Virus record (IMG/VR): IMGVR_UViG_3300042469_000933 | Location: 466 to 64,465 of that record | Length of the DNA stretch: 64,000 nt | Reading direction: 5' to 3' (one strand) | Source: a virus | Lineage: Duplodnaviria; Caudoviricetes | Shown: piece by piece, positions 1-64,000 of the stretch | Layout of the letters: every line of letters begins with the position of its first letter | Position numbering within the stretch: position 1 is the first letter of the stretch | Program-made: the position numbers and the translations under genes | Notes under the pieces: generated by a model | Databases searched by the model: none | What the model saw: only the letters and a program-made list of their open reading frames with translations | What the model was told of the DNA's origin: nothing

Positions 1-2
1 TT

Positions 3-569
3 GCAGCGGGCTCCTTCACCTTGACCAACGCAGAAGGTAAGACCACGGTCTACCACCACCGGCCAGAGAACCCTATGTACGTCATCCGTATCGGGACCAA
101 AGGTCACATGAAGATGTACCGACCGCTGCACACCAGTAAGAAGTTCCGGTTCCTTGGCAACACGGACCGCAACGACATCTACGGGTATGACCGGGTACAT
201 TCGGACAAGCCGCTGCTGATCACAGGCGGACAGAAGGATGCGGAGACCGAGTTTGTGCACCTGGGTGTTCCAGCGATCGCATTCAACTCAGAATCATCGG
301 TACCGGACGAGGATGTCGTGTTCAAGTTGTTCATGCTGGTCAGCCGCCCCATCTTTGTGCTCTACGACAACGACGACGCAGGGCGGGCGTACACCGAACG
401 GGTCTGCAGCAAGTACAACATGCTCACGCCGATTTACCTCAGTCAGTACAGCCAGCAGAAGGATTTCTCTGCTGTTATCGAAAAGCGAGAGTTACACGTG
501 ATTGACCAACTACGCAGTTTCATCAACAAACACACAGAGGCATGTTCGCAAACATTGCACCCTTGCTGA
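3..569 (+). CDS. DNA primase, TOPRIM domain (5' end probably outside the window)
   Basis: The frame is open from the window start. It has TOPRIM-like motifs LLITGGQKD and VLYDNDDAG (DxD) plus a C-terminal KD, resembling phage DnaG-type primases. Confidence 0.75.
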   Translation, partial: AAGSFTLTNAEGKTTVYHHRPENPMYVIRIGTKGHMKMYRPLHTSKKFRFLGNTDRNDIYGYDRVHSDKPLLITGGQKDAETEFVHLGVPAIAFNSESSVPDEDVVFKLFMLVSRPIFVLYDNDDAGRAYTERVCSKYNMLTPIYLSQYSQQKDFSAVIEKRELHVIDQLRSFINKHTEACSQTLHPC

Positions 570-1183
570 AGTCCATCAAGGTCTCAGTAAGCCTGTCGCA
601 GCGCGACAACGGAGAATACGTGGCCATCATCGTGCCACGACCACGGTTCCAGACCGGAAACAAGATCCTGAACAACATGGTGCCCCTCATCCGGGTCTAC
701 AATACCATTGAGGGAATGGAGCTGGCGTTGGCCAGTGAAGAGATCGCCAGCAACATCCGTTCATACCACCACGCCGTGGTGAACGATGAAATGTTTAAGA
801 AGGCTCTGGCCAAGAAAGCTGAGCATGAAGATGACGGAGAAGGCCCTGCAACGGAAAGCAAGGCTGCACCAGCCAAGCGTGTCCCTAAGGCCAAGGCGAA
901 GGAAGAGCCTGCTCCGAAGGCGGAAGAAGCACCCAAGGTGAGCAAGGAAGAGAAGCTCATCATCGTGGGCATGAAGAAGCTGGAAGAGCTGATCAATGCC
1001 GCGGACAAGGAGAAGGCCAAGGCCAAGTTCAAGGAGATCGTCGGGGTGTACAACCTCGCGATCAGCGAAGAGGGCGGTTCGGTGGAGATCACGGAAGAAA
1101 CCCTCACGCAGCTCATGGCCCTGAAGGAAAAGGTAAAGATCATGCCTGAGCAGAAGGCACTGTTCGACATGAACCTGGATTAA
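542..1183 (+). CDS. PRTRC system protein E-like
   Basis: N-terminal MF...VSLS...IIVP...PL domain, a Lys/Ala/Glu/Pro-rich linker and a helical C-terminus. It lies directly upstream of the Ubl gene, as in PRTRC cassettes. Confidence 0.7.
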   Translation: MFANIAPLLKSIKVSVSLSQRDNGEYVAIIVPRPRFQTGNKILNNMVPLIRVYNTIEGMELALASEEIASNIRSYHHAVVNDEMFKKALAKKAEHEDDGEGPATESKAAPAKRVPKAKAKEEPAPKAEEAPKVSKEEKLIIVGMKKLEELINAADKEKAKAKFKEIVGVYNLAISEEGGSVEITEETLTQLMALKEKVKIMPEQKALFDMNLD

Positions 1184-1194
1184 CACGAACAACC

Positions 1195-1407
1195 ATGGCA
1201 GTAGAGATCGAAGCAGCACGACGCAAGTTCAAGCACGGTGACGAACTTCTGGAAGATCCAGGAGCGAACCTCTCACCGGAAGAGGTCATGGAGTTCTTCT
1301 CCGCACAGTACCCGGAGTTGACCAACGCTTCCATCGGTACGCCCGAGGTGGCCGATGATGAGACCGTTGTATATCCGTTCATCACCATCATCGGAAAGAA
1401 GGGATGA
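1195..1407 (+). CDS. PRTRC system protein C, prokaryotic ubiquitin-like protein
   Basis: 70 aa with the family signature R-x-F...L-x-DP...SPEEV..F.S..YPEL.NA and a C-terminal GKKG ending in Gly. Confidence 0.9.
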   Translation: MAVEIEAARRKFKHGDELLEDPGANLSPEEVMEFFSAQYPELTNASIGTPEVADDETVVYPFITIIGKKG

Positions 1408-2552
1408 AACGGGTCTTACGAAGAGCACTGAAAAGGGAAGGGGCGAAAGCCCCTTCTTCTTTTTCACTGACACGTGATTCGTTCTACCGTCAAGAGAATG
1501 CCGTAAAGAGCTGGATGAAAAGCAGTGCACGGCTCCGTGTAGAACCAGCAAGGCAGCGAGAGAACGAGATAGTGGAGCTTCCTAAGGAAGACGTGGAACT
1601 GTTCATGGTCAACAGGGTGATGGTCCCTCACGCGGGAGACATCATGGTGGACTACCTGGAGGAATATGCTGTTGCCTTGGAGCCGTTCTGGCTGTCTGAC
1701 TACATCAATCGCTTCACCGACAGGGATGATATCTCAAACCTGATCTGGACAATGGTCGAGTGCCTTATATCTGACGAGAACGGGGCTCTCCACTTTGACC
1801 AGACTAACGGGCTGTTCATGTTCTCTGCGTCCGTGGGTGAGGAACACCAGCACGGAATAAGGATCAACACGTTCCACAAGACAAGATTCTTTCCGTTGGT
1901 CATGGCCATTTCGCGAGAAGCGATCAGACACGGAGTAATGATCAATTGCTGGAAGGACTATTCTGACATGGCGGAAGACACGCTCAGGATACAGGTAAAT
2001 GAAAGTGAACCGGATGATGAGACATATCTGCGCGCGTCCCTGAAAGAAGACTGGGCTCAAAAGTGGTTCTCAAAGTTCATGCACAAGTGGTTTGACCTGG
2101 AGACAGAAAGCATTGTTTCGTGTGTCAGTAAACTGAGGATACCAACGCAAGTACTTGATCAAGTCAATTCACTTGCTGCCGCATTTGATGAGTATGGCAA
2201 AAAGGCAAAGGGCAACAAGCTCGTAGGAGCATACTGGCTGGACGAGAACTACAATGATGCAAGCCTCCATCCTGTGTATTGGGCCAGGAACAGCAATTAC
2301 CTGATGGACCAAATGGATTCAATGATAGACTCCATTCACAATGAGGGCTACGTCCATGAATACGGGATCACGCTTGGTGTTGAGAATGGCAAGGTCTACA
2401 TAAACGAATCGGAAAGAGACCTGTACATCTCTCGTTACGAACTCAGAAAACAGATCACGGAATGCGTCGAGTCATTAACCCTTCTATTGACACCTGTGCA
2501 GAGATCAAGAAGCAACTTGCCTCCAGTCTCGCCAGAGCAAGAACAGCCCTAG
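1404..2552 (+). CDS. PRTRC-associated protein (protein F position); alternative start at 1515
   Basis: 382-aa ORF with an ATGA overlap to the Ubl gene, located between C and B. The call is positional only. Confidence 0.5.
   Translation: MKRVLRRALKREGAKAPSSFSLTRDSFYRQENAVKSWMKSSARLRVEPARQRENEIVELPKEDVELFMVNRVMVPHAGDIMVDYLEEYAVALEPFWLSDYINRFTDRDDISNLIWTMVECLISDENGALHFDQTNGLFMFSASVGEEHQHGIRINTFHKTRFFPLVMAISREAIRHGVMINCWKDYSDMAEDTLRIQVNESEPDDETYLRASLKEDWAQKWFSKFMHKWFDLETESIVSCVSKLRIPTQVLDQVNSLAAAFDEYGKKAKGNKLVGAYWLDENYNDASLHPVYWARNSNYLMDQMDSMIDSIHNEGYVHEYGITLGVENGKVYINESERDLYISRYELRKQITECVESLTLLLTPVQRSRSNLPPVSPEQEQP
1431..1465 (+). terminator. Intrinsic terminator-like hairpin after the Ubl gene
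   Basis: GAAGGGGC-GAAA-GCCCCTTC perfect 8-bp stem followed by TTCTTTTT and preceded by an A-tract. Confidence 0.65.
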
Positions 2553-3232
2553 TTCTGTTCTCCAGCCTGTCAACGAAATCATGGACAGGACTGGAACTTT
2601 ACGACATAGCCCAAGGAGGGCGCCTTACCAACGGACGGCCCCTGAACGAAGAGCAACTGAAGTCGTTTGTTGAGGCCGCTTCAAAGACGATCAGAAAGAG
2701 GAAGAAGCGATCAGAGCAAACGATCTACGGCATAGTGGACGAGCGCACACTGTACGTGTCGGCAAAGTCACTGATGTTCGTTGTGCCGGCGGGGCAGAAG
2801 ACCGTCTTTGTAGGGGACGAGAAGAACTTCAAATCCATCCCGGTGTTCTTGCCAGCCATGGTGTTCTATTACGGCCTTGATGGAAGCCTAATGGCCTTCT
2901 GGTCCAAGACGGACGAGCGAAGCAAGCTGCTTGCAGAAGAACGAGTGTTGCTGCCAGCGCCAATGCCGAACATTTCAAAGGATGGTGACGTGTGCGTTGG
3001 AACATCCATGAAAAAGAAGCACGGAGCGGACATCCGCGAGTTGCAGAAGTTCGTGACAGACTCCTTCATGGGCTCCGCGTTTAATGAGTGGAGGTCTGAA
3101 GAGATAGCAGGAGCAATGGGCTTTGCTGCCAATACGAAGGCAACCACCGGAGAAGAGTTCTGGAAGTTGGCCAAGAAGGAGAAGTGGAACAAGTCCAAGA
3201 GTTACCGTTGCATTGCAGACATCATCACATGA
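2462..3232 (+). CDS. PRTRC system protein B (prokaryotic E2 family D)
   Basis: LPAMVF and APMPNISKDGDVCVG (putative catalytic Cys) followed by F..SAF. ATGA overlap with ThiF. Confidence 0.85.
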   Translation: MRRVINPSIDTCAEIKKQLASSLARARTALVLFSSLSTKSWTGLELYDIAQGGRLTNGRPLNEEQLKSFVEAASKTIRKRKKRSEQTIYGIVDERTLYVSAKSLMFVVPAGQKTVFVGDEKNFKSIPVFLPAMVFYYGLDGSLMAFWSKTDERSKLLAEERVLLPAPMPNISKDGDVCVGTSMKKKHGADIRELQKFVTDSFMGSAFNEWRSEEIAGAMGFAANTKATTGEEFWKLAKKEKWNKSKSYRCIADIIT

Positions 3233-4005
3233 AAAAGATCCATAAGACAGACCCGATCCTTCTTGGTGGTGCGCTACGGACAAGCATCGTTCTTGTTGGT
3301 TCCGGTGGCACTGGGACGCACATGCTGGAAGGCCTGGCCATGATGCACAAGTCGCTTGTAGACCTTGGCTACAACGGATTGACCGTATCCGTATACGACA
3401 ACGACATTGTGGAAGAGCACAACATCGGAAGGCAGCAGTTCGGATGGGGTGATGTAGGCAGCAACAAGGCGAACAAAGCTGTGATGAGGGTCAACAGGCA
3501 GTACGGACTTGACTGGAGAGCTTCTCCACACAGCTATGAGTTCAACAGCACTTCGTCACACAACGGCAACATTCTGATCACCGCAACAGACAGCGGACGG
3601 TCAAGGAACCTGGCTCAGCGAATGTTCAAGATGTGCATGGGCAGTAACGCGATAGACGACATTACCGAACACCGCGAGCACCACAACCTGATGCGTACGC
3701 TGTACTGGCTTGACCTTGGGAACAATGCCAAAAGCGGACAATTCGTGCTTGGTGCCCATGATTTACCGACCACCGTTGACCTGTTTGGTGAATACGACGA
3801 AACCGACGAAGGCCCATCCTGCTCTGCTGCAGAGAGCCTTCGTCGGCAAGACCTGTTCGTAAACAAGTCACTTGCAACAATGGCCTGTCACCTTCTCTGG
3901 ACCTTGTTCAGAAAAGGATGCATCGACTACCATGGTGGCTTCATGAACCTGGAGACCATGAAGATGCGTCCCATCCTAATCCCTCAACCCAATGGCCCTG
4001 TATAA
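3229..4005 (+). CDS. PRTRC system ThiF-family (E1-like) adenylyltransferase
   Basis: LVGSGGTG nucleotide-binding loop, DNDIVEEHNIGRQ, YWLDLGN and PSCSAAESLRRQDLFVN. The start is placed at ATG 3229, overlapping the upstream TGA. Confidence 0.92.
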   Translation: MKKIHKTDPILLGGALRTSIVLVGSGGTGTHMLEGLAMMHKSLVDLGYNGLTVSVYDNDIVEEHNIGRQQFGWGDVGSNKANKAVMRVNRQYGLDWRASPHSYEFNSTSSHNGNILITATDSGRSRNLAQRMFKMCMGSNAIDDITEHREHHNLMRTLYWLDLGNNAKSGQFVLGAHDLPTTVDLFGEYDETDEGPSCSAAESLRRQDLFVNKSLATMACHLLWTLFRKGCIDYHGGFMNLETMKMRPILIPQPNGPV

Positions 4006-4675
4006 GTTCGTTTGCGAAATGCACAAAGAGCATGGCGCGCTTGGATGGAGACAAAAGTCACAACCAGACTTTGATCCGTTAGGAGGAATGGCCGTTGCTC
4101 ACGACATTCTTGAGCACCTGCCTAATGGGTCTGAAGCCCCACACGATGAGTTCATGGCTTTGGGGGCGGCTGTGCTGATACGAGGCATGCAAGGCTACTT
4201 CATGAACAACACACCAGCGGACAACCTATGTTCTGACTTTCCCGACATCTTCAGCCATATCGTTTACCAGGACATAGGACTGTGTGATGCTCCGGTCACC
4301 AACCGCCTGCAGGACGAATGGGCGGAAACCATGATCAGCGAAACCGTCAACAAAGGCAGGGCCTTGATGATAAGCGAATGGAACATGAGCCCCAAGTTCA
4401 ACAACGAAGAACCGGGAATGTCGATCCATGAACTGGACGTATACCTGCACCATGTCAAGGGATGGATGCGCATTGGGTTCCGCAAAGCGCGTAAACGGTA
4501 CAATGGCCGTGTTCGTGACTTTGAGTTCACTTACCTGTTCAAAGAGATCGAAAAGGAAGCGGACAAGGCCTTGAAGAATGCCGAAGAACAAGATGAGTTG
4601 CACGTGCGACTAGTACGCAATCGCGTTGATGTGAAGCACCTCTCTGCTTACGAACTCTACCCACGAGAAGACTAA
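3992..4675 (+). CDS. hypothetical protein with HDxxEH...DE putative metal-binding motif
   Basis: 227-aa ORF overlapping the ThiF end, containing VAHDILEH and HDEFMALG. Confidence 0.6.
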   Translation: MALYKFVCEMHKEHGALGWRQKSQPDFDPLGGMAVAHDILEHLPNGSEAPHDEFMALGAAVLIRGMQGYFMNNTPADNLCSDFPDIFSHIVYQDIGLCDAPVTNRLQDEWAETMISETVNKGRALMISEWNMSPKFNNEEPGMSIHELDVYLHHVKGWMRIGFRKARKRYNGRVRDFEFTYLFKEIEKEADKALKNAEEQDELHVRLVRNRVDVKHLSAYELYPRED

Positions 4676-4691
4676 CAATACTCCCAACACC

Positions 4692-5039
4692 ATGATCGAC
4701 CAGATTGTAAAGGATGCAAGGTCTTTCCGCCTGAGCGGGAAGAATGCCGATGAGATCAATGTCTACGGCAACCAGGTGGAACTCTCTTTCAGGAACGTGG
4801 GCAAGTGGATCCACGACGAAGAAAGCGGACGTGAGCGAGAGGAAGAGGGTGACCCTGACTGGCGCGAGGATGATGACAACATGATCCTTGCGCCCGGAGA
4901 AATGAAGGCCATCTACACGGACGTGCTGAACTGGAGCAAGAGCAAAACCTGGTTCGACCACGTGACGTTCAGTGTAGAGCCCAGTGAGAAGTGCTGGCTG
5001 GTCATCGCAATACAGCTGGAAGATGCCACGCACCATTGA
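4692..5039 (+). CDS. hypothetical protein
   Basis: 115-aa ORF, caccATG context, phage-like codon use. Confidence 0.6.
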   Translation: MIDQIVKDARSFRLSGKNADEINVYGNQVELSFRNVGKWIHDEESGREREEEGDPDWREDDDNMILAPGEMKAIYTDVLNWSKSKTWFDHVTFSVEPSEKCWLVIAIQLEDATHH

Positions 5040-5688
5040 AACCGTCGTCTACAAGTTCGGCGAACTGAGCGACACAGCGAAAGAGAAAGCCTTGGATGAG
5101 TACCGCTATCGCAATCACTATCCATACGAACAGTGGTATGAACACGTGTGCGAAATGGTAGCCGAAGCTGCTGACATGATTGGCATTGACCTGCGTGGAC
5201 GTAAGCGGAAGTTCATGAACGGCAAGGAGGACAATGAAGGCATCGACATTCTGTTCAGCGGCTTTTCCAGCCAAGGCGACGGAGCTTGCTTTAATGGTTG
5301 GTATTACTACAACAAAGGCGCATTGGCCAAGGTAAAGAAAGAGTTTCCGGAGGATACGGAGCTTCATCGAATTGCCAGTGTGCTGCAGTCGGTACAACGC
5401 AAAGCCTTCTACCAGCTGTATGCAAAGGTGACACCAGGTCCGCTCAGCAATCACTACTCGCACTACAACACACGCACCATTGAGGTGTACGACAAGAAAG
5501 AGCTGGAGTATCCACAGGAAACATGGAACGAGTTCGAGGAAGGCATCGACGAAGCCTTGCGCGACTTCATGAAGTGGATTTATGTACAGCTGGAGAAGGA
5601 GTACGACTGGCTCATGTCCGATGGAGCTGTGCAGGACAGCATTGAAGCCAACGAAACTGAATTCAACGAAGACGGAACACTTGCATAA
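5023..5688 (+). CDS. conserved phage/MGE hypothetical protein
   Basis: MPRTIETVVYKFGELSDTAKEKA...FSGFSSQGDGACF...EFNEDG pattern, recalled from a widespread MGE family. Function unknown. Confidence 0.7.
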   Translation: MPRTIETVVYKFGELSDTAKEKALDEYRYRNHYPYEQWYEHVCEMVAEAADMIGIDLRGRKRKFMNGKEDNEGIDILFSGFSSQGDGACFNGWYYYNKGALAKVKKEFPEDTELHRIASVLQSVQRKAFYQLYAKVTPGPLSNHYSHYNTRTIEVYDKKELEYPQETWNEFEEGIDEALRDFMKWIYVQLEKEYDWLMSDGAVQDSIEANETEFNEDGTLA

Positions 5689-5690
5689 CC

Positions 5691-5954
5691 ATGGAAGACA
5701 CCAGAACAATGAAAGATCTCTGCAAGGAAGTCCTTGCCCTGCAAGACGCGTCCAATTCTCTTGGCGTGGTCAGGAGCATGCGACTTGCCATGAAACGCAT
5801 GATGAGCATGGGCATGGACACCGATGCTATCAACCAGCACCCCGTAACGTGCCTGTACATCGACAAGCTCTGCCATCTTGCACAACTGGCACAGCCCATC
5901 ATGACCGCTTCATACGACAACGTGCATCGTATGGCCAACGCAGAACAGCCATGA
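5691..5954 (+). CDS. hypothetical protein
   Basis: 87-aa ORF, taaccATG, tightly packed with its neighbours. Confidence 0.6.
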   Translation: MEDTRTMKDLCKEVLALQDASNSLGVVRSMRLAMKRMMSMGMDTDAINQHPVTCLYIDKLCHLAQLAQPIMTASYDNVHRMANAEQP

Positions 5955-6042
5955 AAATCGAATACCGCGACAATGGCGAGGCGTAGAGCGCAAGGATTTC
6001 GAGACCAAGACACAGCTCAACAAATTCCTTGCAAACCAATGA
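5951..6042 (+). pseudogene. frameshifted mini-ORF (about 30 aa)
   Basis: ATG 5951 and TGA 6040-6042 both form ATGA overlaps with neighbours. The span is 92 nt, one base short of an intact frame. Confidence 0.35.
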
Positions 6043-6524
6043 TCAAAGCCAAGAACATAGTGACCGGAACCACATTCTACACCTGGTTCGGCAAGATTAC
6101 CAAGCTCAACGGCAAAGGTGATTGGTTGTTCCATGTGTTTGAGCTGGTAAGCCATACCGACACCAGTGGTCCCAGAAAGGAGCTACATGGAACAGTAAAC
6201 TCTTACAAAGAAGCCATGCGCGTCCTTCGCCTGTCCGATCCAGCATGGCCACGAAACCAGCGCGGCAAAGTGACCAGATACGGTTGGGTACTGGCTTCTG
6301 TTCCAAACAGCGTGAACAAGCAACCAACCTGTCCGCGCTGTTTTCACGTAGGAGACGTAGAGCACAAAACGCTGCCTTACGGAGCAGGCACCGGCCCAAT
6401 GGGCAGATATAGGCTTGGCGACAACTACCGACCGGCCGTACGCTGCACTGTATGCGGCCACATGGAAGCTGGCCAAGTGCACATCGTACAGCCCTTCAAC
6501 AACCCACCAAGCTTTGAACTGTGA
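6039..6524 (+). CDS. hypothetical protein with C-terminal zinc ribbon
   Basis: CPRC...CTVC motif pair. Confidence 0.6.
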   Translation: MIKAKNIVTGTTFYTWFGKITKLNGKGDWLFHVFELVSHTDTSGPRKELHGTVNSYKEAMRVLRLSDPAWPRNQRGKVTRYGWVLASVPNSVNKQPTCPRCFHVGDVEHKTLPYGAGTGPMGRYRLGDNYRPAVRCTVCGHMEAGQVHIVQPFNNPPSFEL

Positions 6525-6883
6525 TGACAACCAAAGAACTGCGCAAGCAATACCGCCAGTGGGCGGGTACTGACGTCAGCAAGGATATCTGCGATTACGA
6601 AGGCTACATGCAAGGATGCTGGAAAGGCCGGTGGACACAAGACACTCAGGTACGGCTGTTTGTATCCAAATACCTCAACAGAAAAGATGGGCTCTGCAGT
6701 GTTGCTGCAGAGGGGGAGTATTCTGCAAAGGAGCTTCATGCCTTCTATCTTGAGTTAAAGGACATAAGTGCATTCGAGCGCTTTGCCGGATTCACTGAGA
6801 CACAGCCTGTACCCGACCATGTTCACACAATGCTTCATCTTGCAAGTTCATTGCAACTGTGGAATGGATTTCTCAACCGATAG
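6521..6883 (+). CDS. hypothetical protein
   Basis: 120-aa ORF overlapping the upstream stop. Confidence 0.55.
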   Translation: MMTTKELRKQYRQWAGTDVSKDICDYEGYMQGCWKGRWTQDTQVRLFVSKYLNRKDGLCSVAAEGEYSAKELHAFYLELKDISAFERFAGFTETQPVPDHVHTMLHLASSLQLWNGFLNR

Positions 6884-6885
6884 CC

Positions 6886-7263
6886 ATGGAAAACATCAAA
6901 GAAGGTACGTTGATCCGTGCCACACATCGACCGATTGACTTGATACCAGCATTCCTTCGTGAAGCAAATCGTCGTGGCCTGAACTGGGAAAAGATCATCA
7001 ATGACAGTCATGGCCAATTTGCCTATCACAATGGCATTGGGTCAGCAATAGATCTTGACTTCAATCCCAATCCAGATGCAAACTACTGGGTTCACTCAGA
7101 AGGCATCAATGGATGGACAAGCGAACAAGACGCAGCTCACAACATTGGAGAGCTCATTGACCTTCTGAACGAAGACCTTCCTGAAGGCATGTACTTTGGC
7201 GCTCACCCAGGAGACGGAGCCGACTACGGCTACTGGATGAATCCTGAAGAAGACCTCGACTGA
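6886..7263 (+). CDS. conserved phage hypothetical protein
   Basis: N-terminal GTLIRATHR..DLIPAF and C-terminal YFGAHPGDGADYGYW motif. Confidence 0.65.
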   Translation: MENIKEGTLIRATHRPIDLIPAFLREANRRGLNWEKIINDSHGQFAYHNGIGSAIDLDFNPNPDANYWVHSEGINGWTSEQDAAHNIGELIDLLNEDLPEGMYFGAHPGDGADYGYWMNPEEDLD

Positions 7264-7264
7264 C

Positions 7265-7498
7265 ATGAACAACAAGACCCTGGACATGAACAAGCTCTTC
7301 ACGATTACATGCACAAAGCTGGACTGGAAGCGAAAGTGGTGGCAAGTGTGGAAACCCAAAGTGTACTACACCACGCACTACATGGCTCATGTCAATCGAA
7401 CAGGAGAGGCCTTCAAGTGCCCACCAGAGATACTTCCTGTTCTGCACACACTACTCGAAGCGATTGAAGCCGAAGTGCGGCACGAACTTTCTCATTGA
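7265..7498 (+). CDS. hypothetical protein
   Basis: 77-aa ORF exactly filling the gap between neighbours, with a KWWQVWK motif. Confidence 0.55.
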   Translation: MNNKTLDMNKLFTITCTKLDWKRKWWQVWKPKVYYTTHYMAHVNRTGEAFKCPPEILPVLHTLLEAIEAEVRHELSH

Positions 7499-7499
7499 C

Positions 7500-8225
7500 A
7501 TGGAACTGATCATCAACTTTTCCGGCGGCAAAGACAGCTCCCTTATGCTGGCTCTGCTATGCGAGCAGTATCCGGATGTTCCCAAGCGAGTAGTCATGGC
7601 AGACACTGGCTGGGAGCATCCGGACGCTGTAGAATGGAGCCGTGATATCGTGTCGCTATTCGGACTGGAGCTGGAAGTGGTGCAAGCTGTTCGAGAAAGT
7701 GGCGAGGCCAACAGCTTTTTCAAGATGGTGGAACACCGCGGCATGTTCCCCGGCATGCAGCAGCGCCAATGCACCAGCGACCTAAAGCGCGGACCCATCC
7801 AAAAGATGATACGCAACATCCCATCTACTGAGAAACGCCCAGTGTACATCAACTGCATCGGCTACCGGAGCGAAGAAAGCCGGGACCGCGCCAAGAAGAA
7901 GTGCATCGTGCTGAACAATCTTTTGACCAACAGCAAGCGCATCGTATGGGACTATCACCCCATTCTTGCGTGGAAAAAGGCAGACGTGTTCCGCTACCTC
8001 AAAGAGCGGCTGATACCCGTGCATCCAGTGTACAACCACTTGGGCCGGTTCAGCTGCAGAGTGTGCATCTACATGACTCCGCATGATCTGAACCAAGTCG
8101 CTAAGTTTGACCCTGAGGCAATCAGTATCATTGAGAAAACAGAGAAGGACATCGGCTTCACGATGTTCATGAACGGACCCATAGGAACTCTCATCAACAC
8201 AGACCACAAAAAAACACCATCCTAA
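7500..8225 (+). CDS. phosphoadenosine phosphosulfate reductase family (PP-loop) protein
   Basis: FSGGKDS PP-loop, DTGWEHP, RQCTSDLK, GYRSEES..R, PILAW and RFSCRVC. Confidence 0.88.
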   Translation: MELIINFSGGKDSSLMLALLCEQYPDVPKRVVMADTGWEHPDAVEWSRDIVSLFGLELEVVQAVRESGEANSFFKMVEHRGMFPGMQQRQCTSDLKRGPIQKMIRNIPSTEKRPVYINCIGYRSEESRDRAKKKCIVLNNLLTNSKRIVWDYHPILAWKKADVFRYLKERLIPVHPVYNHLGRFSCRVCIYMTPHDLNQVAKFDPEAISIIEKTEKDIGFTMFMNGPIGTLINTDHKKTPS

Positions 8226-8226
8226 C

Positions 8227-8670
8227 ATGAAACACTTTGCAATAGCAATTGTCATCTTGTTTGCGCAAACAGCAAACGGACAAGTCAAGGAGTTGCTTGA
8301 AAATTATCACGAAGCGACCACCACAGACGCACTGAACGAAGATGCGTTCTTTCTTTCCTCTGGCCACGCTATTAAAATGTTCAAAACAAGCGTTGTCGGA
8401 ACAGCAAACTGCCTTAATAGCTGGTCAACCTTACTGGTCATGCTCAAAAAAGACCACACTTATCTTGAGCGAAGCGTCAGCAAAGTAGTAATGCCAAAAA
8501 ATGCTGCGCCAATGACAGATTATGAAGCAGTCTCTATAATGCTGCGACTAGATCAAGCTTCAATAGAGGTTCAAGACAACTTTGTCTTCTTTGGTGACAC
8601 AATAACACTCTGCTTGTCAATGCAGCAAAAAGGAAGCTCTGTTGCCGTGTTGAGCAAAGAATCATTTTAA
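8227..8670 (+). CDS. secreted/periplasmic hypothetical protein
   Basis: MKHFAIAIVILFAQTANG-Q signal peptide, with Gln at +1 as is typical of Bacteroidota. The DNA is AT-richer than its neighbours. Confidence 0.6.
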   Translation: MKHFAIAIVILFAQTANGQVKELLENYHEATTTDALNEDAFFLSSGHAIKMFKTSVVGTANCLNSWSTLLVMLKKDHTYLERSVSKVVMPKNAAPMTDYEAVSIMLRLDQASIEVQDNFVFFGDTITLCLSMQQKGSSVAVLSKESF

Positions 8671-8672
8671 CC

Positions 8673-9476
8673 ATGAGCAAGCAGCCCATAGTTCTCCGAC
8701 AGTCGCTGATCAAAGCGTTGGATGAAGAAAAGAAACCATGCCATGCCAAGGCGAAAGCCATCTACATCGACGGCATGCCATCACTGCCATCCAAGGCCAT
8801 GCAACGAGGCTTGTTCTTCGAGACCTTGGTGTACGGCATGACCGACCAAGGCGAGGTCGTTGAAATGGACCGGAACGCCAATGGCGCCAAGTCGGAAGCA
8901 CAGCAACGCGTGGAGTACCATGCATACCGGGTCAAGGGACCGCTTCGTCAGGAATTCCAGATGAATTACATCCGGCCGCGCGAGGTGATCGAAGTGCAGC
9001 TGAACAACCCTCGCTACACCTTCAGGGCTTCATTCGACATGGTATCATCCATGCGCATCCAGACCGGTGAGGTGGTGGACGAAGCCATCATCGACTGGAA
9101 GATCACGGAAAGCATCCTGTCCAACTTCGGAGACTTCGCCTGGGGCACTCCGCACACGATGGACCACATCCAAGCGCAAGCGTACAGCTGGGCCTACATC
9201 CAGAAGTACGGCAAGCAGGCTCCGTTCTTCTACTACGTGATGGACCTGAGCCCGCAGAAGCTGTCCAAGTTCGTAGGTGGTTACGTGAGCAAGACGGACA
9301 TGGCCGAGTTCAAGGAACGTCTTCGCCGAACCGTGGCTACGATCGAGCACAACGAAGCCCGGAACGAGTGGGAAATCAACCCCAGTCAGGACAACTGCCG
9401 CGGTTGCCCTCTGAAGTCCACGTGTGAAGGCTACAAGAATGGAGCGGATATTCAGATCATCTTCCACGGCATTTAA
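8673..9476 (+). CDS. Cas4-like / PD-(D/E)XK nuclease with probable Fe-S cluster
   Basis: N-terminal Cys, FD, IIDWK, QAQAY and C-terminal CRGCPLKSTC. Confidence 0.8.
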   Translation: MSKQPIVLRQSLIKALDEEKKPCHAKAKAIYIDGMPSLPSKAMQRGLFFETLVYGMTDQGEVVEMDRNANGAKSEAQQRVEYHAYRVKGPLRQEFQMNYIRPREVIEVQLNNPRYTFRASFDMVSSMRIQTGEVVDEAIIDWKITESILSNFGDFAWGTPHTMDHIQAQAYSWAYIQKYGKQAPFFYYVMDLSPQKLSKFVGGYVSKTDMAEFKERLRRTVATIEHNEARNEWEINPSQDNCRGCPLKSTCEGYKNGADIQIIFHGI

Positions 9477-9479
9477 GCC

Positions 9480-9722
9480 ATGAAGCGTACGCTCATAAGC
9501 AAACACGGAGAGCTCACCGACAACCTGGTGGCCGGTAAGTTGTACATCTGCAGAGTTTCGGGTCGCCCTGTTCTGTATGTGGGGAGTTTCGAGGGTCTTT
9601 CCACAGCAGGACTCGTGTACAACCCGGTCACCGGGACGGTGATCCATGAAGAAGTTCATGATGACCAGTTGATGACGCTGGCGCAAGCTCAAGCCAATGC
9701 CCATGAAAATCCAAAAGGGTAG
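9480..9722 (+). CDS. hypothetical protein
   Basis: 80-aa ORF, aagccATG. Confidence 0.55.
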   Translation: MKRTLISKHGELTDNLVAGKLYICRVSGRPVLYVGSFEGLSTAGLVYNPVTGTVIHEEVHDDQLMTLAQAQANAHENPKG

Positions 9723-9912
9723 CACCGTATGGTTCCATGGCAAGTTCTACGGTCGGCGGTACACTTGCTTGCGCGGAACGGCACTGGAGGAAGGTGAGAC
9801 CGGGGTGGCCCGTTCCATCAAAGTACTGATACCCGGAGCGTTCAAGCCGAACGTGCTTGTGGTGCCCGGGTGCAACATCTACATCGTCAAGGATGTTAAC
9901 TTGCCGGCCTAA
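9703..9912 (+). CDS. hypothetical protein
   Basis: About 69-aa basic ORF filling the gap. Confidence 0.45.
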   Translation: MKIQKGSTVWFHGKFYGRRYTCLRGTALEEGETGVARSIKVLIPGAFKPNVLVVPGCNIYIVKDVNLPA

Positions 9913-9924
9913 ACCCAACAGACC

Positions 9925-10629
9925 ATGGCAAAGAATCGTTCCATAGAGAAACTGGTGATTGTCCCCAATGTGGGCCTCATCATCACCCACTCCGGTGAGC
10001 GCGACAAAGGCGCGAAAGGAGTACGGTCCAAGACCAACGAGACCGTGTACGCAGAACCGTCCGACGAGTTCAAGACCGCCATCAAGCGGCTGACCGAGGG
10101 ACTGATCGGTACCACTGCCCTGTCCGCTTTCGAATCAGCGATGAACAGCGACAAGGTGACCAAGAACTTCGAAGGGAAAGAGTTGAATGCGACCCTGAAG
10201 GCTATCTTCAAGTTCATCGGTAGCAGCGTTTCCATCCGTGGGGCTGTCATCCGTCGCAACGAAGGCACCTTGGTAGGCGTGAAGATTGCTGGCACCTACG
10301 TCAACCCCAAGGGGGAGGCCATGGCCATCAGCTCGCCCATGATCCAACTGGACCAGAACGTCTACGGTTGGGAAGCCAAGCTGATCGAAGCCGTGGAGGC
10401 TGTCGAAGCTGAAGCGCTGAACTTCCTGAACGGAGAGTACCAGAAGATCGAAGTGATCGAGAAGGATCCCAAGGCCAAAAAGGAGGAAGAGCCTGCCGAA
10501 GAGCCCAAAAAAGCCAAGGCAGTTCTCAAGCAAGCGAAGCTGGACCTGGATGACTTGGATGAAGCTCCGGCGCCCAAGAAGAAGACGATCGGCTCCGTGA
10601 TGCGGGCCGTGGCCAAGGAGGCTGCATAG
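9925..10629 (+). CDS. hypothetical protein with Lys/Glu/Ala-rich tail
   Basis: 234 aa with strong codon bias, followed by a terminator. Confidence 0.7.
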   Translation: MAKNRSIEKLVIVPNVGLIITHSGERDKGAKGVRSKTNETVYAEPSDEFKTAIKRLTEGLIGTTALSAFESAMNSDKVTKNFEGKELNATLKAIFKFIGSSVSIRGAVIRRNEGTLVGVKIAGTYVNPKGEAMAISSPMIQLDQNVYGWEAKLIEAVEAVEAEALNFLNGEYQKIEVIEKDPKAKKEEEPAEEPKKAKAVLKQAKLDLDDLDEAPAPKKKTIGSVMRAVAKEAA

Positions 10630-10654
10630 TGGTTTGTGCGGTGTTTGGAGCAAG

Positions 10655-10690
10655 AGAAGGGGTCGCCGCAAGGTGGCCCCTTTTCTGTTT
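10655..10690 (+). terminator. Rho-independent terminator
   Basis: AAGGGGTCGCC-GCAA-GGTGGCCCCTT stem-loop followed by TTTTCTGTTT. Confidence 0.8.
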
Positions 10691-10701
10691 GGGAGAAGCA
10701 T

Positions 10702-10709
10702 TACTTTTG
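10702..10709 (+). promoter_or_regulatory. Bacteroidota sigma -7 element (TAnnTTTG)
   Basis: TACTTTTG 25 nt upstream of ATG 10735. No correctly spaced -33 element was seen. Confidence 0.5.
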
Positions 10710-10734
10710 GAGTCTAACTAACCCCAACAGAATC

Positions 10735-11076
10735 ATGTACCCAGTAATCAGTGACAACCTGAACAACATCCGTTTGACCTTGGATGTCCGCACCGCCGGA
10801 ACCAGCACCAACCCTGAAGGTCTCCCTGCCGAGATCGACGGTGATGTCCAGTACGAGGTACTGGAAGGTGACGTGGAAGTGGTCCCCACCGACGGTACCA
10901 ACGGCAAAGAAGTGCTGCTCGTGAGCAACGCTCCCAACACCGTGAACCGCATTCGTGTGTTCGCCGACAAGCGCTTGGGCGAAGAAACGGTGCTGATCGA
11001 AGATGAGATCGTGTACACCGTGACCGCTGCAGAAGCTGCTGGCTTCGGCTTCAGCGGAGTGGCCGAAACCAAGTAA
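10735..11076 (+). CDS. small acidic beta-rich (Ig-like) protein
   Basis: Alternating Val/Thr-rich beta pattern, 113 aa from ATG 10735. Confidence 0.6.
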   Translation: MYPVISDNLNNIRLTLDVRTAGTSTNPEGLPAEIDGDVQYEVLEGDVEVVPTDGTNGKEVLLVSNAPNTVNRIRVFADKRLGEETVLIEDEIVYTVTAAEAAGFGFSGVAETK

Positions 11077-11079
11077 GCC

Positions 11080-11406
11080 ATGAGGGTTGACGTCTTCTTC
11101 CCTGAGGTGGAGTTCGAGAACGCGCAAGTGTTCCGGCTCCAAGTGAACCGTACGTGCACGGTGAAGATTGTGGACGAAGCACGATCGGTCCGATGGTTTG
11201 CTGACAACGACCAAGTTCTTAGCATCACCACCGCTGAGGACGGCAAGTCCGCCGAGGTGAAGTCCCTTGCACCGGGAAAGTCCGAAATCTGGCTGTTCAC
11301 CAAGGTCGGAGCGAACGATGTCATTGTGACCAAGCTGTTTATTGACGTGTTCGACCGCGAAGCAGCTTCTTTCAAGGTCACGTCACAGACGGAAGTGTCC
11401 AAGTAG
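11080..11406 (+). CDS. small Ig-like (Big_2-like) protein
   Basis: VRWFADNDQVLSI...AEVKSLAPGKSEI resembles bacterial Ig-like group 2 folds. Confidence 0.6.
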   Translation: MRVDVFFPEVEFENAQVFRLQVNRTCTVKIVDEARSVRWFADNDQVLSITTAEDGKSAEVKSLAPGKSEIWLFTKVGANDVIVTKLFIDVFDREAASFKVTSQTEVSK

Positions 11407-11425
11407 ACCACCCAGCGTTCAACTG

Positions 11426-11454
11426 AAAGGGTCACCGTAACTGGTGGCCCTTTT
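11426..11454 (+). terminator. Rho-independent terminator (possibly bidirectional)
   Basis: AAAGGGTCACC-GTAACT-GGTGGCCCTTTT. Confidence 0.75.
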
Positions 11455-11472
11455 ACATTGGTAGTAATGAAA

Positions 11473-11511
11473 GAGGGGCAGCACATCGCGCGCTGCCCCT
11501 CCCCCTTTTTT
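11473..11511. terminator. second hairpin at the convergence of the two transcription blocks
   Basis: GAGGGGCAGC...GCTGCCCCTC perfect 10-bp stem followed by CCC and a T-run. Confidence 0.65.
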
Positions 11512-11521
11512 CAGTGTGCTC

Positions 11522-14500
11522 CTACGACCGTATGTAGACCGGACAGCTTGCGAAGTTGTACACTGTGTAAAACGAGACCAAAAGCGTTGGTATCACCACG
11601 ATGATGGGTGTGACCAACTGCTGCTCAGTACCCGTCCAGACGTATTGCTGACCAGTGAATATGGCCACAGGCCTGTCCGTGAGCACGTTGTTCAGCTGGA
11701 TCTCCGGAATGTGCGCCTCGTACGTGTTGCCAGCAATGGGTGTCAACACGATCGGAGGGAACAACAGCTCAGGACCTGGCTGCATGATCCAGAACGTTGT
11801 GCTGTTGACCAGGATCGTCTCTGGCGCAATGGGCGTGTATGCTATCTGATAGTCCGTGAGCAGGTTACTCCACACCACGATGGACCCGACCGGAAGCGTA
11901 CCAACAGACCCCGTATCGCTCACGATGAAGTAGCGTGTTGCCGGCGGGTTGCTTCCGGGGTACGGAAGTTCAGCCAGGTCAATTGCGAACCGTACATCAT
12001 ACTGCTTAGGTGGAAGACAGGTCGGGTTGGTCTCAAACTCAGACGTGTAGATGATTGCCGCCGCATGCACCGGGCACGCGATGTAATTATAGCTCCAACG
12101 AGCCTGTGTCCATGGATTCGTGAAAGTGACCAATACCCAGTCCACCACATCACTCTCAACGCCCGTCCATGCTGTTTGCCAGACGCCTCCAACGAGAAAC
12201 TGAAGACGCACCGGACGGTCTTGGAAGAACGTCTCCGGCGGAGGTGGTTGGTACCCGCGCAGGTAGTATTCGCCAACGCCAGCACCGGCCTGTATCCAAA
12301 GCGAAGCTGGAGCGTAGTAGGAAACCGCGGTACTGCCACTACTTGTGACCACATAAAACTCAGGCAGCAGCTGGTTTTGGATCACTGTTCCTGGAGGAAG
12401 CAGGAACGGCACCCATGGGATGACCGGACCACCTCCATTGTAGTTCGTGACCATGGTAAACGGAGGGAATGTGCCAAGACCATCGTTATCGCTGATGATG
12501 AGGAACACAGCTTCCGAATAGGCCGGATCATCGTACGCTGGCAAGTCCGACAGGTCTATCACACCATCCAGCTTGAATCCGCCGGTTGGCAGACACGGAT
12601 CTACCGGGTCCGGACAACTGTCATTGTCCGTAAAAAAGCCAGCAATGAAATTCGACAGTGGATTGGTCTCGTGCAGAGCTTCAATGAACACGATGGAACC
12701 GAGCGGGAATGGCCCAAGAACCGCGATGTCGAACTCATTCAACGGAACAGTGTTTGTTGGCGCACCACCATTCACCGAGTATCGTACCACGACCTGTGTG
12801 CTTGGGTTATCGCCGGCAAACAAGATCTCCACGTCAATGCTGAACTCGTCATTGGGACAGTCATCTGTAACAACTACTGAAACACTAGGAGACGTGTTCG
12901 GTTGTGAACATCCGACCTGAAACAGCCATTCGGTCTGAGTTCCGTCCATCACGCTGTCGGACGAATCAGTATCCACCTCCATGTACAACTGCGTGCCCGC
13001 TGTTGTTGCAGTCAGACCGGACAGGCTGTCAACTGTACTTACAGCCAGCAAGATCCCGGAGTTATCGACACCATCATAGATCCGAATGATGTCATCCGAA
13101 GACTGGATGGTGCCAGAAATGAACGTGATAGTAATGGTCTGTCCGGGCAACGTGTTGAACAGCCAAGACTGATTGAAGTTCCCATACTGGTACTCCAGCA
13201 ACAGGTTCGTCACACAATCCAGCTCAACGGTAAAATCCTCGGGCTCAAAGCGGGTGCTGACCGCTTGTGGGCACTGGTCGAAGTACGTAGCACGTACACC
13301 GTACGGCATGAACCCGGGCCATGGAACATCAACACCTATGGCCAGATCGTTTTCAACCCCTATCCACAGCGAGGACCATTCAGCATCTTCGTTCTGAACT
13401 TCAACGTACACGGTACGGTACCGCCCGACCGTGGAAGGTGGGTTCGTGGAGATCAACTGCCAGATGCCTCCCAACGCCATAGTCTGCACCAGCATGATAG
13501 GCGGATAAGCCTGTATGGCCGTTCCGCCACCCACTTGCCAAAGACCCGAAGCTCCGGAAGGAGAGTCCATCTGGAGCACGGTGCCGTCCGCAGGTGTGGT
13601 AAACACCGCATTCGTCACCGTCTGCCCCTCACGGCCCGTCCAGCCGTTCACAGCCCCCGTCAGGTTGCTCACAATGAGATAAGTCACCCCAGGCAGGGCA
13701 GAGGGCTCAAAAGCAACGTCAACAGCCCTATCGGCCGTTTCTGTGGCCGAATAGACCAAAGGCGTCGTAAAGGAGCCCAGGAACAGGTTGCACTCCGCAT
13801 CAGCCAGGTTGGTGATGGTAAGCTGAACTGTGTCGCCATGCTGGTATGGGCCGACCAGGATAGCATCGATGCCGGTCATCAGGATGCCGGGTTGCTCGAT
13901 GCCGTTAATGAGCTGGACCAGAAGGCCGACCGGGAAGCCGGTGATCGACACAATGTTCACGTCGATCGACCAGGAGTTGTTGGAGCAATCCAGCACAGGG
14001 TTCGTAGTGGCCACCAGCGTTCCGCAACCACCAATAGGCGGGACCACCTGAACGGGGGGCGCTGGCCACGTGCAGCCAAGGGCGCTGTACGTAGCTTCCA
14101 CAGACTCTACATCCGCCGGCAAGTTTACCAGCACCGGATACCCGATGTCGTTCTCCGGACCGTTGTACACGATCACCGGCAAACCGTCCACAATGGCACG
14201 GACAGTGACCATGCGACCGGAGTACCACGCAATCTGTGGATACGTGGACTGCAGGGCATAAATGTTCGGTGCATTGAGCACCATGGTGACCGGCGGATAG
14301 AGCTGGCCAGGGCTGTTGAGTCCGAGCATTGTCCAGAGCACACCCCCTTGATCACGGAATACATCACCAAGGTTGAATGGAACCACTTCAAAAAAACCGT
14401 TCCATCGGATAAGCGTTCCGGGCACGAAGCTGGTGCCGATCGTATCAGTGGCCACGAGATACGTGTCTCCTACCAACGGAGGCCCTGCAATGATGGCTGC

Positions 14501-15031
14501 AAGGTCATCAGTATCCACCGCGGCAACGATGTCAGCCGTGATCACCGGATCACAGTTTGGAGAACCGGATGGTGGAGGGTCTCCACAGGGTACCAAATAG
14601 GGCAGGGGAAGGTTCTGGACCACTGTGTCCGCCTGGTAGAACCCGGCCTTGATGAGCAGCGTCCGAATGTCGTACTTGTGCACGGTGGAGAAATACGTGA
14701 CCCAGCAGTTCATCTGGAACAGGCCCCAGTAATGCGCTTGGCCAAGGTCGATACCCGTACGCGCAATGTCCGAGACCCGAAGGTTGAACGCCTGCAACGC
14801 AAGGTCAGCCACCAAGCGCAGGTCTTCAATGAGCCGCAGGCTGTTGTCGCAGGGCGTCGTGAAACCGAAGTATCCGGAGTTGTCGATCGTGTCGAAGGCC
14901 TCACGAATAGCTGGAGCAATTGCTTCGTTCAGGCAGGCCTCCACACAGTCAGGGTACAGCCAGGTGTACGGCGTCTCGCAGCAGGATATCTCCTGCAAGC
15001 GAGGTGTGGCACATTTTAGCAGGTAGCGCAT
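11522..15031 (-). CDS. virion fiber/adhesin-like protein with four internal repeats and a CUB-like domain
   Basis: Four units of D...Y/F-L-I-V-S-D...PP...R-x-V...W-x-G-x-E...Y...CP (partly DUF2793-like), plus the CUB-like segment WLF..PGQTITITF...DIIRIYDG...LYMEVDTDSS. Confidence 0.65.
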   Translation of the reverse strand: MRYLLKCATPRLQEISCCETPYTWLYPDCVEACLNEAIAPAIREAFDTIDNSGYFGFTTPCDNSLRLIEDLRLVADLALQAFNLRVSDIARTGIDLGQAHYWGLFQMNCWVTYFSTVHKYDIRTLLIKAGFYQADTVVQNLPLPYLVPCGDPPPSGSPNCDPVITADIVAAVDTDDLAAIIAGPPLVGDTYLVATDTIGTSFVPGTLIRWNGFFEVVPFNLGDVFRDQGGVLWTMLGLNSPGQLYPPVTMVLNAPNIYALQSTYPQIAWYSGRMVTVRAIVDGLPVIVYNGPENDIGYPVLVNLPADVESVEATYSALGCTWPAPPVQVVPPIGGCGTLVATTNPVLDCSNNSWSIDVNIVSITGFPVGLLVQLINGIEQPGILMTGIDAILVGPYQHGDTVQLTITNLADAECNLFLGSFTTPLVYSATETADRAVDVAFEPSALPGVTYLIVSNLTGAVNGWTGREGQTVTNAVFTTPADGTVLQMDSPSGASGLWQVGGGTAIQAYPPIMLVQTMALGGIWQLISTNPPSTVGRYRTVYVEVQNEDAEWSSLWIGVENDLAIGVDVPWPGFMPYGVRATYFDQCPQAVSTRFEPEDFTVELDCVTNLLLEYQYGNFNQSWLFNTLPGQTITITFISGTIQSSDDIIRIYDGVDNSGILLAVSTVDSLSGLTATTAGTQLYMEVDTDSSDSVMDGTQTEWLFQVGCSQPNTSPSVSVVVTDDCPNDEFSIDVEILFAGDNPSTQVVVRYSVNGGAPTNTVPLNEFDIAVLGPFPLGSIVFIEALHETNPLSNFIAGFFTDNDSCPDPVDPCLPTGGFKLDGVIDLSDLPAYDDPAYSEAVFLIISDNDGLGTFPPFTMVTNYNGGGPVIPWVPFLLPPGTVIQNQLLPEFYVVTSSGSTAVSYYAPASLWIQAGAGVGEYYLRGYQPPPPETFFQDRPVRLQFLVGGVWQTAWTGVESDVVDWVLVTFTNPWTQARWSYNYIACPVHAAAIIYTSEFETNPTCLPPKQYDVRFAIDLAELPYPGSNPPATRYFIVSDTGSVGTLPVGSIVVWSNLLTDYQIAYTPIAPETILVNSTTFWIMQPGPELLFPPIVLTPIAGNTYEAHIPEIQLNNVLTDRPVAIFTGQQYVWTGTEQQLVTPIIVVIPTLLVSFYTVYNFASCPVYIRS

Positions 15032-17871
15032 GGTGCAGCAGTTGTTGAGGTCGGAGCGCAGTCAGCGCAACGCTTGGACGATACCCGGAGTGTGGTGATC
15101 ATGCGGGCCAGCATTTCAAGGTCCTGCAGCTGAGCTGGTCCGTAATCAGGAATGCCGGTCCAACGGTAGCGCAGGGAGAACACCGCGGCTTCGATTTCGC
15201 GGCTGACGATCGACATCCGGGTCAGCTCGTCCCGGTTGTAGTCAGCGATCTGGGAACCAGCCGGCGTTGCACACAAGTCACTGTTGCAGAAAATGGCGTT
15301 GGCCAGACGGAGCTTGCAGTTCTCCATGTCGCACAAGTCAATGACCTCGGTCTTCCACACCTGTCCGCCAGGAGCCGTCACAGTGATCAAGTATACCGTG
15401 TCATCGTCGTTCACGAACTGGAACGGGAAGTTGCTGTCCGCGATCGACTGGTTGAGCAGAACCGTGTTGTCGGACAGGTCCTTGATCTCTACTTGGTAGA
15501 GTTGGCCCGTGTTCAGTGCATTGGCCGGACGGTCCAAGCTGATCACGTAGGTGTGGCAGTCCGTCTTCGTCACCTTGAAGCCATTGCACACGTCCAGCGT
15601 GTACTGGCAGGTCTTGGCGCCACCGCAATCTTGAGCTTCGATGGTCACTTGATAGCGACCATATTGCTCGATAAGAACGCTGAAGTCCGTTTCAACCAGA
15701 CCATCCACACAAGCAACGGTGCTGTCGTAGACCGTCACCGGAAGTCCGGTCGTGGCATCGATGCGTTGAACCAGCGTGCGCACGGTGCAAGGGCATTCCG
15801 TGAACACGGTCACTTCAAGCAATTCACCAGTCTCTGCAAAGTTTTCTTCGGTGGTGACCGTTGTCAGGTCCGAACCGGAATCATAGACCACGGTGGCCAC
15901 GGTGTACAGTCCGCTGTCATCACTGAACACGGTGATCACTGAGCCGATGGGAAACAGCGTGGTGCGGTCGCCTGTAAAAGTCAGGGTCAGCGGGCATCCG
16001 GTGCCTGGCTCTGTTTTTTCTTCCAATGGAGTGAGCGCCTCTTCCATGTGAAAGGGGAATTGCGCCTGAATGGAGAAATCCAGCGAATTGCCAGCGCTCA
16101 CGCATCCGGAACAGGTTGTACCAAGCACAACGCCGTTCACACGAAGCTGAGTGGAACAGTCCATGCAGATGCGATGCGTCTCCTGTGGCAAGCAATCGTA
16201 GCACGTGTTGTGCGAAGACACCAAAGTCAACGCTTGGGACACTAAGCAGTTGCCCTGGCCGCACACGCGGAAGCATTGGTCCGGATACTCCGCAACACGG
16301 ACGATCGCACCCGGATAGATGTTGCTGAGATCTGTCGTGGTCACGCCGAGCAGGCCAATACTGATGGCCGAACAAGTAACGCTTACATCAGCAGGATCAG
16401 CAGATTCCAAGTAGAAGGCACCAGCATTGCCCGGAACAACCGGGTTATCCAGTGGCGGGATCCGACTAGCACGATATGACGTGGTGGAGTTGATGAAGTA
16501 GACCAGTCCGCCAATGAATTCCTCCAGTCGCTCACTGGGCAACAACGAAGTGCTGATCATTGCACCGTAATTCACTGAAAGCACGCCGTCAATGGTGATA
16601 CCAATGACCTGGCTGGCCACAGCTGGGTCCAGCATCTGAACAGAGATCAATGAACGAGGCCCGTGACAGGCCAACCGCTTGAATCCTGGCGAGGCAGTAT
16701 GAATGATGTCATTGGTCAGACAGTTGACCAATTGCACGGCATCAATGCACGTACCGTTGTCTGTATTAAAGCTCTCGTCGTAATTGCAGGAAGTCGGGTC
16801 AGTACATCCAGCTACAGAAACGTCTGCAATAGAAGAGTGGTGAAGCAACCGTTCTGTTCTGGCAAAAAGCTGGAAGGTTGTAGTGCTTATTCCACCATCC
16901 ACCGAACTGTTCAAGCCTGGGCGATATGGGAATAAGGAAGTACTCAGCTGCGAGGATCCAGCAAAGACCGCAAAGGCATTGAGAGCCGAATGCGTGTAGT
17001 AGTCCACAAGGCTCGGAGAGGCTGTGGCAAGCGATGGGTTCGTGAGGTACATCGTTATCGCACTACCCAACGGAGCACTTTGTCCATGAGCACGAAGAGC
17101 ATTGTATCCACCCACCAGAACACGATTGCTTCTCCACACGATATCATCGAAGCGATTGTTCGCATCAGATCCACCGCCGTATCCTGTCGCCGGATATCCA
17201 GGAAACGCCGTGGCTATGGCCGCATTATGGTCCCAAACAGCAGTAGTTGTGAAGTACGGAAGCAGGGCGTCGATGTTCAGCAGATATCTCAGTCGATGAG
17301 ACGTGAGAAAAATCAGTTCCGAGATCGGCCCACCCTGATTCGCCACACGGCGCGGAGCCTCTGCTGGAAGAAGCATAGAGCTCAGGTCGGTCGTTACCCA
17401 CGTCAGGCCACCATCATCGGTGCGATGCAAGAATCCACCGACAAGCGAACCGCTCAACAAGATGACACCTTGGTCCGTACCCTTCCAGACCATATCCATC
17501 AACGGCCCGGCACCAACGGTCGCCGGAAGCGAAATGCCGACGAACGTTGCTCCGCTGTTGCTACTGAACATGAGCGCTGAAGAAGTCAGCACATACAGTT
17601 CGTTCTCTGTAGTCCACTGGACCTGACGGATGGTACCGGCAGCGCCCAGGGCAGCAGAAGTCCAGTTATCACCACCATCCACGCTGATAGCGACCTTGTT
17701 GTCACCTACAACGGCCATCTTCAGCGGGTCCTCCGCATTGATAGCAGTGCGCTCATAATCGTGCAGTTCGTTGTAGACGGAGGTAAGTCCGTTCGGAACT
17801 GCGTCTAGTCCGGTGTAGAAGTTCGATGTGCCGAGACCGTCCTTGGTCAAGGCGAGAATTCGTGTTGCCAT
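15016..17871 (-). CDS. Cys-rich structural protein with N-terminal BNR/Asp-box beta-propeller
   Basis: SVDGGDNW, SSNSGATF, RTDDGGLTW and SVDGG Asp-boxes, a GCTDPTSCNYD motif, and many CxxC pairs. Confidence 0.65.
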   Translation of the reverse strand: MATRILALTKDGLGTSNFYTGLDAVPNGLTSVYNELHDYERTAINAEDPLKMAVVGDNKVAISVDGGDNWTSAALGAAGTIRQVQWTTENELYVLTSSALMFSSNSGATFVGISLPATVGAGPLMDMVWKGTDQGVILLSGSLVGGFLHRTDDGGLTWVTTDLSSMLLPAEAPRRVANQGGPISELIFLTSHRLRYLLNIDALLPYFTTTAVWDHNAAIATAFPGYPATGYGGGSDANNRFDDIVWRSNRVLVGGYNALRAHGQSAPLGSAITMYLTNPSLATASPSLVDYYTHSALNAFAVFAGSSQLSTSLFPYRPGLNSSVDGGISTTTFQLFARTERLLHHSSIADVSVAGCTDPTSCNYDESFNTDNGTCIDAVQLVNCLTNDIIHTASPGFKRLACHGPRSLISVQMLDPAVASQVIGITIDGVLSVNYGAMISTSLLPSERLEEFIGGLVYFINSTTSYRASRIPPLDNPVVPGNAGAFYLESADPADVSVTCSAISIGLLGVTTTDLSNIYPGAIVRVAEYPDQCFRVCGQGNCLVSQALTLVSSHNTCYDCLPQETHRICMDCSTQLRVNGVVLGTTCSGCVSAGNSLDFSIQAQFPFHMEEALTPLEEKTEPGTGCPLTLTFTGDRTTLFPIGSVITVFSDDSGLYTVATVVYDSGSDLTTVTTEENFAETGELLEVTVFTECPCTVRTLVQRIDATTGLPVTVYDSTVACVDGLVETDFSVLIEQYGRYQVTIEAQDCGGAKTCQYTLDVCNGFKVTKTDCHTYVISLDRPANALNTGQLYQVEIKDLSDNTVLLNQSIADSNFPFQFVNDDDTVYLITVTAPGGQVWKTEVIDLCDMENCKLRLANAIFCNSDLCATPAGSQIADYNRDELTRMSIVSREIEAAVFSLRYRWTGIPDYGPAQLQDLEMLARMITTLRVSSKRCADCAPTSTTAAPCATC

Positions 17872-17876
17872 TGGGG

Positions 17877-20800
17877 TTAGTCGTTAAGTGGTTTGCGGAT
17901 GGTCTTGTCAGAAACGAGGTCGTAAATGTCAGCGAACGTGGCACCGCCCGGTGCAAAGTACAGGGCTTTCTCTGGATGCAGAGGTACGTTCATCAAGCGC
18001 CAGGCGTTGTTCAGCACGGGTATTGCACTGCCTCCACCACTGCCGGCCATGGTATAGACCAAACCGGGTGCGGAACCAGCAGCACCGTCCCATGCGATCT
18101 GCTTGAGCATGTCGAACATCTTGCGTTCGTACGTGTAAGCGGACTGCTTGTTGGGAGCAGTGATGAAGCTGTCCTCGTCATCATCGTCCTTCAGACCGTT
18201 GTAGATGAGGTAGCACAGAATGCACAGGATCGCGTCGTAGCTCAACTTGGCCAGCGCTCGCTTGTCAGCAGGGCGCATGTTCTTGAAGTCGGTCGTGCCC
18301 ATTTCCCGGGCATCGGACAGCATCTTGAACATGTTGCCAAGAGCGGTCACGTAGCTGGTAATCTCTCGGCGCTCCCACACGGCCATCTTCTTACCGGACG
18401 CATCGGTCTTCATAACCAGACGGCCACCGGCATCCGAGTTGATGTCCCGGCCATGCCAGTTGTAGATGCGGTCCATCATGTAGGTCTTGAACGTGGTGAA
18501 CATCCGACCGTACCATGCGCTGGAAAGGTTCGCCTTCTGCGAGGCATCCATACCACCGATGATGTACTTGTCAGCGATCCACTTGAACGTGCGGCCCATT
18601 TCAAGGTCGTAGCCCAGACGCAAGGGCTCGTTCTCTTTCTGATCCACCACACCTTGCTCGATGAGACGACGCTTCACCTCTTTGATAAGCACGCCACCGT
18701 CCTCGGTCAGCTTGCCATCGGCGCCGTACCAGCGACGGTCCTTCTTTTCGTCGTACACCACTTCGCCTTTTGGGGTCAGTGAGTACGCATCCCAGGAGCC
18801 GTCCTTCAGCATCTGTGCCATCATCACCATGCCACGCGTGTTGTTGTCGGTCCAGAAGTTACCGATGTTCATTGCGTGTCCGGAGAACAGCAGCTTGCGC
18901 GTATGGCTCTTGTTGAACGAATCAGCCAAGTCCTGTTGCTGCCACTCATTGATGAAGTGCTTCTCCATCAGTGCAGCCATCTTGTCCCGCTCCTTCTTGC
19001 TGGCCATGCGCTTGACTGCTTCGGCAAAGTGCTTCGCACTGAACAGACCATCATCTGCAATGGACGATGCTATGGAGAACCCAAGCATCTGCAGGTTGTT
19101 CATCACGCCGCTAGCCAGTGCAACTTTCCAGTTCCACGCCACACCGATGAACGATGACGCACTGATCGCCATGTTCATGATCGGAGCAGGGTTCACGCCC
19201 ATGACGTTGAACGTGTCCTTGATGGGCTCGTTGTAGATCATGCGCATGGCGTAATCCTCAAGGCTCTTCAGGTTGAACCGTTGGTCAACGCTCTCTTCCA
19301 AATTCTTGGCCAGCAACAGTGCGCGGGCTCCGTTATACACAGGGACCGTTTCCTCTTCGTGAATGATCTGGCGGTCGGTGGCCAGTCGCACGTAGTTCAA
19401 AATGATCTCCAGGTTCATGGTCGAAGCCATGTTCCGTTCATCCGCTTCCGAGATCAGCTTGCCGTCCACGATCTCCAGACCCATCCGGCGAAGACGCGTA
19501 GAGCCGCCGATCTTGGAGAGCGGTTCGTGTATCTCCAACTCAGAGCCATAGGTGTTAGACACCCGGCCCTTCTCACGCTCTCCGCTGTTCTCTCCGCTCA
19601 CGCGATCAGCATCCTGTGCGTAGATAGCATCCATGTTCGCACTGGCACCGAGCGACGTACTGAACGCTTCCTTGAACTTCAGGTTGAACACCGCCTCACT
19701 GGCCGGCCGGCGAACCACAGGAACCCATCCGCGTGGATAGTGCTTGGTCACGAACGCTTCAGCTTCTTTGCGAGCAAGCGCTTCGTCGAAGATGCCGGTC
19801 ACCGGATCCCAATGGCGCATGTCCATCTTGTAGTCATGAACGGTCTTGTCCACCATGGCCTTGTGGATCTCATCCAACGCGTAGTTGGCAAAGTCCAGTT
19901 CGGCCTGGGTGAGCTTTCCGGCCTTCAATTTGGCCGCGGTAGCTGGGTCGTTCTTGTTCCAGTGGAGCGTGTTGGTGTGCGCGCCGATGAGCTCTGTGCC
20001 ATCCTTGCGGTACACCTTGTCCACACCTTCCTCGCCGCTGAGCTTCCACATGGCCTCAAAGCGTTTCCAGCCACGGTCGGCCAGCTCTACGCCACCCGGA
20101 ACCTTCATGAAACTGGACTTCTCTTCCAAGGCCTTGATGCGAGCCGTCATTTCAGCGCGGAACACACCGTTTTTCGCAGCCAGTTTCATTACCGCTTGTT
20201 CGGTCTTGCGTACCACGGTCTGCACCACATCGCTCTGGATGTTGTGCGTGTTCTTCAGCAGGTGACCCACCATGCTCGTATCACGGATGGAGTTCGGGTT
20301 GGTCCGCCCATGCTGGTTCATGTCTTCAACCAAGTGAGCGAGCATGATGTATTCCGGGTCTGTGACCAGGTAAGCCTGTTTGTAGTCTTTCTGCATCATG
20401 CGCTGACGGTAACGAATGGCATCCAGCAGATTGGCATTGCTGCCCTCTTCGCTGAACATTGCCTTTTCAGCAGCGGTACGCAAACGGTCACGGGCTGCAG
20501 TCTCCGTGAACGAACCACCTTCACCGGACGTACGCAGGAACTCGATGTACTGCTGCAGGAACGGCTGGTTGTACGCGTCCATGTCGAACAGGGTCTCATC
20601 GTTCAACACCGCCTTGATGTTGTCCGGTATCTCGTTCATGAACGCAGGGATGTTTTTCAGTAACCGCACCTCGTGGATGAAGTCGGACATCCATACACCT
20701 CCGTCCTTCCCGTCCTTCAGGCTCAACGCCTTGATCCGGTGAAACGAAATGTTGGGGTTGGCCTGCTTCATGGCCATTGCCGTGAGCCCCATCAGGAATG

Positions 20801-23800
20801 TCCGGGCGCCGGAGCTGCTGTTGTGTGTGCGCAACTTCTTCAGTGCTGACTGGAAAGGGCCGTGCATGTACACGGAGAGCAGGTAAGGACCAGCTCCAGT
20901 GTCACCACCGGGATTACCACGGGTTGTGGGGTCAAGCAGTGACACCGACTTCTTGCCGTTGCCATCCACGTACACCTGAACGATCGGGTTGAACCCATCG
21001 AAGCCAGGCACATACTTGATGCCCAGCTCGCTCACCGGGATCTTGCGACCGTCCGATGTGGTGATGATGGTGTTCGGGTCCTTCAGGTCCGTATACTGAA
21101 GATAGATAGCGCCGGTCCGGTGCCCAGATGCTTCCTTGAACCACTTGGCGGTCTCTTTGGTCGTCATCGGGTTGCCGTCCGCGAAGACCATCTTGGTGTT
21201 CCAGTTCTGCTCAAGGTCGCCGGCCATGTTCATCACGTCCATGACCTTTAACTTGGTCTGTGCGTCGCTGGTGGACACCTTGGGCATCACGTTCTTCCGG
21301 AGGTACTCCCGGATCTGCGTATCCGTCATTCCGTCGATGGAGAAACGAATGCCATCTAGCTCCTGTGCAATGCGTGAACGGTCCAGCCTGTTGAACAGAC
21401 GCTCGACGTACTGCGAAGCCTGACGTTCTTCGTGCGTGATGAACGCCTTGGGGTCCGTCTGGAATCGGTCAACCAGGTCACGGATGTCCGTCACTGGCTT
21501 GAACTGTGGAGAAAGACCATGCTGTGCCGCGTTGGACATGCGGAACGCCTCACCCATCGGCATGCGGTCGATACCGCTCCGTGAGGAACGCTTGATGTAG
21601 TCGTAGGACAAGCTGGTGATGCGGTTCACGTAATCGTTGCGTACGTACCCTGGAAACAGCGAGCGGATCGCATTGATGATGCGCCAGAAGATGTTCTGCT
21701 TGCTGCCAGGAGCCAACGAGCGAAGGTGCTGCTGAAAATCTGGGTTGCTCAGGGTCTCAGCCAGGAACTCGTGCACGTCTTTCATGCCGTAGTGATCCGA
21801 ATTTGGATCCAGGGCCTTCACCTCGTTGAAGATGGTCTCCACTTTCTTGCGGAACTCAGCTTCCCATGCATTCAGCGAAGCCTCCGGAGCGTTCATCACA
21901 CCCATGAGGAACCGGTGCAGCGCTTCGTGCAACAATGTGTGTTCAGCATCTAGCTGCGTAATACCGTCCGACAGCATGATGTCGCCAGTGCTTGTAATGC
22001 GGCCAGCTACTCTGCCGCGAGCTCGCATATTGGCCACATACGAATCACGGTCGTGTATCTGCAACTGCTCACCAAGGAACTCAGCAAGCTGACGGTACAT
22101 CGGATGTTCCGTCTTCGACTGCAGCACCTTCAGCGCTTCCTTCAGCTGCTTTCCTTTCAGCTCCATGTGGCCGGGACCATAGGCAGACTTCTCCGACTTG
22201 GCAAAGCCCTTGCTGTCCACCTTCAGGATGTTGTTGGCCAGCGCTGGGTCTTCGTTGTTGCGAAGCTTGTGCGAGCCTGTGAGCGTACTGGCATCGAGTG
22301 TAATGGTATCTCCGGACTTCGTGAACTTGATGGACTGTCCGGTCGGCAGGGCCACCTCGTTGCGCTCCATGATCCAGCCGGTCGTGGCTGCAATGGGAAT
22401 CACCACATCCATACCGCGCAACAGTGCATCGTAATCGCTCTTGCTCCAACGCTTGTGGACGTTCAATGCAGGACGTGACGAAGGAGCAAGGTCGATGACC
22501 GTACCAAGCTGGCTCCATGGAGAGTTTACCAGCTCGCCGGTATTCACATCGAACACCGAGTAGGTCCGCATCGAGCCGACCGTTTCTTTCTCAGCATAGT
22601 AACGAGCGCCGCGCATCTTGGCCGACTTGGCAGACCAAGGGAGCATGCGCGGATGACCCACTACGAACTGACGCTTGGCAATGTCCAGCATCTTGTTGAT
22701 GTTGATCTGACTGCCATCGTTCAGCGGCACCTGGTGAAGCTTTCCGTACTGCACTACACCAGCATGCAAGCTGTTCACGAAACTATCGTAGCGCAGGTAC
22801 TCTTGAATGGGAACGAAACGAGCGATGGAAGCACTGCCCACAGCGAACTTGTCTTTCATCATGCTGTACAGCGTGACCATCTGCGACATGGGAACGTTCA
22901 GACCGTTTGCCACATCGCCGGTGAAGATCTCGTCAAGGCGCTCAGCCGCACGACGCACAGCTTCCGATTCACGCACGTCATTCATAATTTTCCGTGCCTT
23001 GGGCACCTCCAGTCGTGGTGTGCCCTTGTCCACGATACGCAGCGAGTTCAGAAACTCGTTCTGCTTCATCAGGATCTTGCGTGGGTCACTGTTCTTTAGA
23101 CGCTCCACACGAGCCATCATGGCTTTTAGGAAGCCCGGGAACTCCATGACGTAACGGTAGTGGCCACCCGGACCGCTAAGCGAAATGGGCTCCATGCCCC
23201 TGGTCAACCGGAACTGGCTATTGCCATGTGCTGTGTTCAGGTAACCCACGATCAAGGCCTGTTCAACCAAGTTCTCCCAATCGCGTCCAGCTTCGTTCGG
23301 CATGAACTCCATGCCAAGATCCTGGATCAGATCAGTGCGCGCATTGTCAACCAGGTGGTGCGCAAGCAGAATAGAATCAGAGAGCGTTTGACGCCCCCAC
23401 TCAGCGACACCGTAGAAGCCGATCATGCTCGGTATCTGCTCCATGATGCCACGAGCATCAATCACATCGTTGTACTCACCCACTCCACTACCCACCGCAT
23501 TGTTGGCAAGGCCAGCCCATGCAACACCCAGTGTCTTCTGCGTGTCATTCTTGAACTCCTTCATTGCTTCAAGCGAATGCGGGATGCCCTTGGTGTTGAT
23601 GGAGAACACACGGGAAAGGGCAGAAGATGCTTCCCCAATCGTAGCGTTCAGCTCCAGCCTCTTCAGGCCACGGATACGCTGAAGCCCATTCGGGTTCTCG
23701 GCCAACCATTGATTCATCTGCTCCGTGTCGGGCTCTTGAATAGCTACTCCATTGACGACACCTCCAGTGCGCTTCCACTCAGCGTGGTCTTTCATTGCCT

Positions 23801-26800
23801 TGACAACGTGTTCAGGCGGCATTGCTTCGCCCAGTTTCGCAGCAATGGCGTTTTGAAGCGTCTTCTTCCGAACACCGGAATCGCTCATGCTGTAGCTGTC
23901 AGCAAGCTGGTTAGTGCGCACAGCATCCTGAATGATGGGGTCTTTCAACATCAGGAACGCCTCCTTCATGGAAGCGCCGTTGATGATAGCGCCCATCAGC
24001 AGATTCACGTTGTACGAGTTCACCCCCAGCTGACCCATCACCATCAGCTTGGTATTGTCCAGCATACCGTTGAGCAACTGATTGATGTTGGCCATGACCG
24101 GACGGCCGGTGCTGTCCTTGGCTTGTGGCATCCACCCATCGAATAAAGGACTGTTGCCCTTCTCGTCCATGGTCTTCAGCGCAGCCTCCATCATGTAGCC
24201 ATAGGCCTTCATGTGCTGTGCACCGATACCGATCAGCTGTGCGCCGTCCGAAGCCATCTTTCTGGCCAACGAGTTGTGCGAAGGCGTGAACAGTTCCATG
24301 CGCATGGCGTCTGCACCGTACACTTCAGGAAACTCAGCCATCAGCTCTTCCGCCACGGCCACAAGATCTTTGGTACCGGTGGAAGCCATGATCATTTCAG
24401 CGTTGGCAGGGTCCTGATAGAACTGCCACAACGCATTCATGATGTTAGCCTGATTGACCGTCAGCGGGTCGTCACTGTCCAACGGCTCAATGGTCTCAAG
24501 CTTGGACCCATCGTCTTCGTCCACCTGAGCCTTCACGTTGCGGAAGTACACCGACAATTGATCACCATCAAAGTCACCACCAGTTGGTACGTTCATTCCT
24601 GCAGGCGTGTAGATGCTGTTGCCGGAATCATTGATGAACCCGACGATCTTCATCCACTGGCCAGAGCCAAGACCGGACGAAGGTGTACGGGTTACAAACA
24701 CGTTTAGGTACCGCTCAAATGCAGCCAGACCAGCCTCACCTTGGTCACGAAAGATCTGCTCCTTCATGGCGTCAATGGGCATGGATGGGTCGGTGATGCC
24801 AAACGTAGCAGCATGCACGAACTTGATCATAATCTCGCCCGGCATGTACTGGCCATTTTCAATGCGCGGAGGCAGAAGCTCACGCATGCTTTCAGTCTTC
24901 ACTATCTGTGAAGCAGGAGCAGGATTCTGTGCTTCCCACTCATTCATTGCAGCGGTCTGGTCCTCCAACTCTGCGCTTTGCTGAGCGGCAACATCTCGTT
25001 GCACTGAGTAGTTGGCCAGCTCTTCTTCGCTAGGGTCAACAACTTGCTCTGTCACCTCAGGCGTAAGCAGTCCATAGGCGCTGACCTGGGTAAACATTTG
25101 TCCGTGCATCTTTGGATTGATGCCATTGCGGGACAGTTCGTTCGCCAAGAATTCCACCAACTTCGGACGAAGAATAGGGTTGTTGATGTCGCTATTCGGG
25201 TTCGTGAGCATGTCCACAAACTGACCAGTACGGCCATCGGCACTCATCTTGCGCAACCCAATGCCGCGCATCCATTCTTGGACCTTCTCAGTGCGCGTCG
25301 TACCAGACTGCCCCTGGATCATCACAGCCAGCTTGTTCAGGTAGTTCTCGGAGATTTTCTGTTCGATCTCGCGAATGACCTGCAGCTGAGCCCGACTTGC
25401 TTCCGATTCCGATACGCCAAACAGAGAGCTGAGCTGCGTGAAATACGGAGCCTCCATTTCGTCCGGATCCGTTGTGCGCTCCAGTACCGTCTGCAGACGC
25501 CAGAAGCGTGAGTCCACAGCCAAAGAAACCAACGGCGTATCGATGGCCAGTTGGTTCACGCCACGAAGACCCATCTTCACGTTGCTCTCCGAGGTGAGTA
25601 GGTGCACTAGCTGGTCACTTACACCCAGCTCCTGTGCTTTCTCCATGACCGCATCCGTGGCCTTGGCAAACGCTTCAGGATTCGCATCACCAATCGCATT
25701 GTTCCAAGCATCGAGCAATGGCGTTCCGGGTATCACAGAGCCGTCAATGCCGGTCAACTCAGCCATAAGTGAGCGCTGCGTGATCTGTTGCAACCACAGG
25801 TTCTTTCCGTACAGTTCCGGCGAGATCACAGCCTCGCTGTACTTCACCTTGATGGAGTTGGTGCTGATGATGCGCTTGTTGACCGAAGCCTTGACCAGAC
25901 CCTCCTGTCCACCGAATGCACGGCGAGCAATGGCCCACCCCCATGGCGTGGTGTAGCCCTGGCCATCCAGATGACTGACGCTGTTGCCGTTTTCGTCAAT
26001 TGTCGTCATTTCAGAGAACACCGCAATGCGCGGCTCCAGCGGCATTCCGAACTGGCCACCGATCAATGGCTCGTGACCAGGAGAGAATGCAGTCACGCTC
26101 CGCTTGATGTAGTCCTGTGCGTTCTTGTAGTTGTGGGAGCCGCCGTCGATGACCGTACCCACCCAGTTGTTCACCAGGTGGCTCATCACGAAGTAGCCAT
26201 ACATCATGTTGCGACGACCGTTCGCATCAATGTTCACAGCAGGATGTTGCCAGCCGATACCTGGCGTGGTTACCGTCTCGCTCTTTACCACCTCAACACC
26301 GTTCTCCATCACCTTCGTTTCCACGGTCTCGGTCTTACCGTTGACCATTTCTTCGAATGCCTTGAAGTAGGGCTCCATGATCTCGTCCATCACAGCTACT
26401 GCACCCTTGTCGGACTTCAGCATCTTGTCCCGGTTCGCACGGCTGTAGATGCTGGAATCCGTCATCATGATCGCATGCCCGAACGACACCTTGTCGCCGT
26501 CGATCATGTAGTCAGAATTCATGGCCAGCAACGGCGATGCTTTCACCAGGTATTTGAAGCCCGGACCTTGTGCGGCATTCAGTTTGGCCAGCACTTCCGA
26601 TGCCTTTGCACTGGAGGGTAGACCAAAGAACGCAGCCCATGACCGAACCGAGTTGCCAGCAACCTGGTCCCGGTACGTGAACATATCCCTCAACCAAGCA
26701 GCCATTGGCTCCTTATTCACCGTGATGGAGCCATTGGTCTTGTTGAACAAGCGCTGGTTTCGGTCACCGGTAGGAATGTCGAGCTGATACAGCAGAATGG

Positions 26801-29800
26801 CATCACGGTCACCGAAGGGTGTGCCAGCGATACTCAACCGCTCTTCCTTGCGTGAGGACATGATATCCCGAACGAACAGATCATAGCCGATGCTAAACGC
26901 GTCACCTTGCGACAACTTGTTCGCATTCTTACCGGTCTCCTTTGTACGGGACGAGACCCCGGAGCCCAGGAACACGTTGCTGATACGCGCTGTGCTGTTG
27001 GATGGGTCAAGCAATGGAATGAGCGGAACCCCTTCTTTGCTGAGCAGAGCAGGGTCACGCTTGGCCAAATCCCTGGCCAGCATTTCCATGGCCTTGGATG
27101 AATGACTGTCCTGTGAAGCGCCTGGCAGCAGTTTGGAGAACGCTGTACCGAGGTTCGTAGCGTAGATGGTCTTTCCTGTGGCACCGACCATACGCTGCAT
27201 GTAGGACGCTCCTTTGGAACGGTTCTCCACTGTGGCCAGAGCGCGGTTCAGCGCGAAGAACATCGAAGGCATCGGGTACTCATCAACGCCGAAACCGTCT
27301 GAACGACGGTCTGCAATGTCACCTACGGTCTCTTCCCCAACACCTCCGTACGAATCATTGAAGGAAGCAATCGTTTTGTTGGAGAACAGCGAGCTGTCCT
27401 TCTTGCCGGTCTCCACACGATGAATACCCGCATGAATGGAGTAAGCCCACATACCAACGATGGAAGGCAACAAGGTCTTCTCTGCCCCTTCATTCGCTTT
27501 CAGCAAGTGGTCGATAGTGCGCGCGCTTACCGGGTAGCCGATCGCCTCAAAGAACTCTGCGAAGGCTTCCGGCTGCGTCTTGAACTCAGCACTGATCGAG
27601 AAGTTCAAACCCTTGCGGCGAACCAGCATGTTGCCGGCACCGTCCAGGACACCTTCCTCCGTGACCTTGAACTGTGGCGTCGCCTTATCCTTGGCAGAGC
27701 CCACGGCCCACTTGGAACGGAAGTCGTTGTCAAGACTGATCGAAGAAGGTCCGTTCGCAAAGAACGGGTCTCGCAACGATGTCTTCATGGTACTCAGCAC
27801 TTCACTGATCGCATCGAAGGTCAGGCGTTTGTGGTTGAACTTCGGCTGCGGCGCTTCACCGAACTGGTCAGTGCCTTCACCTTGGTAATGCTCCACCAGC
27901 CAACGGTTGCTTGCGGAGAGCTCTGCCAGCATACGCACCACGTTACCCAGCACACGCTCAGCTGCATCAATGCGAGCATCAATGTTCTCGAACTCCTTGG
28001 TGTTGGGTGTGTACTGGCTGAGCAGCCAACCGGCATTCGCCGTCATGTACGCGTAACTGCGAAGCTGGTTACCCTCTTGGTCCAGATAGAACCCATCGGG
28101 ATCCAGGTAACGCTTGTAGAACGTGTTGAGGTACATCGCCTCCTTGCTCTCCGGGTCCACAGCCATTGCCTTGCGAACAGATTCCGCCAAGGATTCAATG
28201 GTGGACACTTCCTGCGTGGGAATGGAGAACTGAGCAGCCTGTTGAACGAGGAACGTCATCAGCTCCAGGTCCACATCATACGGGTCACCAATGACACGGT
28301 TCTGGCCACCCGGCATGCGCTGGATCAGCGACATGGACTGCAGAGATAACCGGGACAGGTCGCTTTGACGCTTGAACGGATTCAGGTTCTCGTTCGTGTC
28401 GTGTGCGTTTGCCGTAGAGTTCTCAATGGCCTCCACGTCGATCTCCATGTTGGCTTCGTACTCTACCGCATCAGCAAGCTCTACTTGCGTGATGTCAGCA
28501 TTAGGCAGAGCCACACGGGTGATCATTTTGAACACCTGTGGGTCTCCTTTGTACCATGCCACGTAGTCGGACCACTGTGCATCGGTCATGGCCAGCACAT
28601 CCTGCTTAGTGGCATTGTCGAAGGACTTGACATTGCCTTCAGCGTCCGTCAGGGAGGCCACTACCCGTTGCCGGCGAGCAGCGAAGCCTTGGAGCACTTT
28701 AGTAGCTGCTTGTGACAGCGTAGGAAGACTACGACCAAATTCCGAATCAACCGGTGGAGCATAAAGCGATTCACCGATGATCTCGCGCACTGTGTCGTCC
28801 ACCACAGCCACCGCGGTCGCGTGTGAGCCGAAGATGTTGGACAGTACGTTCATGTCCTCATTCACCGAACGCTTTTTGCCGGTTGCATCTGGACGACGAG
28901 CTGGAGCAGGAGTTGATGGGTCGAAGCTGGCTGGCAACTCACCATCCTCACGAACAGAGTTGCGCACTACGGTCCGGCCACCCAAGTCATGGTCCTGTGC
29001 GCCACGGAACTCACCGTTCTCAATGCGGTACAGCAGCTCACCGATACGGTTGCTGTACATGCCCCAGCGTCCAAGCATGGCACGGAACCATTGCATGAAC
29101 CGACCGAAGAACGTAGACGTGTCGTATGAAGGTGATTCGTACTGCTCAGCGATGAACTCGTTGGCTTGTTCGTCCGTAACCTGCCAGTACGGAATGTTGT
29201 ACTTCTCAGCGTAAGCCCGTGAAGCCTCGTTAATGATGGACATCCGGCTCTGGTCGTCCAGCAACGTGTCCAGCACCCGGTGAACAGCTTCGTGTCGAGC
29301 CACACCCATCAGCACACGGCCCTTGGCATCCAAGTTCAGGGTGATGTACCCGTTCTCCATGACACCGTGGAGCGCGGTTCCGTCAACAGCCTGAAGGTTG
29401 GAACGGAAGTCCAGCTGATTGTCCACGAACCGATCACCGAACACCTTGCGATAGTAGTTCTGTGCGGCCTCTTGTGATTCGGTACGCGACGTGTCACCAG
29501 CAGATGCAGCACGACGACGAACTGGAGCACGATACGGAGCTGAACTTACTCCAGTGCCAATGACACCTGACGAGTTCGCGCCAATGGCAAACTCTGGAAG
29601 GTTCACACGGTCCGTTGACGGTATCAGGTCCCAGGTGTTGTCGATGATGCTCATGCCACCAGCGGAGCGGTTGCCGATCATCGCAGCCTTGGTAAGCATG
29701 ATCTCGCTATCACGTACCAGTTCTACGGCTTTGCGAAGGTCATTGGCCCACTTGAGCGGGGTCATGCCTTGTGCACGGGTGCCGCGAAGCATCTGCGGCT

Positions 29801-32800
29801 TTCCCTTCTCGTTGATGGTCAAGAACTCATTCAGGCCTTCAACGACAAATTGCCCATCCTTGATGAGCACACTGCGGTTCCACTGGATAAATCCGAATGC
29901 TTTCGTCTTCTCGATGTTGTCACGGTCAAATGACGGTACTGCAGCGATCTCATCCGTGACGTTATCCAGCTCACGAATCAGGTCCTGGTAATACTTGGAA
30001 TCAGCTTCCTTGGTCCGCATGAACACCTTCGTAGCAGGTGCTCCGTCCCAAGCAGAAACCTCCACAACAATTGCCGGCATCGACACCAGGTCTGTTCCCT
30101 CTTTGCGAGTCCATCCAGCGCCCTGTGGACTTCCGGCATGCGCCATCACAGGGTCGGTGACGAACAAGCCACGTCGCTCTACCAACTGAATGAAGGCTTC
30201 GTAATCGCCAACAGCTTCAGCCTCCACATTGTTACGAACGCCTTCGTACAGCTCACCGACTGGAATGTTGGAATACTTGGCGATTGTCTTACCCTCTTCC
30301 CATTCATTGGCGAATAGCTCTTCGGCAAAACGATCCATTTCCAGTTTGAATGGACTGTCCTGAGCCAAGGTGTTCATGAACAATGAACCCACCATGGTGT
30401 ACCCAGCGGCTTCAAGTTCTGCCTGGGTCATCTGGGGCATCTTGTTCTCCTTCAAGATCCTGTTGACCATGGCTGCACCGTTGGCTACATGAACCTCGAC
30501 ACCAGGAACCTTGGCAGCTCCATTGTCTCCGGTCCATTCACCCTCTACACGCTTGACTAACTTCATTGTGAAGCTTCCTGGATCTGACCAGATAGCCTTC
30601 ATTACGCCCATACGGATGACGAAGGCCTTGTTCGTGATAGAGAGCGCGGTTTCGTTGTTCGGGAACTTAGGCGTCCAGCGGAACGAAGCAGAAGAACTGA
30701 TGAACGCTGTTCCGGCGCTGTCGCTGCGTTTGGATACACGGGTTGGAACTCCTGCAGGAGCATCTTCAGGAATGGGGTTTTCACCTTCCTTGTCATCCAC
30801 TGGCTCTTCCTCGTTGTCGGTAGTAGGCTCTGCATCATTGGGGTCAGCCGTAGGAACCGGAGTGCCCTTGGCGTTCTTCAGGAAGCTGTTCTTGATACGC
30901 AGCTCGTCACCGTTCTGACGACGAACCTTGGTCACCTTGCCATCATCCTCCACCACGGTCAGATACTCACCGTAAAGATCCTGCATAGCCCGGCCTTGCT
31001 TGCTTTTCTTGAACTTGGAGTTCACCTGAACCATTGCACCTGGTGCGCGGCCTTTCTGTACGACCGGTGCATTCGGATCCGTTGGTGCCGTAGTGGGCGG
31101 GGCAGGCGCCGTTGGAGCGGTCGGCACAACGTCAGCTGGTACACGTGGTGCCAGGTCACGATGCACGGCAGACAGGTACCCGCGTACCCGTGACGAAATC
31201 TCGTTGAGGCTTTGACCGTCCGAAGGGATGGGCATGATCTTGTCCACCTCAGAGGACTGACCATTCGGAAGCAGTGCAACAGCACCGTTCTTACCACGGC
31301 TGATCGCTGTGTATAGGAAGCGTCCGAAAGCATTGTCGAAGCCAGCAGGGTCCAGCGCCACGAACGCTACGTTGGCTTCGAGACCAAGCACGCTGTGCTC
31401 GCCTCCGTCCATGGTCAGGATACGCGCTTCGTGTCCAGGTGTGAATGCGGAGATCTTGGCCATTGCCAGGATCGCTTCCTGACGCTGTGCCTCGTCCTTC
31501 ACAATGAGAATGGCGTCACCGCTGAACTCACTGTTGTTCACGCTCTCGGACAAGTGCGCTCCGAACGCATTGTAGATGGAAGAGATACCACCTCCGGACA
31601 TGTACCGTACACCGTGGTTGTTCTTGGTGTAGTGCGATGCCGGCAGGACGATAGAGTTCTGGGTGCCGCTGGCGATGTACGAACGCAGTGCATCAATGGA
31701 ACGCAACACCTCGGCGTTGTTGTGCCGGAAACTCACTTGAAGCGGCGCCGTACGCATGGATGCGCGCTGCACAGGGAACGTGTAAGACATGTTCCGGAGC
31801 GAAGGCACCTGAGCAGGGTCACCAAGCATCAAAGCCCCCGTCTCCGGGAGCTTCTCCATCATGCCCTTCATCTGAAGGACCGCATTGCCATCCATGACGT
31901 GCGCTTCGTCGTAGATGATGAGATCCAGGTCTTTGGGCGGATTGCTCATGTCCGTGATGTGTACAGGCTCGTGCGTGTACTCCTTGGTGGACATCACGAT
32001 AGCACTGGAGAGCTCCGTTACGTTCTTCGTACCGGGCGCTATGATACCCACACGAAGCTTCCGGCCCTTGATGTTGGCTACCGTGTTCACGATAGCAGGG
32101 ATCAGCATCTTCGTCTTGCCCACACCTGGCATGCCCGGGATAGTGATCGCACGAGGAATGATGATCGCTCCTTGAGCCAACGGAGCAACGATAGTCGTGA
32201 GCTTGTGGGTCAGGTCATGGTCCGGATTGCTCAGGAACGAACTGGCCTCGATCACACGCTGCTGCTGTTCTTCGTTTGGAGCGTAGCCCACAGTGGATGC
32301 TGCGGTACCGACGAACCGTGCGTAAGCGTCCAACACGGTCGCGTGACGGTTCCGGGACAAGCGGCTCACCCAGCCCACCATGTACTGAAACCCAGCCATA
32401 GCCTTCACGATGGAAGGCTTCTGTCCATCATCCAGAAACAGCTCTTCATTGAACCTTGCCGGAAACGAAGCATTGTCGATGGACTTCGTTTCGTAGTAGT
32501 TGGAGGCTGACTTCAGCTGACCGTTCAACAGGTCACCGTAGGTCTCCTTGATCAGCGCAATACCCGTCTCATCACCGGTGACTAAAAGCTCGCTCACCAT
32601 GTCCTCCGCACGGTTCACCAGCACCTCATAGTTGTCGTTTGGAATGGCGCCTGGAGTTGAAGCAAAAGCATCGAGCTCAGCTTGCATCAGCTTCACCGTT
32701 TCAATGAACTCCGGCTTGGTGGAGAGCTTGCCTGCCGTTCCAGCCAACTTCAGCAGCAGCGAACCACGGAGCATCAAGTCAACACGGCGGATCTGGTCCA

Positions 32801-35800
32801 GCTGCTCTTTCCGCTTGTTCACCATGCCTTCCATGCGCTCAAGCTGGCGCTCAAGATCGGCGATGATGTCAGTAAGCTCCTGATTAAACTGGTTCGCATC
32901 GATGGTAGCAGCAGGGTCATACACTTGTGACTTCTCCTGCTTGAACTGTGCAAATGCCGGTGGAACAGCATTGCCGGACTGTGCAGACCCGGCCTTCATC
33001 AGCTTCTCGTCACCGAAGAACTTCTCGGCCACCTGGTGCATGGTGGTGGAATAGTGCTTGAAGACCTCTTTGTTGGACTTGGCCAAGTTGATCAGCGAGG
33101 CCAGGGTCTGGATGTCAGCGATACTCGGCGTCTCGGTGAGCTTGAAGCGCTCAATAGCGCCACGGAATAAAGCGACCGAAGCGTTATCTCCGGTCGGGTG
33201 CGACTTCAAGAACTCAGCGAGCAGGTCTGCCTGACTACGCTTCCCTTCGAGTTCCGCTGCCGGCATGTACTGTTGAGCCACAGCATCACGTTCTGCCGGA
33301 GTCTTGCCGAACATGCTCATCTGGTCATTGAGGATCTGCAACTCACGGAACGCGATGCTCCGTTCGTCACTCTCAGGAAGAGCGTTGATACGCTGCGGGT
33401 TCAGGCCGGATGTGATCCACTGCTCAAACTCCAGCGCGCCGGAAGGGTCTTCTGCTGCATGTGCCTCATCAAACGAAGTATTGGGGCTCGTGTCGCTCAA
33501 CGCCTCCATCTTGGCCAGGTCTGCGATGAGCGCCTGCTTGGCATTGGCCAACGCAGTGTATCCCTCCTGAACTTCCTCACGGGTCATGGCGGCATTTCCA
33601 GGCTGTGCATTGAGCACCTTGTTTGTGACCTGACGATAGCCAATGATCGCATCCAGGATCTTGCTTGTCTTTGCCGTGGAGAGGTTGTCAATAGCATCGC
33701 TCAGCTCCGTGCCAATGCTCTGACGGAACAGATTTACTTCCTCGATACGCGCCTCACGTGCGGCTGTCCAGTCGGTGAATCGCTTGGTGATGACATCGAC
33801 CTGCTCTGAATTGGCAAAGCCTTCATCCTTTGCGTCAATGGAGTTTATCAGCATGGCCCGCTGCTTGAACCGATTCAGCAGCTCGGTGCCATCCAGAATC
33901 TTGGCAACAGCCTGTTTGTTGACCTCAAGACTTTTCTCCAACTCCGCTTTCTCAGCTTCACGCTGCTCTGCCGTCTGACCTTCAGCGAGCGGCTGCTCAT
34001 TCAAGTCAGCAAGCTGCTTGTTGATGCCCTCCATTTCCATCCGACGCTGAGCGTACTCCGTCACCATGTCCTGTTCTTGCAGGAGCAGGTTCAGAGTCTT
34101 GGGGTCAGCAACATTGAATTCGCGCATGATGCTTTCAGAGAGCCGAACATCTTGCGTCAGAACGTTCACATCGTCCTCGGTAAGTGTCCCGGCCTGCTGC
34201 ATGGTTGCAGCCCTGTCCAGGATCTCCTTGCCCTTGCCTTCTGCAACGGCGCCGGCAACACCCTTATCGTAAGGATTGGGACGGCTACGGCCGTTGTTCA
34301 GCATGGCCATTGGCATGGTGCCCACAAAGCCACCTACAGCACTTTCCAGCACACGTGCGCTGAAAGAGTAGTCCTCCGGCCGGCTTTTCTCAAATCGGTT
34401 CTCGTTGGTCATCCAGTCGGTCGCCCACTCAAGCAAAGCATACCCGCCCTCTTCAAAGCCCTCCTGCTTGCCTTCAGTGTACATGGCCTCCAGACTGTTC
34501 TTTGCCCAGCCACCGAAACGACCTGCTGGCTCCTTGGCCCACCACTTAGCGAGATTTGAGTTAATCATCAGCGCCTTGTTCAAGGGGCTCATACGCTCTG
34601 GGATCTTCCGGCTCAACCACTCACTGATCTTGTCACGGGTCACGTTGGCACCACCCTTGTCCATGTAGGACCGGATCATCCATTGACGACCGATCGCCAT
34701 TTCAGCAATACCCATGATGGGCAGCGCCACAATGGCCTGGACCTTCGCCTGGTCGTGGCTGTATCCGACATCGCGTGCGGACTGATACACGATCTGACCC
34801 ATCGTGAGCGACGGAATGGAAGCAGAGCCAACGGCAACCGTGCGCTGGCCAAGCGAACTCAGCTGAGGCGTCATGCCATTGATAATACCACGAGTCACCA
34901 AGGACTTGGCACCGGTCTTCAAGAGCGCCTGAGCAAGCAGGGTAGCGCCGGCCTTTTGCGGAAGCAGGAATCCGGTCATGTCGCCGAACAACGTTCCAAG
35001 ACCTTCTGCACTTCCGAACATGCCATGAGCCTCTACGTTCTCACTGGGATTGAACGTGCTGGCATCCTGATAGATCTTGAACCGGTCTGCGTAACGCTCA
35101 AGGAATCCACGACCTGTGTTGCCTTGATGAGCATTGTACATTTCAAGGGCCAGACGGGACTTCACGTCACCTTGCTTTGCGGCCGCCTTGTAGCCCTCCA
35201 AATTGTTGTGCACATCCTGCACCATTGCATTGATGCGCTCCTGAGTAGGGCCAGGACCGCGTGCACCAAGGGTGATTGCTCCACGCTCAAGATCCGGAAC
35301 GGCTCCATCGGTCCAGTCACCACCAAGGTGACGCTCAACGTCAGCAGCAGTAGAAAGTCCGGTGTTTTCCAAATTGTGGTAAGCCTTGGCCCAAAAAGCC
35401 ACATCGCTGGTTTGTTTCTCACCCAGTGCGGCCTTGGCGGCATTAGCCCAGAACACCACTCCGTTGTAGGTCGCATACAGAGCAGCCTGAGCTGCGTTGC
35501 GGTTCAATGGCTGCGGACCGTTACCGCCCAGCATTTCCATCCCGTAGCCGGGACTGTTACGTGGTATGGCCTGAAGGCCGGGCACTTCAAGCAGGTCACC
35601 ATCTGGACCGGTGGTCGTGACCGGAACGACAGCAAAGCGCCTGGTGTTGTGGAAGAAGCTTGGAATGTGCTCAGACTTCAGCGGTTGGCGTTTGCCAAAC
35701 TCATCAATGAAGAACGGCATAGAAGCGGCCATTTCCTGGCGCGACTTCCCGTCAGCGGCCATGCGCTCACCGTCAATAGACTTGTACTCGTAAGGGTTGA

Positions 35801-36185
35801 TGACCCCCTTGGTCCTCGTGGTCTCCGTAGCCGGCCAAACGCCGTTCTGCTGGGACCTGTTTTGCGGGGCTCGGTAGTATTGGGCCAGCTTCTGTGAACT
35901 AGGCACCATCTGCATGAGCGCTCCGGTGATGTCGATCTCTTCCTGCAGCTCTACCGGCGTTCCGTCCGGGAGCCTCTCAGACTTGGCGTATTTGGGGTCG
36001 TCCCGGTACTTCTCCTTGATCTTCGCCGTATCGAACTCAATGTCGAAATCGCCCGCGTTCGCACGCTGACCGACTCGGTACACGTATTGTCCTGGGTTGA
36101 AGTTTGGATCTGTTGTTGCGCCGCCTTTGATTGCTTCAAAAAAGTCCAACTTTCCCTTCGGTGGACCTTGTTGCTGTTGGGCCAT
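17877..36185 (-). CDS. giant virion-associated RNA polymerase polyprotein (SF1 helicase + zincin + double-psi beta-barrel RNAP + zincin)
   Basis: 6102 aa. RTP...GGDFDGD RNAP catalytic motif (DFDGD at 24561-24575). SF1 helicase motifs GMPGVGKT, IYDEAH, LGDPAQ and LYTAISR. HEAVH and HEALH zincin motifs. Position after the tail genes matches crAss-like phages. Confidence 0.88.
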   Translation of the reverse strand: MAQQQQGPPKGKLDFFEAIKGGATTDPNFNPGQYVYRVGQRANAGDFDIEFDTAKIKEKYRDDPKYAKSERLPDGTPVELQEEIDITGALMQMVPSSQKLAQYYRAPQNRSQQNGVWPATETTRTKGVINPYEYKSIDGERMAADGKSRQEMAASMPFFIDEFGKRQPLKSEHIPSFFHNTRRFAVVPVTTTGPDGDLLEVPGLQAIPRNSPGYGMEMLGGNGPQPLNRNAAQAALYATYNGVVFWANAAKAALGEKQTSDVAFWAKAYHNLENTGLSTAADVERHLGGDWTDGAVPDLERGAITLGARGPGPTQERINAMVQDVHNNLEGYKAAAKQGDVKSRLALEMYNAHQGNTGRGFLERYADRFKIYQDASTFNPSENVEAHGMFGSAEGLGTLFGDMTGFLLPQKAGATLLAQALLKTGAKSLVTRGIINGMTPQLSSLGQRTVAVGSASIPSLTMGQIVYQSARDVGYSHDQAKVQAIVALPIMGIAEMAIGRQWMIRSYMDKGGANVTRDKISEWLSRKIPERMSPLNKALMINSNLAKWWAKEPAGRFGGWAKNSLEAMYTEGKQEGFEEGGYALLEWATDWMTNENRFEKSRPEDYSFSARVLESAVGGFVGTMPMAMLNNGRSRPNPYDKGVAGAVAEGKGKEILDRAATMQQAGTLTEDDVNVLTQDVRLSESIMREFNVADPKTLNLLLQEQDMVTEYAQRRMEMEGINKQLADLNEQPLAEGQTAEQREAEKAELEKSLEVNKQAVAKILDGTELLNRFKQRAMLINSIDAKDEGFANSEQVDVITKRFTDWTAAREARIEEVNLFRQSIGTELSDAIDNLSTAKTSKILDAIIGYRQVTNKVLNAQPGNAAMTREEVQEGYTALANAKQALIADLAKMEALSDTSPNTSFDEAHAAEDPSGALEFEQWITSGLNPQRINALPESDERSIAFRELQILNDQMSMFGKTPAERDAVAQQYMPAAELEGKRSQADLLAEFLKSHPTGDNASVALFRGAIERFKLTETPSIADIQTLASLINLAKSNKEVFKHYSTTMHQVAEKFFGDEKLMKAGSAQSGNAVPPAFAQFKQEKSQVYDPAATIDANQFNQELTDIIADLERQLERMEGMVNKRKEQLDQIRRVDLMLRGSLLLKLAGTAGKLSTKPEFIETVKLMQAELDAFASTPGAIPNDNYEVLVNRAEDMVSELLVTGDETGIALIKETYGDLLNGQLKSASNYYETKSIDNASFPARFNEELFLDDGQKPSIVKAMAGFQYMVGWVSRLSRNRHATVLDAYARFVGTAASTVGYAPNEEQQQRVIEASSFLSNPDHDLTHKLTTIVAPLAQGAIIIPRAITIPGMPGVGKTKMLIPAIVNTVANIKGRKLRVGIIAPGTKNVTELSSAIVMSTKEYTHEPVHITDMSNPPKDLDLIIYDEAHVMDGNAVLQMKGMMEKLPETGALMLGDPAQVPSLRNMSYTFPVQRASMRTAPLQVSFRHNNAEVLRSIDALRSYIASGTQNSIVLPASHYTKNNHGVRYMSGGGISSIYNAFGAHLSESVNNSEFSGDAILIVKDEAQRQEAILAMAKISAFTPGHEARILTMDGGEHSVLGLEANVAFVALDPAGFDNAFGRFLYTAISRGKNGAVALLPNGQSSEVDKIMPIPSDGQSLNEISSRVRGYLSAVHRDLAPRVPADVVPTAPTAPAPPTTAPTDPNAPVVQKGRAPGAMVQVNSKFKKSKQGRAMQDLYGEYLTVVEDDGKVTKVRRQNGDELRIKNSFLKNAKGTPVPTADPNDAEPTTDNEEEPVDDKEGENPIPEDAPAGVPTRVSKRSDSAGTAFISSSASFRWTPKFPNNETALSITNKAFVIRMGVMKAIWSDPGSFTMKLVKRVEGEWTGDNGAAKVPGVEVHVANGAAMVNRILKENKMPQMTQAELEAAGYTMVGSLFMNTLAQDSPFKLEMDRFAEELFANEWEEGKTIAKYSNIPVGELYEGVRNNVEAEAVGDYEAFIQLVERRGLFVTDPVMAHAGSPQGAGWTRKEGTDLVSMPAIVVEVSAWDGAPATKVFMRTKEADSKYYQDLIRELDNVTDEIAAVPSFDRDNIEKTKAFGFIQWNRSVLIKDGQFVVEGLNEFLTINEKGKPQMLRGTRAQGMTPLKWANDLRKAVELVRDSEIMLTKAAMIGNRSAGGMSIIDNTWDLIPSTDRVNLPEFAIGANSSGVIGTGVSSAPYRAPVRRRAASAGDTSRTESQEAAQNYYRKVFGDRFVDNQLDFRSNLQAVDGTALHGVMENGYITLNLDAKGRVLMGVARHEAVHRVLDTLLDDQSRMSIINEASRAYAEKYNIPYWQVTDEQANEFIAEQYESPSYDTSTFFGRFMQWFRAMLGRWGMYSNRIGELLYRIENGEFRGAQDHDLGGRTVVRNSVREDGELPASFDPSTPAPARRPDATGKKRSVNEDMNVLSNIFGSHATAVAVVDDTVREIIGESLYAPPVDSEFGRSLPTLSQAATKVLQGFAARRQRVVASLTDAEGNVKSFDNATKQDVLAMTDAQWSDYVAWYKGDPQVFKMITRVALPNADITQVELADAVEYEANMEIDVEAIENSTANAHDTNENLNPFKRQSDLSRLSLQSMSLIQRMPGGQNRVIGDPYDVDLELMTFLVQQAAQFSIPTQEVSTIESLAESVRKAMAVDPESKEAMYLNTFYKRYLDPDGFYLDQEGNQLRSYAYMTANAGWLLSQYTPNTKEFENIDARIDAAERVLGNVVRMLAELSASNRWLVEHYQGEGTDQFGEAPQPKFNHKRLTFDAISEVLSTMKTSLRDPFFANGPSSISLDNDFRSKWAVGSAKDKATPQFKVTEEGVLDGAGNMLVRRKGLNFSISAEFKTQPEAFAEFFEAIGYPVSARTIDHLLKANEGAEKTLLPSIVGMWAYSIHAGIHRVETGKKDSSLFSNKTIASFNDSYGGVGEETVGDIADRRSDGFGVDEYPMPSMFFALNRALATVENRSKGASYMQRMVGATGKTIYATNLGTAFSKLLPGASQDSHSSKAMEMLARDLAKRDPALLSKEGVPLIPLLDPSNSTARISNVFLGSGVSSRTKETGKNANKLSQGDAFSIGYDLFVRDIMSSRKEERLSIAGTPFGDRDAILLYQLDIPTGDRNQRLFNKTNGSITVNKEPMAAWLRDMFTYRDQVAGNSVRSWAAFFGLPSSAKASEVLAKLNAAQGPGFKYLVKASPLLAMNSDYMIDGDKVSFGHAIMMTDSSIYSRANRDKMLKSDKGAVAVMDEIMEPYFKAFEEMVNGKTETVETKVMENGVEVVKSETVTTPGIGWQHPAVNIDANGRRNMMYGYFVMSHLVNNWVGTVIDGGSHNYKNAQDYIKRSVTAFSPGHEPLIGGQFGMPLEPRIAVFSEMTTIDENGNSVSHLDGQGYTTPWGWAIARRAFGGQEGLVKASVNKRIISTNSIKVKYSEAVISPELYGKNLWLQQITQRSLMAELTGIDGSVIPGTPLLDAWNNAIGDANPEAFAKATDAVMEKAQELGVSDQLVHLLTSESNVKMGLRGVNQLAIDTPLVSLAVDSRFWRLQTVLERTTDPDEMEAPYFTQLSSLFGVSESEASRAQLQVIREIEQKISENYLNKLAVMIQGQSGTTRTEKVQEWMRGIGLRKMSADGRTGQFVDMLTNPNSDINNPILRPKLVEFLANELSRNGINPKMHGQMFTQVSAYGLLTPEVTEQVVDPSEEELANYSVQRDVAAQQSAELEDQTAAMNEWEAQNPAPASQIVKTESMRELLPPRIENGQYMPGEIMIKFVHAATFGITDPSMPIDAMKEQIFRDQGEAGLAAFERYLNVFVTRTPSSGLGSGQWMKIVGFINDSGNSIYTPAGMNVPTGGDFDGDQLSVYFRNVKAQVDEDDGSKLETIEPLDSDDPLTVNQANIMNALWQFYQDPANAEMIMASTGTKDLVAVAEELMAEFPEVYGADAMRMELFTPSHNSLARKMASDGAQLIGIGAQHMKAYGYMMEAALKTMDEKGNSPLFDGWMPQAKDSTGRPVMANINQLLNGMLDNTKLMVMGQLGVNSYNVNLLMGAIINGASMKEAFLMLKDPIIQDAVRTNQLADSYSMSDSGVRKKTLQNAIAAKLGEAMPPEHVVKAMKDHAEWKRTGGVVNGVAIQEPDTEQMNQWLAENPNGLQRIRGLKRLELNATIGEASSALSRVFSINTKGIPHSLEAMKEFKNDTQKTLGVAWAGLANNAVGSGVGEYNDVIDARGIMEQIPSMIGFYGVAEWGRQTLSDSILLAHHLVDNARTDLIQDLGMEFMPNEAGRDWENLVEQALIVGYLNTAHGNSQFRLTRGMEPISLSGPGGHYRYVMEFPGFLKAMMARVERLKNSDPRKILMKQNEFLNSLRIVDKGTPRLEVPKARKIMNDVRESEAVRRAAERLDEIFTGDVANGLNVPMSQMVTLYSMMKDKFAVGSASIARFVPIQEYLRYDSFVNSLHAGVVQYGKLHQVPLNDGSQININKMLDIAKRQFVVGHPRMLPWSAKSAKMRGARYYAEKETVGSMRTYSVFDVNTGELVNSPWSQLGTVIDLAPSSRPALNVHKRWSKSDYDALLRGMDVVIPIAATTGWIMERNEVALPTGQSIKFTKSGDTITLDASTLTGSHKLRNNEDPALANNILKVDSKGFAKSEKSAYGPGHMELKGKQLKEALKVLQSKTEHPMYRQLAEFLGEQLQIHDRDSYVANMRARGRVAGRITSTGDIMLSDGITQLDAEHTLLHEALHRFLMGVMNAPEASLNAWEAEFRKKVETIFNEVKALDPNSDHYGMKDVHEFLAETLSNPDFQQHLRSLAPGSKQNIFWRIINAIRSLFPGYVRNDYVNRITSLSYDYIKRSSRSGIDRMPMGEAFRMSNAAQHGLSPQFKPVTDIRDLVDRFQTDPKAFITHEERQASQYVERLFNRLDRSRIAQELDGIRFSIDGMTDTQIREYLRKNVMPKVSTSDAQTKLKVMDVMNMAGDLEQNWNTKMVFADGNPMTTKETAKWFKEASGHRTGAIYLQYTDLKDPNTIITTSDGRKIPVSELGIKYVPGFDGFNPIVQVYVDGNGKKSVSLLDPTTRGNPGGDTGAGPYLLSVYMHGPFQSALKKLRTHNSSSGARTFLMGLTAMAMKQANPNISFHRIKALSLKDGKDGGVWMSDFIHEVRLLKNIPAFMNEIPDNIKAVLNDETLFDMDAYNQPFLQQYIEFLRTSGEGGSFTETAARDRLRTAAEKAMFSEEGSNANLLDAIRYRQRMMQKDYKQAYLVTDPEYIMLAHLVEDMNQHGRTNPNSIRDTSMVGHLLKNTHNIQSDVVQTVVRKTEQAVMKLAAKNGVFRAEMTARIKALEEKSSFMKVPGGVELADRGWKRFEAMWKLSGEEGVDKVYRKDGTELIGAHTNTLHWNKNDPATAAKLKAGKLTQAELDFANYALDEIHKAMVDKTVHDYKMDMRHWDPVTGIFDEALARKEAEAFVTKHYPRGWVPVVRRPASEAVFNLKFKEAFSTSLGASANMDAIYAQDADRVSGENSGEREKGRVSNTYGSELEIHEPLSKIGGSTRLRRMGLEIVDGKLISEADERNMASTMNLEIILNYVRLATDRQIIHEEETVPVYNGARALLLAKNLEESVDQRFNLKSLEDYAMRMIYNEPIKDTFNVMGVNPAPIMNMAISASSFIGVAWNWKVALASGVMNNLQMLGFSIASSIADDGLFSAKHFAEAVKRMASKKERDKMAALMEKHFINEWQQQDLADSFNKSHTRKLLFSGHAMNIGNFWTDNNTRGMVMMAQMLKDGSWDAYSLTPKGEVVYDEKKDRRWYGADGKLTEDGGVLIKEVKRRLIEQGVVDQKENEPLRLGYDLEMGRTFKWIADKYIIGGMDASQKANLSSAWYGRMFTTFKTYMMDRIYNWHGRDINSDAGGRLVMKTDASGKKMAVWERREITSYVTALGNMFKMLSDAREMGTTDFKNMRPADKRALAKLSYDAILCILCYLIYNGLKDDDDEDSFITAPNKQSAYTYERKMFDMLKQIAWDGAAGSAPGLVYTMAGSGGGSAIPVLNNAWRLMNVPLHPEKALYFAPGGATFADIYDLVSDKTIRKPLND

Positions 36186-36189
36186 GATA

Positions 36190-36229
36190 TGTGAGATTAG
36201 GCCTCTAATCTAAGAAGCCTAATCTCACA
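36190..36229. repeat. 13-bp perfect inverted repeat just upstream of the RNAP start codon
   Basis: TGTGAGATTAGGC (36190-36202) and GCCTAATCTCACA (36217-36229) with a 14-nt spacer. Confidence 0.85.
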
Positions 36230-36249
36230 CGGTTTAATGGTGCGTCCGC

Positions 36250-38415
36250 CTAAGGCTGCGGAGCCATGATGTACTGGTTCAGCACGGCGTCCGGACTTGT
36301 GTGGGAAGCTTGCCCAGGCATTGTAGCCGGTCCGAACTGCTTGTAGATCTCCTCGTTGACATCAGAGCCCTGCATCATCGCCCAGGCCCGGTCTGCACGC
36401 ATGTAGACGTACCCTTCGGAGTCAGTGATGCCGGGGTCCCAACTGCCAACAGTGTATCCACTACCCTTTCTTCGGGCTGCTGCGCCTTCAATGCTCTGAG
36501 GACTCAAGCGAGATTGCTTTTCACCAGTAGCTGCAGCTACGACATTGCCAACAACAGACCCACCGGGGCTGGTTCTTGAGCCCATTCCGGCTGAACCAAG
36601 TGGACCATGGCCAAAAGAAGAGTAGTTCCCGTGGTTCACTGTGTTCCCGAGCGATTCAAATTGCTGTGGGAAGTAGTCCTTTGGCCGGAACTCTTCCCCG
36701 AACGCCAGATCATCATCATCGAAGCGCACCTTGATCTTCAAGAACGGCCAGTAATCGCTTGAGGCACCGCTGTCACTGTTGAGCCTTGGCTTGCCATCGT
36801 TGCCGTACTGGAAGCCATACGCTTCAGCAACATCGGGCTGCGTATCCGCTCCTGTTCCAACAGACCTGTGCATGTAGTACACTTTGGGCTCAACACCGAC
36901 CACATTTAGGTGATCAAGCTCGTCTTTGTCGAACCTACGACCACCCTGTCCAACGACCGTTTGATTGCCAGCAACAGAGCCAAGTTTCAGCGGCTGTTCT
37001 TCGCTGAACTTCGGAGTGTTGTTCTTGTCGTACAGGCCAAGCGCTTGCAGTGACTTTGGCCATACTGAGAAGTCCGGATTGCGCGCATATACGTTGGTTT
37101 GAACACCTTGGGTGTACAGGTCACCAGCCCTTGTTCCGGGTATCGTTCCGTCTTCATAAGCAGCAACCGGGACCGTCATCGTAGTCACTGGTTTCAGTGG
37201 TATCTCGTTGCCGTTCGCGTCGAACTCCTTGGGAATGCCGTTGATCATATGCGCCCAGTAAGGAGTGAGCTTTGGCCGTGGACCACCGCCGCCGTTACCG
37301 TCCATGCCACCCTGCTTGAACAAGCGCGCTTCCGTGAACTGTTCTTGTATCAAGAACTGGCCCACTTGTTCAGCAAGGAGCTTTTCAAGTAGCGTGACCG
37401 GCTCTTTTGACCCATCGATCTGGAACGAAGCATCGTTAGTGGCCAAGTTGTACAACTTCACAGGGTCGAATTTGCCGTCCTTGTCGCGAAGGTCCTTGTA
37501 CGGGTCTTTGCGGTACTCCGGCAACACAGCTCCGTTCTTATCACGACGAACAAAGACCTCCGACTCCAGATACATCTGCTGAACCGAAGCCCACTGCTGC
37601 TTGGTCATGGACGACTGGATCTTCTTGACTGCATGACCGAGGTTCTTGGAGTTGGTCTTCCAGCCTTGGTTGACGATCATTTCAGCGGCCACCTGAGAGT
37701 ATGGATCGGTCGCTGCCTCGCGCAACTGATTCCAAGCGTCGGCGTTGTTCGACAGATTATTCCGGTTCTGAATGAGCCCGGTGCCTTGCATGCTTTTGAA
37801 AATTTCATCCATAAAGCCTTTGGGGTCCGGAACAATGGCGCTGTTCAGGTCTATGTTGCGACCGCTGAAAAGGTTGTAGGACTCCATGTCCTCCCGGCGA
37901 TCAGCAAACTCTCCTGCCGTGATGGGAGCGCTTGGATTGTCGGGGTCCTGATAGGCCATCCCATCCGGACCGAACAGCATGCTTCCTTGTGCATCACGTT
38001 CGGTGACGCGTTTCACCAATCCAGCATGCGCCTCTTTCTCTTGCGTGAGCGATGCTTGAAGTTGTGGAGACGTTGCCTGCGCATACAGCTGTTGAGCCGC
38101 GAGGAACTTCGGATCATTCTTTGCTGCCCAATGGGGATTGGAGTTCTCCTGAAGACTTTCCATCATGGCCGTTCTTGCGGCCAAAGCCCGATTGTATGGA
38201 GTACCAAGGTCAGAAGCCAGGCCAGTGAACTCGGGCATTTTCAAGTCGGACACATGCCCCTTAAGCGCGTCCAAGTCTTTCTGCTTCTGCATCCGGATGT
38301 TCGCCCTCAGCTCAGCCGTTTCTTTCACTGGTGAGAAGTCCAGCTTGAACGGAGTGTATCCGATGAACAACGGGGCATTACTCATGCCGCTCGCTTCGTT
38401 GAAATTGTACTCCAT
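36250..38415 (-). CDS. putative virion cargo/ejection protein
   Basis: 721 aa with a helical N-terminus, between the tail nozzle and RNAP genes. The call is positional. Confidence 0.55.
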   Translation of the reverse strand: MEYNFNEASGMSNAPLFIGYTPFKLDFSPVKETAELRANIRMQKQKDLDALKGHVSDLKMPEFTGLASDLGTPYNRALAARTAMMESLQENSNPHWAAKNDPKFLAAQQLYAQATSPQLQASLTQEKEAHAGLVKRVTERDAQGSMLFGPDGMAYQDPDNPSAPITAGEFADRREDMESYNLFSGRNIDLNSAIVPDPKGFMDEIFKSMQGTGLIQNRNNLSNNADAWNQLREAATDPYSQVAAEMIVNQGWKTNSKNLGHAVKKIQSSMTKQQWASVQQMYLESEVFVRRDKNGAVLPEYRKDPYKDLRDKDGKFDPVKLYNLATNDASFQIDGSKEPVTLLEKLLAEQVGQFLIQEQFTEARLFKQGGMDGNGGGGPRPKLTPYWAHMINGIPKEFDANGNEIPLKPVTTMTVPVAAYEDGTIPGTRAGDLYTQGVQTNVYARNPDFSVWPKSLQALGLYDKNNTPKFSEEQPLKLGSVAGNQTVVGQGGRRFDKDELDHLNVVGVEPKVYYMHRSVGTGADTQPDVAEAYGFQYGNDGKPRLNSDSGASSDYWPFLKIKVRFDDDDLAFGEEFRPKDYFPQQFESLGNTVNHGNYSSFGHGPLGSAGMGSRTSPGGSVVGNVVAAATGEKQSRLSPQSIEGAAARRKGSGYTVGSWDPGITDSEGYVYMRADRAWAMMQGSDVNEEIYKQFGPATMPGQASHTSPDAVLNQYIMAPQP

Positions 38416-38418
38416 GGC

Positions 38419-41394
38419 TTATGCGTTGGCTGCTTTGCGTTCGTTGCGGCGCTGCTTGCGGTATCCGCGGATATCGTACACGTAATTGTCATCGGACATT
38501 ACGTCGTTGCTCTCTCCAGAGCGGAAGGCTTCGTATGAGTCCCACAGACGAGCCTGCTTGCCCATCTGGGAGAGCTGGATCTGGCCGTCCACATAGCTGC
38601 CGTAGCTTTGGCCCATGGCAGACAAGTTGTTCGTCAGCATCTGGCCCTTCATTGCGCGGAACTGGTTGTTTGCGGCCACTTCGTTCTGTGCGAATTGGTT
38701 GAACGCATCGTTGTTGTACTGACGCACCCGGTTCTCATTGGCGTTGTTGTACTGGCGCTCCGTGTTCTGCACCTGTTCGACCTGCATGGCGTTGGTCATT
38801 TTCTGGTTGGCGCCGGCTGCAATGATACCCAACTCCGCACCAAGGTTCTGCCGGCCGCGGAAACTGTACTGCGCCGTCTTCATGTTGCTCTTGGTTTCAT
38901 TGGCAAGCATGTTCTTCAGCGCATTCGTATCCAGATCCAAAGGCTTGTGCTCCAGCTTGCGTGGCGCCATACCGGGCGTGCGCTTGGACAGAAGGTTGTA
39001 CACGAAGCTTCCGGCCGATCCAGCCAGGTTGATGTTCCGGCTGGTCCGGTTCAACCGATTCAGCCAGAGCTCTTCCTGATTCATATCCGTATTCGTCTTC
39101 GTCTCGTCATTCAGCTTGTCCTTTACGGATTGCGTGACCGATTTTGCTGCATCCTTCGCTGCCTTTCCGTTTGGACTCGCTGGATTGCCTACTGAAGCAG
39201 GAACTAGCGGAGTAGGGTCTTGCCTCATGAGTTCCATATATGCGGAAGCACTTTTGTTTGGGAGAGGCGGCGCCGTTGCGTTTAGGTCAATAGGAACTTC
39301 CTCTTGCCACGTAGGAGCCATCGGTGATTGCTCACGATACAGCGAACCTTGCGAAGCAGGAGCTTGTGGGTTGAGAAGGTCGTATGCGCTTGGCGTTACT
39401 CCGCTCACTTCGCCTGGCAATGGAATCGCCGTAGGTGCAAATGGGCTCTGCTCACGCAGCAGTGGATTAACCGGCCCGCCTGGCCCACCAGGTCCGCCAC
39501 GAGAGTAACGACGAAGCTGGCCAGGGTAAGTGGGTTTGGGGAAGTTCTCGTACTGAAACAAGTGACCATCACCTGTTGGAATAGAAGGAACTGAGTTGGT
39601 CAATGCCGGCCACTTGTCATTGGCCATGCGGAGGCGCTGCTCGGCCGCTTTGTAGTCCTCACTCATTCTTGCTTTCCCAAGGTACCGCTCCGCGCTTTGA
39701 CCGTCGAACGAACTATCACTATTGGCGAAGCGATAAGCTGCGTTTGCAGCCCTAACGTAGTCATGCATAACAAGCGAGTCCTGATACATCTGGATCGCAT
39801 GAGGAGTTGGCGCAATTGTCCTTCTCATGGCTTGCGGCCTCTGCTCAAGCGTTCTTGTTATTCTCTGTGCCGGCATTGGTTCGATGGTCCTTGTCATCCC
39901 GCCTGAGGGCATTAAATTACCAGTCAGGTCTCCTCTCCAAAGCTCTCTGGTCGGAAACGGCATTGGCTGAATTGCCCCGATCTGACCAAGAGGGTTTCCG
40001 GGAGAGGGGGGTGGGCCTTGTTCGCTGGGTCCTCCACGAGCGTACTGGCGTACATTGCCGCCTTCAGCATCCGGCCACAATGAGCGCTGGTATTCTGCAA
40101 AGCCAATGCCCATGCTCTTGGCTACCTTGTTCAGCACGTCGTCATGCTCAGCTCCTTCGCCGGATGATACAGCGATAGGGCCGTTCGGCGTCATCATGCG
40201 CTGGTTGTCCTCCGTAGGACCGCCTTGGCCACCGATGACCGTTGGCATGACACCAGCCCTTTGAAACTGCTCTCCTGCACGCTGCATGGAGTTGTTCGGA
40301 ATGATGTTGTTTCCGCCTTGTGCGTAAGCGCGCATGGTGTTACCGCCACGCTTGAACTGAATCACGTCCTGGTTGTAACCACCTTCCTGTGCGTACACGG
40401 AGTTGGCCTCCCTTTGGTCCTGTAGTACCGCGCCGTTGTCAATGATGGCTTGCTTTTCCTTTCTGCGCTGAATGCCACCAGCAACAAGATCGTAGGTAAG
40501 ACCAGCAGCCATGCCAATGCCGCCAACGATTGGGTTGACAGCCAGTAGCGCACTTGCGGCCTTGGTCATCTGGAAGTTGTTGGTTCCGTCCACACCTGGC
40601 GGAAGCATGTTTACGGCTGCTCCGGCAACTGCCGCACCGGCACCAGCGCCTCCTTGCCCCTTCATTGAGTTGTCGAATGGCTTCGGTGTGTTCACCAAGC
40701 CACCGTTTGAATACTTTCTGAGTCGCATGGTATCAGGTGTTGAGTTGGTTGGACCGCCGTTAAAGTAGGCTTTTACGCCTTCTGCCTTGTCGCGATACTT
40801 CAGTTGGTCTTGCGTGAGAAGCTCAAGATCTGCTACGTCTTGCCGTGCCGCTGCAGCTACCCTTGGGTCTACAAAACCACCTCTGAAACGGTAATTGGGT
40901 TCGGGTACATTTTGAACCGGAACGCTTACCGGGGTTCGTACTCCATTTTCTTGCGGAAGACGAGGCTCCATGCGGTCGAGTTGAATCCTCTTGACTGGTG
41001 GAAGTATTTTTTGCTTAGGGGCTGCCCACCTTGGCTGATTTAGAAAAAAATCACCTTCTTCCCCAAGACGAATTGTTACGTTGTTCCCAGACACATTGGA
41101 AGTTGTTTTTGTTCCAGGGTTGTAAATATTTCCGGGCTCGGTAGATCCCCGACGCTCCGCACTAGGAATGCCAAGTCGCCACGATGCGTCACGAAATCGC
41201 ATAAACTTTTCTGCGTTTATGTTGAAACCAAACTCATTCCATTCTGGCTCATGACTTTGATTATGCAGCTCAAGGCTGTCATTATACATCTGTATACGAT
41301 GGTCGTAATCAGCCTTATTCTTGGCACGATACGGTCCAGTGTATGACTTGGCTGGGCCTGTCGGGCCACCAACTGCGTACTTCCTGAGGTTCAT
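38419..41394 (-). CDS. putative virion cargo protein with repeated Y/FxxGG motifs and a hydrophobic Gly/Ala segment
   Basis: 991 aa with YAVGG, YFNGG, YSNGG, FKRGG, YAQGG, YARGG and YSRGG. Hydrophobic AASALLAVNPIVGGIGMAAG segment and a Gln/Asn-rich coiled C-terminus. Confidence 0.65.
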   Translation of the reverse strand: MNLRKYAVGGPTGPAKSYTGPYRAKNKADYDHRIQMYNDSLELHNQSHEPEWNEFGFNINAEKFMRFRDASWRLGIPSAERRGSTEPGNIYNPGTKTTSNVSGNNVTIRLGEEGDFFLNQPRWAAPKQKILPPVKRIQLDRMEPRLPQENGVRTPVSVPVQNVPEPNYRFRGGFVDPRVAAAARQDVADLELLTQDQLKYRDKAEGVKAYFNGGPTNSTPDTMRLRKYSNGGLVNTPKPFDNSMKGQGGAGAGAAVAGAAVNMLPPGVDGTNNFQMTKAASALLAVNPIVGGIGMAAGLTYDLVAGGIQRRKEKQAIIDNGAVLQDQREANSVYAQEGGYNQDVIQFKRGGNTMRAYAQGGNNIIPNNSMQRAGEQFQRAGVMPTVIGGQGGPTEDNQRMMTPNGPIAVSSGEGAEHDDVLNKVAKSMGIGFAEYQRSLWPDAEGGNVRQYARGGPSEQGPPPSPGNPLGQIGAIQPMPFPTRELWRGDLTGNLMPSGGMTRTIEPMPAQRITRTLEQRPQAMRRTIAPTPHAIQMYQDSLVMHDYVRAANAAYRFANSDSSFDGQSAERYLGKARMSEDYKAAEQRLRMANDKWPALTNSVPSIPTGDGHLFQYENFPKPTYPGQLRRYSRGGPGGPGGPVNPLLREQSPFAPTAIPLPGEVSGVTPSAYDLLNPQAPASQGSLYREQSPMAPTWQEEVPIDLNATAPPLPNKSASAYMELMRQDPTPLVPASVGNPASPNGKAAKDAAKSVTQSVKDKLNDETKTNTDMNQEELWLNRLNRTSRNINLAGSAGSFVYNLLSKRTPGMAPRKLEHKPLDLDTNALKNMLANETKSNMKTAQYSFRGRQNLGAELGIIAAGANQKMTNAMQVEQVQNTERQYNNANENRVRQYNNDAFNQFAQNEVAANNQFRAMKGQMLTNNLSAMGQSYGSYVDGQIQLSQMGKQARLWDSYEAFRSGESNDVMSDDNYVYDIRGYRKQRRNERKAANA

Positions 41395-41399
41395 GTTGG

Positions 41400-44300
41400 T
41401 CAGGTGTTTGATAGGCTAAAAGTAGTGACGGCCGATTGAGCCCAGATTTCTTCACCGGAATCCCAATGGTACTCCAGCGTAAGCCATGAACCACGAAGCG
41501 GAGAGCCAACGCCGTAGTCGGTACCGGCGATCACCGATGCTGCGCGTGGGAGCGGGTGCCTCCAAGCGTTTTCCTTGTACGTTGGACGGAAGGTCGGTGG
41601 AGCGCTCGGCAATGGAACGAAGGGTACCAACGAACCCAGCTGTGAACCACTGGAGCAGAACAGGGCGCTAGGGGCCGGCACGGTCCCGAACAGGTGTGAA
41701 GAAGCGTAGACCTTGGTCCTGTCCGGGCTGGGAGCCGAGACGAATCCAAGGAAGGACTGTGGGTCACGACCGTAGAACGAGGTCCGTAGAGCCGTTGCAG
41801 AGTCGTGACGGTAAAAACGGCCACGGGGAGTGGTTGGGTTCCTCCAGGGCAAGAAGGCGGGGTCTGCGGAGTACAGATCGGATCCGATGGTCGTGTACAC
41901 TCCGGAATCATGGCTTCGCTCATGGAGGTACTGGTCCAGCGTCTCCGAGAACACCAGGCTCCGGGTCGTGATTGGAGAGCTGGCCACGATGAACGTCCAC
42001 CCCACTTCCTTGTACCGGGGAGAGACCCAAGCCGCAACGCCACCGACACAGGCTGGAGCGTCATTGCTCGGATGCGCGATGTCACCATGGTCCGTGAGCA
42101 GCTCAGCGATGTCGAACACATCCGAAGCGAACTTCTTAATGCTCGAAAGCCGTTGCATGCCCTGACCGGCCGAGAAGCGCCAAATGGTCCGCTGCCGATG
42201 GTCGTAACCGTACCATCCCAGGGCGCCCCTGACAATGCTCCATTGATTCTGTGAGCCAAGTTCAAGGCCAACGGTCTGAAAGCGAGAGGAAAGGACTTCC
42301 CCTTCTCCGATGATGAGGCTTCCGCCCTGGCCATCACCGGCCACTCCGCGCTCAGCTGTGGCATGAACAATGGTGTTGAACTCCTGCACACTGAACAGCC
42401 GGCCACCATCGGTGATCAGCTTCACGATCTCTCCATGCGCCGGGTCAAAGTCCTTGAATGCGGCCAGGTCCCAGCGACGGTAGCCGTCAATGATCTCTCC
42501 GGTCGCTTTCTTGCCGCTGTAACGCACTCGAACCGGGAACTTGGATGATGCGCTCGGAGACTGAGCGTCATAGCCCTGACGACCGTAATCGCCAAGAATG
42601 CGATTGTAGCCAGCGTTGTAGGAATTGCTTTCCAGGTTGTCTCCGAACTGGAACGAGAAGAACCCGGGATCTCCAGACTGCACGGCTGGGTAGTAGGTTA
42701 CGTTTACGTTCTCTCTCATTCGCATAGCCGGGTTCATGGCACACTCCTGTACAGCGCCGATCATGTTGCCATACTTGTAGTAACGGCCATTGGACGCATA
42801 TTCGGAGTCCTGGTATCCGTCGTCAGACGTCTGACGGTGATAGGTGCGCTGTACAAAGCAGTCACCACGGTAGAAGCTCTGTGCACCAATAGCAGCAATT
42901 CCCGCTAGAGGCAGGAAAGAGCTGATCCGATGGTAGATCTCTGTTACCGGGTTGTACAGCGTGGCGATGTTCAGCGTCACAGGGTCGCTCTGGTAGATGT
43001 TGATCACCACAGCATCATTGGCTCCGGGCAACAGGCTCGTGTTAAAGTTGGCCGTGTTCGGAGCTTCGGTCATCACTCCGATGTACCCTCGCTGCTGAAT
43101 GCCACGGTTGCCCCATTCGCGCTTACAGCCGGTTACTATGTTGTATGCATAGAGCATGTACGGCTCCCCTAATGCTTGTGCCGATTCACCAGCTTCTGCG
43201 AACTTGGACACGAACCCACCTTCAGCCGGTGAGAGTTCCCTAGGCGCCACGTTGATAAGCTTCGCTGTTCCGTAGTTTGGCGTTGCTCCGGCATCGGTAA
43301 GAACCGGTGATCCAGGTGCAAATGCACGCTGTTCCCAAAGCTCGTCCGGAAGGCGGCTGTTCGCACTTGTACCGGTGTAACCGCTGGACATGCCGTAGCG
43401 GTTCAGTGTGCTGCGGCCTTGAATGACCATCTTGTACGTCCCATCAGCCAGTGACCTGGTGAAAAAGTGGTCCGTGGAGAAGATGCCAAACCGGTTCGCT
43501 ACACGAGAGCCCGGGATATCATACTGACGGAAATAAATGTCTCCGGGATCGCAGCCTTCCTTGCTTCGAATAGCCACCCTGAACACGCTGGAATTACCGT
43601 AACCCTGACTGAACTCCGCAATGATGTTCGCAGAGCTGTCACCAGCGTCCGGACCGCCGATCTGAACGCCGGCGTCCGCATACCAAGTTCCACCTGGTGG
43701 AGCAGAGAAGCCATTGGCTACATGTCCTTGGTAAAGGAGCTGGTTCTTGCGTTCGGCGCGCATGAAGTAATACCCGCACACGTTGTCCTGCATCCACTGC
43801 GGAAGCACCAAGGCCGAGGTATCAAAGCGCACACCCAGCACGTAGATGCGGTCGCCGGCACCACGGTTCTGATAGAAGGCATAATCCGTGTTCATGTTGG
43901 ACGGCATGCGCAGGGTTCCGTTGGCGTTGGTCGTGACCGCTCCGGGGTCGTTCCACGCATCGTAACCGCGTACCGGGAACGCCTGGCTCTCCTTTCCATC
44001 CTTAAACACCCACACCACAGCGAACGCGTAGGGCTCGCCCCGGAAGTAGCCTACGTGTGAGAACGTGTCCTGGTAGTCTTTGTAACCAAAACGCGTGGAA
44101 GTGTTCGTACGGAAATCGCCATCGCTTTCCTCAAGCAGATCTGCTGAAGGTGTTGGCACGGCCAGTATCTGCTGAGCGGCCGCATACAGCAAGTCATTGC
44201 GGGTGAAGCGTTCCTTCCAGTTTCCACCCCAGAGGTACCCTTCGTGCTGAGCGATCGTCCGGGGAGAGTCGTTTACGGTCTTGCGCTGAATGATTTCGTC

Positions 44301-45293
44301 CAGCGTAAGGTCGATCACGTCTTCCTGTCCGGTGATGGTGATCACCAGCGTGCTCGATCCTGGATCAATGGGGTACAACTGGTTCAGCAAGCCTACTTCC
44401 GTGGTCTGGTCGCTGCGGTAGGAAAACCCTACCTCCACGAACTTGAATGCTGTGTCGATGTCGTCAATGGTGAGAACGACCTGCTTTCCGGAGTTGAAGT
44501 TGGCCGGGTCTCCGTCCGTGGCCACGCCGGATGTCACAAAATCGGACGACACTTGCACCGGAGCTGATTCGCACAGAAAGCTGGTCTTCTCCAGATTGGA
44601 ATCGACCAGGCGGATGTAGAACAGCGTGATGCCGGACGGCCACTGGCCACCAGGTCCAACAGAAGCAGTTGTGACGGTCGGGTGCGGACAGGTTTCAAAG
44701 ATGGAAGAGATTGCATTCTGCAACGAGCCCTGCCAGTAAAAACGCTGGTTGTAGATGCCTGTGGTATGTTCAAAACCAGTGTTGATACAGCGCAATGGGT
44801 TCGCCCAGTCAGTCCAGTGAATATCCAAGCTGCCATCGTAGCTCAGCGCTATCTCGATTTCCATTTGCCGGCCACACTGAAAGTTGAACAGCGTTGACCG
44901 AAGACTGGAACGAAACGCATCAGGATTTGACACACTGGCCGGGTTGGTGGCTCCTGTCCAGTTCCGCAACGGGCGGTACACGTGCTCGTACGTGCCAAGA
45001 CCAGAGGCCAAGGGAGAAGGGTAGGTGCCGATTTCTCCAAATCCAGTCGCCGGGTTGGTAGAGAAGATGAACAGAACTCCTCCGTATTCCCTCACACCAA
45101 TAGGCACGTACCCATTGGTCACCTCAAAGGCGAATTCATTGCCTTCAATGTTCGTCAGGTTGAACCGACCATTACTGATGCTATCAATGCGAAAATTCTG
45201 CAGGCTACGCAGAAAGTCCGGAGGTACACTGTGCGGAGCATCGTCCCGGTTGACGCCCTGCAGAAACCTGTTAGTGAATTCCTGTTGCGACAT
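41400..45293 (-). CDS. tail stabilization/nozzle protein (P22 gp10-like)
   Basis: 1297 aa. N-terminal F..GVN.D, WTDWANPLRCIN, GYFRGEPYAF and FKDFDPAHGEI resemble crAss-like tail stabilization proteins, and it follows the tail ring gene. Confidence 0.8.
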   Translation of the reverse strand: MSQQEFTNRFLQGVNRDDAPHSVPPDFLRSLQNFRIDSISNGRFNLTNIEGNEFAFEVTNGYVPIGVREYGGVLFIFSTNPATGFGEIGTYPSPLASGLGTYEHVYRPLRNWTGATNPASVSNPDAFRSSLRSTLFNFQCGRQMEIEIALSYDGSLDIHWTDWANPLRCINTGFEHTTGIYNQRFYWQGSLQNAISSIFETCPHPTVTTASVGPGGQWPSGITLFYIRLVDSNLEKTSFLCESAPVQVSSDFVTSGVATDGDPANFNSGKQVVLTIDDIDTAFKFVEVGFSYRSDQTTEVGLLNQLYPIDPGSSTLVITITGQEDVIDLTLDEIIQRKTVNDSPRTIAQHEGYLWGGNWKERFTRNDLLYAAAQQILAVPTPSADLLEESDGDFRTNTSTRFGYKDYQDTFSHVGYFRGEPYAFAVVWVFKDGKESQAFPVRGYDAWNDPGAVTTNANGTLRMPSNMNTDYAFYQNRGAGDRIYVLGVRFDTSALVLPQWMQDNVCGYYFMRAERKNQLLYQGHVANGFSAPPGGTWYADAGVQIGGPDAGDSSANIIAEFSQGYGNSSVFRVAIRSKEGCDPGDIYFRQYDIPGSRVANRFGIFSTDHFFTRSLADGTYKMVIQGRSTLNRYGMSSGYTGTSANSRLPDELWEQRAFAPGSPVLTDAGATPNYGTAKLINVAPRELSPAEGGFVSKFAEAGESAQALGEPYMLYAYNIVTGCKREWGNRGIQQRGYIGVMTEAPNTANFNTSLLPGANDAVVINIYQSDPVTLNIATLYNPVTEIYHRISSFLPLAGIAAIGAQSFYRGDCFVQRTYHRQTSDDGYQDSEYASNGRYYKYGNMIGAVQECAMNPAMRMRENVNVTYYPAVQSGDPGFFSFQFGDNLESNSYNAGYNRILGDYGRQGYDAQSPSASSKFPVRVRYSGKKATGEIIDGYRRWDLAAFKDFDPAHGEIVKLITDGGRLFSVQEFNTIVHATAERGVAGDGQGGSLIIGEGEVLSSRFQTVGLELGSQNQWSIVRGALGWYGYDHRQRTIWRFSAGQGMQRLSSIKKFASDVFDIAELLTDHGDIAHPSNDAPACVGGVAAWVSPRYKEVGWTFIVASSPITTRSLVFSETLDQYLHERSHDSGVYTTIGSDLYSADPAFLPWRNPTTPRGRFYRHDSATALRTSFYGRDPQSFLGFVSAPSPDRTKVYASSHLFGTVPAPSALFCSSGSQLGSLVPFVPLPSAPPTFRPTYKENAWRHPLPRAASVIAGTDYGVGSPLRGSWLTLEYHWDSGEEIWAQSAVTTFSLSNT

Positions 45294-45296
45294 GGC

Positions 45297-45872
45297 TTAC
45301 CGGGTTGGACGTGTGACAACAACACCAGTGCGGACCATACGGAGCATACGGTCCATCTGGTCACGGGTAACATTCCGGAAGGAGCCACGGGACTTGGCAC
45401 TGGCCAGAGCGTAGTTGTTCTTGGCCTCTTGGTACACTTCACCACGGATCTCGCCACGACTCCATGGGTCGGTGATCAGGTTCCGGATGCAGTACCAATA
45501 CGCAGCCTCTTCGAACACGTCATCGATGTACGGCTCGTAGTTCTCGTCCACCCGGAACACCAGAAGGTCCACCCAGATCTTAGTGAACGATTCACCGACC
45601 TGAATGCATGATTGCTTGATGGTGTACTCGCTTGGCTGGCACAGCCGCGTGGATGTTCGGATGCTCAGCACCCGAAACGCATTCACCGGAAGCTTTGCTG
45701 TGCCCCCGGTGACTGATAGTTCCATGTTATTCACCTCTTCGAAATGGTCAAAGGAGCCAGCATCGGCCAGCGCCTCGAAGACCCATTCAATGATGTCGGC
45801 CCTGTCAATGACCAGGTTCCTGTACACCCGGTTCATTCGGTTGATCAGCTGATCGATGGTGACGTTGTTCAT
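45297..45872 (-). CDS. tail ring / tubular protein (P22 gp4-like)
   Basis: DIIEWVFEAL...AKLP...P.I.D...EA..WY pattern and position before the nozzle gene. Confidence 0.65.
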   Translation of the reverse strand: MNNVTIDQLINRMNRVYRNLVIDRADIIEWVFEALADAGSFDHFEEVNNMELSVTGGTAKLPVNAFRVLSIRTSTRLCQPSEYTIKQSCIQVGESFTKIWVDLLVFRVDENYEPYIDDVFEEAAYWYCIRNLITDPWSRGEIRGEVYQEAKNNYALASAKSRGSFRNVTRDQMDRMLRMVRTGVVVTRPTR

Positions 45873-46342
45873 ATCCAGCGGTGTCCTTTGGACGTTAGGT
45901 CCCTGAGCTTCTCCAGCCAGGGACGGGTGAGTTTGAAGAGGTACATCTTGCCTCCGATGGAGCGCTGTATGCTACGGTGCAGAACGACCACACCCCCAAA
46001 GTGAATGTTTTCCGTGTCGATGTTGAACGGCCGGTGAGAAGTATCCATGCGATGGTTCATGGAGGCGATGCGCATGAAACCGAAATCCTTTTCCGGAAGA
46101 ACGAACGTGTCCTGATTGGTAAGCATGTCATTGGCCATCAGCTCGAACATCCGACGCACCAAGCCCTTGGCCTTCTGATGCCCTTCCTTTTGGCTAAATG
46201 ACCCGAACAGTTTTCTCCAGGATACGATGCGAGAGCCGGTGATGCTATCGCCGAACCGCTCCATGTCCAGTAGATCGTCCAGCGTGTTGCGCTTGACCCA
46301 GGCATTGTACCCCGGAGAGCTGAACAGAATGCTTTTAGCCAT
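45869..46342 (-). CDS. basic protein, possibly IHF/HU-like as in crAss-like tail modules
   Basis: Start placed at ATG 46342. A helix followed by FVLPEKDFGFMRI is HU/IHF-like, and synteny fits. Confidence 0.5.
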   Translation of the reverse strand: MAKSILFSSPGYNAWVKRNTLDDLLDMERFGDSITGSRIVSWRKLFGSFSQKEGHQKAKGLVRRMFELMANDMLTNQDTFVLPEKDFGFMRIASMNHRMDTSHRPFNIDTENIHFGGVVVLHRSIQRSIGGKMYLFKLTRPWLEKLRDLTSKGHRWI

Positions 46343-46730
46343 TGCGACGCAGGTCGAAGGTGGCCATCTTCTTGAACGCTTGCATGTTGCGCTCATCATT
46401 GCGCTGTTCCTCCCATTCCGGTTGGCCGGGCATCGGGTCGGACATCTGCGCAATGCGTTCGCTGATATTGGTGACCGGGATGTCCTCGGCGCCACCTTCG
46501 CAGTCCGCCGCCCGGACGAACTCACCATCGAGCAGGTAGGTGCGGCCATCACAGATCACTTCAAAGTACAGGTGCTCTACCCACTTGGGAGGACTGCATC
46601 CGCACTTCACATTACGGGTGACCGTCCGCTCGTAGCAGTATTTCTCATGCATGCGGAAGGTGCGGGACATAACCATGTCCTCACTACGGACCAATAGGGT
46701 CTGGTTGATGATCAGGCAAGTTGGCATCAT
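46335..46730 (-). CDS. hypothetical protein
   Basis: 131-aa ORF overlapping both neighbours, with several Cys. Confidence 0.55.
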   Translation of the reverse strand: MMPTCLIINQTLLVRSEDMVMSRTFRMHEKYCYERTVTRNVKCGCSPPKWVEHLYFEVICDGRTYLLDGEFVRAADCEGGAEDIPVTNISERIAQMSDPMPGQPEWEEQRNDERNMQAFKKMATFDLRRNG

Positions 46731-47395
46731 TCGATGTTTTTGGCGGTTGCACGTTCTGTGTTTGCGGGAAAATCGGAACCATCGTTGATGGTATCCCCTT
46801 GAATCGGATTAGTGGAGAGCAGTTGCTTCAGGCAAAGCACCTCCAGCTGGTGTATCTTGTCATTCGGGATCGGATAGTCCGTCTTGTCAAAGTCCAAAAT
46901 ACACCTGTTCTCTGCTGGGTTCTCCAAGATCGCTATCATGCGAAGCACTTTCAGGTTATCCGGGATGAACTTCAAGTAAGCCTTACCATCCAGCATGGTG
47001 AATGAAGGCCGTGTCCTGCACATTCGGCCACCTGTAGCCATTAGGAACGAGGACAAGCCGAGCTCTTGAAACGGTTCTGTACCATTGACCAAGCCCAGAT
47101 AAGCCACAGCGCCCCGTATGGACTCCGTTTGTGGCACTTCCACCACTTGGTACTCAATACCGGATTCCCGGCCGTCACAAACGATCTTGGCGGTTTCCAC
47201 CTTTAGGCACGACATGTCCTGATAGTATGCGGCGGAAACACCAAGACCAGGCTTGGCCTGGTCCCGGATAAGTACCGATCGCTTAGACCGGATGATGTAG
47301 TCGATAAAAGGCTCTTCAAGCCTTGTGTCGTCAGTCAATTTGTGCCCCGTCAACTGGCGGCGCAGACTTGCTCGTATTTCTTCCAGTGCTGGCAT
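46727..47395 (-). CDS. tail ring/adaptor structural protein
   Basis: DDTRL...I...RSVLI and ENP...DYPIP pattern typical of crAss-like ring proteins. Confidence 0.65.
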   Translation of the reverse strand: MPALEEIRASLRRQLTGHKLTDDTRLEEPFIDYIIRSKRSVLIRDQAKPGLGVSAAYYQDMSCLKVETAKIVCDGRESGIEYQVVEVPQTESIRGAVAYLGLVNGTEPFQELGLSSFLMATGGRMCRTRPSFTMLDGKAYLKFIPDNLKVLRMIAILENPAENRCILDFDKTDYPIPNDKIHQLEVLCLKQLLSTNPIQGDTINDGSDFPANTERATAKNIE

Positions 47396-47756
47396 CGGCG
47401 CTTTGCTTTAGTGCTTGCAAAGTAACGATAGCGGTGGATACCAATTCATTAAGTGCCGCCACGCACAGGATGTAGGGGATAACGCACAACGCCCTTTCAA
47501 AGAGGTTGGCATTCCAGAGCACCAGTCCCGCCGTGCAGTACGTGAACAAGCCCCACAGGGAGGCCATGCACGTGGTACACAGAAGGATGGGTTTTGCTAG
47601 CCAGATGGACATCAATCCGCGACGTACCATCCGGTCCAGCCATTTGTACAGCCAGTGGAGAGCATTTCCCTCAACGCTTGCAGCCGCCAGTCCCAGGCAA
47701 ACCCCGGAACCAACGGCTACAAGCAGTAGGAAGCTCAAAGCATTGAGCTCGTTCAT
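47331..47756 (-). CDS. membrane protein with CxxC (DUF1360-like)
   Basis: Three hydrophobic segments and KPILLCTTCMASLWG. Confidence 0.6.
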   Translation of the reverse strand: MNELNALSFLLLVAVGSGVCLGLAAASVEGNALHWLYKWLDRMVRRGLMSIWLAKPILLCTTCMASLWGLFTYCTAGLVLWNANLFERALCVIPYILCVAALNELVSTAIVTLQALKQSADASTGRNTSKSAPPVDGAQID

Positions 47757-47760
47757 GACC

Positions 47761-48552
47761 TTAGTCGAGACAGGTCACAGCAGCCAACAGGGGCGTATCC
47801 CAGTTAGCTGCGAAGGTGGCGAGCGTGTTGTCCACGTAGATCTCCACGTCGAGGTAGCGATCAGTCAGCGCGTCAGCCAGGTGCGGGTCGTTGACCTGAC
47901 GGATCGGATTGATCCGGAAGCCATACACGCAGTAGCTGGCACCACGAGCCAGTTGCGGATCGCTGAACATCGAGCCAGGCAGGATCGGGAACTCGCGAGC
48001 CAACTGTGAACGGTTCAAGATTGGCGCCTGATGAGCCGTGATCTCGCTGAACGTGCCCGAGTTGACGAAATACTCGAACCCGCACGTAGCCAGGTCACTG
48101 TCACAATCCTTCTCCGTGAGCTCGAAGGCCGTGTAGGAGCCCGGAGCACCCACACCAACAGCGGTGACGATCGAATCATCGTTGCCGTTGATCTGAGCAA
48201 GCATGCTGGTCACGATCGCGTTCACGGTCAACGGCGCTCCATTGGGGTCACCGAAGTTGTACTCCGTGGAGCTTTCGAAGGTCTCCTGCACACGATAGGT
48301 CGTGGTGCAGGGCTTTTTCACGATCGTCAGCGTCCAGAGCCAGGGGCACTCACAGGTTGCGCTTGGGATCGTGGGCGTGATGGTCACCGTCTGCCAAGTA
48401 CAGACCTGGGTGCATTGCTTGTAGCAATTGCTGGTACTGGTAGCCAGGAAGGGAGGCAATCCCTGAATGGTTACCACACCACTTGCCACGTTCACCGAGT
48501 CTGCGGTGAGCGTGTTGAAAAGAAGGCGCTTAGGGCCTGTTTGAATGGACAT
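47761..48552 (-). CDS. Cys-rich structural protein (auxiliary capsid/decoration candidate)
   Basis: 263 aa, Thr/Cys-rich beta protein with strong codon bias, in the head module. Confidence 0.55.
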   Translation of the reverse strand: MSIQTGPKRLLFNTLTADSVNVASGVVTIQGLPPFLATSTSNCYKQCTQVCTWQTVTITPTIPSATCECPWLWTLTIVKKPCTTTYRVQETFESSTEYNFGDPNGAPLTVNAIVTSMLAQINGNDDSIVTAVGVGAPGSYTAFELTEKDCDSDLATCGFEYFVNSGTFSEITAHQAPILNRSQLAREFPILPGSMFSDPQLARGASYCVYGFRINPIRQVNDPHLADALTDRYLDVEIYVDNTLATFAANWDTPLLAAVTCLD

Positions 48553-48563
48553 CGTTTGGGGAA

Positions 48564-49253
48564 TTAAGAGTTGATCTTGCGTTCGTTCAGGTGCGTTTGG
48601 TACCTGCGGCTCTCGATCGTTTCGAGCTGCCTACGAACGGCAAACTCTGCGATCTCTTGGTTGACCGTGGCAGGAAGGTCCGGGTTGATGGTGCTTACCA
48701 CAGAGACCTTGACCGGATACTTGATGTACTCGATCCTGGCCTCGTTGGCGAAGTTGCCGACGCCGCAAAGGGCCTTCATCGTCCTGCCAGTTAAGTAATA
48801 CATGGGTCGCTCCGGTGAAGGCCGCGAGAACGGGTCCCGCTCGACATCGTACCGTTGGTCACGGCGAAAAATACGAGCGGGAGCCCATCCATCGTTGCGC
48901 TTGCACACTGCAGGGGTGCTGGGGCCGGTGAAGACCCTAAAGCCCACGCTGAGCATGGAGAGATAGCCGTGGCTCTGCCCGGGTGCCGGGTTTTCCACGT
49001 ATGGTAGCGGGAATGACTCCTGCTCAGATGATGCTACTCCGGCGTTTGGAATAACCAACAAAGGGGGAACCAGTTCGCGAAGTGTGTCCAGGACACGTTG
49101 GTTGGTTTCAGCCACCCTTGCCATTTGCCGGATGTAGTCGATCACCGCCGCATTGTAGAGCACATCAAATTCCTCAGGCGTTACGGTGCCTGAATTGTGT
49201 TTCCACACTCCCTGAAGGAAGTATTCGTAGATCTCTGCAATGGTCGTGAGCAT
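48564..49253 (-). CDS. head-tail ring/adaptor protein
   Basis: TPEEFD..YN.A...DPFSRPS..RP...YIKYP..V...LP...EI...AV pattern typical of crAss-like ring proteins. Confidence 0.65.
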   Translation of the reverse strand: MLTTIAEIYEYFLQGVWKHNSGTVTPEEFDVLYNAAVIDYIRQMARVAETNQRVLDTLRELVPPLLVIPNAGVASSEQESFPLPYVENPAPGQSHGYLSMLSVGFRVFTGPSTPAVCKRNDGWAPARIFRRDQRYDVERDPFSRPSPERPMYYLTGRTMKALCGVGNFANEARIEYIKYPVKVSVVSTINPDLPATVNQEIAEFAVRRQLETIESRRYQTHLNERKINS

Positions 49254-49266
49254 GAGTTCCTAGGTG

Positions 49267-50061
49267 TTATTCGGCCACTTGCGCGCCGATACCGGTTTCT
49301 TTTGCCTGAGCGTTCTTGACACCCTCGTTGATCGCCTTGGCGGTCGCCTCGTTCGCAGCATCCATGATGTAATGGACAGCAGCATCCTCGGTGACACCAA
49401 TGACGTTCTCGCCGAGCTTGTAAACGCCCGAATCCACTTTGAGCACATTGTACACCACGGCTCGCTTCAACAGCGCCCGATACTTCCAGCTTGCGTTGGC
49501 GGTGCTCTCCAACAGTCTGGCTGGGTTCTTCAGGGCCGTATCTGTGACGAATGCCTGAACCTGTGCAGGGCTCATGCTGATTACCGGCTGTCCCATAAGG
49601 AAACAGAAGTTTCGCATGTCCTTGACCGTCCAAGTATCGACGTGAGCGAATGCCTGACGGATGCGGTCCGCTTTTTTCAGGGTCACGTTGGCTTCTTCCT
49701 CTTCATCCTTCAGGTAGAACACGTGCGTATCCCCCGGATTGATGGATTCAAGGTTGTTGGCCAGAATGCCCTGGTGCTTCGCCATGCCGATGATCAGAGC
49801 GTCCTTCGGATCGTTCAGGTCATACGTGTTCTCATGACGCAGCTCGAACTGCATGCTGTCTGTCAGGCGCATTGGCGCATCTGCTCCGGTAGTCCATTTG
49901 AACTCATCGGTCGGGACGCGCGGTTGTTCTGCTTTGAAGGTTTCGTCGCCCACGACGAAGACCTGGCGGGCTTCATCGAAGTGTGGGCAGACAAAAACCC
50001 CGGTGACGCGATAGTTGGTACTAATCGCGAAGATCTGAACTCTCTTTTCGTTGGTTGCCAT
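49267..50061 (-). CDS. conserved crAss-like head-module protein downstream of MCP
   Basis: YDLNDP.D, FYLKDEEEEA and a C-terminal G.VIG...AV.Y. Synteny supports the call. Confidence 0.6.
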   Translation of the reverse strand: MATNEKRVQIFAISTNYRVTGVFVCPHFDEARQVFVVGDETFKAEQPRVPTDEFKWTTGADAPMRLTDSMQFELRHENTYDLNDPKDALIIGMAKHQGILANNLESINPGDTHVFYLKDEEEEANVTLKKADRIRQAFAHVDTWTVKDMRNFCFLMGQPVISMSPAQVQAFVTDTALKNPARLLESTANASWKYRALLKRAVVYNVLKVDSGVYKLGENVIGVTEDAAVHYIMDAANEATAKAINEGVKNAQAKETGIGAQVAE

Positions 50062-50086
50062 GGTGTATGGTCTCTATGCGTGGATA

Positions 50087-51538
50087 TTACTGACGGGACT
50101 TGATGAGCTGTGCGAAGCCCATCGGGTTGCGCATGATCACGCCGCTCTCGCTGAGGATGTGGACCTGCTTGCCGTCAACAGGCGAGCTGGCCATCATCAT
50201 CTTGCCTCCGCTGCCTTCGCCAGCGCCCACAACAGGACCGTCGCCGGTCATGCCGTTGATGACGCGCTGGACGAAACGACGATCGGTATCGCCATTGCCC
50301 AGGGTCAGCAGTTGCACGTTGGGGTTTCCGCCCACCGTGTTGCCGAGGTTCACGAAGAACGCGCGCTCGCTCATGTAGTTGTTGCCGTACGAGTCACGGT
50401 CCGATGGACGGAACGGAGCATCGAAGGCAGGACAACGCATGAAGTGCAGGCGGACGTTGCCCAGCGTGTAGTAGCTGAACGAGGTCTTGATGCCCATGCC
50501 GTCAGCGGTCTGCTCGACCAGGGGAACGGGGTTCTCCTTCAGCACGTCACGCAGGAGGCGCTGCAGGTTGTTGTAGAAGCGCTGACCGCCGCATACGGCC
50601 ACTTCCAACATGCCGTCAGAGGTCTGCTGCAACTGCATCTGCTCCAGCACGTTCTCGATCTGACGGATCGTGAGCGTATTGTAGTGGAAGCGCAGGGACG
50701 AATCGCCCTGTGCGATGATACCGTTGCCCATGATCAGGTCACGGCCGTCATCGTCCTGCACATACACGCGATCGTTCGCGTCCACGGTAGCGCGTCCGAA
50801 CAGCAACTGGTGCTCCAGTGCCATGGCCCAACGCTCGTACATGTCCAGGTTTTGCTGGTACTCCCAGGTACGAACACCGTTGTGCTCCAACCACACTTTC
50901 GTCGCGGCAGCGGAACCGGAGATCGTGTGCTTCATGCGCTGAATACCGATGAACTCGGTGTGCCACTCATGGTAGGTGCTCTTTTCTCCGGCGTCCTCCG
51001 ACAGTTCGGGGAACATGGTGTGACCGAAGCCGATCTCCTTACCAGCTGCGATAATCGCAGGGTTGCAGTACGCGTTCTCCCGGTTGTGCACCAGCTTCAC
51101 GCGGTAGGTCCATGCACCGGAGCCGGCCTGGGTCTTGCCCAGCACATGCAACAGCGTCTGACGATCCACCAGTTCCAAGTTGTCGTTCTTGGAGAAGTAG
51201 TTCGTGTTCAGCGTAACGGTGAACTCAGCACCATTGAGACCCGGGGTCGAACCGCCCGTGTTGCTCAAGATGATGCCTTTGCGGATGGGGTAGCCCTTGA
51301 GGGGCCACATCACCTTCCGGTTGCCGACCACGCGGAAGTTCTCCGTGTCCATGCCCGCGTACAGGCCCTGGCTGGTGAGTCCGCGCCGTCCGAGGAAGGA
51401 GCTGAAGGTTGAATAGCTGCTCTCATACAGCGAGAGCACGTTGGTCATGATCTCCGGCTTGCTCAGAGCAGCGCGGAGCAGCATGTTGGTAGTTGTGGTC
51501 TTATCCGCGTCGTGCGTGACCGTTCCGAGAATTCGCAT
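50087..51538 (-). CDS. major capsid protein
   Basis: 483 aa with the strongest codon bias in the window. It follows portal and scaffold, and has ELSE, E.QLLFG, G.GII.Q and SESG..MRNP motifs. Confidence 0.85.
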   Translation of the reverse strand: MRILGTVTHDADKTTTTNMLLRAALSKPEIMTNVLSLYESSYSTFSSFLGRRGLTSQGLYAGMDTENFRVVGNRKVMWPLKGYPIRKGIILSNTGGSTPGLNGAEFTVTLNTNYFSKNDNLELVDRQTLLHVLGKTQAGSGAWTYRVKLVHNRENAYCNPAIIAAGKEIGFGHTMFPELSEDAGEKSTYHEWHTEFIGIQRMKHTISGSAAATKVWLEHNGVRTWEYQQNLDMYERWAMALEHQLLFGRATVDANDRVYVQDDDGRDLIMGNGIIAQGDSSLRFHYNTLTIRQIENVLEQMQLQQTSDGMLEVAVCGGQRFYNNLQRLLRDVLKENPVPLVEQTADGMGIKTSFSYYTLGNVRLHFMRCPAFDAPFRPSDRDSYGNNYMSERAFFVNLGNTVGGNPNVQLLTLGNGDTDRRFVQRVINGMTGDGPVVGAGEGSGGKMMMASSPVDGKQVHILSESGVIMRNPMGFAQLIKSRQ

Positions 51539-51571
51539 ACTGGGTTGAAATTGGTTGCGTTAAGGACCTGC

Positions 51572-52594
51572 TCAGCTTTTGAGCGTGGCTGGGGCACCGA
51601 GACGGTTGAGGTCAATGCCACCTTCTTTGGCGCCACCGGCGCTCTCTGTTGGAGGGGCTTTGTCCAGGAGTTCAGCGAACATCCGGACAACACCATCCTT
51701 TTGGTCCTTAAGAACCTTGCCGAAGTGACCTTGCTCTGCAAACTCCAACAGAAGGGCCATCCTCGCATATCCGTCGTTCTTCTGAAGACGGGCTTCGGTG
51801 ATGGAGATCCCTGTTTTGGGGTCAGGCGTGAGTAGTGCTTCGACTCGTGCGGCAATCTTCTCTGCCGTCATTTCGTTTCCCAGCGGCAACCCGTAGAGGT
51901 TACCTTCTTTAGCCAGGTCTGTAACGCTTGTCTTCACGGCTGCTTTGAACGCCTTAACGACTTCAGGGTCGTTGGGGTTGTAAGCAGCTTCTTGTTGTTG
52001 GGGAACGTAGGCTTTGAGTGCATCTGCGTTCTTTTGCTTTTCTGCACGGAGACCGTCGCGAATCTCCTCGGCCATCAAAGGTAGATCTGCTTTCTTTCCC
52101 TCGACAACGGCCTTCACTTTTTCAGCATCCCATCCGGTCGGACGGGCATCGCTCTTCCCGTACTTCCGTGTGAGCGCTTCGGTGACCAAACTCTCGTCAT
52201 CCAAGTTGATGAGACGATCGGGTTCGGTACGCTCCTGGTAATACTGCTCCAGCGTCATGCCGGAATCCAGTGCAGCTTGCATCATCGCTGCTTCAGGATG
52301 AAGGGCCACAGGCCTCTGCTTTACAGCAGCGACCTTTCCTACAATGGCGTCCACATCATCTGCGTCACCGATCTCGAAACCCTGTTCTTTCAGCTTGGTC
52401 AGCAGGCCAGCCTTGAAATCGGTCGCATCTACAACAGGAGCCTTGTCTTCGACCACCGGAGCAGGAGTGTCCTGCTTCACGATGGGCTGGCTGCGCTGAC
52501 TTGGTGCAGCCTCTCCGGGCGCACCCTGCAATTTGGCTGGACCCGAAAGGGCGTCCAGGTCAATTGCGTCCAATGGGCTTGCTACCTGCGTCAT
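51572..52594 (-). CDS. putative scaffolding protein
   Basis: Acidic, helical 340-aa ORF between portal and MCP. Confidence 0.6.
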   Translation of the reverse strand: MTQVASPLDAIDLDALSGPAKLQGAPGEAAPSQRSQPIVKQDTPAPVVEDKAPVVDATDFKAGLLTKLKEQGFEIGDADDVDAIVGKVAAVKQRPVALHPEAAMMQAALDSGMTLEQYYQERTEPDRLINLDDESLVTEALTRKYGKSDARPTGWDAEKVKAVVEGKKADLPLMAEEIRDGLRAEKQKNADALKAYVPQQQEAAYNPNDPEVVKAFKAAVKTSVTDLAKEGNLYGLPLGNEMTAEKIAARVEALLTPDPKTGISITEARLQKNDGYARMALLLEFAEQGHFGKVLKDQKDGVVRMFAELLDKAPPTESAGGAKEGGIDLNRLGAPATLKS

Positions 52595-52977
52595 GCCCAG
52601 TAAGCGTGATCGGCAGAGTAACAGCCGCGGGTGAGGTTCTCAGCGGCCCAGCGAGGTTGTTGCGCGAACAGCCTGCACGCCACCTTGTCGGTGAGGTTGT
52701 CGGCCGTGATGATCTCACCATTGTACTCGGTGGTCATCGCCGGGTCCTTGAACTGGTAGCCGTTCTTCAGGCCACCGTCCGCCACCTGTGGGTGACGAAG
52801 TTCGTTCTTCAGGTTATTGGCTAGGCCTTGCGAAACCACTGTTTCACTGGCCACAGGATTGGCGATCGGCTCTTTCACTTCGCTGGCCACCACCACGTCG
52901 CCGGGTACGCCCGCGACATTTCCAAAGAGGTCCTTTCCGGCCTCCAGGTCTTTTTGCACTTGCTCTCGATTCTCCAT
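52591..52977 (-). CDS. hypothetical protein
   Basis: 128-aa ORF with an ATGA overlap to the scaffold gene. Confidence 0.55.
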   Translation of the reverse strand: MENREQVQKDLEAGKDLFGNVAGVPGDVVVASEVKEPIANPVASETVVSQGLANNLKNELRHPQVADGGLKNGYQFKDPAMTTEYNGEIITADNLTDKVACRLFAQQPRWAAENLTRGCYSADHAYWA

Positions 52978-52994
52978 CTGAATTGGGTTATTGG

Positions 52995-55418
52995 TTAACG
53001 ATCACTTGGTTCGTTCTTCGGACGCCCCGAAGATAAAGGCTTTCCACTACCGCCTTTTATGGCGACCTCCAGTGCTCGAATGCGAGCATCCAGGTCAGTG
53101 CCTCGCGCTTGTTCCTGCAGGAATGCCATTTCCACTTGTGCATTCTGACTGGCCACCTGAAGCTTGGTCTGGTTCTGACTATCAGCAATGCTCGTCTTCA
53201 CGCCGGCTTCCTGCTGAATGCGCTGCTGCTCCAATTGCAGTTCAGCCTGCTTGATCTGACCCATCAGCGCCTCACCGTCCGTGAGCTGCTTCTTGAACAT
53301 TAGGTCGATGTCGCTTTGCATTTTCAGCTTCTCCTGCTCACCACGTTGCTGCTGCTCCATGTTCTGCTGCTGCAGGGTGTTCATCACCTCTTCGTAGTAG
53401 CTCACTTTGTCCTGCAGCTCATCCAGGTTCTTGGCTCGGAACGCATCCACAAGCTGGCTCATGGTCACGGTGCCTCCGGTAAATCCGGCGCCCATCAACT
53501 GAGTGATGCGGTCCATGTCCGCCTGTGTCTTGTCTTCGTCGTCGAAGAAGCATTCGAACTTGGCGCCCTTTAATTCTTCCTTGGACAGCTTGAAGATGAC
53601 CTGACGGCGGTCCCCGGCGATGTACTGGCCGCGCTTGCCTTCCGCCCACACGTGCGGGATGATGCTCAGCACACGGTCCACGACACGCGAGACAATGCGC
53701 TGGTGCTTGTTGAACAGAACTTTGGTTGTGAGGTTGGATTGGACGATCGCTTGCTTCTGCGTACCCACCTGATCGTTCCCGGATACTTCACCAAGGCGTT
53801 GCGGAGGGATTCCGATGACCCGGCCGGCGAGACGCTCAAGGCTTTCGAGGATGAACGCGAGCTGCTGGATGCTTTGACCGAACGAAAGGTCGTAGGTCAT
53901 CCACTGGTTGTAGTTGGATGGACGACCCGTGCCGCCTGGCTGCGTGGGGTCGATCCAGCCGAGACCCATCTTGAACTGGTACATCCATTCCTCCATGGAC
54001 ATATCCTTCGGTTTCTGAGTCTTGTCCATGATGACCCCCTTGATACCGCCCAGGGCGATCAGGAGCTCCATTTGGTAGTAGACCAGGTTGTAGAGAATCT
54101 GTACGTCCTTCACTGCCCAGACGCGGCTGTATGGCCTACGATCAAGGCCGTTGTAGTTGAAACCCACATAGCGACCGTATGCGCGACCGATGCGGTCAAT
54201 GTCGCGGAACTGGAACGGAAGCTTTCCGCAGCGAACGAAGATGTCCGAGCTGATACGGATACCGCCCCACCATTCCGTGGCGTAACGGCGCTGATACTTC
54301 TTCTCCGGGTCGTGCGCTTCCTCGTCGCGAACAAGGCGCATTTCATCATCCTCCTGCACGAACTTGATCTCCTTCACGGACTTCCATTCGCAGACCGAGA
54401 CTTCAACCAGGTCGGTGCCGTAGATCGCGGAGCCGGAGTACACGTCTGGACTGCAAGCGTCTCCGGAGCCAGTGGCGTTGGAGTTGTACCAGCCGTAACT
54501 GGCCATACCGTTGCCAAAGGAGTACGTGGCGTTGTAGCGCGTCTCCATCATGGAACGCTCTTCCTCTCCCATCATGTGGCCATACTCGTCCATGATCTGA
54601 GCAGGGGTCATCCAGCGCTTCTCCACAATGCCTGGACACTCGTCCGTGTAAAATGCATCGTTGCTGGAGAGGTAGTAGAAGTTCAGCGGGTTCACCTTCC
54701 GGATGGAAGGGTCTTTGCCGAGGTACACGTCCTCAATGCAATAGACCTCTTGGTCCACCACCATGAGGTCTTGAAAGCCTTCGTCGAAAATGTCCTTCCA
54801 CCGGTACTTCCGGATCAGGTACTCCAGACCATCGGTCATAGCCACTTCCTTCCGAGTCTTTCCGCGCATCCGATACTCGCGCTCCAGGATCGATACCTGT
54901 TGATTGATTAGGCTCTCTCCGCGACTGACCTCTTGCTGAACCTTGGCCAGTTCCATTTCGGCCATCCGGTACTGTCCGGGATTTGCCTGAGCTTGCTGTT
55001 TCTGCTCTTCCAGGCTCAGCTTCAGCATGTACACCCGCTCCTGCGCATCGTTGGTAGCGCTCATCACGGAGTCCACGATTTTCCTGGCCACGTTGTCCGT
55101 CTTGTCCTGCAGGGAATCGGAATCCGTGGAGTAGACCCGTGGCTCCAGCGGTCGGCTTTCCTGCGTGGACTTCAGCAGGTCGAAAAAGGGCCGGATGATG
55201 GGCATGAACCTGACCCTTGCCGGCATCTTGTGCTGGTCAGTTCCGGTGAGGTAATCGAAATCGGACTCGTCCTGTGAGCCGTAGTAAAGCTTGTAGCACA
55301 GGGCGTCTTTTGAATGAGCATCGCCCGATGAGCCCACCATTCGGCAGAGCCGGTTCACGTTGTTCTTGCACCATTCGAGAGTTTTCCCGTCAGGTGGCAG
55401 TAGCTGTGTTGGTAGCAT
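52995..55418 (-). CDS. portal protein
   Basis: 807 aa directly after the terminase. PARVRFMPIIRP, RKVNP, K..QILYN, GIPPQRLG and a C-terminal coiled barrel. Confidence 0.88.
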   Translation of the reverse strand: MLPTQLLPPDGKTLEWCKNNVNRLCRMVGSSGDAHSKDALCYKLYYGSQDESDFDYLTGTDQHKMPARVRFMPIIRPFFDLLKSTQESRPLEPRVYSTDSDSLQDKTDNVARKIVDSVMSATNDAQERVYMLKLSLEEQKQQAQANPGQYRMAEMELAKVQQEVSRGESLINQQVSILEREYRMRGKTRKEVAMTDGLEYLIRKYRWKDIFDEGFQDLMVVDQEVYCIEDVYLGKDPSIRKVNPLNFYYLSSNDAFYTDECPGIVEKRWMTPAQIMDEYGHMMGEEERSMMETRYNATYSFGNGMASYGWYNSNATGSGDACSPDVYSGSAIYGTDLVEVSVCEWKSVKEIKFVQEDDEMRLVRDEEAHDPEKKYQRRYATEWWGGIRISSDIFVRCGKLPFQFRDIDRIGRAYGRYVGFNYNGLDRRPYSRVWAVKDVQILYNLVYYQMELLIALGGIKGVIMDKTQKPKDMSMEEWMYQFKMGLGWIDPTQPGGTGRPSNYNQWMTYDLSFGQSIQQLAFILESLERLAGRVIGIPPQRLGEVSGNDQVGTQKQAIVQSNLTTKVLFNKHQRIVSRVVDRVLSIIPHVWAEGKRGQYIAGDRRQVIFKLSKEELKGAKFECFFDDEDKTQADMDRITQLMGAGFTGGTVTMSQLVDAFRAKNLDELQDKVSYYEEVMNTLQQQNMEQQQRGEQEKLKMQSDIDLMFKKQLTDGEALMGQIKQAELQLEQQRIQQEAGVKTSIADSQNQTKLQVASQNAQVEMAFLQEQARGTDLDARIRALEVAIKGGSGKPLSSGRPKNEPSDR

Positions 55419-55435
55419 GGGTTCGTAGCTGTGAG

Positions 55436-57322
55436 CTACAAACGTACCATTTTACCGTTCTTCACTGCGTAACGACGCAGCGTGAAGGGTTCCTCCTGGA
55501 CCACTTCCCTCACGTTGCTGATGACATCGTTCTTGGCTAGAATGCACAGCATGTAGGAGATCGTTTCGTCGCAGTTCACGTCCGAACGATACTTGATCAG
55601 CTTGTCCACCAGTTCTATGTCAAGAAGGCGCTCTGCACCGCCGTTCTTCAGGTCGTCAGCGGTCATCTGCTCCCAGACATACTTCGTGTTCGGGTCGATA
55701 CCATCGCGGTTCTGCACATTGCTGCTGGCCATATTGGCGTAAGCAATGCGCGGACGGCTTTTGATAATGCCTCCGAACCCGTGCGTCCGAAGCCAGTCGA
55801 AGATGAGGATGTTCGAATACTCGATCATGGCCCCGGCGTAACCGTAGAGCACACACATCTTCGCCACGTTCTCGTAGAACTCCTTAGACGTTTCCGGGCG
55901 TTGGATCAGTTTGCAGACCGGAGTGTTGTCAATGGGATCGCTGACCTGGTTGAACATCTTGTACACCGTGCACGCTCCGAAGGATGCGCGCTCCGGGTCA
56001 GCGGCTGTGTCTTTGTCGTAGGAGTCCACACCAGCCAAGTACAAGCCAATGGGCACTTTCCCGTTCGGCTCTTTGAAGGGTGGCTCAGCCATCCGGAACG
56101 GACCATTTAGCTCGTCGTCCACCCACTCAGCGCCCAGCACGTTGCCATGGCTGTCCTTTACCCAGTCAATGCGCACGGAGCGAATGCGGTCCCGGTGCTC
56201 TGCGTACTTCAGCAGCTCTGAACGGCGCTTCAGCAACAGGCCGACCGGGAACACATTGCCGTTGGGCACCATCAACGCTTCCTCCGGGGTCAGAGGGAAC
56301 TGCGTGATCTCCTTCAGCAAGTTCTCCTTGTCGTTCTCCAGCTTGGCCCGACGCTCCAGCAATACCTCACGGGCCTTTTCGCGATGACTGTTCCCTTCAT
56401 CATCCGTGACCTTGGTGAAGTAATCGCCTGGCACGAAGTAGGCAATACGGTTCAGCTTGCGCGTAGGCGCATCATCCAGTATCTGATCTTCAAATGTATT
56501 CTCGTAGGACATGAACCCGTAACGCTCCGGATTGTAGAACATCTGGCCCACCTCGTCAATAGACGTGTTGCTCTCACCACCCGTACCGATCAACAGGGAC
56601 AAGCCGGTCTTCTTTCCCATTTCCTCCATGGCCGGATCCAGGTAGGCCTTGACCGCTTTGATGTCCTTGAACTTTCCAACTTCTTCGTACAACGCAAGCG
56701 AAGGCGAAAGACCGACCAAAGCCTGCTCACTGGATGCGGTCCGGCGCTCGATCGTGGACAGCATGCCCATGATGTGCTCGATGCCGTTCTCATCGGTCTC
56801 TTTGTAGGACGCACGGAAGAAGTCATTGCTGTCCGGAGAGCGGTTCTTGTAGAACTCCGTACCGGCCGCATAATCCAGCCCAGCCTCTACGAAGCGCATG
56901 GTGTTCACGCTGTACTTCTCTTCCCCTGAAGTGACCAGACTATTGCTGTCCGGAACGAAAGAGAACTCATAGCCAACGACCTGGCTGCTCTTATAGGAGA
57001 AACCAGCCTGACGACGCTTCAGGACCAGCATGTCCTTGCCTTCTTTGAAGCATCGCTCCAACTCCCAGTAGAACTCAAAGTCCATGTCCAGAAACCGCGG
57101 CGCCGTGATGCGCTTACCCTTGCCCTTTACGTTGGCCCTGATAGGCCAGAAGTTCAGATAGTGGTAGTGCCGTCCGGTGATTTTTACGCCACCAACTTCG
57201 TAGCCGTTCAGGCAACGGTCGTTCTGAGTATCCCAGTATTCATGCCACTCATAGGAGTTCTTTGGGGCCTGCGTAAGCCCCTCCATGATAACCGGCGAGA
57301 AGTACCGGGTGTTAACGAACAT
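55436..57322 (-). CDS. terL: terminase large subunit
   Basis: ITGRHYHYLNF, LKRRQAGFSY (Walker A-like), YEEVGKF (Walker B), GTGG, and the AGVDSYD nuclease motif. Confidence 0.93.
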   Translation of the reverse strand: MFVNTRYFSPVIMEGLTQAPKNSYEWHEYWDTQNDRCLNGYEVGGVKITGRHYHYLNFWPIRANVKGKGKRITAPRFLDMDFEFYWELERCFKEGKDMLVLKRRQAGFSYKSSQVVGYEFSFVPDSNSLVTSGEEKYSVNTMRFVEAGLDYAAGTEFYKNRSPDSNDFFRASYKETDENGIEHIMGMLSTIERRTASSEQALVGLSPSLALYEEVGKFKDIKAVKAYLDPAMEEMGKKTGLSLLIGTGGESNTSIDEVGQMFYNPERYGFMSYENTFEDQILDDAPTRKLNRIAYFVPGDYFTKVTDDEGNSHREKAREVLLERRAKLENDKENLLKEITQFPLTPEEALMVPNGNVFPVGLLLKRRSELLKYAEHRDRIRSVRIDWVKDSHGNVLGAEWVDDELNGPFRMAEPPFKEPNGKVPIGLYLAGVDSYDKDTAADPERASFGACTVYKMFNQVSDPIDNTPVCKLIQRPETSKEFYENVAKMCVLYGYAGAMIEYSNILIFDWLRTHGFGGIIKSRPRIAYANMASSNVQNRDGIDPNTKYVWEQMTADDLKNGGAERLLDIELVDKLIKYRSDVNCDETISYMLCILAKNDVISNVREVVQEEPFTLRRYAVKNGKMVRL

Positions 57323-57716
57323 AGCTGGCCTTGAGCTTGTCGAGATCCAGATCGAATTCCTTGGTCAGCACGGTCAGTGCTTTGGAGAAGGTCACCGCGA
57401 CTTCATCCCCGGCGAGCAGTTTGACGTGCCGGATGGTGCCAATAGCTGAGTGTGGCCAGAACACACCATCAATGCACCAGCCGCCTTCCACCTTGTGGCG
57501 GTCGCTGCCCAGGCCGGCCTTGATGCAGTCGAAACATGGTGCTGTGGGTAGCGGATCGACGGCAGCTTCAGCCGCCTTGGGAATGTAGACCGGAGCCGGA
57601 GGCAGTATTGCTGGAGGTCGTACCACCAGCTCTTTCCCCTTTTTGGTCTTTAGTTCCAACCCGCGCTCCCGAGCGATCTGCAATTGTCGCTCTTGTGACG
57701 GTCCTTTTGCTCTCAT
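57312..57716 (-). CDS. hypothetical protein
   Basis: 134 aa overlapping the terL start and the upstream gene. Confidence 0.5.
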   Translation of the reverse strand: MRAKGPSQERQLQIARERGLELKTKKGKELVVRPPAILPPAPVYIPKAAEAAVDPLPTAPCFDCIKAGLGSDRHKVEGGWCIDGVFWPHSAIGTIRHVKLLAGDEVAVTFSKALTVLTKEFDLDLDKLKASYVR

Positions 57717-58138
57717 AGTTGAATTGGACTTGTTGCCCTGCCCACAAAGAAACCACCTATTGCGTAAAGTACACGCTCGGTGATGCGCCAGACCTTCCCG
57801 GGCTTCTTCTCCAGCTTGGCGATGCGCTTCTCGTACTTCTGAATCTTCTCGTCCAGCGTAGCAATCAACGCATCTTTTCGCAAGGCCTGCCGCTTCATGG
57901 TGGCAATGAGCGTATCGCGCTTGGTCACCTCTTCCTCGTACACAACGACCATGGTGGTGAGAACGCGCACCTGTCGTGCACTAGCTTGTCCGTAAAGGGC
58001 GCTGTCCGCTGCCTGCAGGGCTTCTGCCTTGGTCAAGCAGATCCAGCACTCCTTCGTTTGCTGCGCAAGCCCGTTACTTGGTATCAGGCACAACAGGGCG
58101 AGGATTACGCCACAGAATGATGTCTTTGACGCGCGCAT
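57713..58138 (-). CDS. spanin-like envelope protein
   Basis: Signal peptide, coiled coil and C-terminal hydrophobic segment. It overlaps the upstream spanin-like gene. Confidence 0.5.
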   Translation of the reverse strand: MRASKTSFCGVILALLCLIPSNGLAQQTKECWICLTKAEALQAADSALYGQASARQVRVLTTMVVVYEEEVTKRDTLIATMKRQALRKDALIATLDEKIQKYEKRIAKLEKKPGKVWRITERVLYAIGGFFVGRATSPIQL

Positions 58139-58439
58139 GGTTGTTGGTGGTGTTGTAAACGCCGAGACGTTTCAGCTCTGCAATGTATAGGGAGTCCATG
58201 AACTTCAGTGTAGCCGTTGCCCTTTCCATCATTTCCTCAGAATCCCGAAGGTCTTCAGCCTGCGCCTCAATAAGCAGTGAGTCCATGGAAATCAACAGGC
58301 GAAGACTGTCCTCCGTCTTCGTGAGCTTGGTGATCTCAGCGTTGAAGCGCTCGTTCTCGCGCCGTTCGAAGAATAGTTTGTCACTCATGATGAACAGCGC
58401 AAGCACCGCAACGATGACCCAGGGTATCCAGTTCTTCAT
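58074..58439 (-). CDS. i-spanin-like protein
   Basis: N-terminal TM (WIPWVIVAVLALFIM) followed by a coiled coil, directly after the endolysin. Confidence 0.55.
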   Translation of the reverse strand: MKNWIPWVIVAVLALFIMSDKLFFERRENERFNAEITKLTKTEDSLRLLISMDSLLIEAQAEDLRDSEEMMERATATLKFMDSLYIAELKRLGVYNTTNNHARVKDIILWRNPRPVVPDTK

Positions 58440-58449
58440 GTCCTTCGTG

Positions 58450-58983
58450 TTACCACCAACGGCTGATCACGTAGATGCTGTCAATGCGCCGACGCTGCTT
58501 GTGAACCCCCGAACCGTCCCGTGAGCCCATGCCGTTCGTATTGCCCTCAATGGTGACCAGCCAGCGGCCTTCAATGGCCACGATGGTCCCTACGTGTCCA
58601 ATGCGCTTGATCTTAGGATAGTACAGGCCAATCTGGTCACCGACATGGACCACGCTTTCAACCAGGTCTCCCCGGCGCCACACGACCTTGCTGCTGTGGA
58701 ACCAGGTCGGGCTCCATGCGTAACGAGCGGGGTTCCCGGGCATGTAGATGCCAGCGGCCTTGTGAACAACTAGCGAGAACGCTCCGCACCACGGTTGTCC
58801 CGGCTTCTGGTCAGCAGCAGCAAGAATGGCTTCGACCGCAGGACCGCGGTTGTTCCCACCCACCTCCCGGACCCCCAGAAAGTCAGACGCCCGATCTGCG
58901 ACTTGCTGACCGGGCGTCTGAGTGAAAGCGGCGATCGCTATGCAAGCGAAGAGAGCGAGAAGGCTACCATGAATACGGCCCAT
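58450..58983 (-). CDS. CHAP-domain endolysin with N-terminal signal/anchor
   Basis: GVRE..GNN.G, QPWCGAF (catalytic Cys), GHVG (catalytic His) and TIEGNT. Confidence 0.88.
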   Translation of the reverse strand: MGRIHGSLLALFACIAIAAFTQTPGQQVADRASDFLGVREVGGNNRGPAVEAILAAADQKPGQPWCGAFSLVVHKAAGIYMPGNPARYAWSPTWFHSSKVVWRRGDLVESVVHVGDQIGLYYPKIKRIGHVGTIVAIEGRWLVTIEGNTNGMGSRDGSGVHKQRRRIDSIYVISRWW

Positions 58984-59213
58984 GTTTTCCAGGTGTATTG
59001 GTCGTCGTCGATATCACGCGTCGTGACGAAAGTAAGCAACAGGCTCAACCCGTTGAATACCGACACTTTCAGCAGCGCGTAAAACAAGAAGACCATGGAC
59101 GAGGGGGCCATTGGAGACTCTTCGCCCATCACGTATACCCAGAACAGCCAGAAGCCGGTGATCAGCACGATCGAAATGAGGATGGAAGCAAGCTCCCAAC
59201 CCCACTTCTTCAT
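58938..59213 (-). CDS. putative holin
   Basis: About 91 aa with three hydrophobic helices, overlapping the endolysin start. Confidence 0.6.
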   Translation of the reverse strand: MKKWGWELASILISIVLITGFWLFWVYVMGEESPMAPSSMVFLFYALLKVSVFNGLSLLLTFVTTRDIDDDQYTWKTWAVFMVAFSLSSLA

Positions 59214-59232
59214 GAACGGCTGTGGGTTCTGC

Positions 59233-59457
59233 TTAGAACCAGTGCTTGCCATCGAAGAAGGTGGTTGTTCCAGCGCGGAAGATGTGACCCATCGGAGCGA
59301 ACATCGGCTGTGCCGGATCGCAGTTGCAGGGCTCAGAGCCAGTTGGGACGCAGCAGCTTCCTTCTTGACTGATGTTGGAAGAAGAGACTACGCGTTGACC
59401 GAACAGGCCGTCGCTTTGGTTGGTGAACAGTTGGGCTTTGTTTCCGAAGAAGCTCAT
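59233..59457 (-). CDS. small Cys-containing hypothetical protein
   Basis: 74 aa, ATGA overlap with the upstream gene, SCCVP...PCNC. Confidence 0.5.
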   Translation of the reverse strand: MSFFGNKAQLFTNQSDGLFGQRVVSSSNISQEGSCCVPTGSEPCNCDPAQPMFAPMGHIFRAGTTTFFDGKHWF

Positions 59458-59954
59458 TGTTGTAGTTCAGGTTCGTGTTCCGACGCTTCTTCAGCAGCTT
59501 CGGTTGGCTGTTTGTCCTCTTCTGTGATCAGCATTGGAGAGATCGCTTCCAGCGCGGCGGGACGGACAGATGCCATGTCCATGATGGAAGCTTCGCCGAT
59601 AGTATACACCTCGACCTCGTAGACCGTCTCTCGGAACTCGGCCATGACAGCGTTGTTGAACGCTTCCTCCATGCCTTCAAGCAGGCTTATCTGCAACGTG
59701 GGCTTCCCATTCTCGTCCAGACGATGCTGGAGTTCGCCCTTTTCATCACGTTCGGCGTAGCGGTCCAGAATGGCCATACGCGCTTTGTCGAACTTGGTCT
59801 CGACCTTGCGGGCAAGACGAAGGTTCTTGTACACGACGAACGCGAGCTTTCCGGGATACGGAGCGGATGCTACTTCGCTCAGGCCTGGGAGATATTGTTC
59901 GATGACGTACTGAGCCGTCATTTTGACCTTGATAGGTTCTGTGTGCTGTGCCAT
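59454..59954 (-). CDS. DUF1617-like protein (often beside tail fiber genes)
   Basis: KLAF...KN...R..IL.RYAERDEKGE pattern. Confidence 0.55.
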   Translation of the reverse strand: MAQHTEPIKVKMTAQYVIEQYLPGLSEVASAPYPGKLAFVVYKNLRLARKVETKFDKARMAILDRYAERDEKGELQHRLDENGKPTLQISLLEGMEEAFNNAVMAEFRETVYEVEVYTIGEASIMDMASVRPAALEAISPMLITEEDKQPTEAAEEASEHEPELQQ

Positions 59955-59974
59955 TGAGATCTGTGGTTAGATCC

Positions 59975-59982
59975 CAAAGGTA
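59975..59982 (-). promoter_or_regulatory. Bacteroidota -7 element
   Basis: TACCTTTG on the minus strand, 20 nt upstream of ATG 59954, in an intergenic gap. Confidence 0.55.
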
Positions 59983-60034
59983 ACAGTAACACGTTCTTTG
60001 TTATCCCTTCTTGCGATAGTAGCCCTTCACGGCA

Positions 60035-61879
60035 TTATTTGATGCGCCTGATGCGCCCGATTACGTTGGTGATGTTGACGTTGTTTCCGGCAGCCTCTGA
60101 AGCGTATCGAAGCCGAACAACTCCCGAAGAAGTTGCGATCATACGTACTTGAACAATGCCCAAGCAATTCGACCCAAGGGATGACGATGATGTCCTGCCA
60201 CCGTTGTACGCAACAAACTGACTTACGCCCCTGTCGCTGGGTTGAGTGTCATACTGAACAACACCGGCGATGTAACTGGTTGTCGCGGTTCCGTTAATCG
60301 AAAGCCAAATGCCAACGGCTGTTGCTGCCGTCCCATACGTTACAGCATACTCTATTTCATACTCGCCAGCAGCTGGAATGACAACATCCGTTCCGCTAAC
60401 GTCAACAAGGGTTACCAAGTTGGTATTCTGAAATCCACCGCTGTAGCTGAGGAGGGCTGAACCAAAGGCATCCCCTTGCCTACCAATGGTGTTGGCAACC
60501 ACACGTCCGCGGAGCAGCGTTATGCTCCCGCTCGTTGCGTGGTTGGTAACGAACAGGGCCACCTCATCGTTGGGCGCAAGGCTTATCATCCAATTGGTGA
60601 CCAACTTGGCAAAGGTTGCGCTTGTTCCTGTTGAGGCGCGGCACTCGCTTTCGTCAATAGGCACACCATTTTTCGCAAGTTTGATGCCCAGCACTTTGTT
60701 GTTGCCCGCATCAATGTCTGTGCTTCCGTATACTTCCACAAGAATCGTTTCCGCCGATGTGTTCTTCAACGCAAATGTGTCCGTAGTTCCAAGGCCAAAA
60801 CCGAAAGCGTTAGAGTCAAACGTAGCCGACAGCCCTGTGCTTTGATAGGTTCCCGCAACCGCAATGTTGATTGTCCCGTTTGATTGCCTTGAACATTGCC
60901 CGTAGTAGGCGGTACCGAATCCATCCGCGCCATCAGCGCCGTCGGCCCCGTCAGCGCCGTTGGCCCCAGGCGCTCCGTCAGCGCCGTCCGCCCCATCGGT
61001 GCCGTCTGCTCCATCGGCGCCTTTCTGCGCGAGCAGCGTCCAATACGGACTGACAGCCGAAGGCGTATCCCCGACATTGCCGCCATGCGCATCCGTGCGG
61101 TACCAGGTCTCGCCGCCATAGGTGGCGACATCGCCGATGGCGTAGGAATCACCGGCGCCATAAGCGCCACGGAAATTCCAGAGCGCGTCAGCACCCGGAG
61201 GGCCAACAAGTGTTCCAACCAGTGATGTTCTGACGAATGGGTCTGTGGCCGTATCAAGGATGAGGCTCGCATCGTCAGCGTCCACGTCTTGCGGGACGCC
61301 CACTCCCGAACCGATCGCCCTGCCCTTGACGCAACCCTCTGGCATTACAGCCATTTTCGCATTGCCAACAGCACCTGGATTGATAGTGATGGCAGTGCCT
61401 GTACCACTCACCGTGACATCACCGTAGTTCGCATCCACAAGCGATGCCCCGCTTCCTGATACCGGAACGTAGCGAAGCAGGTGCGCAATGTCATTAAGGG
61501 CATTGGTAGCCCCATCGACCGGATCTTGCCAAGAGGGTTGGTTCGCAACCAGCAGCAAGGCGATCTCGTAGGTATCCCGGCCCAGCGCTTCCCTTGCTTC
61601 TCCGGAAAGGAATAGCGTGAGCACGAACCCTAATGGTGGGGCTATGACATCAGTAGGGTTGAGGGGAGCTGTCCCAGCCTCTGCCTTGATGATGTCGTTG
61701 CCGTTGAAGGCAATCATCATTCCAGCTGCGGAAATGGAGATCCGCGATGAGCTGACGGCAACCGTGATGGATTCAAATGGTTCGACCGCCGTATCAGTAG
61801 AAGGGGTTGGTTGCTCTGGAGCCTGCTGCTCGGTCAGCCGGCCAAAGAGGTACCGGTTCGATCGGTCGAAGTAGTTCAT
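60035..61879 (-). CDS. collagen-like tail fiber/spike protein
   Basis: (GAD)n collagen repeat, a CBM5/12-like YAIGDVATYGGETW...YWTLL module, and two C-terminal beta-sandwich (BclA/C1q-like) domains. Confidence 0.75.
   Translation of the reverse strand: MNYFDRSNRYLFGRLTEQQAPEQPTPSTDTAVEPFESITVAVSSSRISISAAGMMIAFNGNDIIKAEAGTAPLNPTDVIAPPLGFVLTLFLSGEAREALGRDTYEIALLLVANQPSWQDPVDGATNALNDIAHLLRYVPVSGSGASLVDANYGDVTVSGTGTAITINPGAVGNAKMAVMPEGCVKGRAIGSGVGVPQDVDADDASLILDTATDPFVRTSLVGTLVGPPGADALWNFRGAYGAGDSYAIGDVATYGGETWYRTDAHGGNVGDTPSAVSPYWTLLAQKGADGADGTDGADGADGAPGANGADGADGADGADGFGTAYYGQCSRQSNGTINIAVAGTYQSTGLSATFDSNAFGFGLGTTDTFALKNTSAETILVEVYGSTDIDAGNNKVLGIKLAKNGVPIDESECRASTGTSATFAKLVTNWMISLAPNDEVALFVTNHATSGSITLLRGRVVANTIGRQGDAFGSALLSYSGGFQNTNLVTLVDVSGTDVVIPAAGEYEIEYAVTYGTAATAVGIWLSINGTATTSYIAGVVQYDTQPSDRGVSQFVAYNGGRTSSSSLGSNCLGIVQVRMIATSSGVVRLRYASEAAGNNVNITNVIGRIRRIK
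60922..61022. repeat. 9-bp tandem repeat encoding Gly-X-Y collagen triplets
   Basis: GADGADGTDGADGADGAPGANGADGADGADGADG. Confidence 0.85.
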
Positions 61880-62442
61880 GATCGTATGGGGCTTTCGAAT
61901 TTCCGTGGGCTGTAGTTCTTACCGACCTTCCGAAGCTTCTCGTCGTTGATCATGGTGTTGATTTCCTTCTCTGCAGCGTAGAGCTTCTTGCCACGCTCAA
62001 TGGCTTGGAACGGATCAGCCTGGTCAGCACCGAAGCCGGTCTCTGAAAGTTCGTCCTTCAGACGCTCCACGGTTTCGATCAAGCCGATGTACATCCGCTC
62101 TCCGGGTGTAAGCACCAGGCGAACGTACTTGTCGCGAAGACGTTCGAACCGGGCATCCTTGCTGGCGTGAGAGAGCCAGTTCTTCTCCAGGATTCGGGGG
62201 TCCTTCATTGTCATTTTGATGCGCTCAGCTTCTGGTAGCTTCCGGTAGATGCTACGTGGCGAGTACATCATGTGGAGATACAGACCTGTGTCCAGCGCTC
62301 GCTGTCGCTGCCCTTCAAACATTGGGACCATGGCCAGAAAGTCCGGATCCTGTTTGAATTGGTCGTGGAAGTACACACGACTGTTCTGGTACATGATGGG
62401 TTCGTCAGTGACGACGACCACCGGTTTCAGCTCTTCTGACAT
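61876..62442 (-). CDS. conserved crAss-like protein, candidate terminase small subunit
   Basis: Helical, with YLHMMYSPRSIY..LPE.ER, and located upstream of the packaging genes. The function is inferred. Confidence 0.45.
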   Translation of the reverse strand: MSEELKPVVVVTDEPIMYQNSRVYFHDQFKQDPDFLAMVPMFEGQRQRALDTGLYLHMMYSPRSIYRKLPEAERIKMTMKDPRILEKNWLSHASKDARFERLRDKYVRLVLTPGERMYIGLIETVERLKDELSETGFGADQADPFQAIERGKKLYAAEKEINTMINDEKLRKVGKNYSPRKFESPIRS

Positions 62443-62687
62443 GGACGCAGTTCTTTGGTGTGGAACAGCTTGCGCTGGGGCTTACCATCGGCGTCCACCC
62501 ACCGGCAGCGTACACCGAGCGTACGGACCATGAGCTTGCCGGTCTTCTTGTCGATCTTGGTCTTGTGCCGCTTGCGCTCGATCCGGTCCACGAACATCTG
62601 AAGCCCGGACGCGATGTGCTCAACGGTCATGGCGGGCTTGATCCAGTATTTGCCCAAGCCGCCTTCTTTGGGTGATGTCGTTTCCAT
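62427..62687 (-). CDS. small DUF2158/YodC-like protein
   Basis: M.V...VRCRWVD..G..Q...F.TKEL pattern. Confidence 0.55.
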   Translation of the reverse strand: METTSPKEGGLGKYWIKPAMTVEHIASGLQMFVDRIERKRHKTKIDKKTGKLMVRTLGVRCRWVDADGKPQRKLFHTKELRPCQKS

Positions 62688-62710
62688 GCGGCCAAGGTAA
62701 AAAGAATGCC

Positions 62711-63283
62711 CTATGTGACCGGCGAGAGCACGAACTTGATGTAGCGGTCAGCGAAGCTTGGCACCTCCACGAACTCCTTGGACTCTTTCACGACGTAGCG
62801 CACGGTGTCATTCTTCAGCAGACCGTACTCCTGAGCCGCATCCAGGAACATCTTCATCCAGATCCACTGGTTGTCAATGTCCCAATTCGGCTCGGTCACA
62901 TCTTCTCCACCGGCGACCAGCAACCCCTTCTTCGTCTTGCGCATTCCGACGCTACCGTAGCCCACGTGCACGGCAAACACCATGCGCACGTACCAACGAT
63001 GTGCCGAGGTATCAATGCCACAGGCGTCGGTGACGTGCTTCATGGCCTCAATGACCGGCTTGAGCTCTGCCCGAATGTTTTCGTTCACAATGCCAAGGGC
63101 AAAGCGCTGAAGGCCTCCATACACTACGCTGTTGCCACCGACTTTCACATACTTGTTTACCGCGAACTTGTTGTCCGTCTTGGCTACGTGTGTGGCGAAC
63201 CGGGACCACTGTGCGCCGAACGCATGGGTTTCCGGGTTAGCCTTGGCAACGACCCGGTTCAGTTCGTCATGATACAGACTCAT
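62711..63283 (-). CDS. RusA-like Holliday junction resolvase
   Basis: WDIDN....K.FLD.....GLL.ND matches the RusA DxDNxxK..D catalytic motif. Confidence 0.7.
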   Translation of the reverse strand: MSLYHDELNRVVAKANPETHAFGAQWSRFATHVAKTDNKFAVNKYVKVGGNSVVYGGLQRFALGIVNENIRAELKPVIEAMKHVTDACGIDTSAHRWYVRMVFAVHVGYGSVGMRKTKKGLLVAGGEDVTEPNWDIDNQWIWMKMFLDAAQEYGLLKNDTVRYVVKESKEFVEVPSFADRYIKFVLSPVT

Positions 63284-63875
63284 TGCAATTCAGCTTGAAA
63301 ACGCCGAAATAGCCGGTCAATGCGTTGTTGGCATTGAGAAGCTTGTAGGCCCTGACGTGGACCTTGATTACCTCATTCGTGTCTGTTCGGAAAGAGAAGC
63401 ATTCATCGAAGTCGCGGCCGTCAGAAATGGCCTGGTTCCATTCATGAAAGATCTCCTCACGTTCTTCGTCCTCGATCCAGGAGACCCAGGAGTTGCCACG
63501 CAGTTCATGTTCTGAACGGCGAAGGGACTTGCAGAGAGAGCTGGAGATATCAAACCACCTTCCGTATTGGTCCGCATGAAAGGAGCCTTCGTGGAAGATG
63601 GCCGGGATGATCTGACTACTGATCAGCTGTCGCTCTTCAATGCGCTTGATGGCATCCTTGACGGACGAACCTCCGTTTGTTGTCAGCTCCTGTCTGATGG
63701 ACTGAACCGATTCAGCCAGTTGTGGTAGAAGAAGCACCGCGGCGAACTGCGCCTTCAGGCTTTGTGCCATGGGTCGAATGACCCTGATGTATACTGGGTA
63801 AATGGCTATTGCCGACGCTACGATCACGCCCCATGATTCCCAGTCTTGCAGCGTCAAACCGAAGTAGTTGCTCAT
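63267..63875 (-). CDS. membrane-anchored PAS-domain protein
   Basis: N-terminal TM, the ELTTNGGSSVKD motif, then PAS-like F.AD..G...S..LC..L......L.G..W...I..E.RE....W......F...F.F...Y.G. Confidence 0.7.
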   Translation of the reverse strand: MSNYFGLTLQDWESWGVIVASAIAIYPVYIRVIRPMAQSLKAQFAAVLLLPQLAESVQSIRQELTTNGGSSVKDAIKRIEERQLISSQIIPAIFHEGSFHADQYGRWFDISSSLCKSLRRSEHELRGNSWVSWIEDEEREEIFHEWNQAISDGRDFDECFSFRTDTNEVIKVHVRAYKLLNANNALTGYFGVFKLNCNESVS

Positions 63876-63881
63876 GGGATG

Positions 63882-63926
63882 CAAACGTAGGAATTTGGAA
63901 GTTGCAAAGCCACGCCCTTACATTTG
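63882..63926. promoter_or_regulatory. divergent Bacteroidota-type promoters
   Basis: Minus strand: TTTG-N15-TACGTTTG, 6 nt before ATG 63875. Plus strand: TTTG-N21-TACATTTG (63894-63926). Confidence 0.6.
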
Positions 63927-64000
63927 TCGCGAATGGGGTTGCGGCCTGTTCACTGTACGATCGACTTGTTGGACTGCCTGGGAGGGCTCCCAACTGTGAA

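What the first reader, a model, noticed from the sequence alone, without database searches (positions are those of the whole stretch)
542..4005. Ubiquitin-like conjugation cassette (PRTRC type) in the replication block of a crAss-like phage
Seen: five tightly coupled genes directly after the primase. They encode protein E, a 70-aa Ubl ending in a free Gly (GKKG), a 382-aa unknown, an E2-like protein retaining its Cys (NISKDGDVCVG) and an E1/ThiF with an intact ATP loop and PSC Cys. Established: PRTRC cassettes are known mainly from plasmids and conjugative elements, usually with ParB, and their substrate and function are unresolved. Bacterial Ubl conjugation (Bil, CBASS Cap2) acts in anti-phage defence. 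Inference: this phage carries its own protein-tagging pathway, with no ParB or JAB gene in this window. It could modify host or phage replication proteins or counter defence.
Basis: partly seen in the sequence, partly recalled or inferred. Interest (0 to 1): 0.9.

Follow-up and report, generated by a model that had tools for sequence, protein, structure and literature searches.

The report
Phage ubiquitin-like tagging cassette, protease-less type
A lake-water phage distantly related to crAss phages carries, next to its primase gene, a five-gene kit for attaching a small ubiquitin-like protein to other proteins; the kit belongs to a catalogued but never-tested family that turns out to be common in phages.

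Summary
Window 542-4005 carries five coupled + strand genes. They encode a divergent PRTRC_E-like protein, a 70-aa Prok_Ub/PRTRC_C protein ending in a free Gly, and a 382-aa helical protein of no named family. They also encode a Prok-E2_D/PRTRC_B-like E2 with the invariant Cys, and a PRTRC ThiF-type E1 above NCBIfam's cut-off.

The phage has terminase, portal and capsid genes distantly like those of Crassvirales. I found no JAB, ParB or DnaN in the 64,465-base record, which is 77% complete.

It is not rare. 356 IMG/VR stretches encode relatives of this E1. Of 84 sources examined, 63 carry E, Ubl, E2 and E1, and 59 of these lack the JAB and canonical F genes. Their Ubl ends in Gly in 65 of 66 cases.

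The cassette often follows a phage dnaN gene. A complete crAss-type genome also carries it.

RefSeq already annotates PRTRC in Ralstonia phage Dina. This scan has reported such cassettes before on other DNA.

Verdict: a new, divergent member of a known, untested kind. The target is unknown.

The parts
3..569 (+). 3' part of a primase-like gene (context; it runs off the window start)
   Evidence: PHROG phrog_12622 DNA primase 8e-10 and phrog_239 primase/helicase 2e-7. Pfam Toprim_2 scores 20.9 bits, under the 22.1 cut-off.
542..1183 (+). g1: divergent PRTRC_E-like protein, 213 aa. It has an N-terminal domain, a Lys/Ala/Pro/Glu-rich middle and the tail ...PEQKALFDMNLD
   Evidence: No curated HMM hit. 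hhalign of g1 plus its 3 homologs against the E family of the viral loci gives 93% probability, E 3e-7, over 85 N-terminal columns. The E-family HMM hits its homologs P0123 (6.7e-9) and P0122 (2.2e-7). The nearest ESM Atlas clusters are PF19556 PRTRC_E, score 0.88, which is a lead only. It holds the same first position as E in 76 of 84 sources.
1195..1407 (+). g2: ubiquitin-like modifier, 70 aa, translated in finished form with a free C-terminal Gly (..GKKG*)
   Evidence: TIGR03738 PRTRC_C 57.9 bits (cut-off 45.95). PF14454 Prok_Ub 1.6e-18. 36% identity to Ralstonia phage Dina protein C, which continues 62 aa beyond the matching Gly.
1435..1458 (+). Terminator-like hairpin: 10-bp stem, GAAA loop, then a T-rich tail. 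It lies 28 nt after the Ubl stop, inside the first codons of g3
   Evidence: Pattern scan. RNA fold of 1425-1475: -24 kcal/mol, z -4.82, and 0 of 200 shuffles fold as well. Any attenuator function is inferred.
1404..2552 (+). [quoted passage not shown]
   Evidence: No Pfam, NCBIfam or PHROG hit. 11 representatives in 1.84 billion proteins. AF2 model: pLDDT 67.3, pTM 0.60, helices plus small hairpins. No PDB fold match: best Foldseek E 0.29 and best VIA Z 5.4. Weak collinear profile match to the equivalent gene of the viral loci: 29-40% probability, E 3e-4 to 6e-4. Secondary-structure order matches that family's model.
2462..3232 (+). g4: E2-like carrier protein, 256 aa, catalytic Cys178
   Evidence: PF14460 Prok-E2_D 42.8 bits (cut-off 25). 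TIGR03737 54.1 bits, under the 131.45 cut-off. C178, N170, P167, P131 and G180 are invariant in 79 of 79 relatives. The His found in 74 of 79 is Glu209 here. Motif SAFNEWR is shared with relatives P0135 (95% identity) and P0136 (38% by BLASTP).
3229..4005 (+). g5: ThiF-type E1, 258 aa from ATG 3229 (the frame is open from GTG 3184)
   Evidence: TIGR03736 PRTRC_ThiF 223.7 bits (cut-off 144.75), matching profile positions 1-243 of 245. The Gly loop, D57, R68, Q69, K80, D121 and C198-S199 are invariant in 19 of 19 aligned E1s. 1488 homologs at E <= 0.001.

Best explanation
This is an intact phage-encoded ubiquitin-like conjugation operon. It belongs to the JAB-less, five-gene viral form of the PRTRC / 'type 6d' family.

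Proposed mechanism:
1. The E1 (g5) adenylates the free C-terminal Gly70 of the 70-aa modifier (g2) and takes it as a thioester on Cys198.
2. The modifier passes to Cys178 of the E2 (g4).
3. It ends as an isopeptide on lysines of one or more targets.

The modifier is translated already ending in Gly, so no trimming protease is needed. The phage also brings no enzyme to remove the tag.

The two fast-evolving proteins are g1 (PRTRC_E-like) and g3 (the helical protein). They are most likely the specificity parts: an adaptor, a scaffold or a first substrate.

Gene position suggests that tagging acts early in infection on replication-associated proteins. Here the cassette sits beside the primase gene; in many other viral copies it sits beside dnaN.

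What is shown: gene content, family membership, conserved catalytic residues, and the spread of the same layout. What is inferred: every chemical step and the target. I give about 0.8 that it conjugates a protein tag. I give about 0.3 that the target is at the replisome.
For: - Family hits for the Ubl, E2 and E1, two of them over curated cut-offs.
- Catalytic residues are invariant: E1 Gly loop and C198 in 19 of 19; E2 C178 and N170 in 79 of 79.
- Tight coupling of the five genes.
- The gene order E, Ubl, helical protein, E2, E1 matches the RefSeq-annotated PRTRC of Ralstonia phage Dina, minus protein A.
- Of 84 sources (83 loci plus the window), 63 carry E, Ubl, E2 and E1, and 59 of these lack the JAB (A) and canonical F families.
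- The finished Ubl tracks loss of JAB. It ends in Gly in 65 of 66 sources without A and F, against 2 of 11 with them (Fisher p 3e-9).
- Selection is still acting: g1, g3, g4 and g5 all have homologs at 38-97% identity on other contigs.
- Replication context: primase upstream here. DnaN domains occur in 18 of 30 chosen upstream neighbours. A DnaN-like ORF lies within 1.5 kb upstream of E in 19 of 76 loci. Other upstream neighbours are topoisomerase, DnaB and SNF2 proteins.
- E-family tails resemble clamp-docking peptides in 17 of 76 cases, against 45 of 726 control genes (p 1.7e-5). The regex is loose and the motif consensus is recalled from memory.
Against: - No experiment exists for any PRTRC or 6d cassette in the literature I could search.
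- g4 scores far below NCBIfam's PRTRC_B cut-off. It replaces the His that Iyer et al. 2006 call absolutely conserved with Glu.
- g1 and g3 hit no curated model. The g3 link to the equivalent gene elsewhere is weak: 29-40% probability. The secondary-structure score is 86 against 17 +/- 25 for shuffled element order, and at least one shuffle scored higher.
- The replisome idea is weak for this window. No DnaN was found in this record. dnaN adjacency holds for only 19 of 76 loci. The QKALF of g1 is not kept in its 80% and 62% relatives.
- The record is only 77% complete, so a JAB or ParB could lie in the missing part.
Confidence: 0.7

Rival explanations
1. Counter-defence or host takeover. The same chemistry applies, but the tag goes onto host proteins such as defence or stress proteins to disable or redirect them. 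Alternatively, the cassette interferes with host ubiquitin-like defences of the Bil or CBASS Cap2 type.
For: It is an early-block gene set in a lytic-type phage. The specificity candidates g1 and g3 evolve fast, as expected in an arms race: g1 has only 3 homologs, and g3 has 11 representatives, most at 22-29% identity. In a Phocaeicola prophage a diversity-generating retroelement targets PRTRC protein B (passages of bioRxiv 10.64898/2026.10.01.756045). Bacterial Ubl conjugation does act in phage defence (titles and abstracts listed).
Against: No defence or anti-defence family was identified beside it. The recurrent neighbours in other viral copies are replication genes, not defence genes. Nothing identifies a host target.
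Confidence: 0.2
2. Genome maintenance or partition module, as proposed for plasmid and prophage PRTRC. The cassette would help an episomal or carrier-state phage genome to be kept or segregated.
For: The family is named for its link to ParB. A prophage paper calls it a partitioning cassette (passages of PMC13366799). ParB_N occurs in 15 of 50 viral carrier records. Many carriers are proviruses.
Against: No ParB_N was found in this record. 35 of 50 carrier records show none. No experiment supports a partition role. An E1-E2-Ubl chemistry has no known part in partition.
Confidence: 0.08
3. Sulfur-carrier pathway. The Ubl is thiocarboxylated by the E1, like ThiS, MoaD or TtuB. It would feed sulfur to a PP-loop enzyme for nucleic-acid thiolation, with no protein tagging.
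For: A ThiF-type E1 with a beta-grasp protein ending in Gly is the same first step as in the sulfur carriers (established knowledge, recalled). g5 also gives weak hits to ThiF and MoeB models. A PAPS_reduct (PP-loop) gene lies 3.4 kb downstream at 7389-8225.
Against: An E2-like protein with an invariant Cys is kept in 79 of 79 relatives and is not needed for sulfur transfer. A PAPS-reductase-like ORF lies within about 10 kb in only 4 of the 83 other loci. No rhodanese or cysteine desulfurase was seen.
Confidence: 0.07
4. Artefact or relic: a mis-assembled junction of a mobile-element cassette with phage virion genes, or a decaying, non-functional remnant.
For: G+C is slightly lower in the first 10 kb (0.51-0.53) than in the rest of the window (0.54-0.58). 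The E2 lacks the family His. The record is incomplete.
Against: Contigs of three runs from other studies cover all 30 of 30 bins of window 1-20000 at even depth. One 5,834-base contig bridges 10269-16102. No joints were listed for any run. The only loose ends were in the run that may be the source. All five frames are open and coupled. The His-to-Glu motif is shared with a 38% relative. A complete 80.5-kb genome with crAss-type TerL and capsid carries the same layout.
Confidence: 0.03

Closest known systems
PRTRC (ParB-Related, ThiF-Related Cassette; NCBIfam TIGR03734-03742). It corresponds to operon type 6d of Iyer, Burroughs and Aravind 2006 (PMC1779556, Table 1 row 6d, read as passages). 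An example is Ralstonia phage Dina gp02-gp07.
   Same: The gene order is E, Ubl (C), a middle protein of about 350-380 aa, E2 (B), E1 (ThiF). The E1 and Ubl score over the curated cut-offs. The E2 belongs to Prok-E2_D with the invariant Cys. The middle protein is helical and fast-diverging.
   Different: There is no JAB protein A and no ParB. The Ubl is made finished rather than with a C-terminal extension. The middle protein is unrelated by sequence to canonical F. The E2 has Glu in place of the 'absolutely conserved' His. The E protein is very divergent.
The crAss-type complete genome behind L077 is one example.
   Same: The layout and sizes match: E about 200 aa, Ubl about 70 aa ending in G-x-K-G, a middle protein of 370-400 aa, E2 about 233 aa, E1 about 258 aa. 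JAB is absent. The cassette sits among replication genes. E1 identity is 35-43%.
   Different: g1 and g3 are not found by jackhmmer from or to these loci. dnaN is not next to it here. The E2 His is replaced. The window's clade has only a handful of members in the databases searched.
Bil (BilABCD) and CBASS Cap2/Cap3 bacterial ubiquitin-like conjugation systems (titles and abstracts listed; details recalled)
   Same: E1 and E2 chemistry that attaches a beta-grasp or cyclase C-terminus to target lysines. Both act in the phage-host conflict.
   Different: Those systems are host-encoded defences with a deubiquitinase, and Cap2 has E1 and E2 fused. Here the genes are phage-encoded and separate, and there is no peptidase. 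The only hit to a cap2-type model is 18.5 bits against a cut-off of 320.
ThiS/ThiF, MoaD/MoeB and TtuB/TtuC sulfur-carrier pairs (recalled)
   Same: A ThiF-fold adenylating E1 acts on a small beta-grasp protein with a C-terminal Gly. g5 gives weak hits to these models.
   Different: Those pairs have no E2. Here the E2 Cys is invariant and no sulfur-donor enzyme is adjacent.

Membership tests
PRTRC (NCBIfam TIGR03734-03742) | ThiF-family E1 matching TIGR03736 over its cut-off | tested here: met
   223.7 bits against a cut-off of 144.75, covering profile positions 1-243 of 245.
PRTRC (NCBIfam TIGR03734-03742) | Protein C (Prok_Ub) matching TIGR03738 over its cut-off | tested here: met
   57.9 bits against 45.95. 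PF14454 1.6e-18.
PRTRC (NCBIfam TIGR03734-03742) | Protein B matching TIGR03737 over its cut-off | tested here: not met
   54.1 bits against 131.45. The broader Pfam Prok-E2_D is met: 42.8 bits against 25.
PRTRC (NCBIfam TIGR03734-03742) | Protein E at the head of the cassette | tested here: inconclusive
   No curated HMM hit, even at E <= 10. Remote support comes from hhalign at 93% probability, the E-family HMM on homologs, and an ESM Atlas lead of 0.88.
PRTRC (NCBIfam TIGR03734-03742) | Protein F | tested here: not met
   No NCBIfam hit for g3. BLASTP against Dina F finds nothing. hhalign against the F family gives 0.2% probability.
PRTRC (NCBIfam TIGR03734-03742) | Protein A (JAB peptidase) | tested here: not met
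   TIGR03735 and PF14464 give no match in the 64,465-base record. There is no room between g4 and g5. The record is 77% complete.
PRTRC (NCBIfam TIGR03734-03742) | Associated ParB homolog | tested here: not met
   PF02195 ParB_N gives no match in the record. TIGR03734 itself was not searched. The record is 77% complete.
Operon type 6d (Iyer et al. 2006) | E2-like protein with an absolutely conserved His C-terminal to the catalytic Cys | tested here: not met
   The Cys is present. The His column (74 of 79 relatives) holds Glu209 here. The motif SAFNEWR is shared with P0135 and P0136.
Operon type 6d (Iyer et al. 2006) | Rapidly diverging alpha-helical protein between the Ubl and the E2 | tested here: met
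   g3 lies in that position. The AF2 model is mostly helical. Relatives are at 18-22% identity beyond the closest two.
JAB-less five-gene viral form (defined here) | Order E, Ubl, middle protein, E2, E1, with the Ubl ending in Gly and no JAB | tested here: met
   See the layout tables. The window's Ubl ends GKKG.
JAB-less five-gene viral form (defined here) | Middle protein homologous to the 370-400-aa family of the viral loci | tested here: inconclusive
   hhalign gives 29-40% probability, E 3e-4 to 6e-4, collinear over about 140 C-terminal columns. The secondary-structure order is alike: score 86 against 17 +/- 25 for shuffles, with a maximum of 110.
Crassvirales (crAss-like phages) | Terminase, portal and major capsid protein of the crAss type | tested here: met
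   TerL matches 151 phage records, mostly crAss-like, at 27-30% identity. The capsid protein matches 32 records: 28 'uncultured', 2 'Bacteriophage sp.', 1 Bohxovirus and 1 crAssphage by name, with the 12 listed at 20-22% identity. PHROG portal and terminase families match. Formal taxonomic placement was not tested.
CBASS Cap2 / 6A-MBL type E1-E2 fusions | E1 and E2 fused in one protein, with a partner cyclase or MBL gene | tested here: not met
   E1 and E2 are separate genes. NF058523 scores 18.5 bits against a cut-off of 320.

The most novel reading that the evidence does not exclude
The cassette is a viral counterpart of PCNA ubiquitination. The PRTRC_E-like protein would dock on the sliding clamp, or another replisome hub, through its C-terminal peptide. 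It would bring the E2~Ubl there, so that the phage irreversibly tags the host or phage replisome to take it over. The missing peptidase and the altered E2 active-site neighbourhood (His to Glu) would mark a lytic-phage specialisation of this machine.
Probability: 0.15. Interest if true: 0.85.

Novelty: new member of a known kind. Interest (0 to 1): 0.4.

Why it matters
Ubiquitin-like conjugation in bacteria has so far been shown for host defence systems (Bil, CBASS Cap2). The PRTRC / 6d family was predicted in 2006, and I found no test of it in the papers I could search.

This window adds a compact lytic-phage version with only five genes. Its tag needs no processing, which makes it a convenient set for reconstitution.

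The survey made here has three practical results:
- The protease-less form is the common viral one.
- It sits in replication modules, often right after a phage dnaN gene. That gives a concrete first place to look for targets.
- Because the tag ends ...K-K-G, trypsin should leave a single Gly (+57 Da) on modified lysines. This is inferred from the sequence and matters when designing the proteomics.

As a discovery it is incremental. The scan already holds many such cassettes, including in crAss-like phages.

Tried and rejected
Reaching the closest relatives:
- The contigs of 82,952 and 96,183 bases hold homologs of g1 and g5. I could not fetch them.
- Scans of viral contigs with g5 and with the capsid protein, and of metagenome contigs with P0002, found only distant or no relatives.
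- So I could not check the missing 23% of the genome for JAB, ParB, DnaN or a polymerase.

Direct sequence comparisons:
- BLASTP of g1, g3 and the downstream ORF against Dina E, F and gp01 found nothing.
- NCBIfam at E <= 10 gave only noise for g1, g3 and ORF 3992-4675.
- The middle-gene family of the viral loci matched PRTRC_F in 0 of 33 members; its only NCBIfam hit was one chance-level match to another family.

Fold searches:
- For the g3 model, best Foldseek E was 0.29 and best VIA-align Z was 5.4 (rmsd 4.3, 96 aligned), on generic helical bundles.
- For the better model of the viral middle protein (pLDDT 83.9), best Foldseek E was 0.17 and best Z 4.7.
- BFVD gave only one uncharacterised phage protein of the same family.
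- This shows no known fold was found. It does not show the fold is new.
- ESM Atlas gave no usable hit for g3.

Other attempts:
- Complex prediction of the E2 with g3 residues 76-382 gave no verdict (score 0.00, controls not run). It is not evidence either way.
- The ThiF gene of the TAG-recoded crAss-like record behind L003 has neighbours unrelated to this cassette's profiles. It is not a copy of this system.
- No RNA holder was listed for the stretch, so nothing can be said on expression.
- Megablast of window 1-12000 against the phage collection found no match.

Literature:
- 'PRTRC' gave 45 papers, 25 of them listed, none functional by title or abstract.
- 'crAss-like' with 'ThiF' gave 0 papers.
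- 'Prok-E2' with 'phage' and 'ubiquitin-like' gave 0 papers.
- The Pfam names gave nothing relevant.
They might hold gene lists that mention such cassettes.

Checks not completed:
- Only the first 50 of the 79 carrier loci were searched for Prok-JAB and ParB_N.
- The TIGR03735 search covered L003-L052.

Full report
WHAT IS THERE

Window 542-4005 holds five + strand ORFs:
- g1, 542-1183, 213 aa.
- g2, 1195-1407, 70 aa.
- g3, 1404-2552, 382 aa.
- g4, 2462-3232, 256 aa.
- g5, 3184-4005, 273 aa from GTG, or 258 aa from ATG 3229.

The genes are tightly coupled. g1 overlaps the upstream primase-like ORF by 28 nt. g2 and g3 share ATGA. g3 and g4 overlap by 91 nt. g4 and g5 share ATGA if ATG 3229 is used. 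g5 overlaps the next ORF by 14 nt.

The long start of g4 is supported because its first 35 residues align with a conserved N-terminal strand of the family. The window has Phe33 where 77 of 79 relatives have Tyr. The ATG 1404 start of g3 is supported because distant homologs share its basic N-terminal peptide.

FAMILY ASSIGNMENTS

- g2 matches PRTRC_C (57.9 bits, cut-off 45.95) and Prok_Ub (1.6e-18).
- g5 matches PRTRC_ThiF (223.7 bits, cut-off 144.75).
- g4 matches Prok-E2_D (42.8 bits, cut-off 25) but reaches only 54.1 bits on PRTRC_B, whose cut-off is 131.45.
- In an alignment of 19 E1s, the Gly-rich ATP loop, D57, R68, Q69, K80, D121 and C198-S199 are invariant.
- In 79 distinct E2 relatives, C178, N170, P167, P131 and G180 are invariant.

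One departure stands out. Iyer et al. 2006 describe a His after the Cys as absolutely conserved in this E2 family (PMC1779556, Table 1 row 6d, passages). It is present in 74 of 79 relatives. Here it is Glu209, in a motif (SAFNEWR) shared with a 95% relative and a 38% relative. That pattern points to a clade-specific variant rather than decay.

g1 hits no curated model and has only three homologs in 5.8 billion clusters. Remote evidence still links it to PRTRC_E:
- Its small family aligns to the E family of the viral loci at 93% probability (E 3e-7, N-terminal 85 columns).
- The E-family HMM hits two of its homologs at 6.7e-9 and 2.2e-7.
- The nearest ESM Atlas clusters are PRTRC_E (score 0.88, a lead only).

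g3 hits nothing curated. It has 11 representatives in 1.84 billion proteins.

THE PHAGE

The window is bases 466-64465 of a 64,465-base IMG/VR record, linear and 77% complete by CheckV. The minus strand carries the virion genes:
- A terminase with 151 matching phage records, mostly crAss-like, at 27-30% identity.
- A portal (PHROG match).
- A capsid protein with 32 matching records, named mostly 'uncultured' (the 12 listed include cr-numbered phages, a Bohxovirus and a 'Bacteriophage sp.'), at 20-22% identity.
- A 6102-aa ORF.

So it is a distant crAss-like phage.

Its DNA is held by 20 listed runs of 20 coded studies; 18 are labelled lake water or freshwater metagenome and 2 plain 'metagenome'. 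Contigs from three runs of other studies cover all 30 of 30 bins of window 1-20000 at even depth. One contig bridges 10269-16102. No joints were listed. The chimera objection therefore fails.

No PRTRC_A, Prok-JAB, ParB_N or DnaN domain was found in the record. The missing 23% remains a caveat.

HOW COMMON IS IT

- In the GenBank phage collection, 7 records match the E1. RefSeq annotates Ralstonia phage Dina with E, C, F, B, A and ThiF in that order.
- Two papers mention PRTRC in prophages. One calls it a partitioning cassette. The other reports a retroelement diversifying protein B (passages).
- In IMG/VR, 356 stretches encode relatives of the E1, and I kept 79 loci.
- I ran jackhmmer from the Dina proteins over the ORFs of 83 loci plus the window. 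It found E in 76, C in 77, B in 81 and ThiF in all 84. It found A and canonical F only in the same 11.
- 63 of 84 sources have E, C, B and ThiF in the layout window, and 59 of these lack A and F.
- The dominant layout is E (about 200 aa), Ubl (about 70), an unnamed protein (370-400), E2 (about 233) and E1 (about 258). That is the window's own layout.
- Whole-record searches agree. Prok-JAB is in 1 of 50 carrier records and ParB_N in 15 of 50.
- Three of 80 carrier records have a terminase like the window's. One is a complete 80.5-kb genome with terminal repeats. It also matches the capsid protein and has the five-gene layout.
- This scan has reported such cassettes many times on other DNA, including in crAss-like phages and next to sliding clamps.

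FINISHED TAG, NO PROTEASE

In sources without A and F, the Ubl ORF ends in Gly in 65 of 66 cases, usually ...G-T-K-G. In the 11 sources with A and F it does so in 2 of 11, and otherwise runs on for tens of residues (Fisher p 3e-9). The window's ...GKKG fits the first group. Dina's protein C aligns to it at 36% identity and continues 62 aa past the matching Gly. The simplest reading is that the JAB protein trims the precursor in the canonical form and became dispensable once the gene ended at the Gly. It also means the phage brings no de-conjugating enzyme.

THE MIDDLE PROTEIN

- The g3 AF2 model (12-row alignment, pLDDT 67.3, pTM 0.60) is mostly helical with two small hairpins.
- The equivalent protein of the viral loci models well (33 rows, pLDDT 83.9, pTM 0.77).
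- The order of secondary-structure elements from residue 77 onward is nearly the same in the two. The alignment score is 86 against 17 +/- 25 for shuffled element order, though the best shuffle reached 110.
- Profile-profile comparison gives a collinear C-terminal match at 29-40% probability.
- I take g3 as a probable very divergent member of that family. This fits Iyer's 'rapidly diverging alpha-helical protein'.
- Neither model matches a solved fold.

CONTEXT AND LIKELY SITE OF ACTION

Here the cassette follows a primase-like gene. Downstream are several unknown ORFs, then a PAPS_reduct gene and a PD-(D/E)XK nuclease gene.

I chose 30 upstream neighbours of at least 250 aa in the viral loci. 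Of these, 18 carry DNA polymerase III beta (DnaN) domains. The others include topoisomerase, DnaB and SNF2 proteins. By jackhmmer, a DnaN-like ORF lies within 1.5 kb upstream of E in 19 of 76 loci.

Earlier notes of this scan suggested a clamp-docking peptide, so I looked at E-family tails. By a loose pattern, 17 of 76 end in an L-F type peptide, several as Q-x-x-L-F at the very end. Only 45 of 726 other genes do so (p 1.7e-5). Another 37 end in acidic runs. The window's g1 ends ...PEQKALFDMNLD, but its 80% and 62% relatives have Q-V-K-M-N-L-D and Q-A-K-M-S-L-D instead. The motif is therefore only suggestive here. The clamp-motif consensus is recalled, not taken from a call.

MECHANISM

Shown: the parts, their conserved catalytic residues, their coupling, and their recurrence.

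Inferred:
- The E1 adenylates Gly70 and forms a thioester at Cys198.
- The tag transfers to E2 Cys178.
- An isopeptide forms on target lysines.
- g1 and g3 give specificity or serve as first substrates.
- A stable hairpin with a T-rich tail lies 28 nt after the Ubl stop (-24 kcal/mol, z -4.82). It could lower read-through into g3-g5 and so give more tag than enzymes.

Rivals: counter-defence tagging of host proteins, a maintenance or partition role, a sulfur-carrier role, and artefact. They are weighed in their own sections. A PAPS-reductase-like ORF lies near the cassette in only 4 of the 83 other loci, which weakens the sulfur idea.

VERDICT

The cassette is a new, divergent member of a known but untested kind, and its phage-borne, protease-less form is common. 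Its value is as a compact candidate for the first biochemical test of this family, and as one more pointer towards the replication machinery. It is not a first sighting.

Noticed in passing
window 17877-36185 (-): A single 6102-aa ORF lies in the virion block, far longer than its neighbours.
   Followed up: no
window 1435-1458 (+): A strong terminator-like hairpin with a GAAA loop and a T-rich tail lies just after the Ubl gene, inside the first codons of g3 (-24 kcal/mol, z -4.82). It may set the ratio of tag to enzymes. I could not check its conservation because no DNA of the relatives was reachable.
   Followed up: partly
L003 5808-10669 (IMG/VR record of 92,118 bases, 100% complete): Another phage with a crAss-type terminase match that contains 5 in-frame TAG codons. 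It has a different arrangement beside its primase-like gene: a 433-aa protein with a weak Prok-JAB hit (18.6 bits), followed by a ThiF-family gene. Its neighbours do not match this cassette's profiles.
   Followed up: partly
loci L004-L082, upstream of the E gene: A phage-encoded DNA polymerase III beta (sliding clamp) gene sits directly before the cassette. It is seen in 18 of 30 chosen upstream neighbours and in 19 of 76 loci by jackhmmer.
   Followed up: partly
E-family proteins of L001-L082, last 10-25 residues: The tails fall into two main kinds. One is a short L-F or Q-x-x-L-F peptide at the very end (17 of 76). The other is a long acidic run (37 of 76), some ending in an aromatic residue, as single-strand-binding protein tails do (the SSB comparison is recalled).
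   Followed up: partly
window 7389-8225 and 8673-9476 (+): A PAPS_reduct (PP-loop) gene (72.3 bits) and a PD-(D/E)XK nuclease gene (36.2 bits) lie in the same early block.
   Followed up: partly
window 2462-2552: g3 and the E2 gene overlap by 91 nt in different frames. Both reading frames appear conserved at the protein level in relatives.
   Followed up: partly
window 1-10000: This stretch is held by 20 listed runs of 20 coded studies, 11 of them with half or more of its sampled words; 18 are labelled lake water or freshwater metagenome. The phage therefore seems widespread in freshwater.
   Followed up: partly

Follow-up and report, generated by a model that had tools for sequence, protein, structure and literature searches.

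The closest described counterparts of the protein analyzed here come from crassviruses. Cellulophaga phage phi14:2 encodes its virion RNA polymerase (RNAP; gp66, PDB 6VR4) in the three-gene set gp67-gp66-gp65, and Bacteroides phage crAss001 carries separate genes for gp47, gp49, and gp50, whose products have masses of 262.5, 154.5, and 276.9 kDa, respectively (Bayfield et al., PMC10172136). Fusion of the RNAP with its partner virion proteins, the probable cleavage of the product, and the presence of a zincin domain in it are all already in print: Drobysheva et al. (bioRxiv 10.1101/2020.03.07.982082), citing Yutin et al. 2018, refer to a fused “huge polyprotein” of crAss-like phages, and a review of the Crassvirales mentions an “RNA polymerase gene up to ~6000 aa” (PMC10136315). 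In the texts searched, we found no description of a helicase or of a second zincin domain in the fused protein; Yutin et al. 2018 or its supplements may contain one. Autoproteolysis has been proposed for polyvalent proteins with zincin-like MPTase domains (PMC5512222). The HExxH-bearing virion RNAP (vRNAP) of coliphage N4 is reported to be packaged unprocessed, and a region that includes its HExxH domain is needed for encapsidation (PMC5512222); a structure paper from 2026 places the HExxH-bearing C1 subdomain inside the C-terminal domain of the N4 vRNAP (PMC13434306). For the Thermus phage P23-45, in which a tape-measure protein (TMP) is fused to the RNAP, the authors propose coupling of DNA translocation to transcription (PMC10770324).

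The locus and its relatives

Judging from its signature structural genes, the phage represented by the window (the whole stretch of 64,000 nucleotides that was analyzed) appears to be of the Crassvirales type. It shows PHROG matches for TerL, portal, and the major head protein (MCP), and its 1,297-aa muzzle ORF matches Pfam family PF25731, crAss_MUZ (7.9e-37, 127 bits at a cutoff of 27), as well as crAss001 gp44 (phmmer, 3e-6). All 151 tblastn matches of TerL are below 60% identity; among the matches listed, identity is ~27 to 30%, mostly to crAss-like phages. The habitat is freshwater, the GC content is 55%, and a search of the window for tRNA genes gave none. The principal features, all on the minus strand, are as follows.

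41400..45293 (-): crassvirus muzzle protein, 1,297 aa
38419-41394 (-): Cys-free ORF of 991 aa, upstream of the giant by gene order
36250-38415 (-): Cys-free ORF of 721 aa, upstream of the giant by gene order
17877..36185 (-): whole giant ORF, 6,102 aa, 675 kDa, pI 5.7, only 2 Cys
34296..35018 (-): Gly/Ala-rich, moderately hydrophobic helices of the N-module (aa 390-630), a candidate membrane-active part by hydropathy
31026..32288 (-): predicted SF1B (RecD/Dda/Pif1-like) helicase domain (aa 1300-1720), with Walker A at 32112-32135
30702..30923 (-): acidic, Pro-rich, linker-like stretch (aa 1755-1828), from a composition scan
29004..29492 (-): predicted zincin 1 domain (aa 2232-2394)
29280-29294 (-): HEAVH of zincin 1 (aa 2298)
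29157-29159 (-): Glu2343, predicted third ligand of zincin 1
28851..29000 (-): junction 1 linker (aa 2396-2445), the probable boundary between the gp47-like module and the RNAP
22116..28658 (-): predicted RNAP module (~aa 2510-4690, bounds extrapolated from gp66)
23826-26168 (-): conserved core of the RNAP (aa 3340-4120)
24561-24575 (-): predicted catalytic DFDGD of the RNAP (aa 3871)
21486..22268 (-): predicted zincin 2 domain (aa 4640-4900)
21915-21929 (-): HEALH of zincin 2 (aa 4753)
21756-21773 (-): HEFLAE of zincin 2 (aa 4805-4810)
17916..21188 (-): C-module (c1, c2; aa 5000-6090), by its conservation profile the best-conserved part of the giant
18201-18257 (-): hydrophobic segment of the C-module, which holds both Cys residues

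The 991-aa and 721-aa ORFs occupy the place of the crAss001 cargo genes gp45 and gp46; they had no sequence match among the crAss001 (gp45, gp46) and phi14:2 proteins and are therefore assigned by position only. The giant and these two ORFs together contain 2 Cys in 7,814 aa, compared with 1.48% Cys in 15 other window proteins (P = 6e-47), and the cargo proteins of crAss001 and phi14:2 have 0 to 3 Cys each. Such strong Cys depletion offers a simple marker by which ejected proteins might be recognized in further uncultured phages.

The giant ORF is a real gene that encodes a single chain. It is a single ATG-to-stop frame without an internal stop, and the same motif order is found in 8 other proteins of 5,491 to 7,388 aa, making 9 of 9 giants collinear (with the window protein included in the alignment set). 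A locus search of IMG/VR with a single sequence gave no match; an alignment-based search yielded 16 loci. In 15 of them, the frame holding the RNAP match has no stop and continues beyond the 5' edge of the fetched locus; 14 of these 15 frames exceed 4,400 aa. Among the listed sequencing runs that contain the sequence, none is an RNA run. A chimeric assembly, or a sequencing error that merged several genes, would be compatible with the observation that no one contig in four independent lake metagenome runs bridges the full ORF span (18.3 kb), and no other support for such an artefact was found. However, collinear giants are known from unrelated samples at identities down to ~20%, contigs from the same four runs cover 30 of 30 bins of positions 17001-36900 with 0 indels and 0 joints, and variants are concentrated at codon position 3 of the giant frame (33 of 40 among the sites listed; binomial P = 2e-10), which leaves an artefact hardly credible.

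Relatives of the giant are numerous. An RNAP profile search retrieved 2,290 clusters (50% identity) at E≤1e-3, and 87 of the best 145 representatives are at least 5,000 aa long, with the module order always the same. A word-index search limited to proteins shorter than 3,356 aa retrieved none with the RNAP region; the exhaustive profile search returned many shorter members, some of them surely truncated with their contigs. In L008 and L010/L011, which are naturally split, the break separates the RNAP from the C-module. These sequences show the fused state to be the common form in a very large uncultured clade. The initial annotation had noted that identical fusions already common in described relatives would lower the novelty; the fusion has been published before (Drobysheva et al.) and characterizes the majority of these best representatives. 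For the parts queried by tblastn, this clade has no BLAST-detectable deposited relative: 50,697 GenBank phage records contained no match to aa 3000-4333, aa 5300-6102, or the helicase of the window protein, nor did queries from two relatives, L004 (RNAP region) and L009 (helicase), match any of them; the 1,889-aa RNAP ORF of relative L016 gave one short match. A scan of the giant in four pieces against Pfam and PHROGs detected the helicase and two weak PHROG matches and nothing else, and an ESM Atlas search returned unnamed viral clusters only, with LPD-domain leads.

Predicted modules of the giant protein

The giant probably represents, at a rough probability of 0.8, the entire crassvirus-type RNAP cargo set as one polypeptide, comprising a gp47-like N-module, a gp66/gp50-type RNAP, and a gp65/gp49-like C-module. 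Resembling crAss001 gp47, the N-module would comprise helices of weak hydrophobicity, with an SF1B helicase inserted, and would end in a zincin; the middle part would be a two-barrel virion RNAP akin to phi14:2 gp66 and crAss001 gp50; and the C-module, akin to phi14:2 gp65 and crAss001 gp49, would open with a second, paralogous zincin. The motifs named in the initial annotation lie where it had put them (Walker A at aa 1351, HEAVH at 2298, DFDGD at 3871, HEALH at 4753, and HEFLAE at 4805-4810), as do the hydrophobic Gly/Ala helices at the N terminus (aa 390-630, 1.58) and the C-terminal hydrophobic segment (aa 5977-5995, 1.62). Its proposal that functions usually distributed among separate giant virion proteins of crAss-like phages are fused here agrees with the HMM tile matches to gp47/gp50/gp49 and gp66/gp65, and its readings of the DFDGD region as a crAss-type virion RNAP and of both conserved HExxH motifs as parts of zincin-type folds are borne out by the structural models and profile comparisons described below.

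The DFDGD region is predicted to be a crAss-type two-barrel virion RNAP with polymerase activity. The three Asp residues of the DxDxD motif are invariant in two alignments (A1, 9 sequences, and A4, 11 sequences). The best Foldseek match of the AF2 model of aa 3340-4120, and its sole match at E≤1e-3, is the phi14:2 vRNAP (6vr4_A; E 3e-6, prob 1.00, 881 columns, TM(query) 0.42), obtained with a low-confidence model (mean pLDDT 54.9, pTM 0.50); RNAP beta' chains, QDE-1, and phage RNAPs rank below it. Co-linear HMM tiles (Z=1000) reach E values as low as 2.3e-8 against phi14:2 gp66 and 5.5e-6 against crAss001 gp50. Neither phmmer with the RNAP region nor hmmsearch with its profile recovered gp66 from the PDB; their sole matches, designed helical repeats, were discarded as compositional.

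The hydrophobic region at aa 390-630 of the N-module (Kyte-Doolittle 19-residue maximum, 1.58) was assigned no family by the Pfam, PHROGs, or ESM Atlas searches; an HMM named “Nterm” was found in 48 of the 87 giants, and HMM tiles revealed no link of the first 2,100 aa to phi14:2 gp67 or to the N-terminal part of crAss001 gp47. The region at aa 1300-1720 is predicted to be an SF1B helicase in which the full set of motifs is preserved. It contains the Walker A motif GMPGVGKT and a DEAH-type Walker B at ~aa 1426 and scores above the Pfam cutoffs for AAA_30 (31.5 bits, cutoff 27) and AAA_19 (27.9 bits, cutoff 25.1). The invariant columns of its alignment (A6; G52, G57, K58, D127, E128, D157, Q160, R202, T327, and R331) spell out GxxxxGK, DE, D..Q, R, and T...R. 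While a single-sequence phmmer search of the PDB with this domain had no match, its profile matches 9kwf_B (4e-15), RecD (2e-7), Dda (1.3e-5), and Pif1 (2.3e-5).

The giant contains three HExxH motifs, versus 0.1 expected by chance from its composition. One of them, HEPVH at aa 1405 within the helicase, is present only in the three closest sequences and was rejected as a third zincin motif, being attributed to chance; the remaining two occupy aligned positions in all 9 giants. These two HExxH domains are predicted to be paralogous lethal-factor-like (gluzincin, M34-like) zincins with near-invariant catalytic residues. In zincin 1, all 14 aligned sequences share H2298, E2299, H2302, and E2343, and in 103 family domains the HExxH is kept in 102 and the Glu in 101. 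The core of its AF2 model (pLDDT 80 to 95) is arranged as helix, beta-sheet, HExxH helix, and Glu helix, with the motif residues on predicted helices 116-129 and 159-171. VIA aligns this model with PPEP-2 (Z 6.4, rmsd 4.0, 119 aligned) and the catalytic domain of lethal factor, residues 598-776 (Z 6.1, rmsd 4.9, 127 aligned), Z values that the tool's note ranks as middling; zincin-type folds form the majority of the top 13 rows. A BFVD search gave 8 matches at E≤1e-3, of which the four with names are crAss-like phage proteins. Foldseek found nothing in the PDB at E≤1e-3, and the sole PDB matches of the zincin 1 profile, CENP-I and FimD (E>0.07), were discarded. An HMM tile of zincin 1 matches aa 2104-2202 of crAss001 gp47 (1e-8, Z=1000).

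Comparison of the two domains with hhalign gave 91.3% and E 9.7e-7. The zincin 2 profile matches the lethal-factor fragment 2l0r_A (7.5e-4) in an alignment that spans HExxH and EFFAE, as well as the “internal virion protein” 9sfn_G (0.015), and its HMM tiles match aa 237-355 of phi14:2 gp65, which include HEIMH at 245 (5e-16, Z=1000). HExxH is retained in all 57 family domains of zincin 2; position +53 is acidic in 48 of them, and position +57 is Glu in 41. No curated Pfam peptidase family scored above its cutoff in the window protein (Peptidase_Mx, 12.1 bits versus 27; Peptidase_M90, 14 versus 26.2), so the zincins are filed at the superfamily level only. The best Pfam scores among relatives were for DUF6782 (3e-5, 1 of 8) and SprT-like (0.005, 2 of 8), and the giant had no match to a Pfam PolyVal family.

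HMM tiles of the C-module (Z=1000) match aa 1182-1322 of phi14:2 gp65 at 2.7e-9 and aa 850-1282 of crAss001 gp49 at 2e-4 to 2e-3. Its hydrophobic segment (aa 5977-5995; Kyte-Doolittle, 1.62) has Cys at 5988 and 5991. The boundary at junction 1 was extrapolated from crAss001 gp47, in which HEAFH lies at residue 2157 of 2341; the linker has pLDDT <50 for model residues 216-251 and is poorly conserved (identity to distant members, 0.13 to 0.18). A second variable junction linker covers ~aa 4450-4700. Each zincin is located ~200 to 250 aa or less from a probable module boundary, and 2,455 aa separate the two HExxH motifs, a distance close to the lengths of phi14:2 gp66 (2,180 aa) and crAss001 gp50 (2,412 aa), as the initial annotation had it when describing the intervening segment as about one RNAP long.

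Possible roles of the zincins

From the sequence comparisons, the zincins appear to have belonged to the flanking partner proteins before these were fused. Phages with separate genes also retain them, as HEAFH in crAss001 gp47 and HEIMH in phi14:2 gp65, so cutting of the fusion cannot be their original role; they would bracket the RNAP because each is inherited as the end-domain of the partner on its side, not a domain recruited to the fusion. This sharpens the printed cleavage hypothesis: since the zincins occupy terminal positions in the partner modules and came before the fusion, any cleavage of the fused chain must be told apart from earlier functions, for example activating the polymerase or attacking host targets.

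By analogy with phi14:2 and crAss001, we infer that the giant would be packed in the capsid, be threaded through the tail before or with the DNA, and transcribe early genes; its proteolysis, too, is suggested by analogy. As a tentative first choice, the zincins may cleave their own chain in a limited way, at the two variable linkers of the junctions (~aa 2396-2445 and ~aa 4450-4700), giving three gp67/gp66/gp65-like pieces. The second choice is an intact chain, with the zincins possibly acting on inhibitory elements of the polymerase or on host targets, and the remaining weight falls to other or noncatalytic roles.

The stricter version of the cleavage hypothesis, printed by Drobysheva et al. 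(10.1101/2020.03.07.982082), would be that the zincins exist to cut both junctions in cis and that a free RNAP of ~2,200 aa is required for activity. The retention of the catalytic His-Glu-His and distal Glu of zincin 1 and of HExxH in zincin 2, the position of each domain near a module boundary, and the variability of the junction regions, with low pLDDT at junction 1, all fit this version, and the split genes of relatives show that the modules are able to work as separate chains; cleavage has also been put forward for polyvalent proteins in general (PMC5512222). Nevertheless, the persistence of zincins in phages with three separate genes, the lack of HExxH in crAss001 gp49, and the N4 vRNAP, whose HExxH domain is part of a chain reportedly packaged unprocessed (PMC5512222) and resides as the C1 subdomain in its C-terminal domain (PMC13434306), make strict self-processing rather unlikely. 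It is possible, if doubtful, that the whole chain remains uncleaved, is anchored in the envelope by its hydrophobic segments, and couples DNA entry to the helicase and the polymerase, while the zincins act on peptidoglycan, host proteins, or inhibitory elements of the polymerase. Such a tethered machine would be consistent with the conservation of the covalent linkage over a very large clade, the presence in the same chain of an SF1B helicase whose motifs are intact, and the hydrophobic segments near both ends, and it has precedents in the 3,500-aa, unprocessed N4 vRNAP and the P23-45 TMP-RNAP fusion (PMC10770324). However, fused and split forms interconvert within the clade, so the covalent tether is not essential, and the hydrophobic segments barely attain the usual transmembrane thresholds.

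Degeneration of the HExxH domains into noncatalytic scaffolds with zinc-binding or structural roles, e.g., as encapsidation signals, would find a parallel in the N4 region needed for encapsidation (PMC5512222) and would accord with the subcutoff scores of all Pfam peptidase families and the middling VIA Z values (6.4 at best). The general-base Glu is dispensable for metal binding alone, and yet 102 of 103 zincin 1 domains and all 57 zincin 2 domains have it, which makes this explanation improbable. A more speculative and rather remote scenario sees in the helicase-bearing lineage an ordered delivery device, in which the N-terminal part would open the envelope, the helicase would supply a single-stranded DNA template or pull the DNA, and the zincins would then cut both linkers and thereby free and activate the polymerase, with the near-absence of Cys as an adaptation to unfolded transit through the oxidizing periplasm. 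Were it true, the giant would provide the first demonstration of an autoproteolytic polyprotein in the cargo that tailed phages eject.

Comparison with named systems

The P23-45 protein gp96 is a 5,002-aa tape-measure protein that is fused to a two-barrel virion RNAP with DFDGD and also has metallopeptidase and membrane domains (PMC10770324); it appears at rank 48 in the Foldseek list of the RNAP model. It belongs to a siphovirus tape-measure context and has its RNAP at the N terminus, and kinship to the giant was detected at the level of the RNAP fold and not beyond it. The N4 vRNAP and the polyvalent proteins (Iyer et al. 2017, PMC5512222) provide another giant ejected chain that combines an RNAP with interspersed lethal-factor-like HExxH domains, but the N4 RNAP is T7-like and single-subunit, whereas the RNAP of the window phage is predicted to have two barrels.

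The parallels with crAss001 extend over the whole chain: the C-terminal HEAFH domain of gp47 corresponds to zincin 1, gp50 (with DFDVD) to the RNAP, and gp49 to the C-module; the summed mass of gp47, gp49, and gp50 is ~694 kDa, compared with 675 kDa for the giant, and both phages have the muzzle gene and two smaller genes, for cargo proteins in crAss001 and putatively so in the window phage, directly upstream. Unlike the single gene of the window phage, the crAss001 genes are separate and located on two strands, gp49 has lost its HExxH, and gp47, gp49, and gp50 all lack Walker A. In phi14:2, the transcription order gp67-gp66-gp65 is the N-to-C order of modules in the giant, gp66 matches its RNAP in fold and sequence profile, and gp65 matches zincin 2 and the C-module, HExxH included; the muzzle and other structural genes form the same context, and the proteins of both phages are Cys-poor. 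Differences include three genes instead of one, the absence of HExxH and Walker A from gp67 (the N-module of the window protein has a predicted SF1B helicase and zincin), identity below BLAST detection, and a marine origin, as opposed to the freshwater, 55% GC phage of the window.

The fused crAss-like polyproteins already in print are of the same kind, uniting three virion proteins and a zincin-like domain in one chain for which cleavage has been proposed. The window giant adds to them a clean, well-mapped example, in which gp47-, gp66-, and gp65-type modules can be traced along a 675-kDa chain; the available text on the printed forms names one zincin, in the gp65 orthologues, and no helicase, whereas the window giant has two predicted paralogous zincins, both with intact motifs, and a predicted SF1B helicase.

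Genuineness, family and setting of the giant gene

The source is a linear IMG/VR virus record of 64,465 bp (completeness estimate, 77%), of which the window, with a GC content of about 55%, omits only the first 465 bases. The giant gene, whose frame runs from ATG to stop over 6,102 codons, is genuine. Every motif that the initial annotation had claimed for its product was confirmed at the claimed position.

Features of the giant protein (17877..36185, minus strand)
aa 390-630, Gly/Ala-rich segments of moderate hydrophobicity
aa 1351, Walker A motif GMPGVGKT
aa 2298, HEAVH motif
aa 3871, DFDGD motif
aa 4753, HEALH motif
aa 4805-4810, HEFLAE motif
aa 5977-5995, hydrophobic segment

Three HExxH motifs were seen in this chain versus 0.1 expected from its composition; HEPVH at aa 1405, restricted to the three closest sequences, is a chance motif. 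Read support, an open point in the initial annotation, extends along the entire ORF: all 30 bins of 17001-36900 are covered, with zero indels and zero joints, by contigs from four runs that carry no flag as a possible source, with no one contig crossing the whole stretch. Codon position 3 of the giant frame takes 33 of the 40 listed variant sites (P = 2e-10).

A word-index search limited to proteins of 3,356-10,679 aa found 8 other giants (5,491-7,388 aa; 19-88% identity in the RNAP region), and all 9 align collinearly from end to end, with Walker A, HExxH, DxDxD and HExxH in a single order. An alignment-based scan of IMG/VR yielded 16 loci, in 15 of which the RNAP match lies inside a stop-free frame that continues beyond the 5' end of the retrieved sequence; 14 of these frames exceed 4,400 aa despite the missing 5' end. 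Complete ORFs are found in the related loci L016 (RNAP bearing, 1,889 aa) and L017 (4,415 aa). When the RNAP core served as query in an exhaustive profile search, 2,290 clusters (50% identity) were retrieved at E<=1e-3, 1,484 at <=1e-10 and 417 at <=1e-30. Among the 145 new representatives in the best 150 of these matches, 87 reach 5,000 aa or more and 56 reach 6,000 aa or more (maximum, 7,010 aa); contig ends have probably truncated many of the shorter ones, and module order is constant wherever the modules are detectable.

Upstream of the giant gene and on the same strand are genes for the terminase large subunit (TerL), portal protein, major head protein, endolysin and tail fibre protein. 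The three genes immediately before it encode a 1,297-aa crassvirus muzzle protein (Pfam crAss_MUZ, E 7.9e-37), a 991-aa ORF and a 721-aa ORF, which is the gene order of gp44 (muzzle), gp45, gp46 and gp47 in Bacteroides phage crAss001. TerL matched 151 phage records, every one at <60% identity; identity is about 27-30% for the 15 listed matches, most of which are crAss-like phages sampled from the gut. The muzzle match, the gene order and the TerL matches identify the phage, by sequence comparison, as a distant freshwater relative of Crassvirales with high GC content. Window positions 22001-32000 are present in 20 runs from 20 lake and freshwater metagenome studies (at least half of the sampled words in 10 of the 20), and therefore the phage or its close kin are widespread in freshwater. 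The GC content of the window is far higher than the 27-39% of the 16 related IMG/VR loci, and no tRNA genes were found in the 64-kb window. Just downstream of the giant gene (11522-17871, minus strand) are two large Cys-rich ORFs of 951 aa and 1,169 aa (31 and 22 Cys), the latter with three hydrophobic segments, for which the family search gave nothing beyond a weak PKD match; they may encode external or receptor-binding proteins. Of two neighbouring, overlapping genes at 2462-4005 (plus strand), one codes for a prokaryotic E2 protein of family D (Prok-E2_D, E 6e-11) and the other for a protein resembling ThiF/E1 (E 7e-9); in the crAss001 annotation, the ThiF-like gp76 lies beside gp77, which has a metalloprotease domain.

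Polymerase, helicase and zincin modules

Searches of the PDB by sequence with the RNAP region did not reach the virion RNAP gp66 of Cellulophaga phage phi14:2, either by phmmer or by the family profile, as expected, because crAss-type virion RNAPs have been termed extremely divergent (PMC7886860). An alignment of 11 sequences gave an AlphaFold2 (AF2) model of aa 3340-4120 with low confidence (pLDDT 54.9); the best Foldseek match of this model, and the sole one at E<=1e-3, is 6vr4_A, the structure of gp66 (E 3e-6, probability 1.0, 881 columns), followed by RNAP beta' chains, QDE-1 and other phage RNAPs. Family HMM tiles match gp66 co-linearly around DFDID, to 2.3e-8 (Z=1000), and crAss001 gp50 around DFDVD, to 5.5e-6. 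The fold and tile comparisons agree with the polymerase assignment of the initial annotation.

The segment aa 1300-1720 exceeds the Pfam cutoffs for AAA_30 and AAA_19, matches RecD, Dda and Pif1 when used as a profile, and has the set of SF1 motifs preserved in all 10 sequences aligned. A helicase was detected by HMM in 62 of the 87 related giants, and a Walker A motif in 80. The helicase regions of the window and of its relative L009 had no tblastn match among 50,697 GenBank phage records. A lead to helicase-bearing forms in reference genomes comes from BFVD, where zincin 1, the HEAVH domain, matches at rank 10 (E 2.8e-3) a fragment of an uncultured phage cr50_1 protein called 'DNA helicase'.

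For zincin 2, the HEALH domain, the family profile matches the anthrax lethal-factor catalytic fragment (2l0r_A, E 7.5e-4) via HExxH and an EFFAE helix, with weaker matches to two phage structures of ejection or internal virion proteins (9sfn_G, 0.015; 8vb2_A, 0.67). The profile search with zincin 1 gave no match; this domain is homologous to zincin 2 (hhalign, 91.3%, E 9.7e-7), the 77 aligned columns spanning the strand and the helices that bear HExxH and Glu. In the AF2 model of zincin 1, residues 53-200 form a confidently predicted core (pLDDT 80-95), laid out as an N-terminal helix, then a small sheet, the helix with HExxH and, further on, a helix with an invariant Glu. Foldseek found nothing significant in the PDB for this model. 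In VIA-align, PPEP-2 (Z 6.4) and the lethal-factor catalytic domain (Z 6.1) lead a ranked list that is consistently zincin, with Z values that the tool itself flags as middling; lethal-factor-N-like domains, PprI, PPEP-3, Spartan, lugdulysin and ArdC are also near the top. Zincin 1 has 8 BFVD matches at E<=1e-3, of which the four with names are proteins of crAss-like phages; among the weaker matches are annotations as polyvalent-protein domains, lethal factor and IrrE-like. Both domains are classed at the superfamily level only, because no Pfam peptidase family passed the cutoff for either of them; the profile match, the structural alignment and hhalign agree in placing the HExxH motifs in zincin folds, as had been proposed.

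Within the family, HExxH is conserved in 102 of 103 zincin-1 domains (distal Glu, 101 of 103) and in 57 of 57 zincin-2 domains. Among 96 giants with 5,000 aa or more, HExxH flanks DxDxD on both sides in 52, lies upstream only in 17 and downstream only in 6, with 21 left unscored where the strict DxDxD pattern missed.

Possible cleavage of the chain by the zincins

The initial annotation viewed the giant as a fusion with zincin folds, and this part stands by HMM tiles, profile search and AF2/VIA-align; its further suggestion of self-processing has, in our estimate, about an even chance. The giant would be packaged and then ejected, with early transcription to follow, and the zincins might cleave the chain. 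Their active sites are intact, and each lies some 200-250 aa away from an inferred boundary between modules. The linkers at both junctions are variable: that at aa 2396-2445 is poorly conserved and of low pLDDT, and that at aa 4450-4700 differs widely in length. Such cleavage is less likely to be the reason that the zincins exist, as they are older than the fusion and are retained in split genomes: both cultured phages examined keep one or more zincins in the cargo set, in gp47 (crAss001) and gp65 (phi14:2). Judged from these sequences, retention in split sets is consistent with an older and essential function, for instance in activating the polymerase or in acting on the envelope or host proteins. 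Drobysheva et al. (bioRxiv 10.1101/2020.03.07.982082) described the fusion and its probable cleavage, and reported for gp65 and its orthologues a protease domain of zincin-like type, with RNAP activation or peptidoglycan digestion as its possible functions.

Fused and separate cargo proteins

The zincin 1 tile matches the C-terminal end of the 2,341-aa crAss001 gp47 (aa 2104-2202, E 1e-8), which has HEAFH at 2157, and the zincin 2 tile matches phi14:2 gp65 (aa 237-355, E 5e-16), with HEIMH at 245. Tiles of the C-terminal module match gp65 (aa 1182-1322, 2.7e-9) and crAss001 gp49 (aa 850-1282, 2e-4 to 2e-3). No similarity of the first 2,100 aa to phi14:2 gp67 or to the N-terminal part of gp47 was found with HMM tiles. 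With tiles matching gp47, gp66/gp50 and gp65/gp49, the proposed joining of virion functions in a single chain holds at the level of sequence. The covalent state varies in the clade, the frame being broken between the RNAP and the gp65-like module in L008 and in L010/L011. In L008, the frame with the RNAP and the gp65-like ORF lie about 2.6 kb apart (nt 13516-16139); the two frames of L010/L011 overlap by 15 nt (L010 nt 15157-15172), and these could be adjacent genes or a frameshift. L016 (105.6 kb, 30% GC) has the RNAP alone in its ORF and zincin-2-like domains in two further ORFs, of which one is on the other strand.

The giant contains 2 Cys (aa 5988 and 5991), both in the C-terminal hydrophobic segment, and the 721-aa and 991-aa ORFs have none, so that this putative ejected cargo set has 2 Cys in 7,814 aa versus 115 expected (P = 6e-47) from 15 other window proteins (116 Cys in 7,862 aa, 1.48%). 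The cargo proteins gp45-gp50 of crAss001 and gp65-gp70 of phi14:2 are likewise depleted (0-3 Cys each), and the 87 related giants have a median of 0.17 Cys per 1,000 aa. Such depletion would suit proteins that travel unfolded across the periplasm. The phi14:2 tail protein gp70 (27361-29142 of the phi14:2 sequence L020) contains HExxH twice, as HEFTH (234) and HEFIH (461).

As a kind of machine, the giant is not novel: a Crassvirales review gives an RNAP gene of 'up to ~6000 aa' (PMC10136315), the P23-45 paper mentions vRNAP fusions in crAss-like and N4-related phages (PMC10770324), and Iyer et al. described one to five interspersed zincin-like domains in polyvalent proteins (PMC5512222). The partner proteins of crAss001 and phi14:2 lack a Walker A motif, whereas the giant has both this motif and a helicase. 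The transcription order of gp67, gp66 and gp65 in phi14:2 is the N-to-C order of the modules in the giant, whose mass is 675 kDa; the three RNAP-associated cargo proteins of crAss001 virions total about 694 kDa (PMC10172136).
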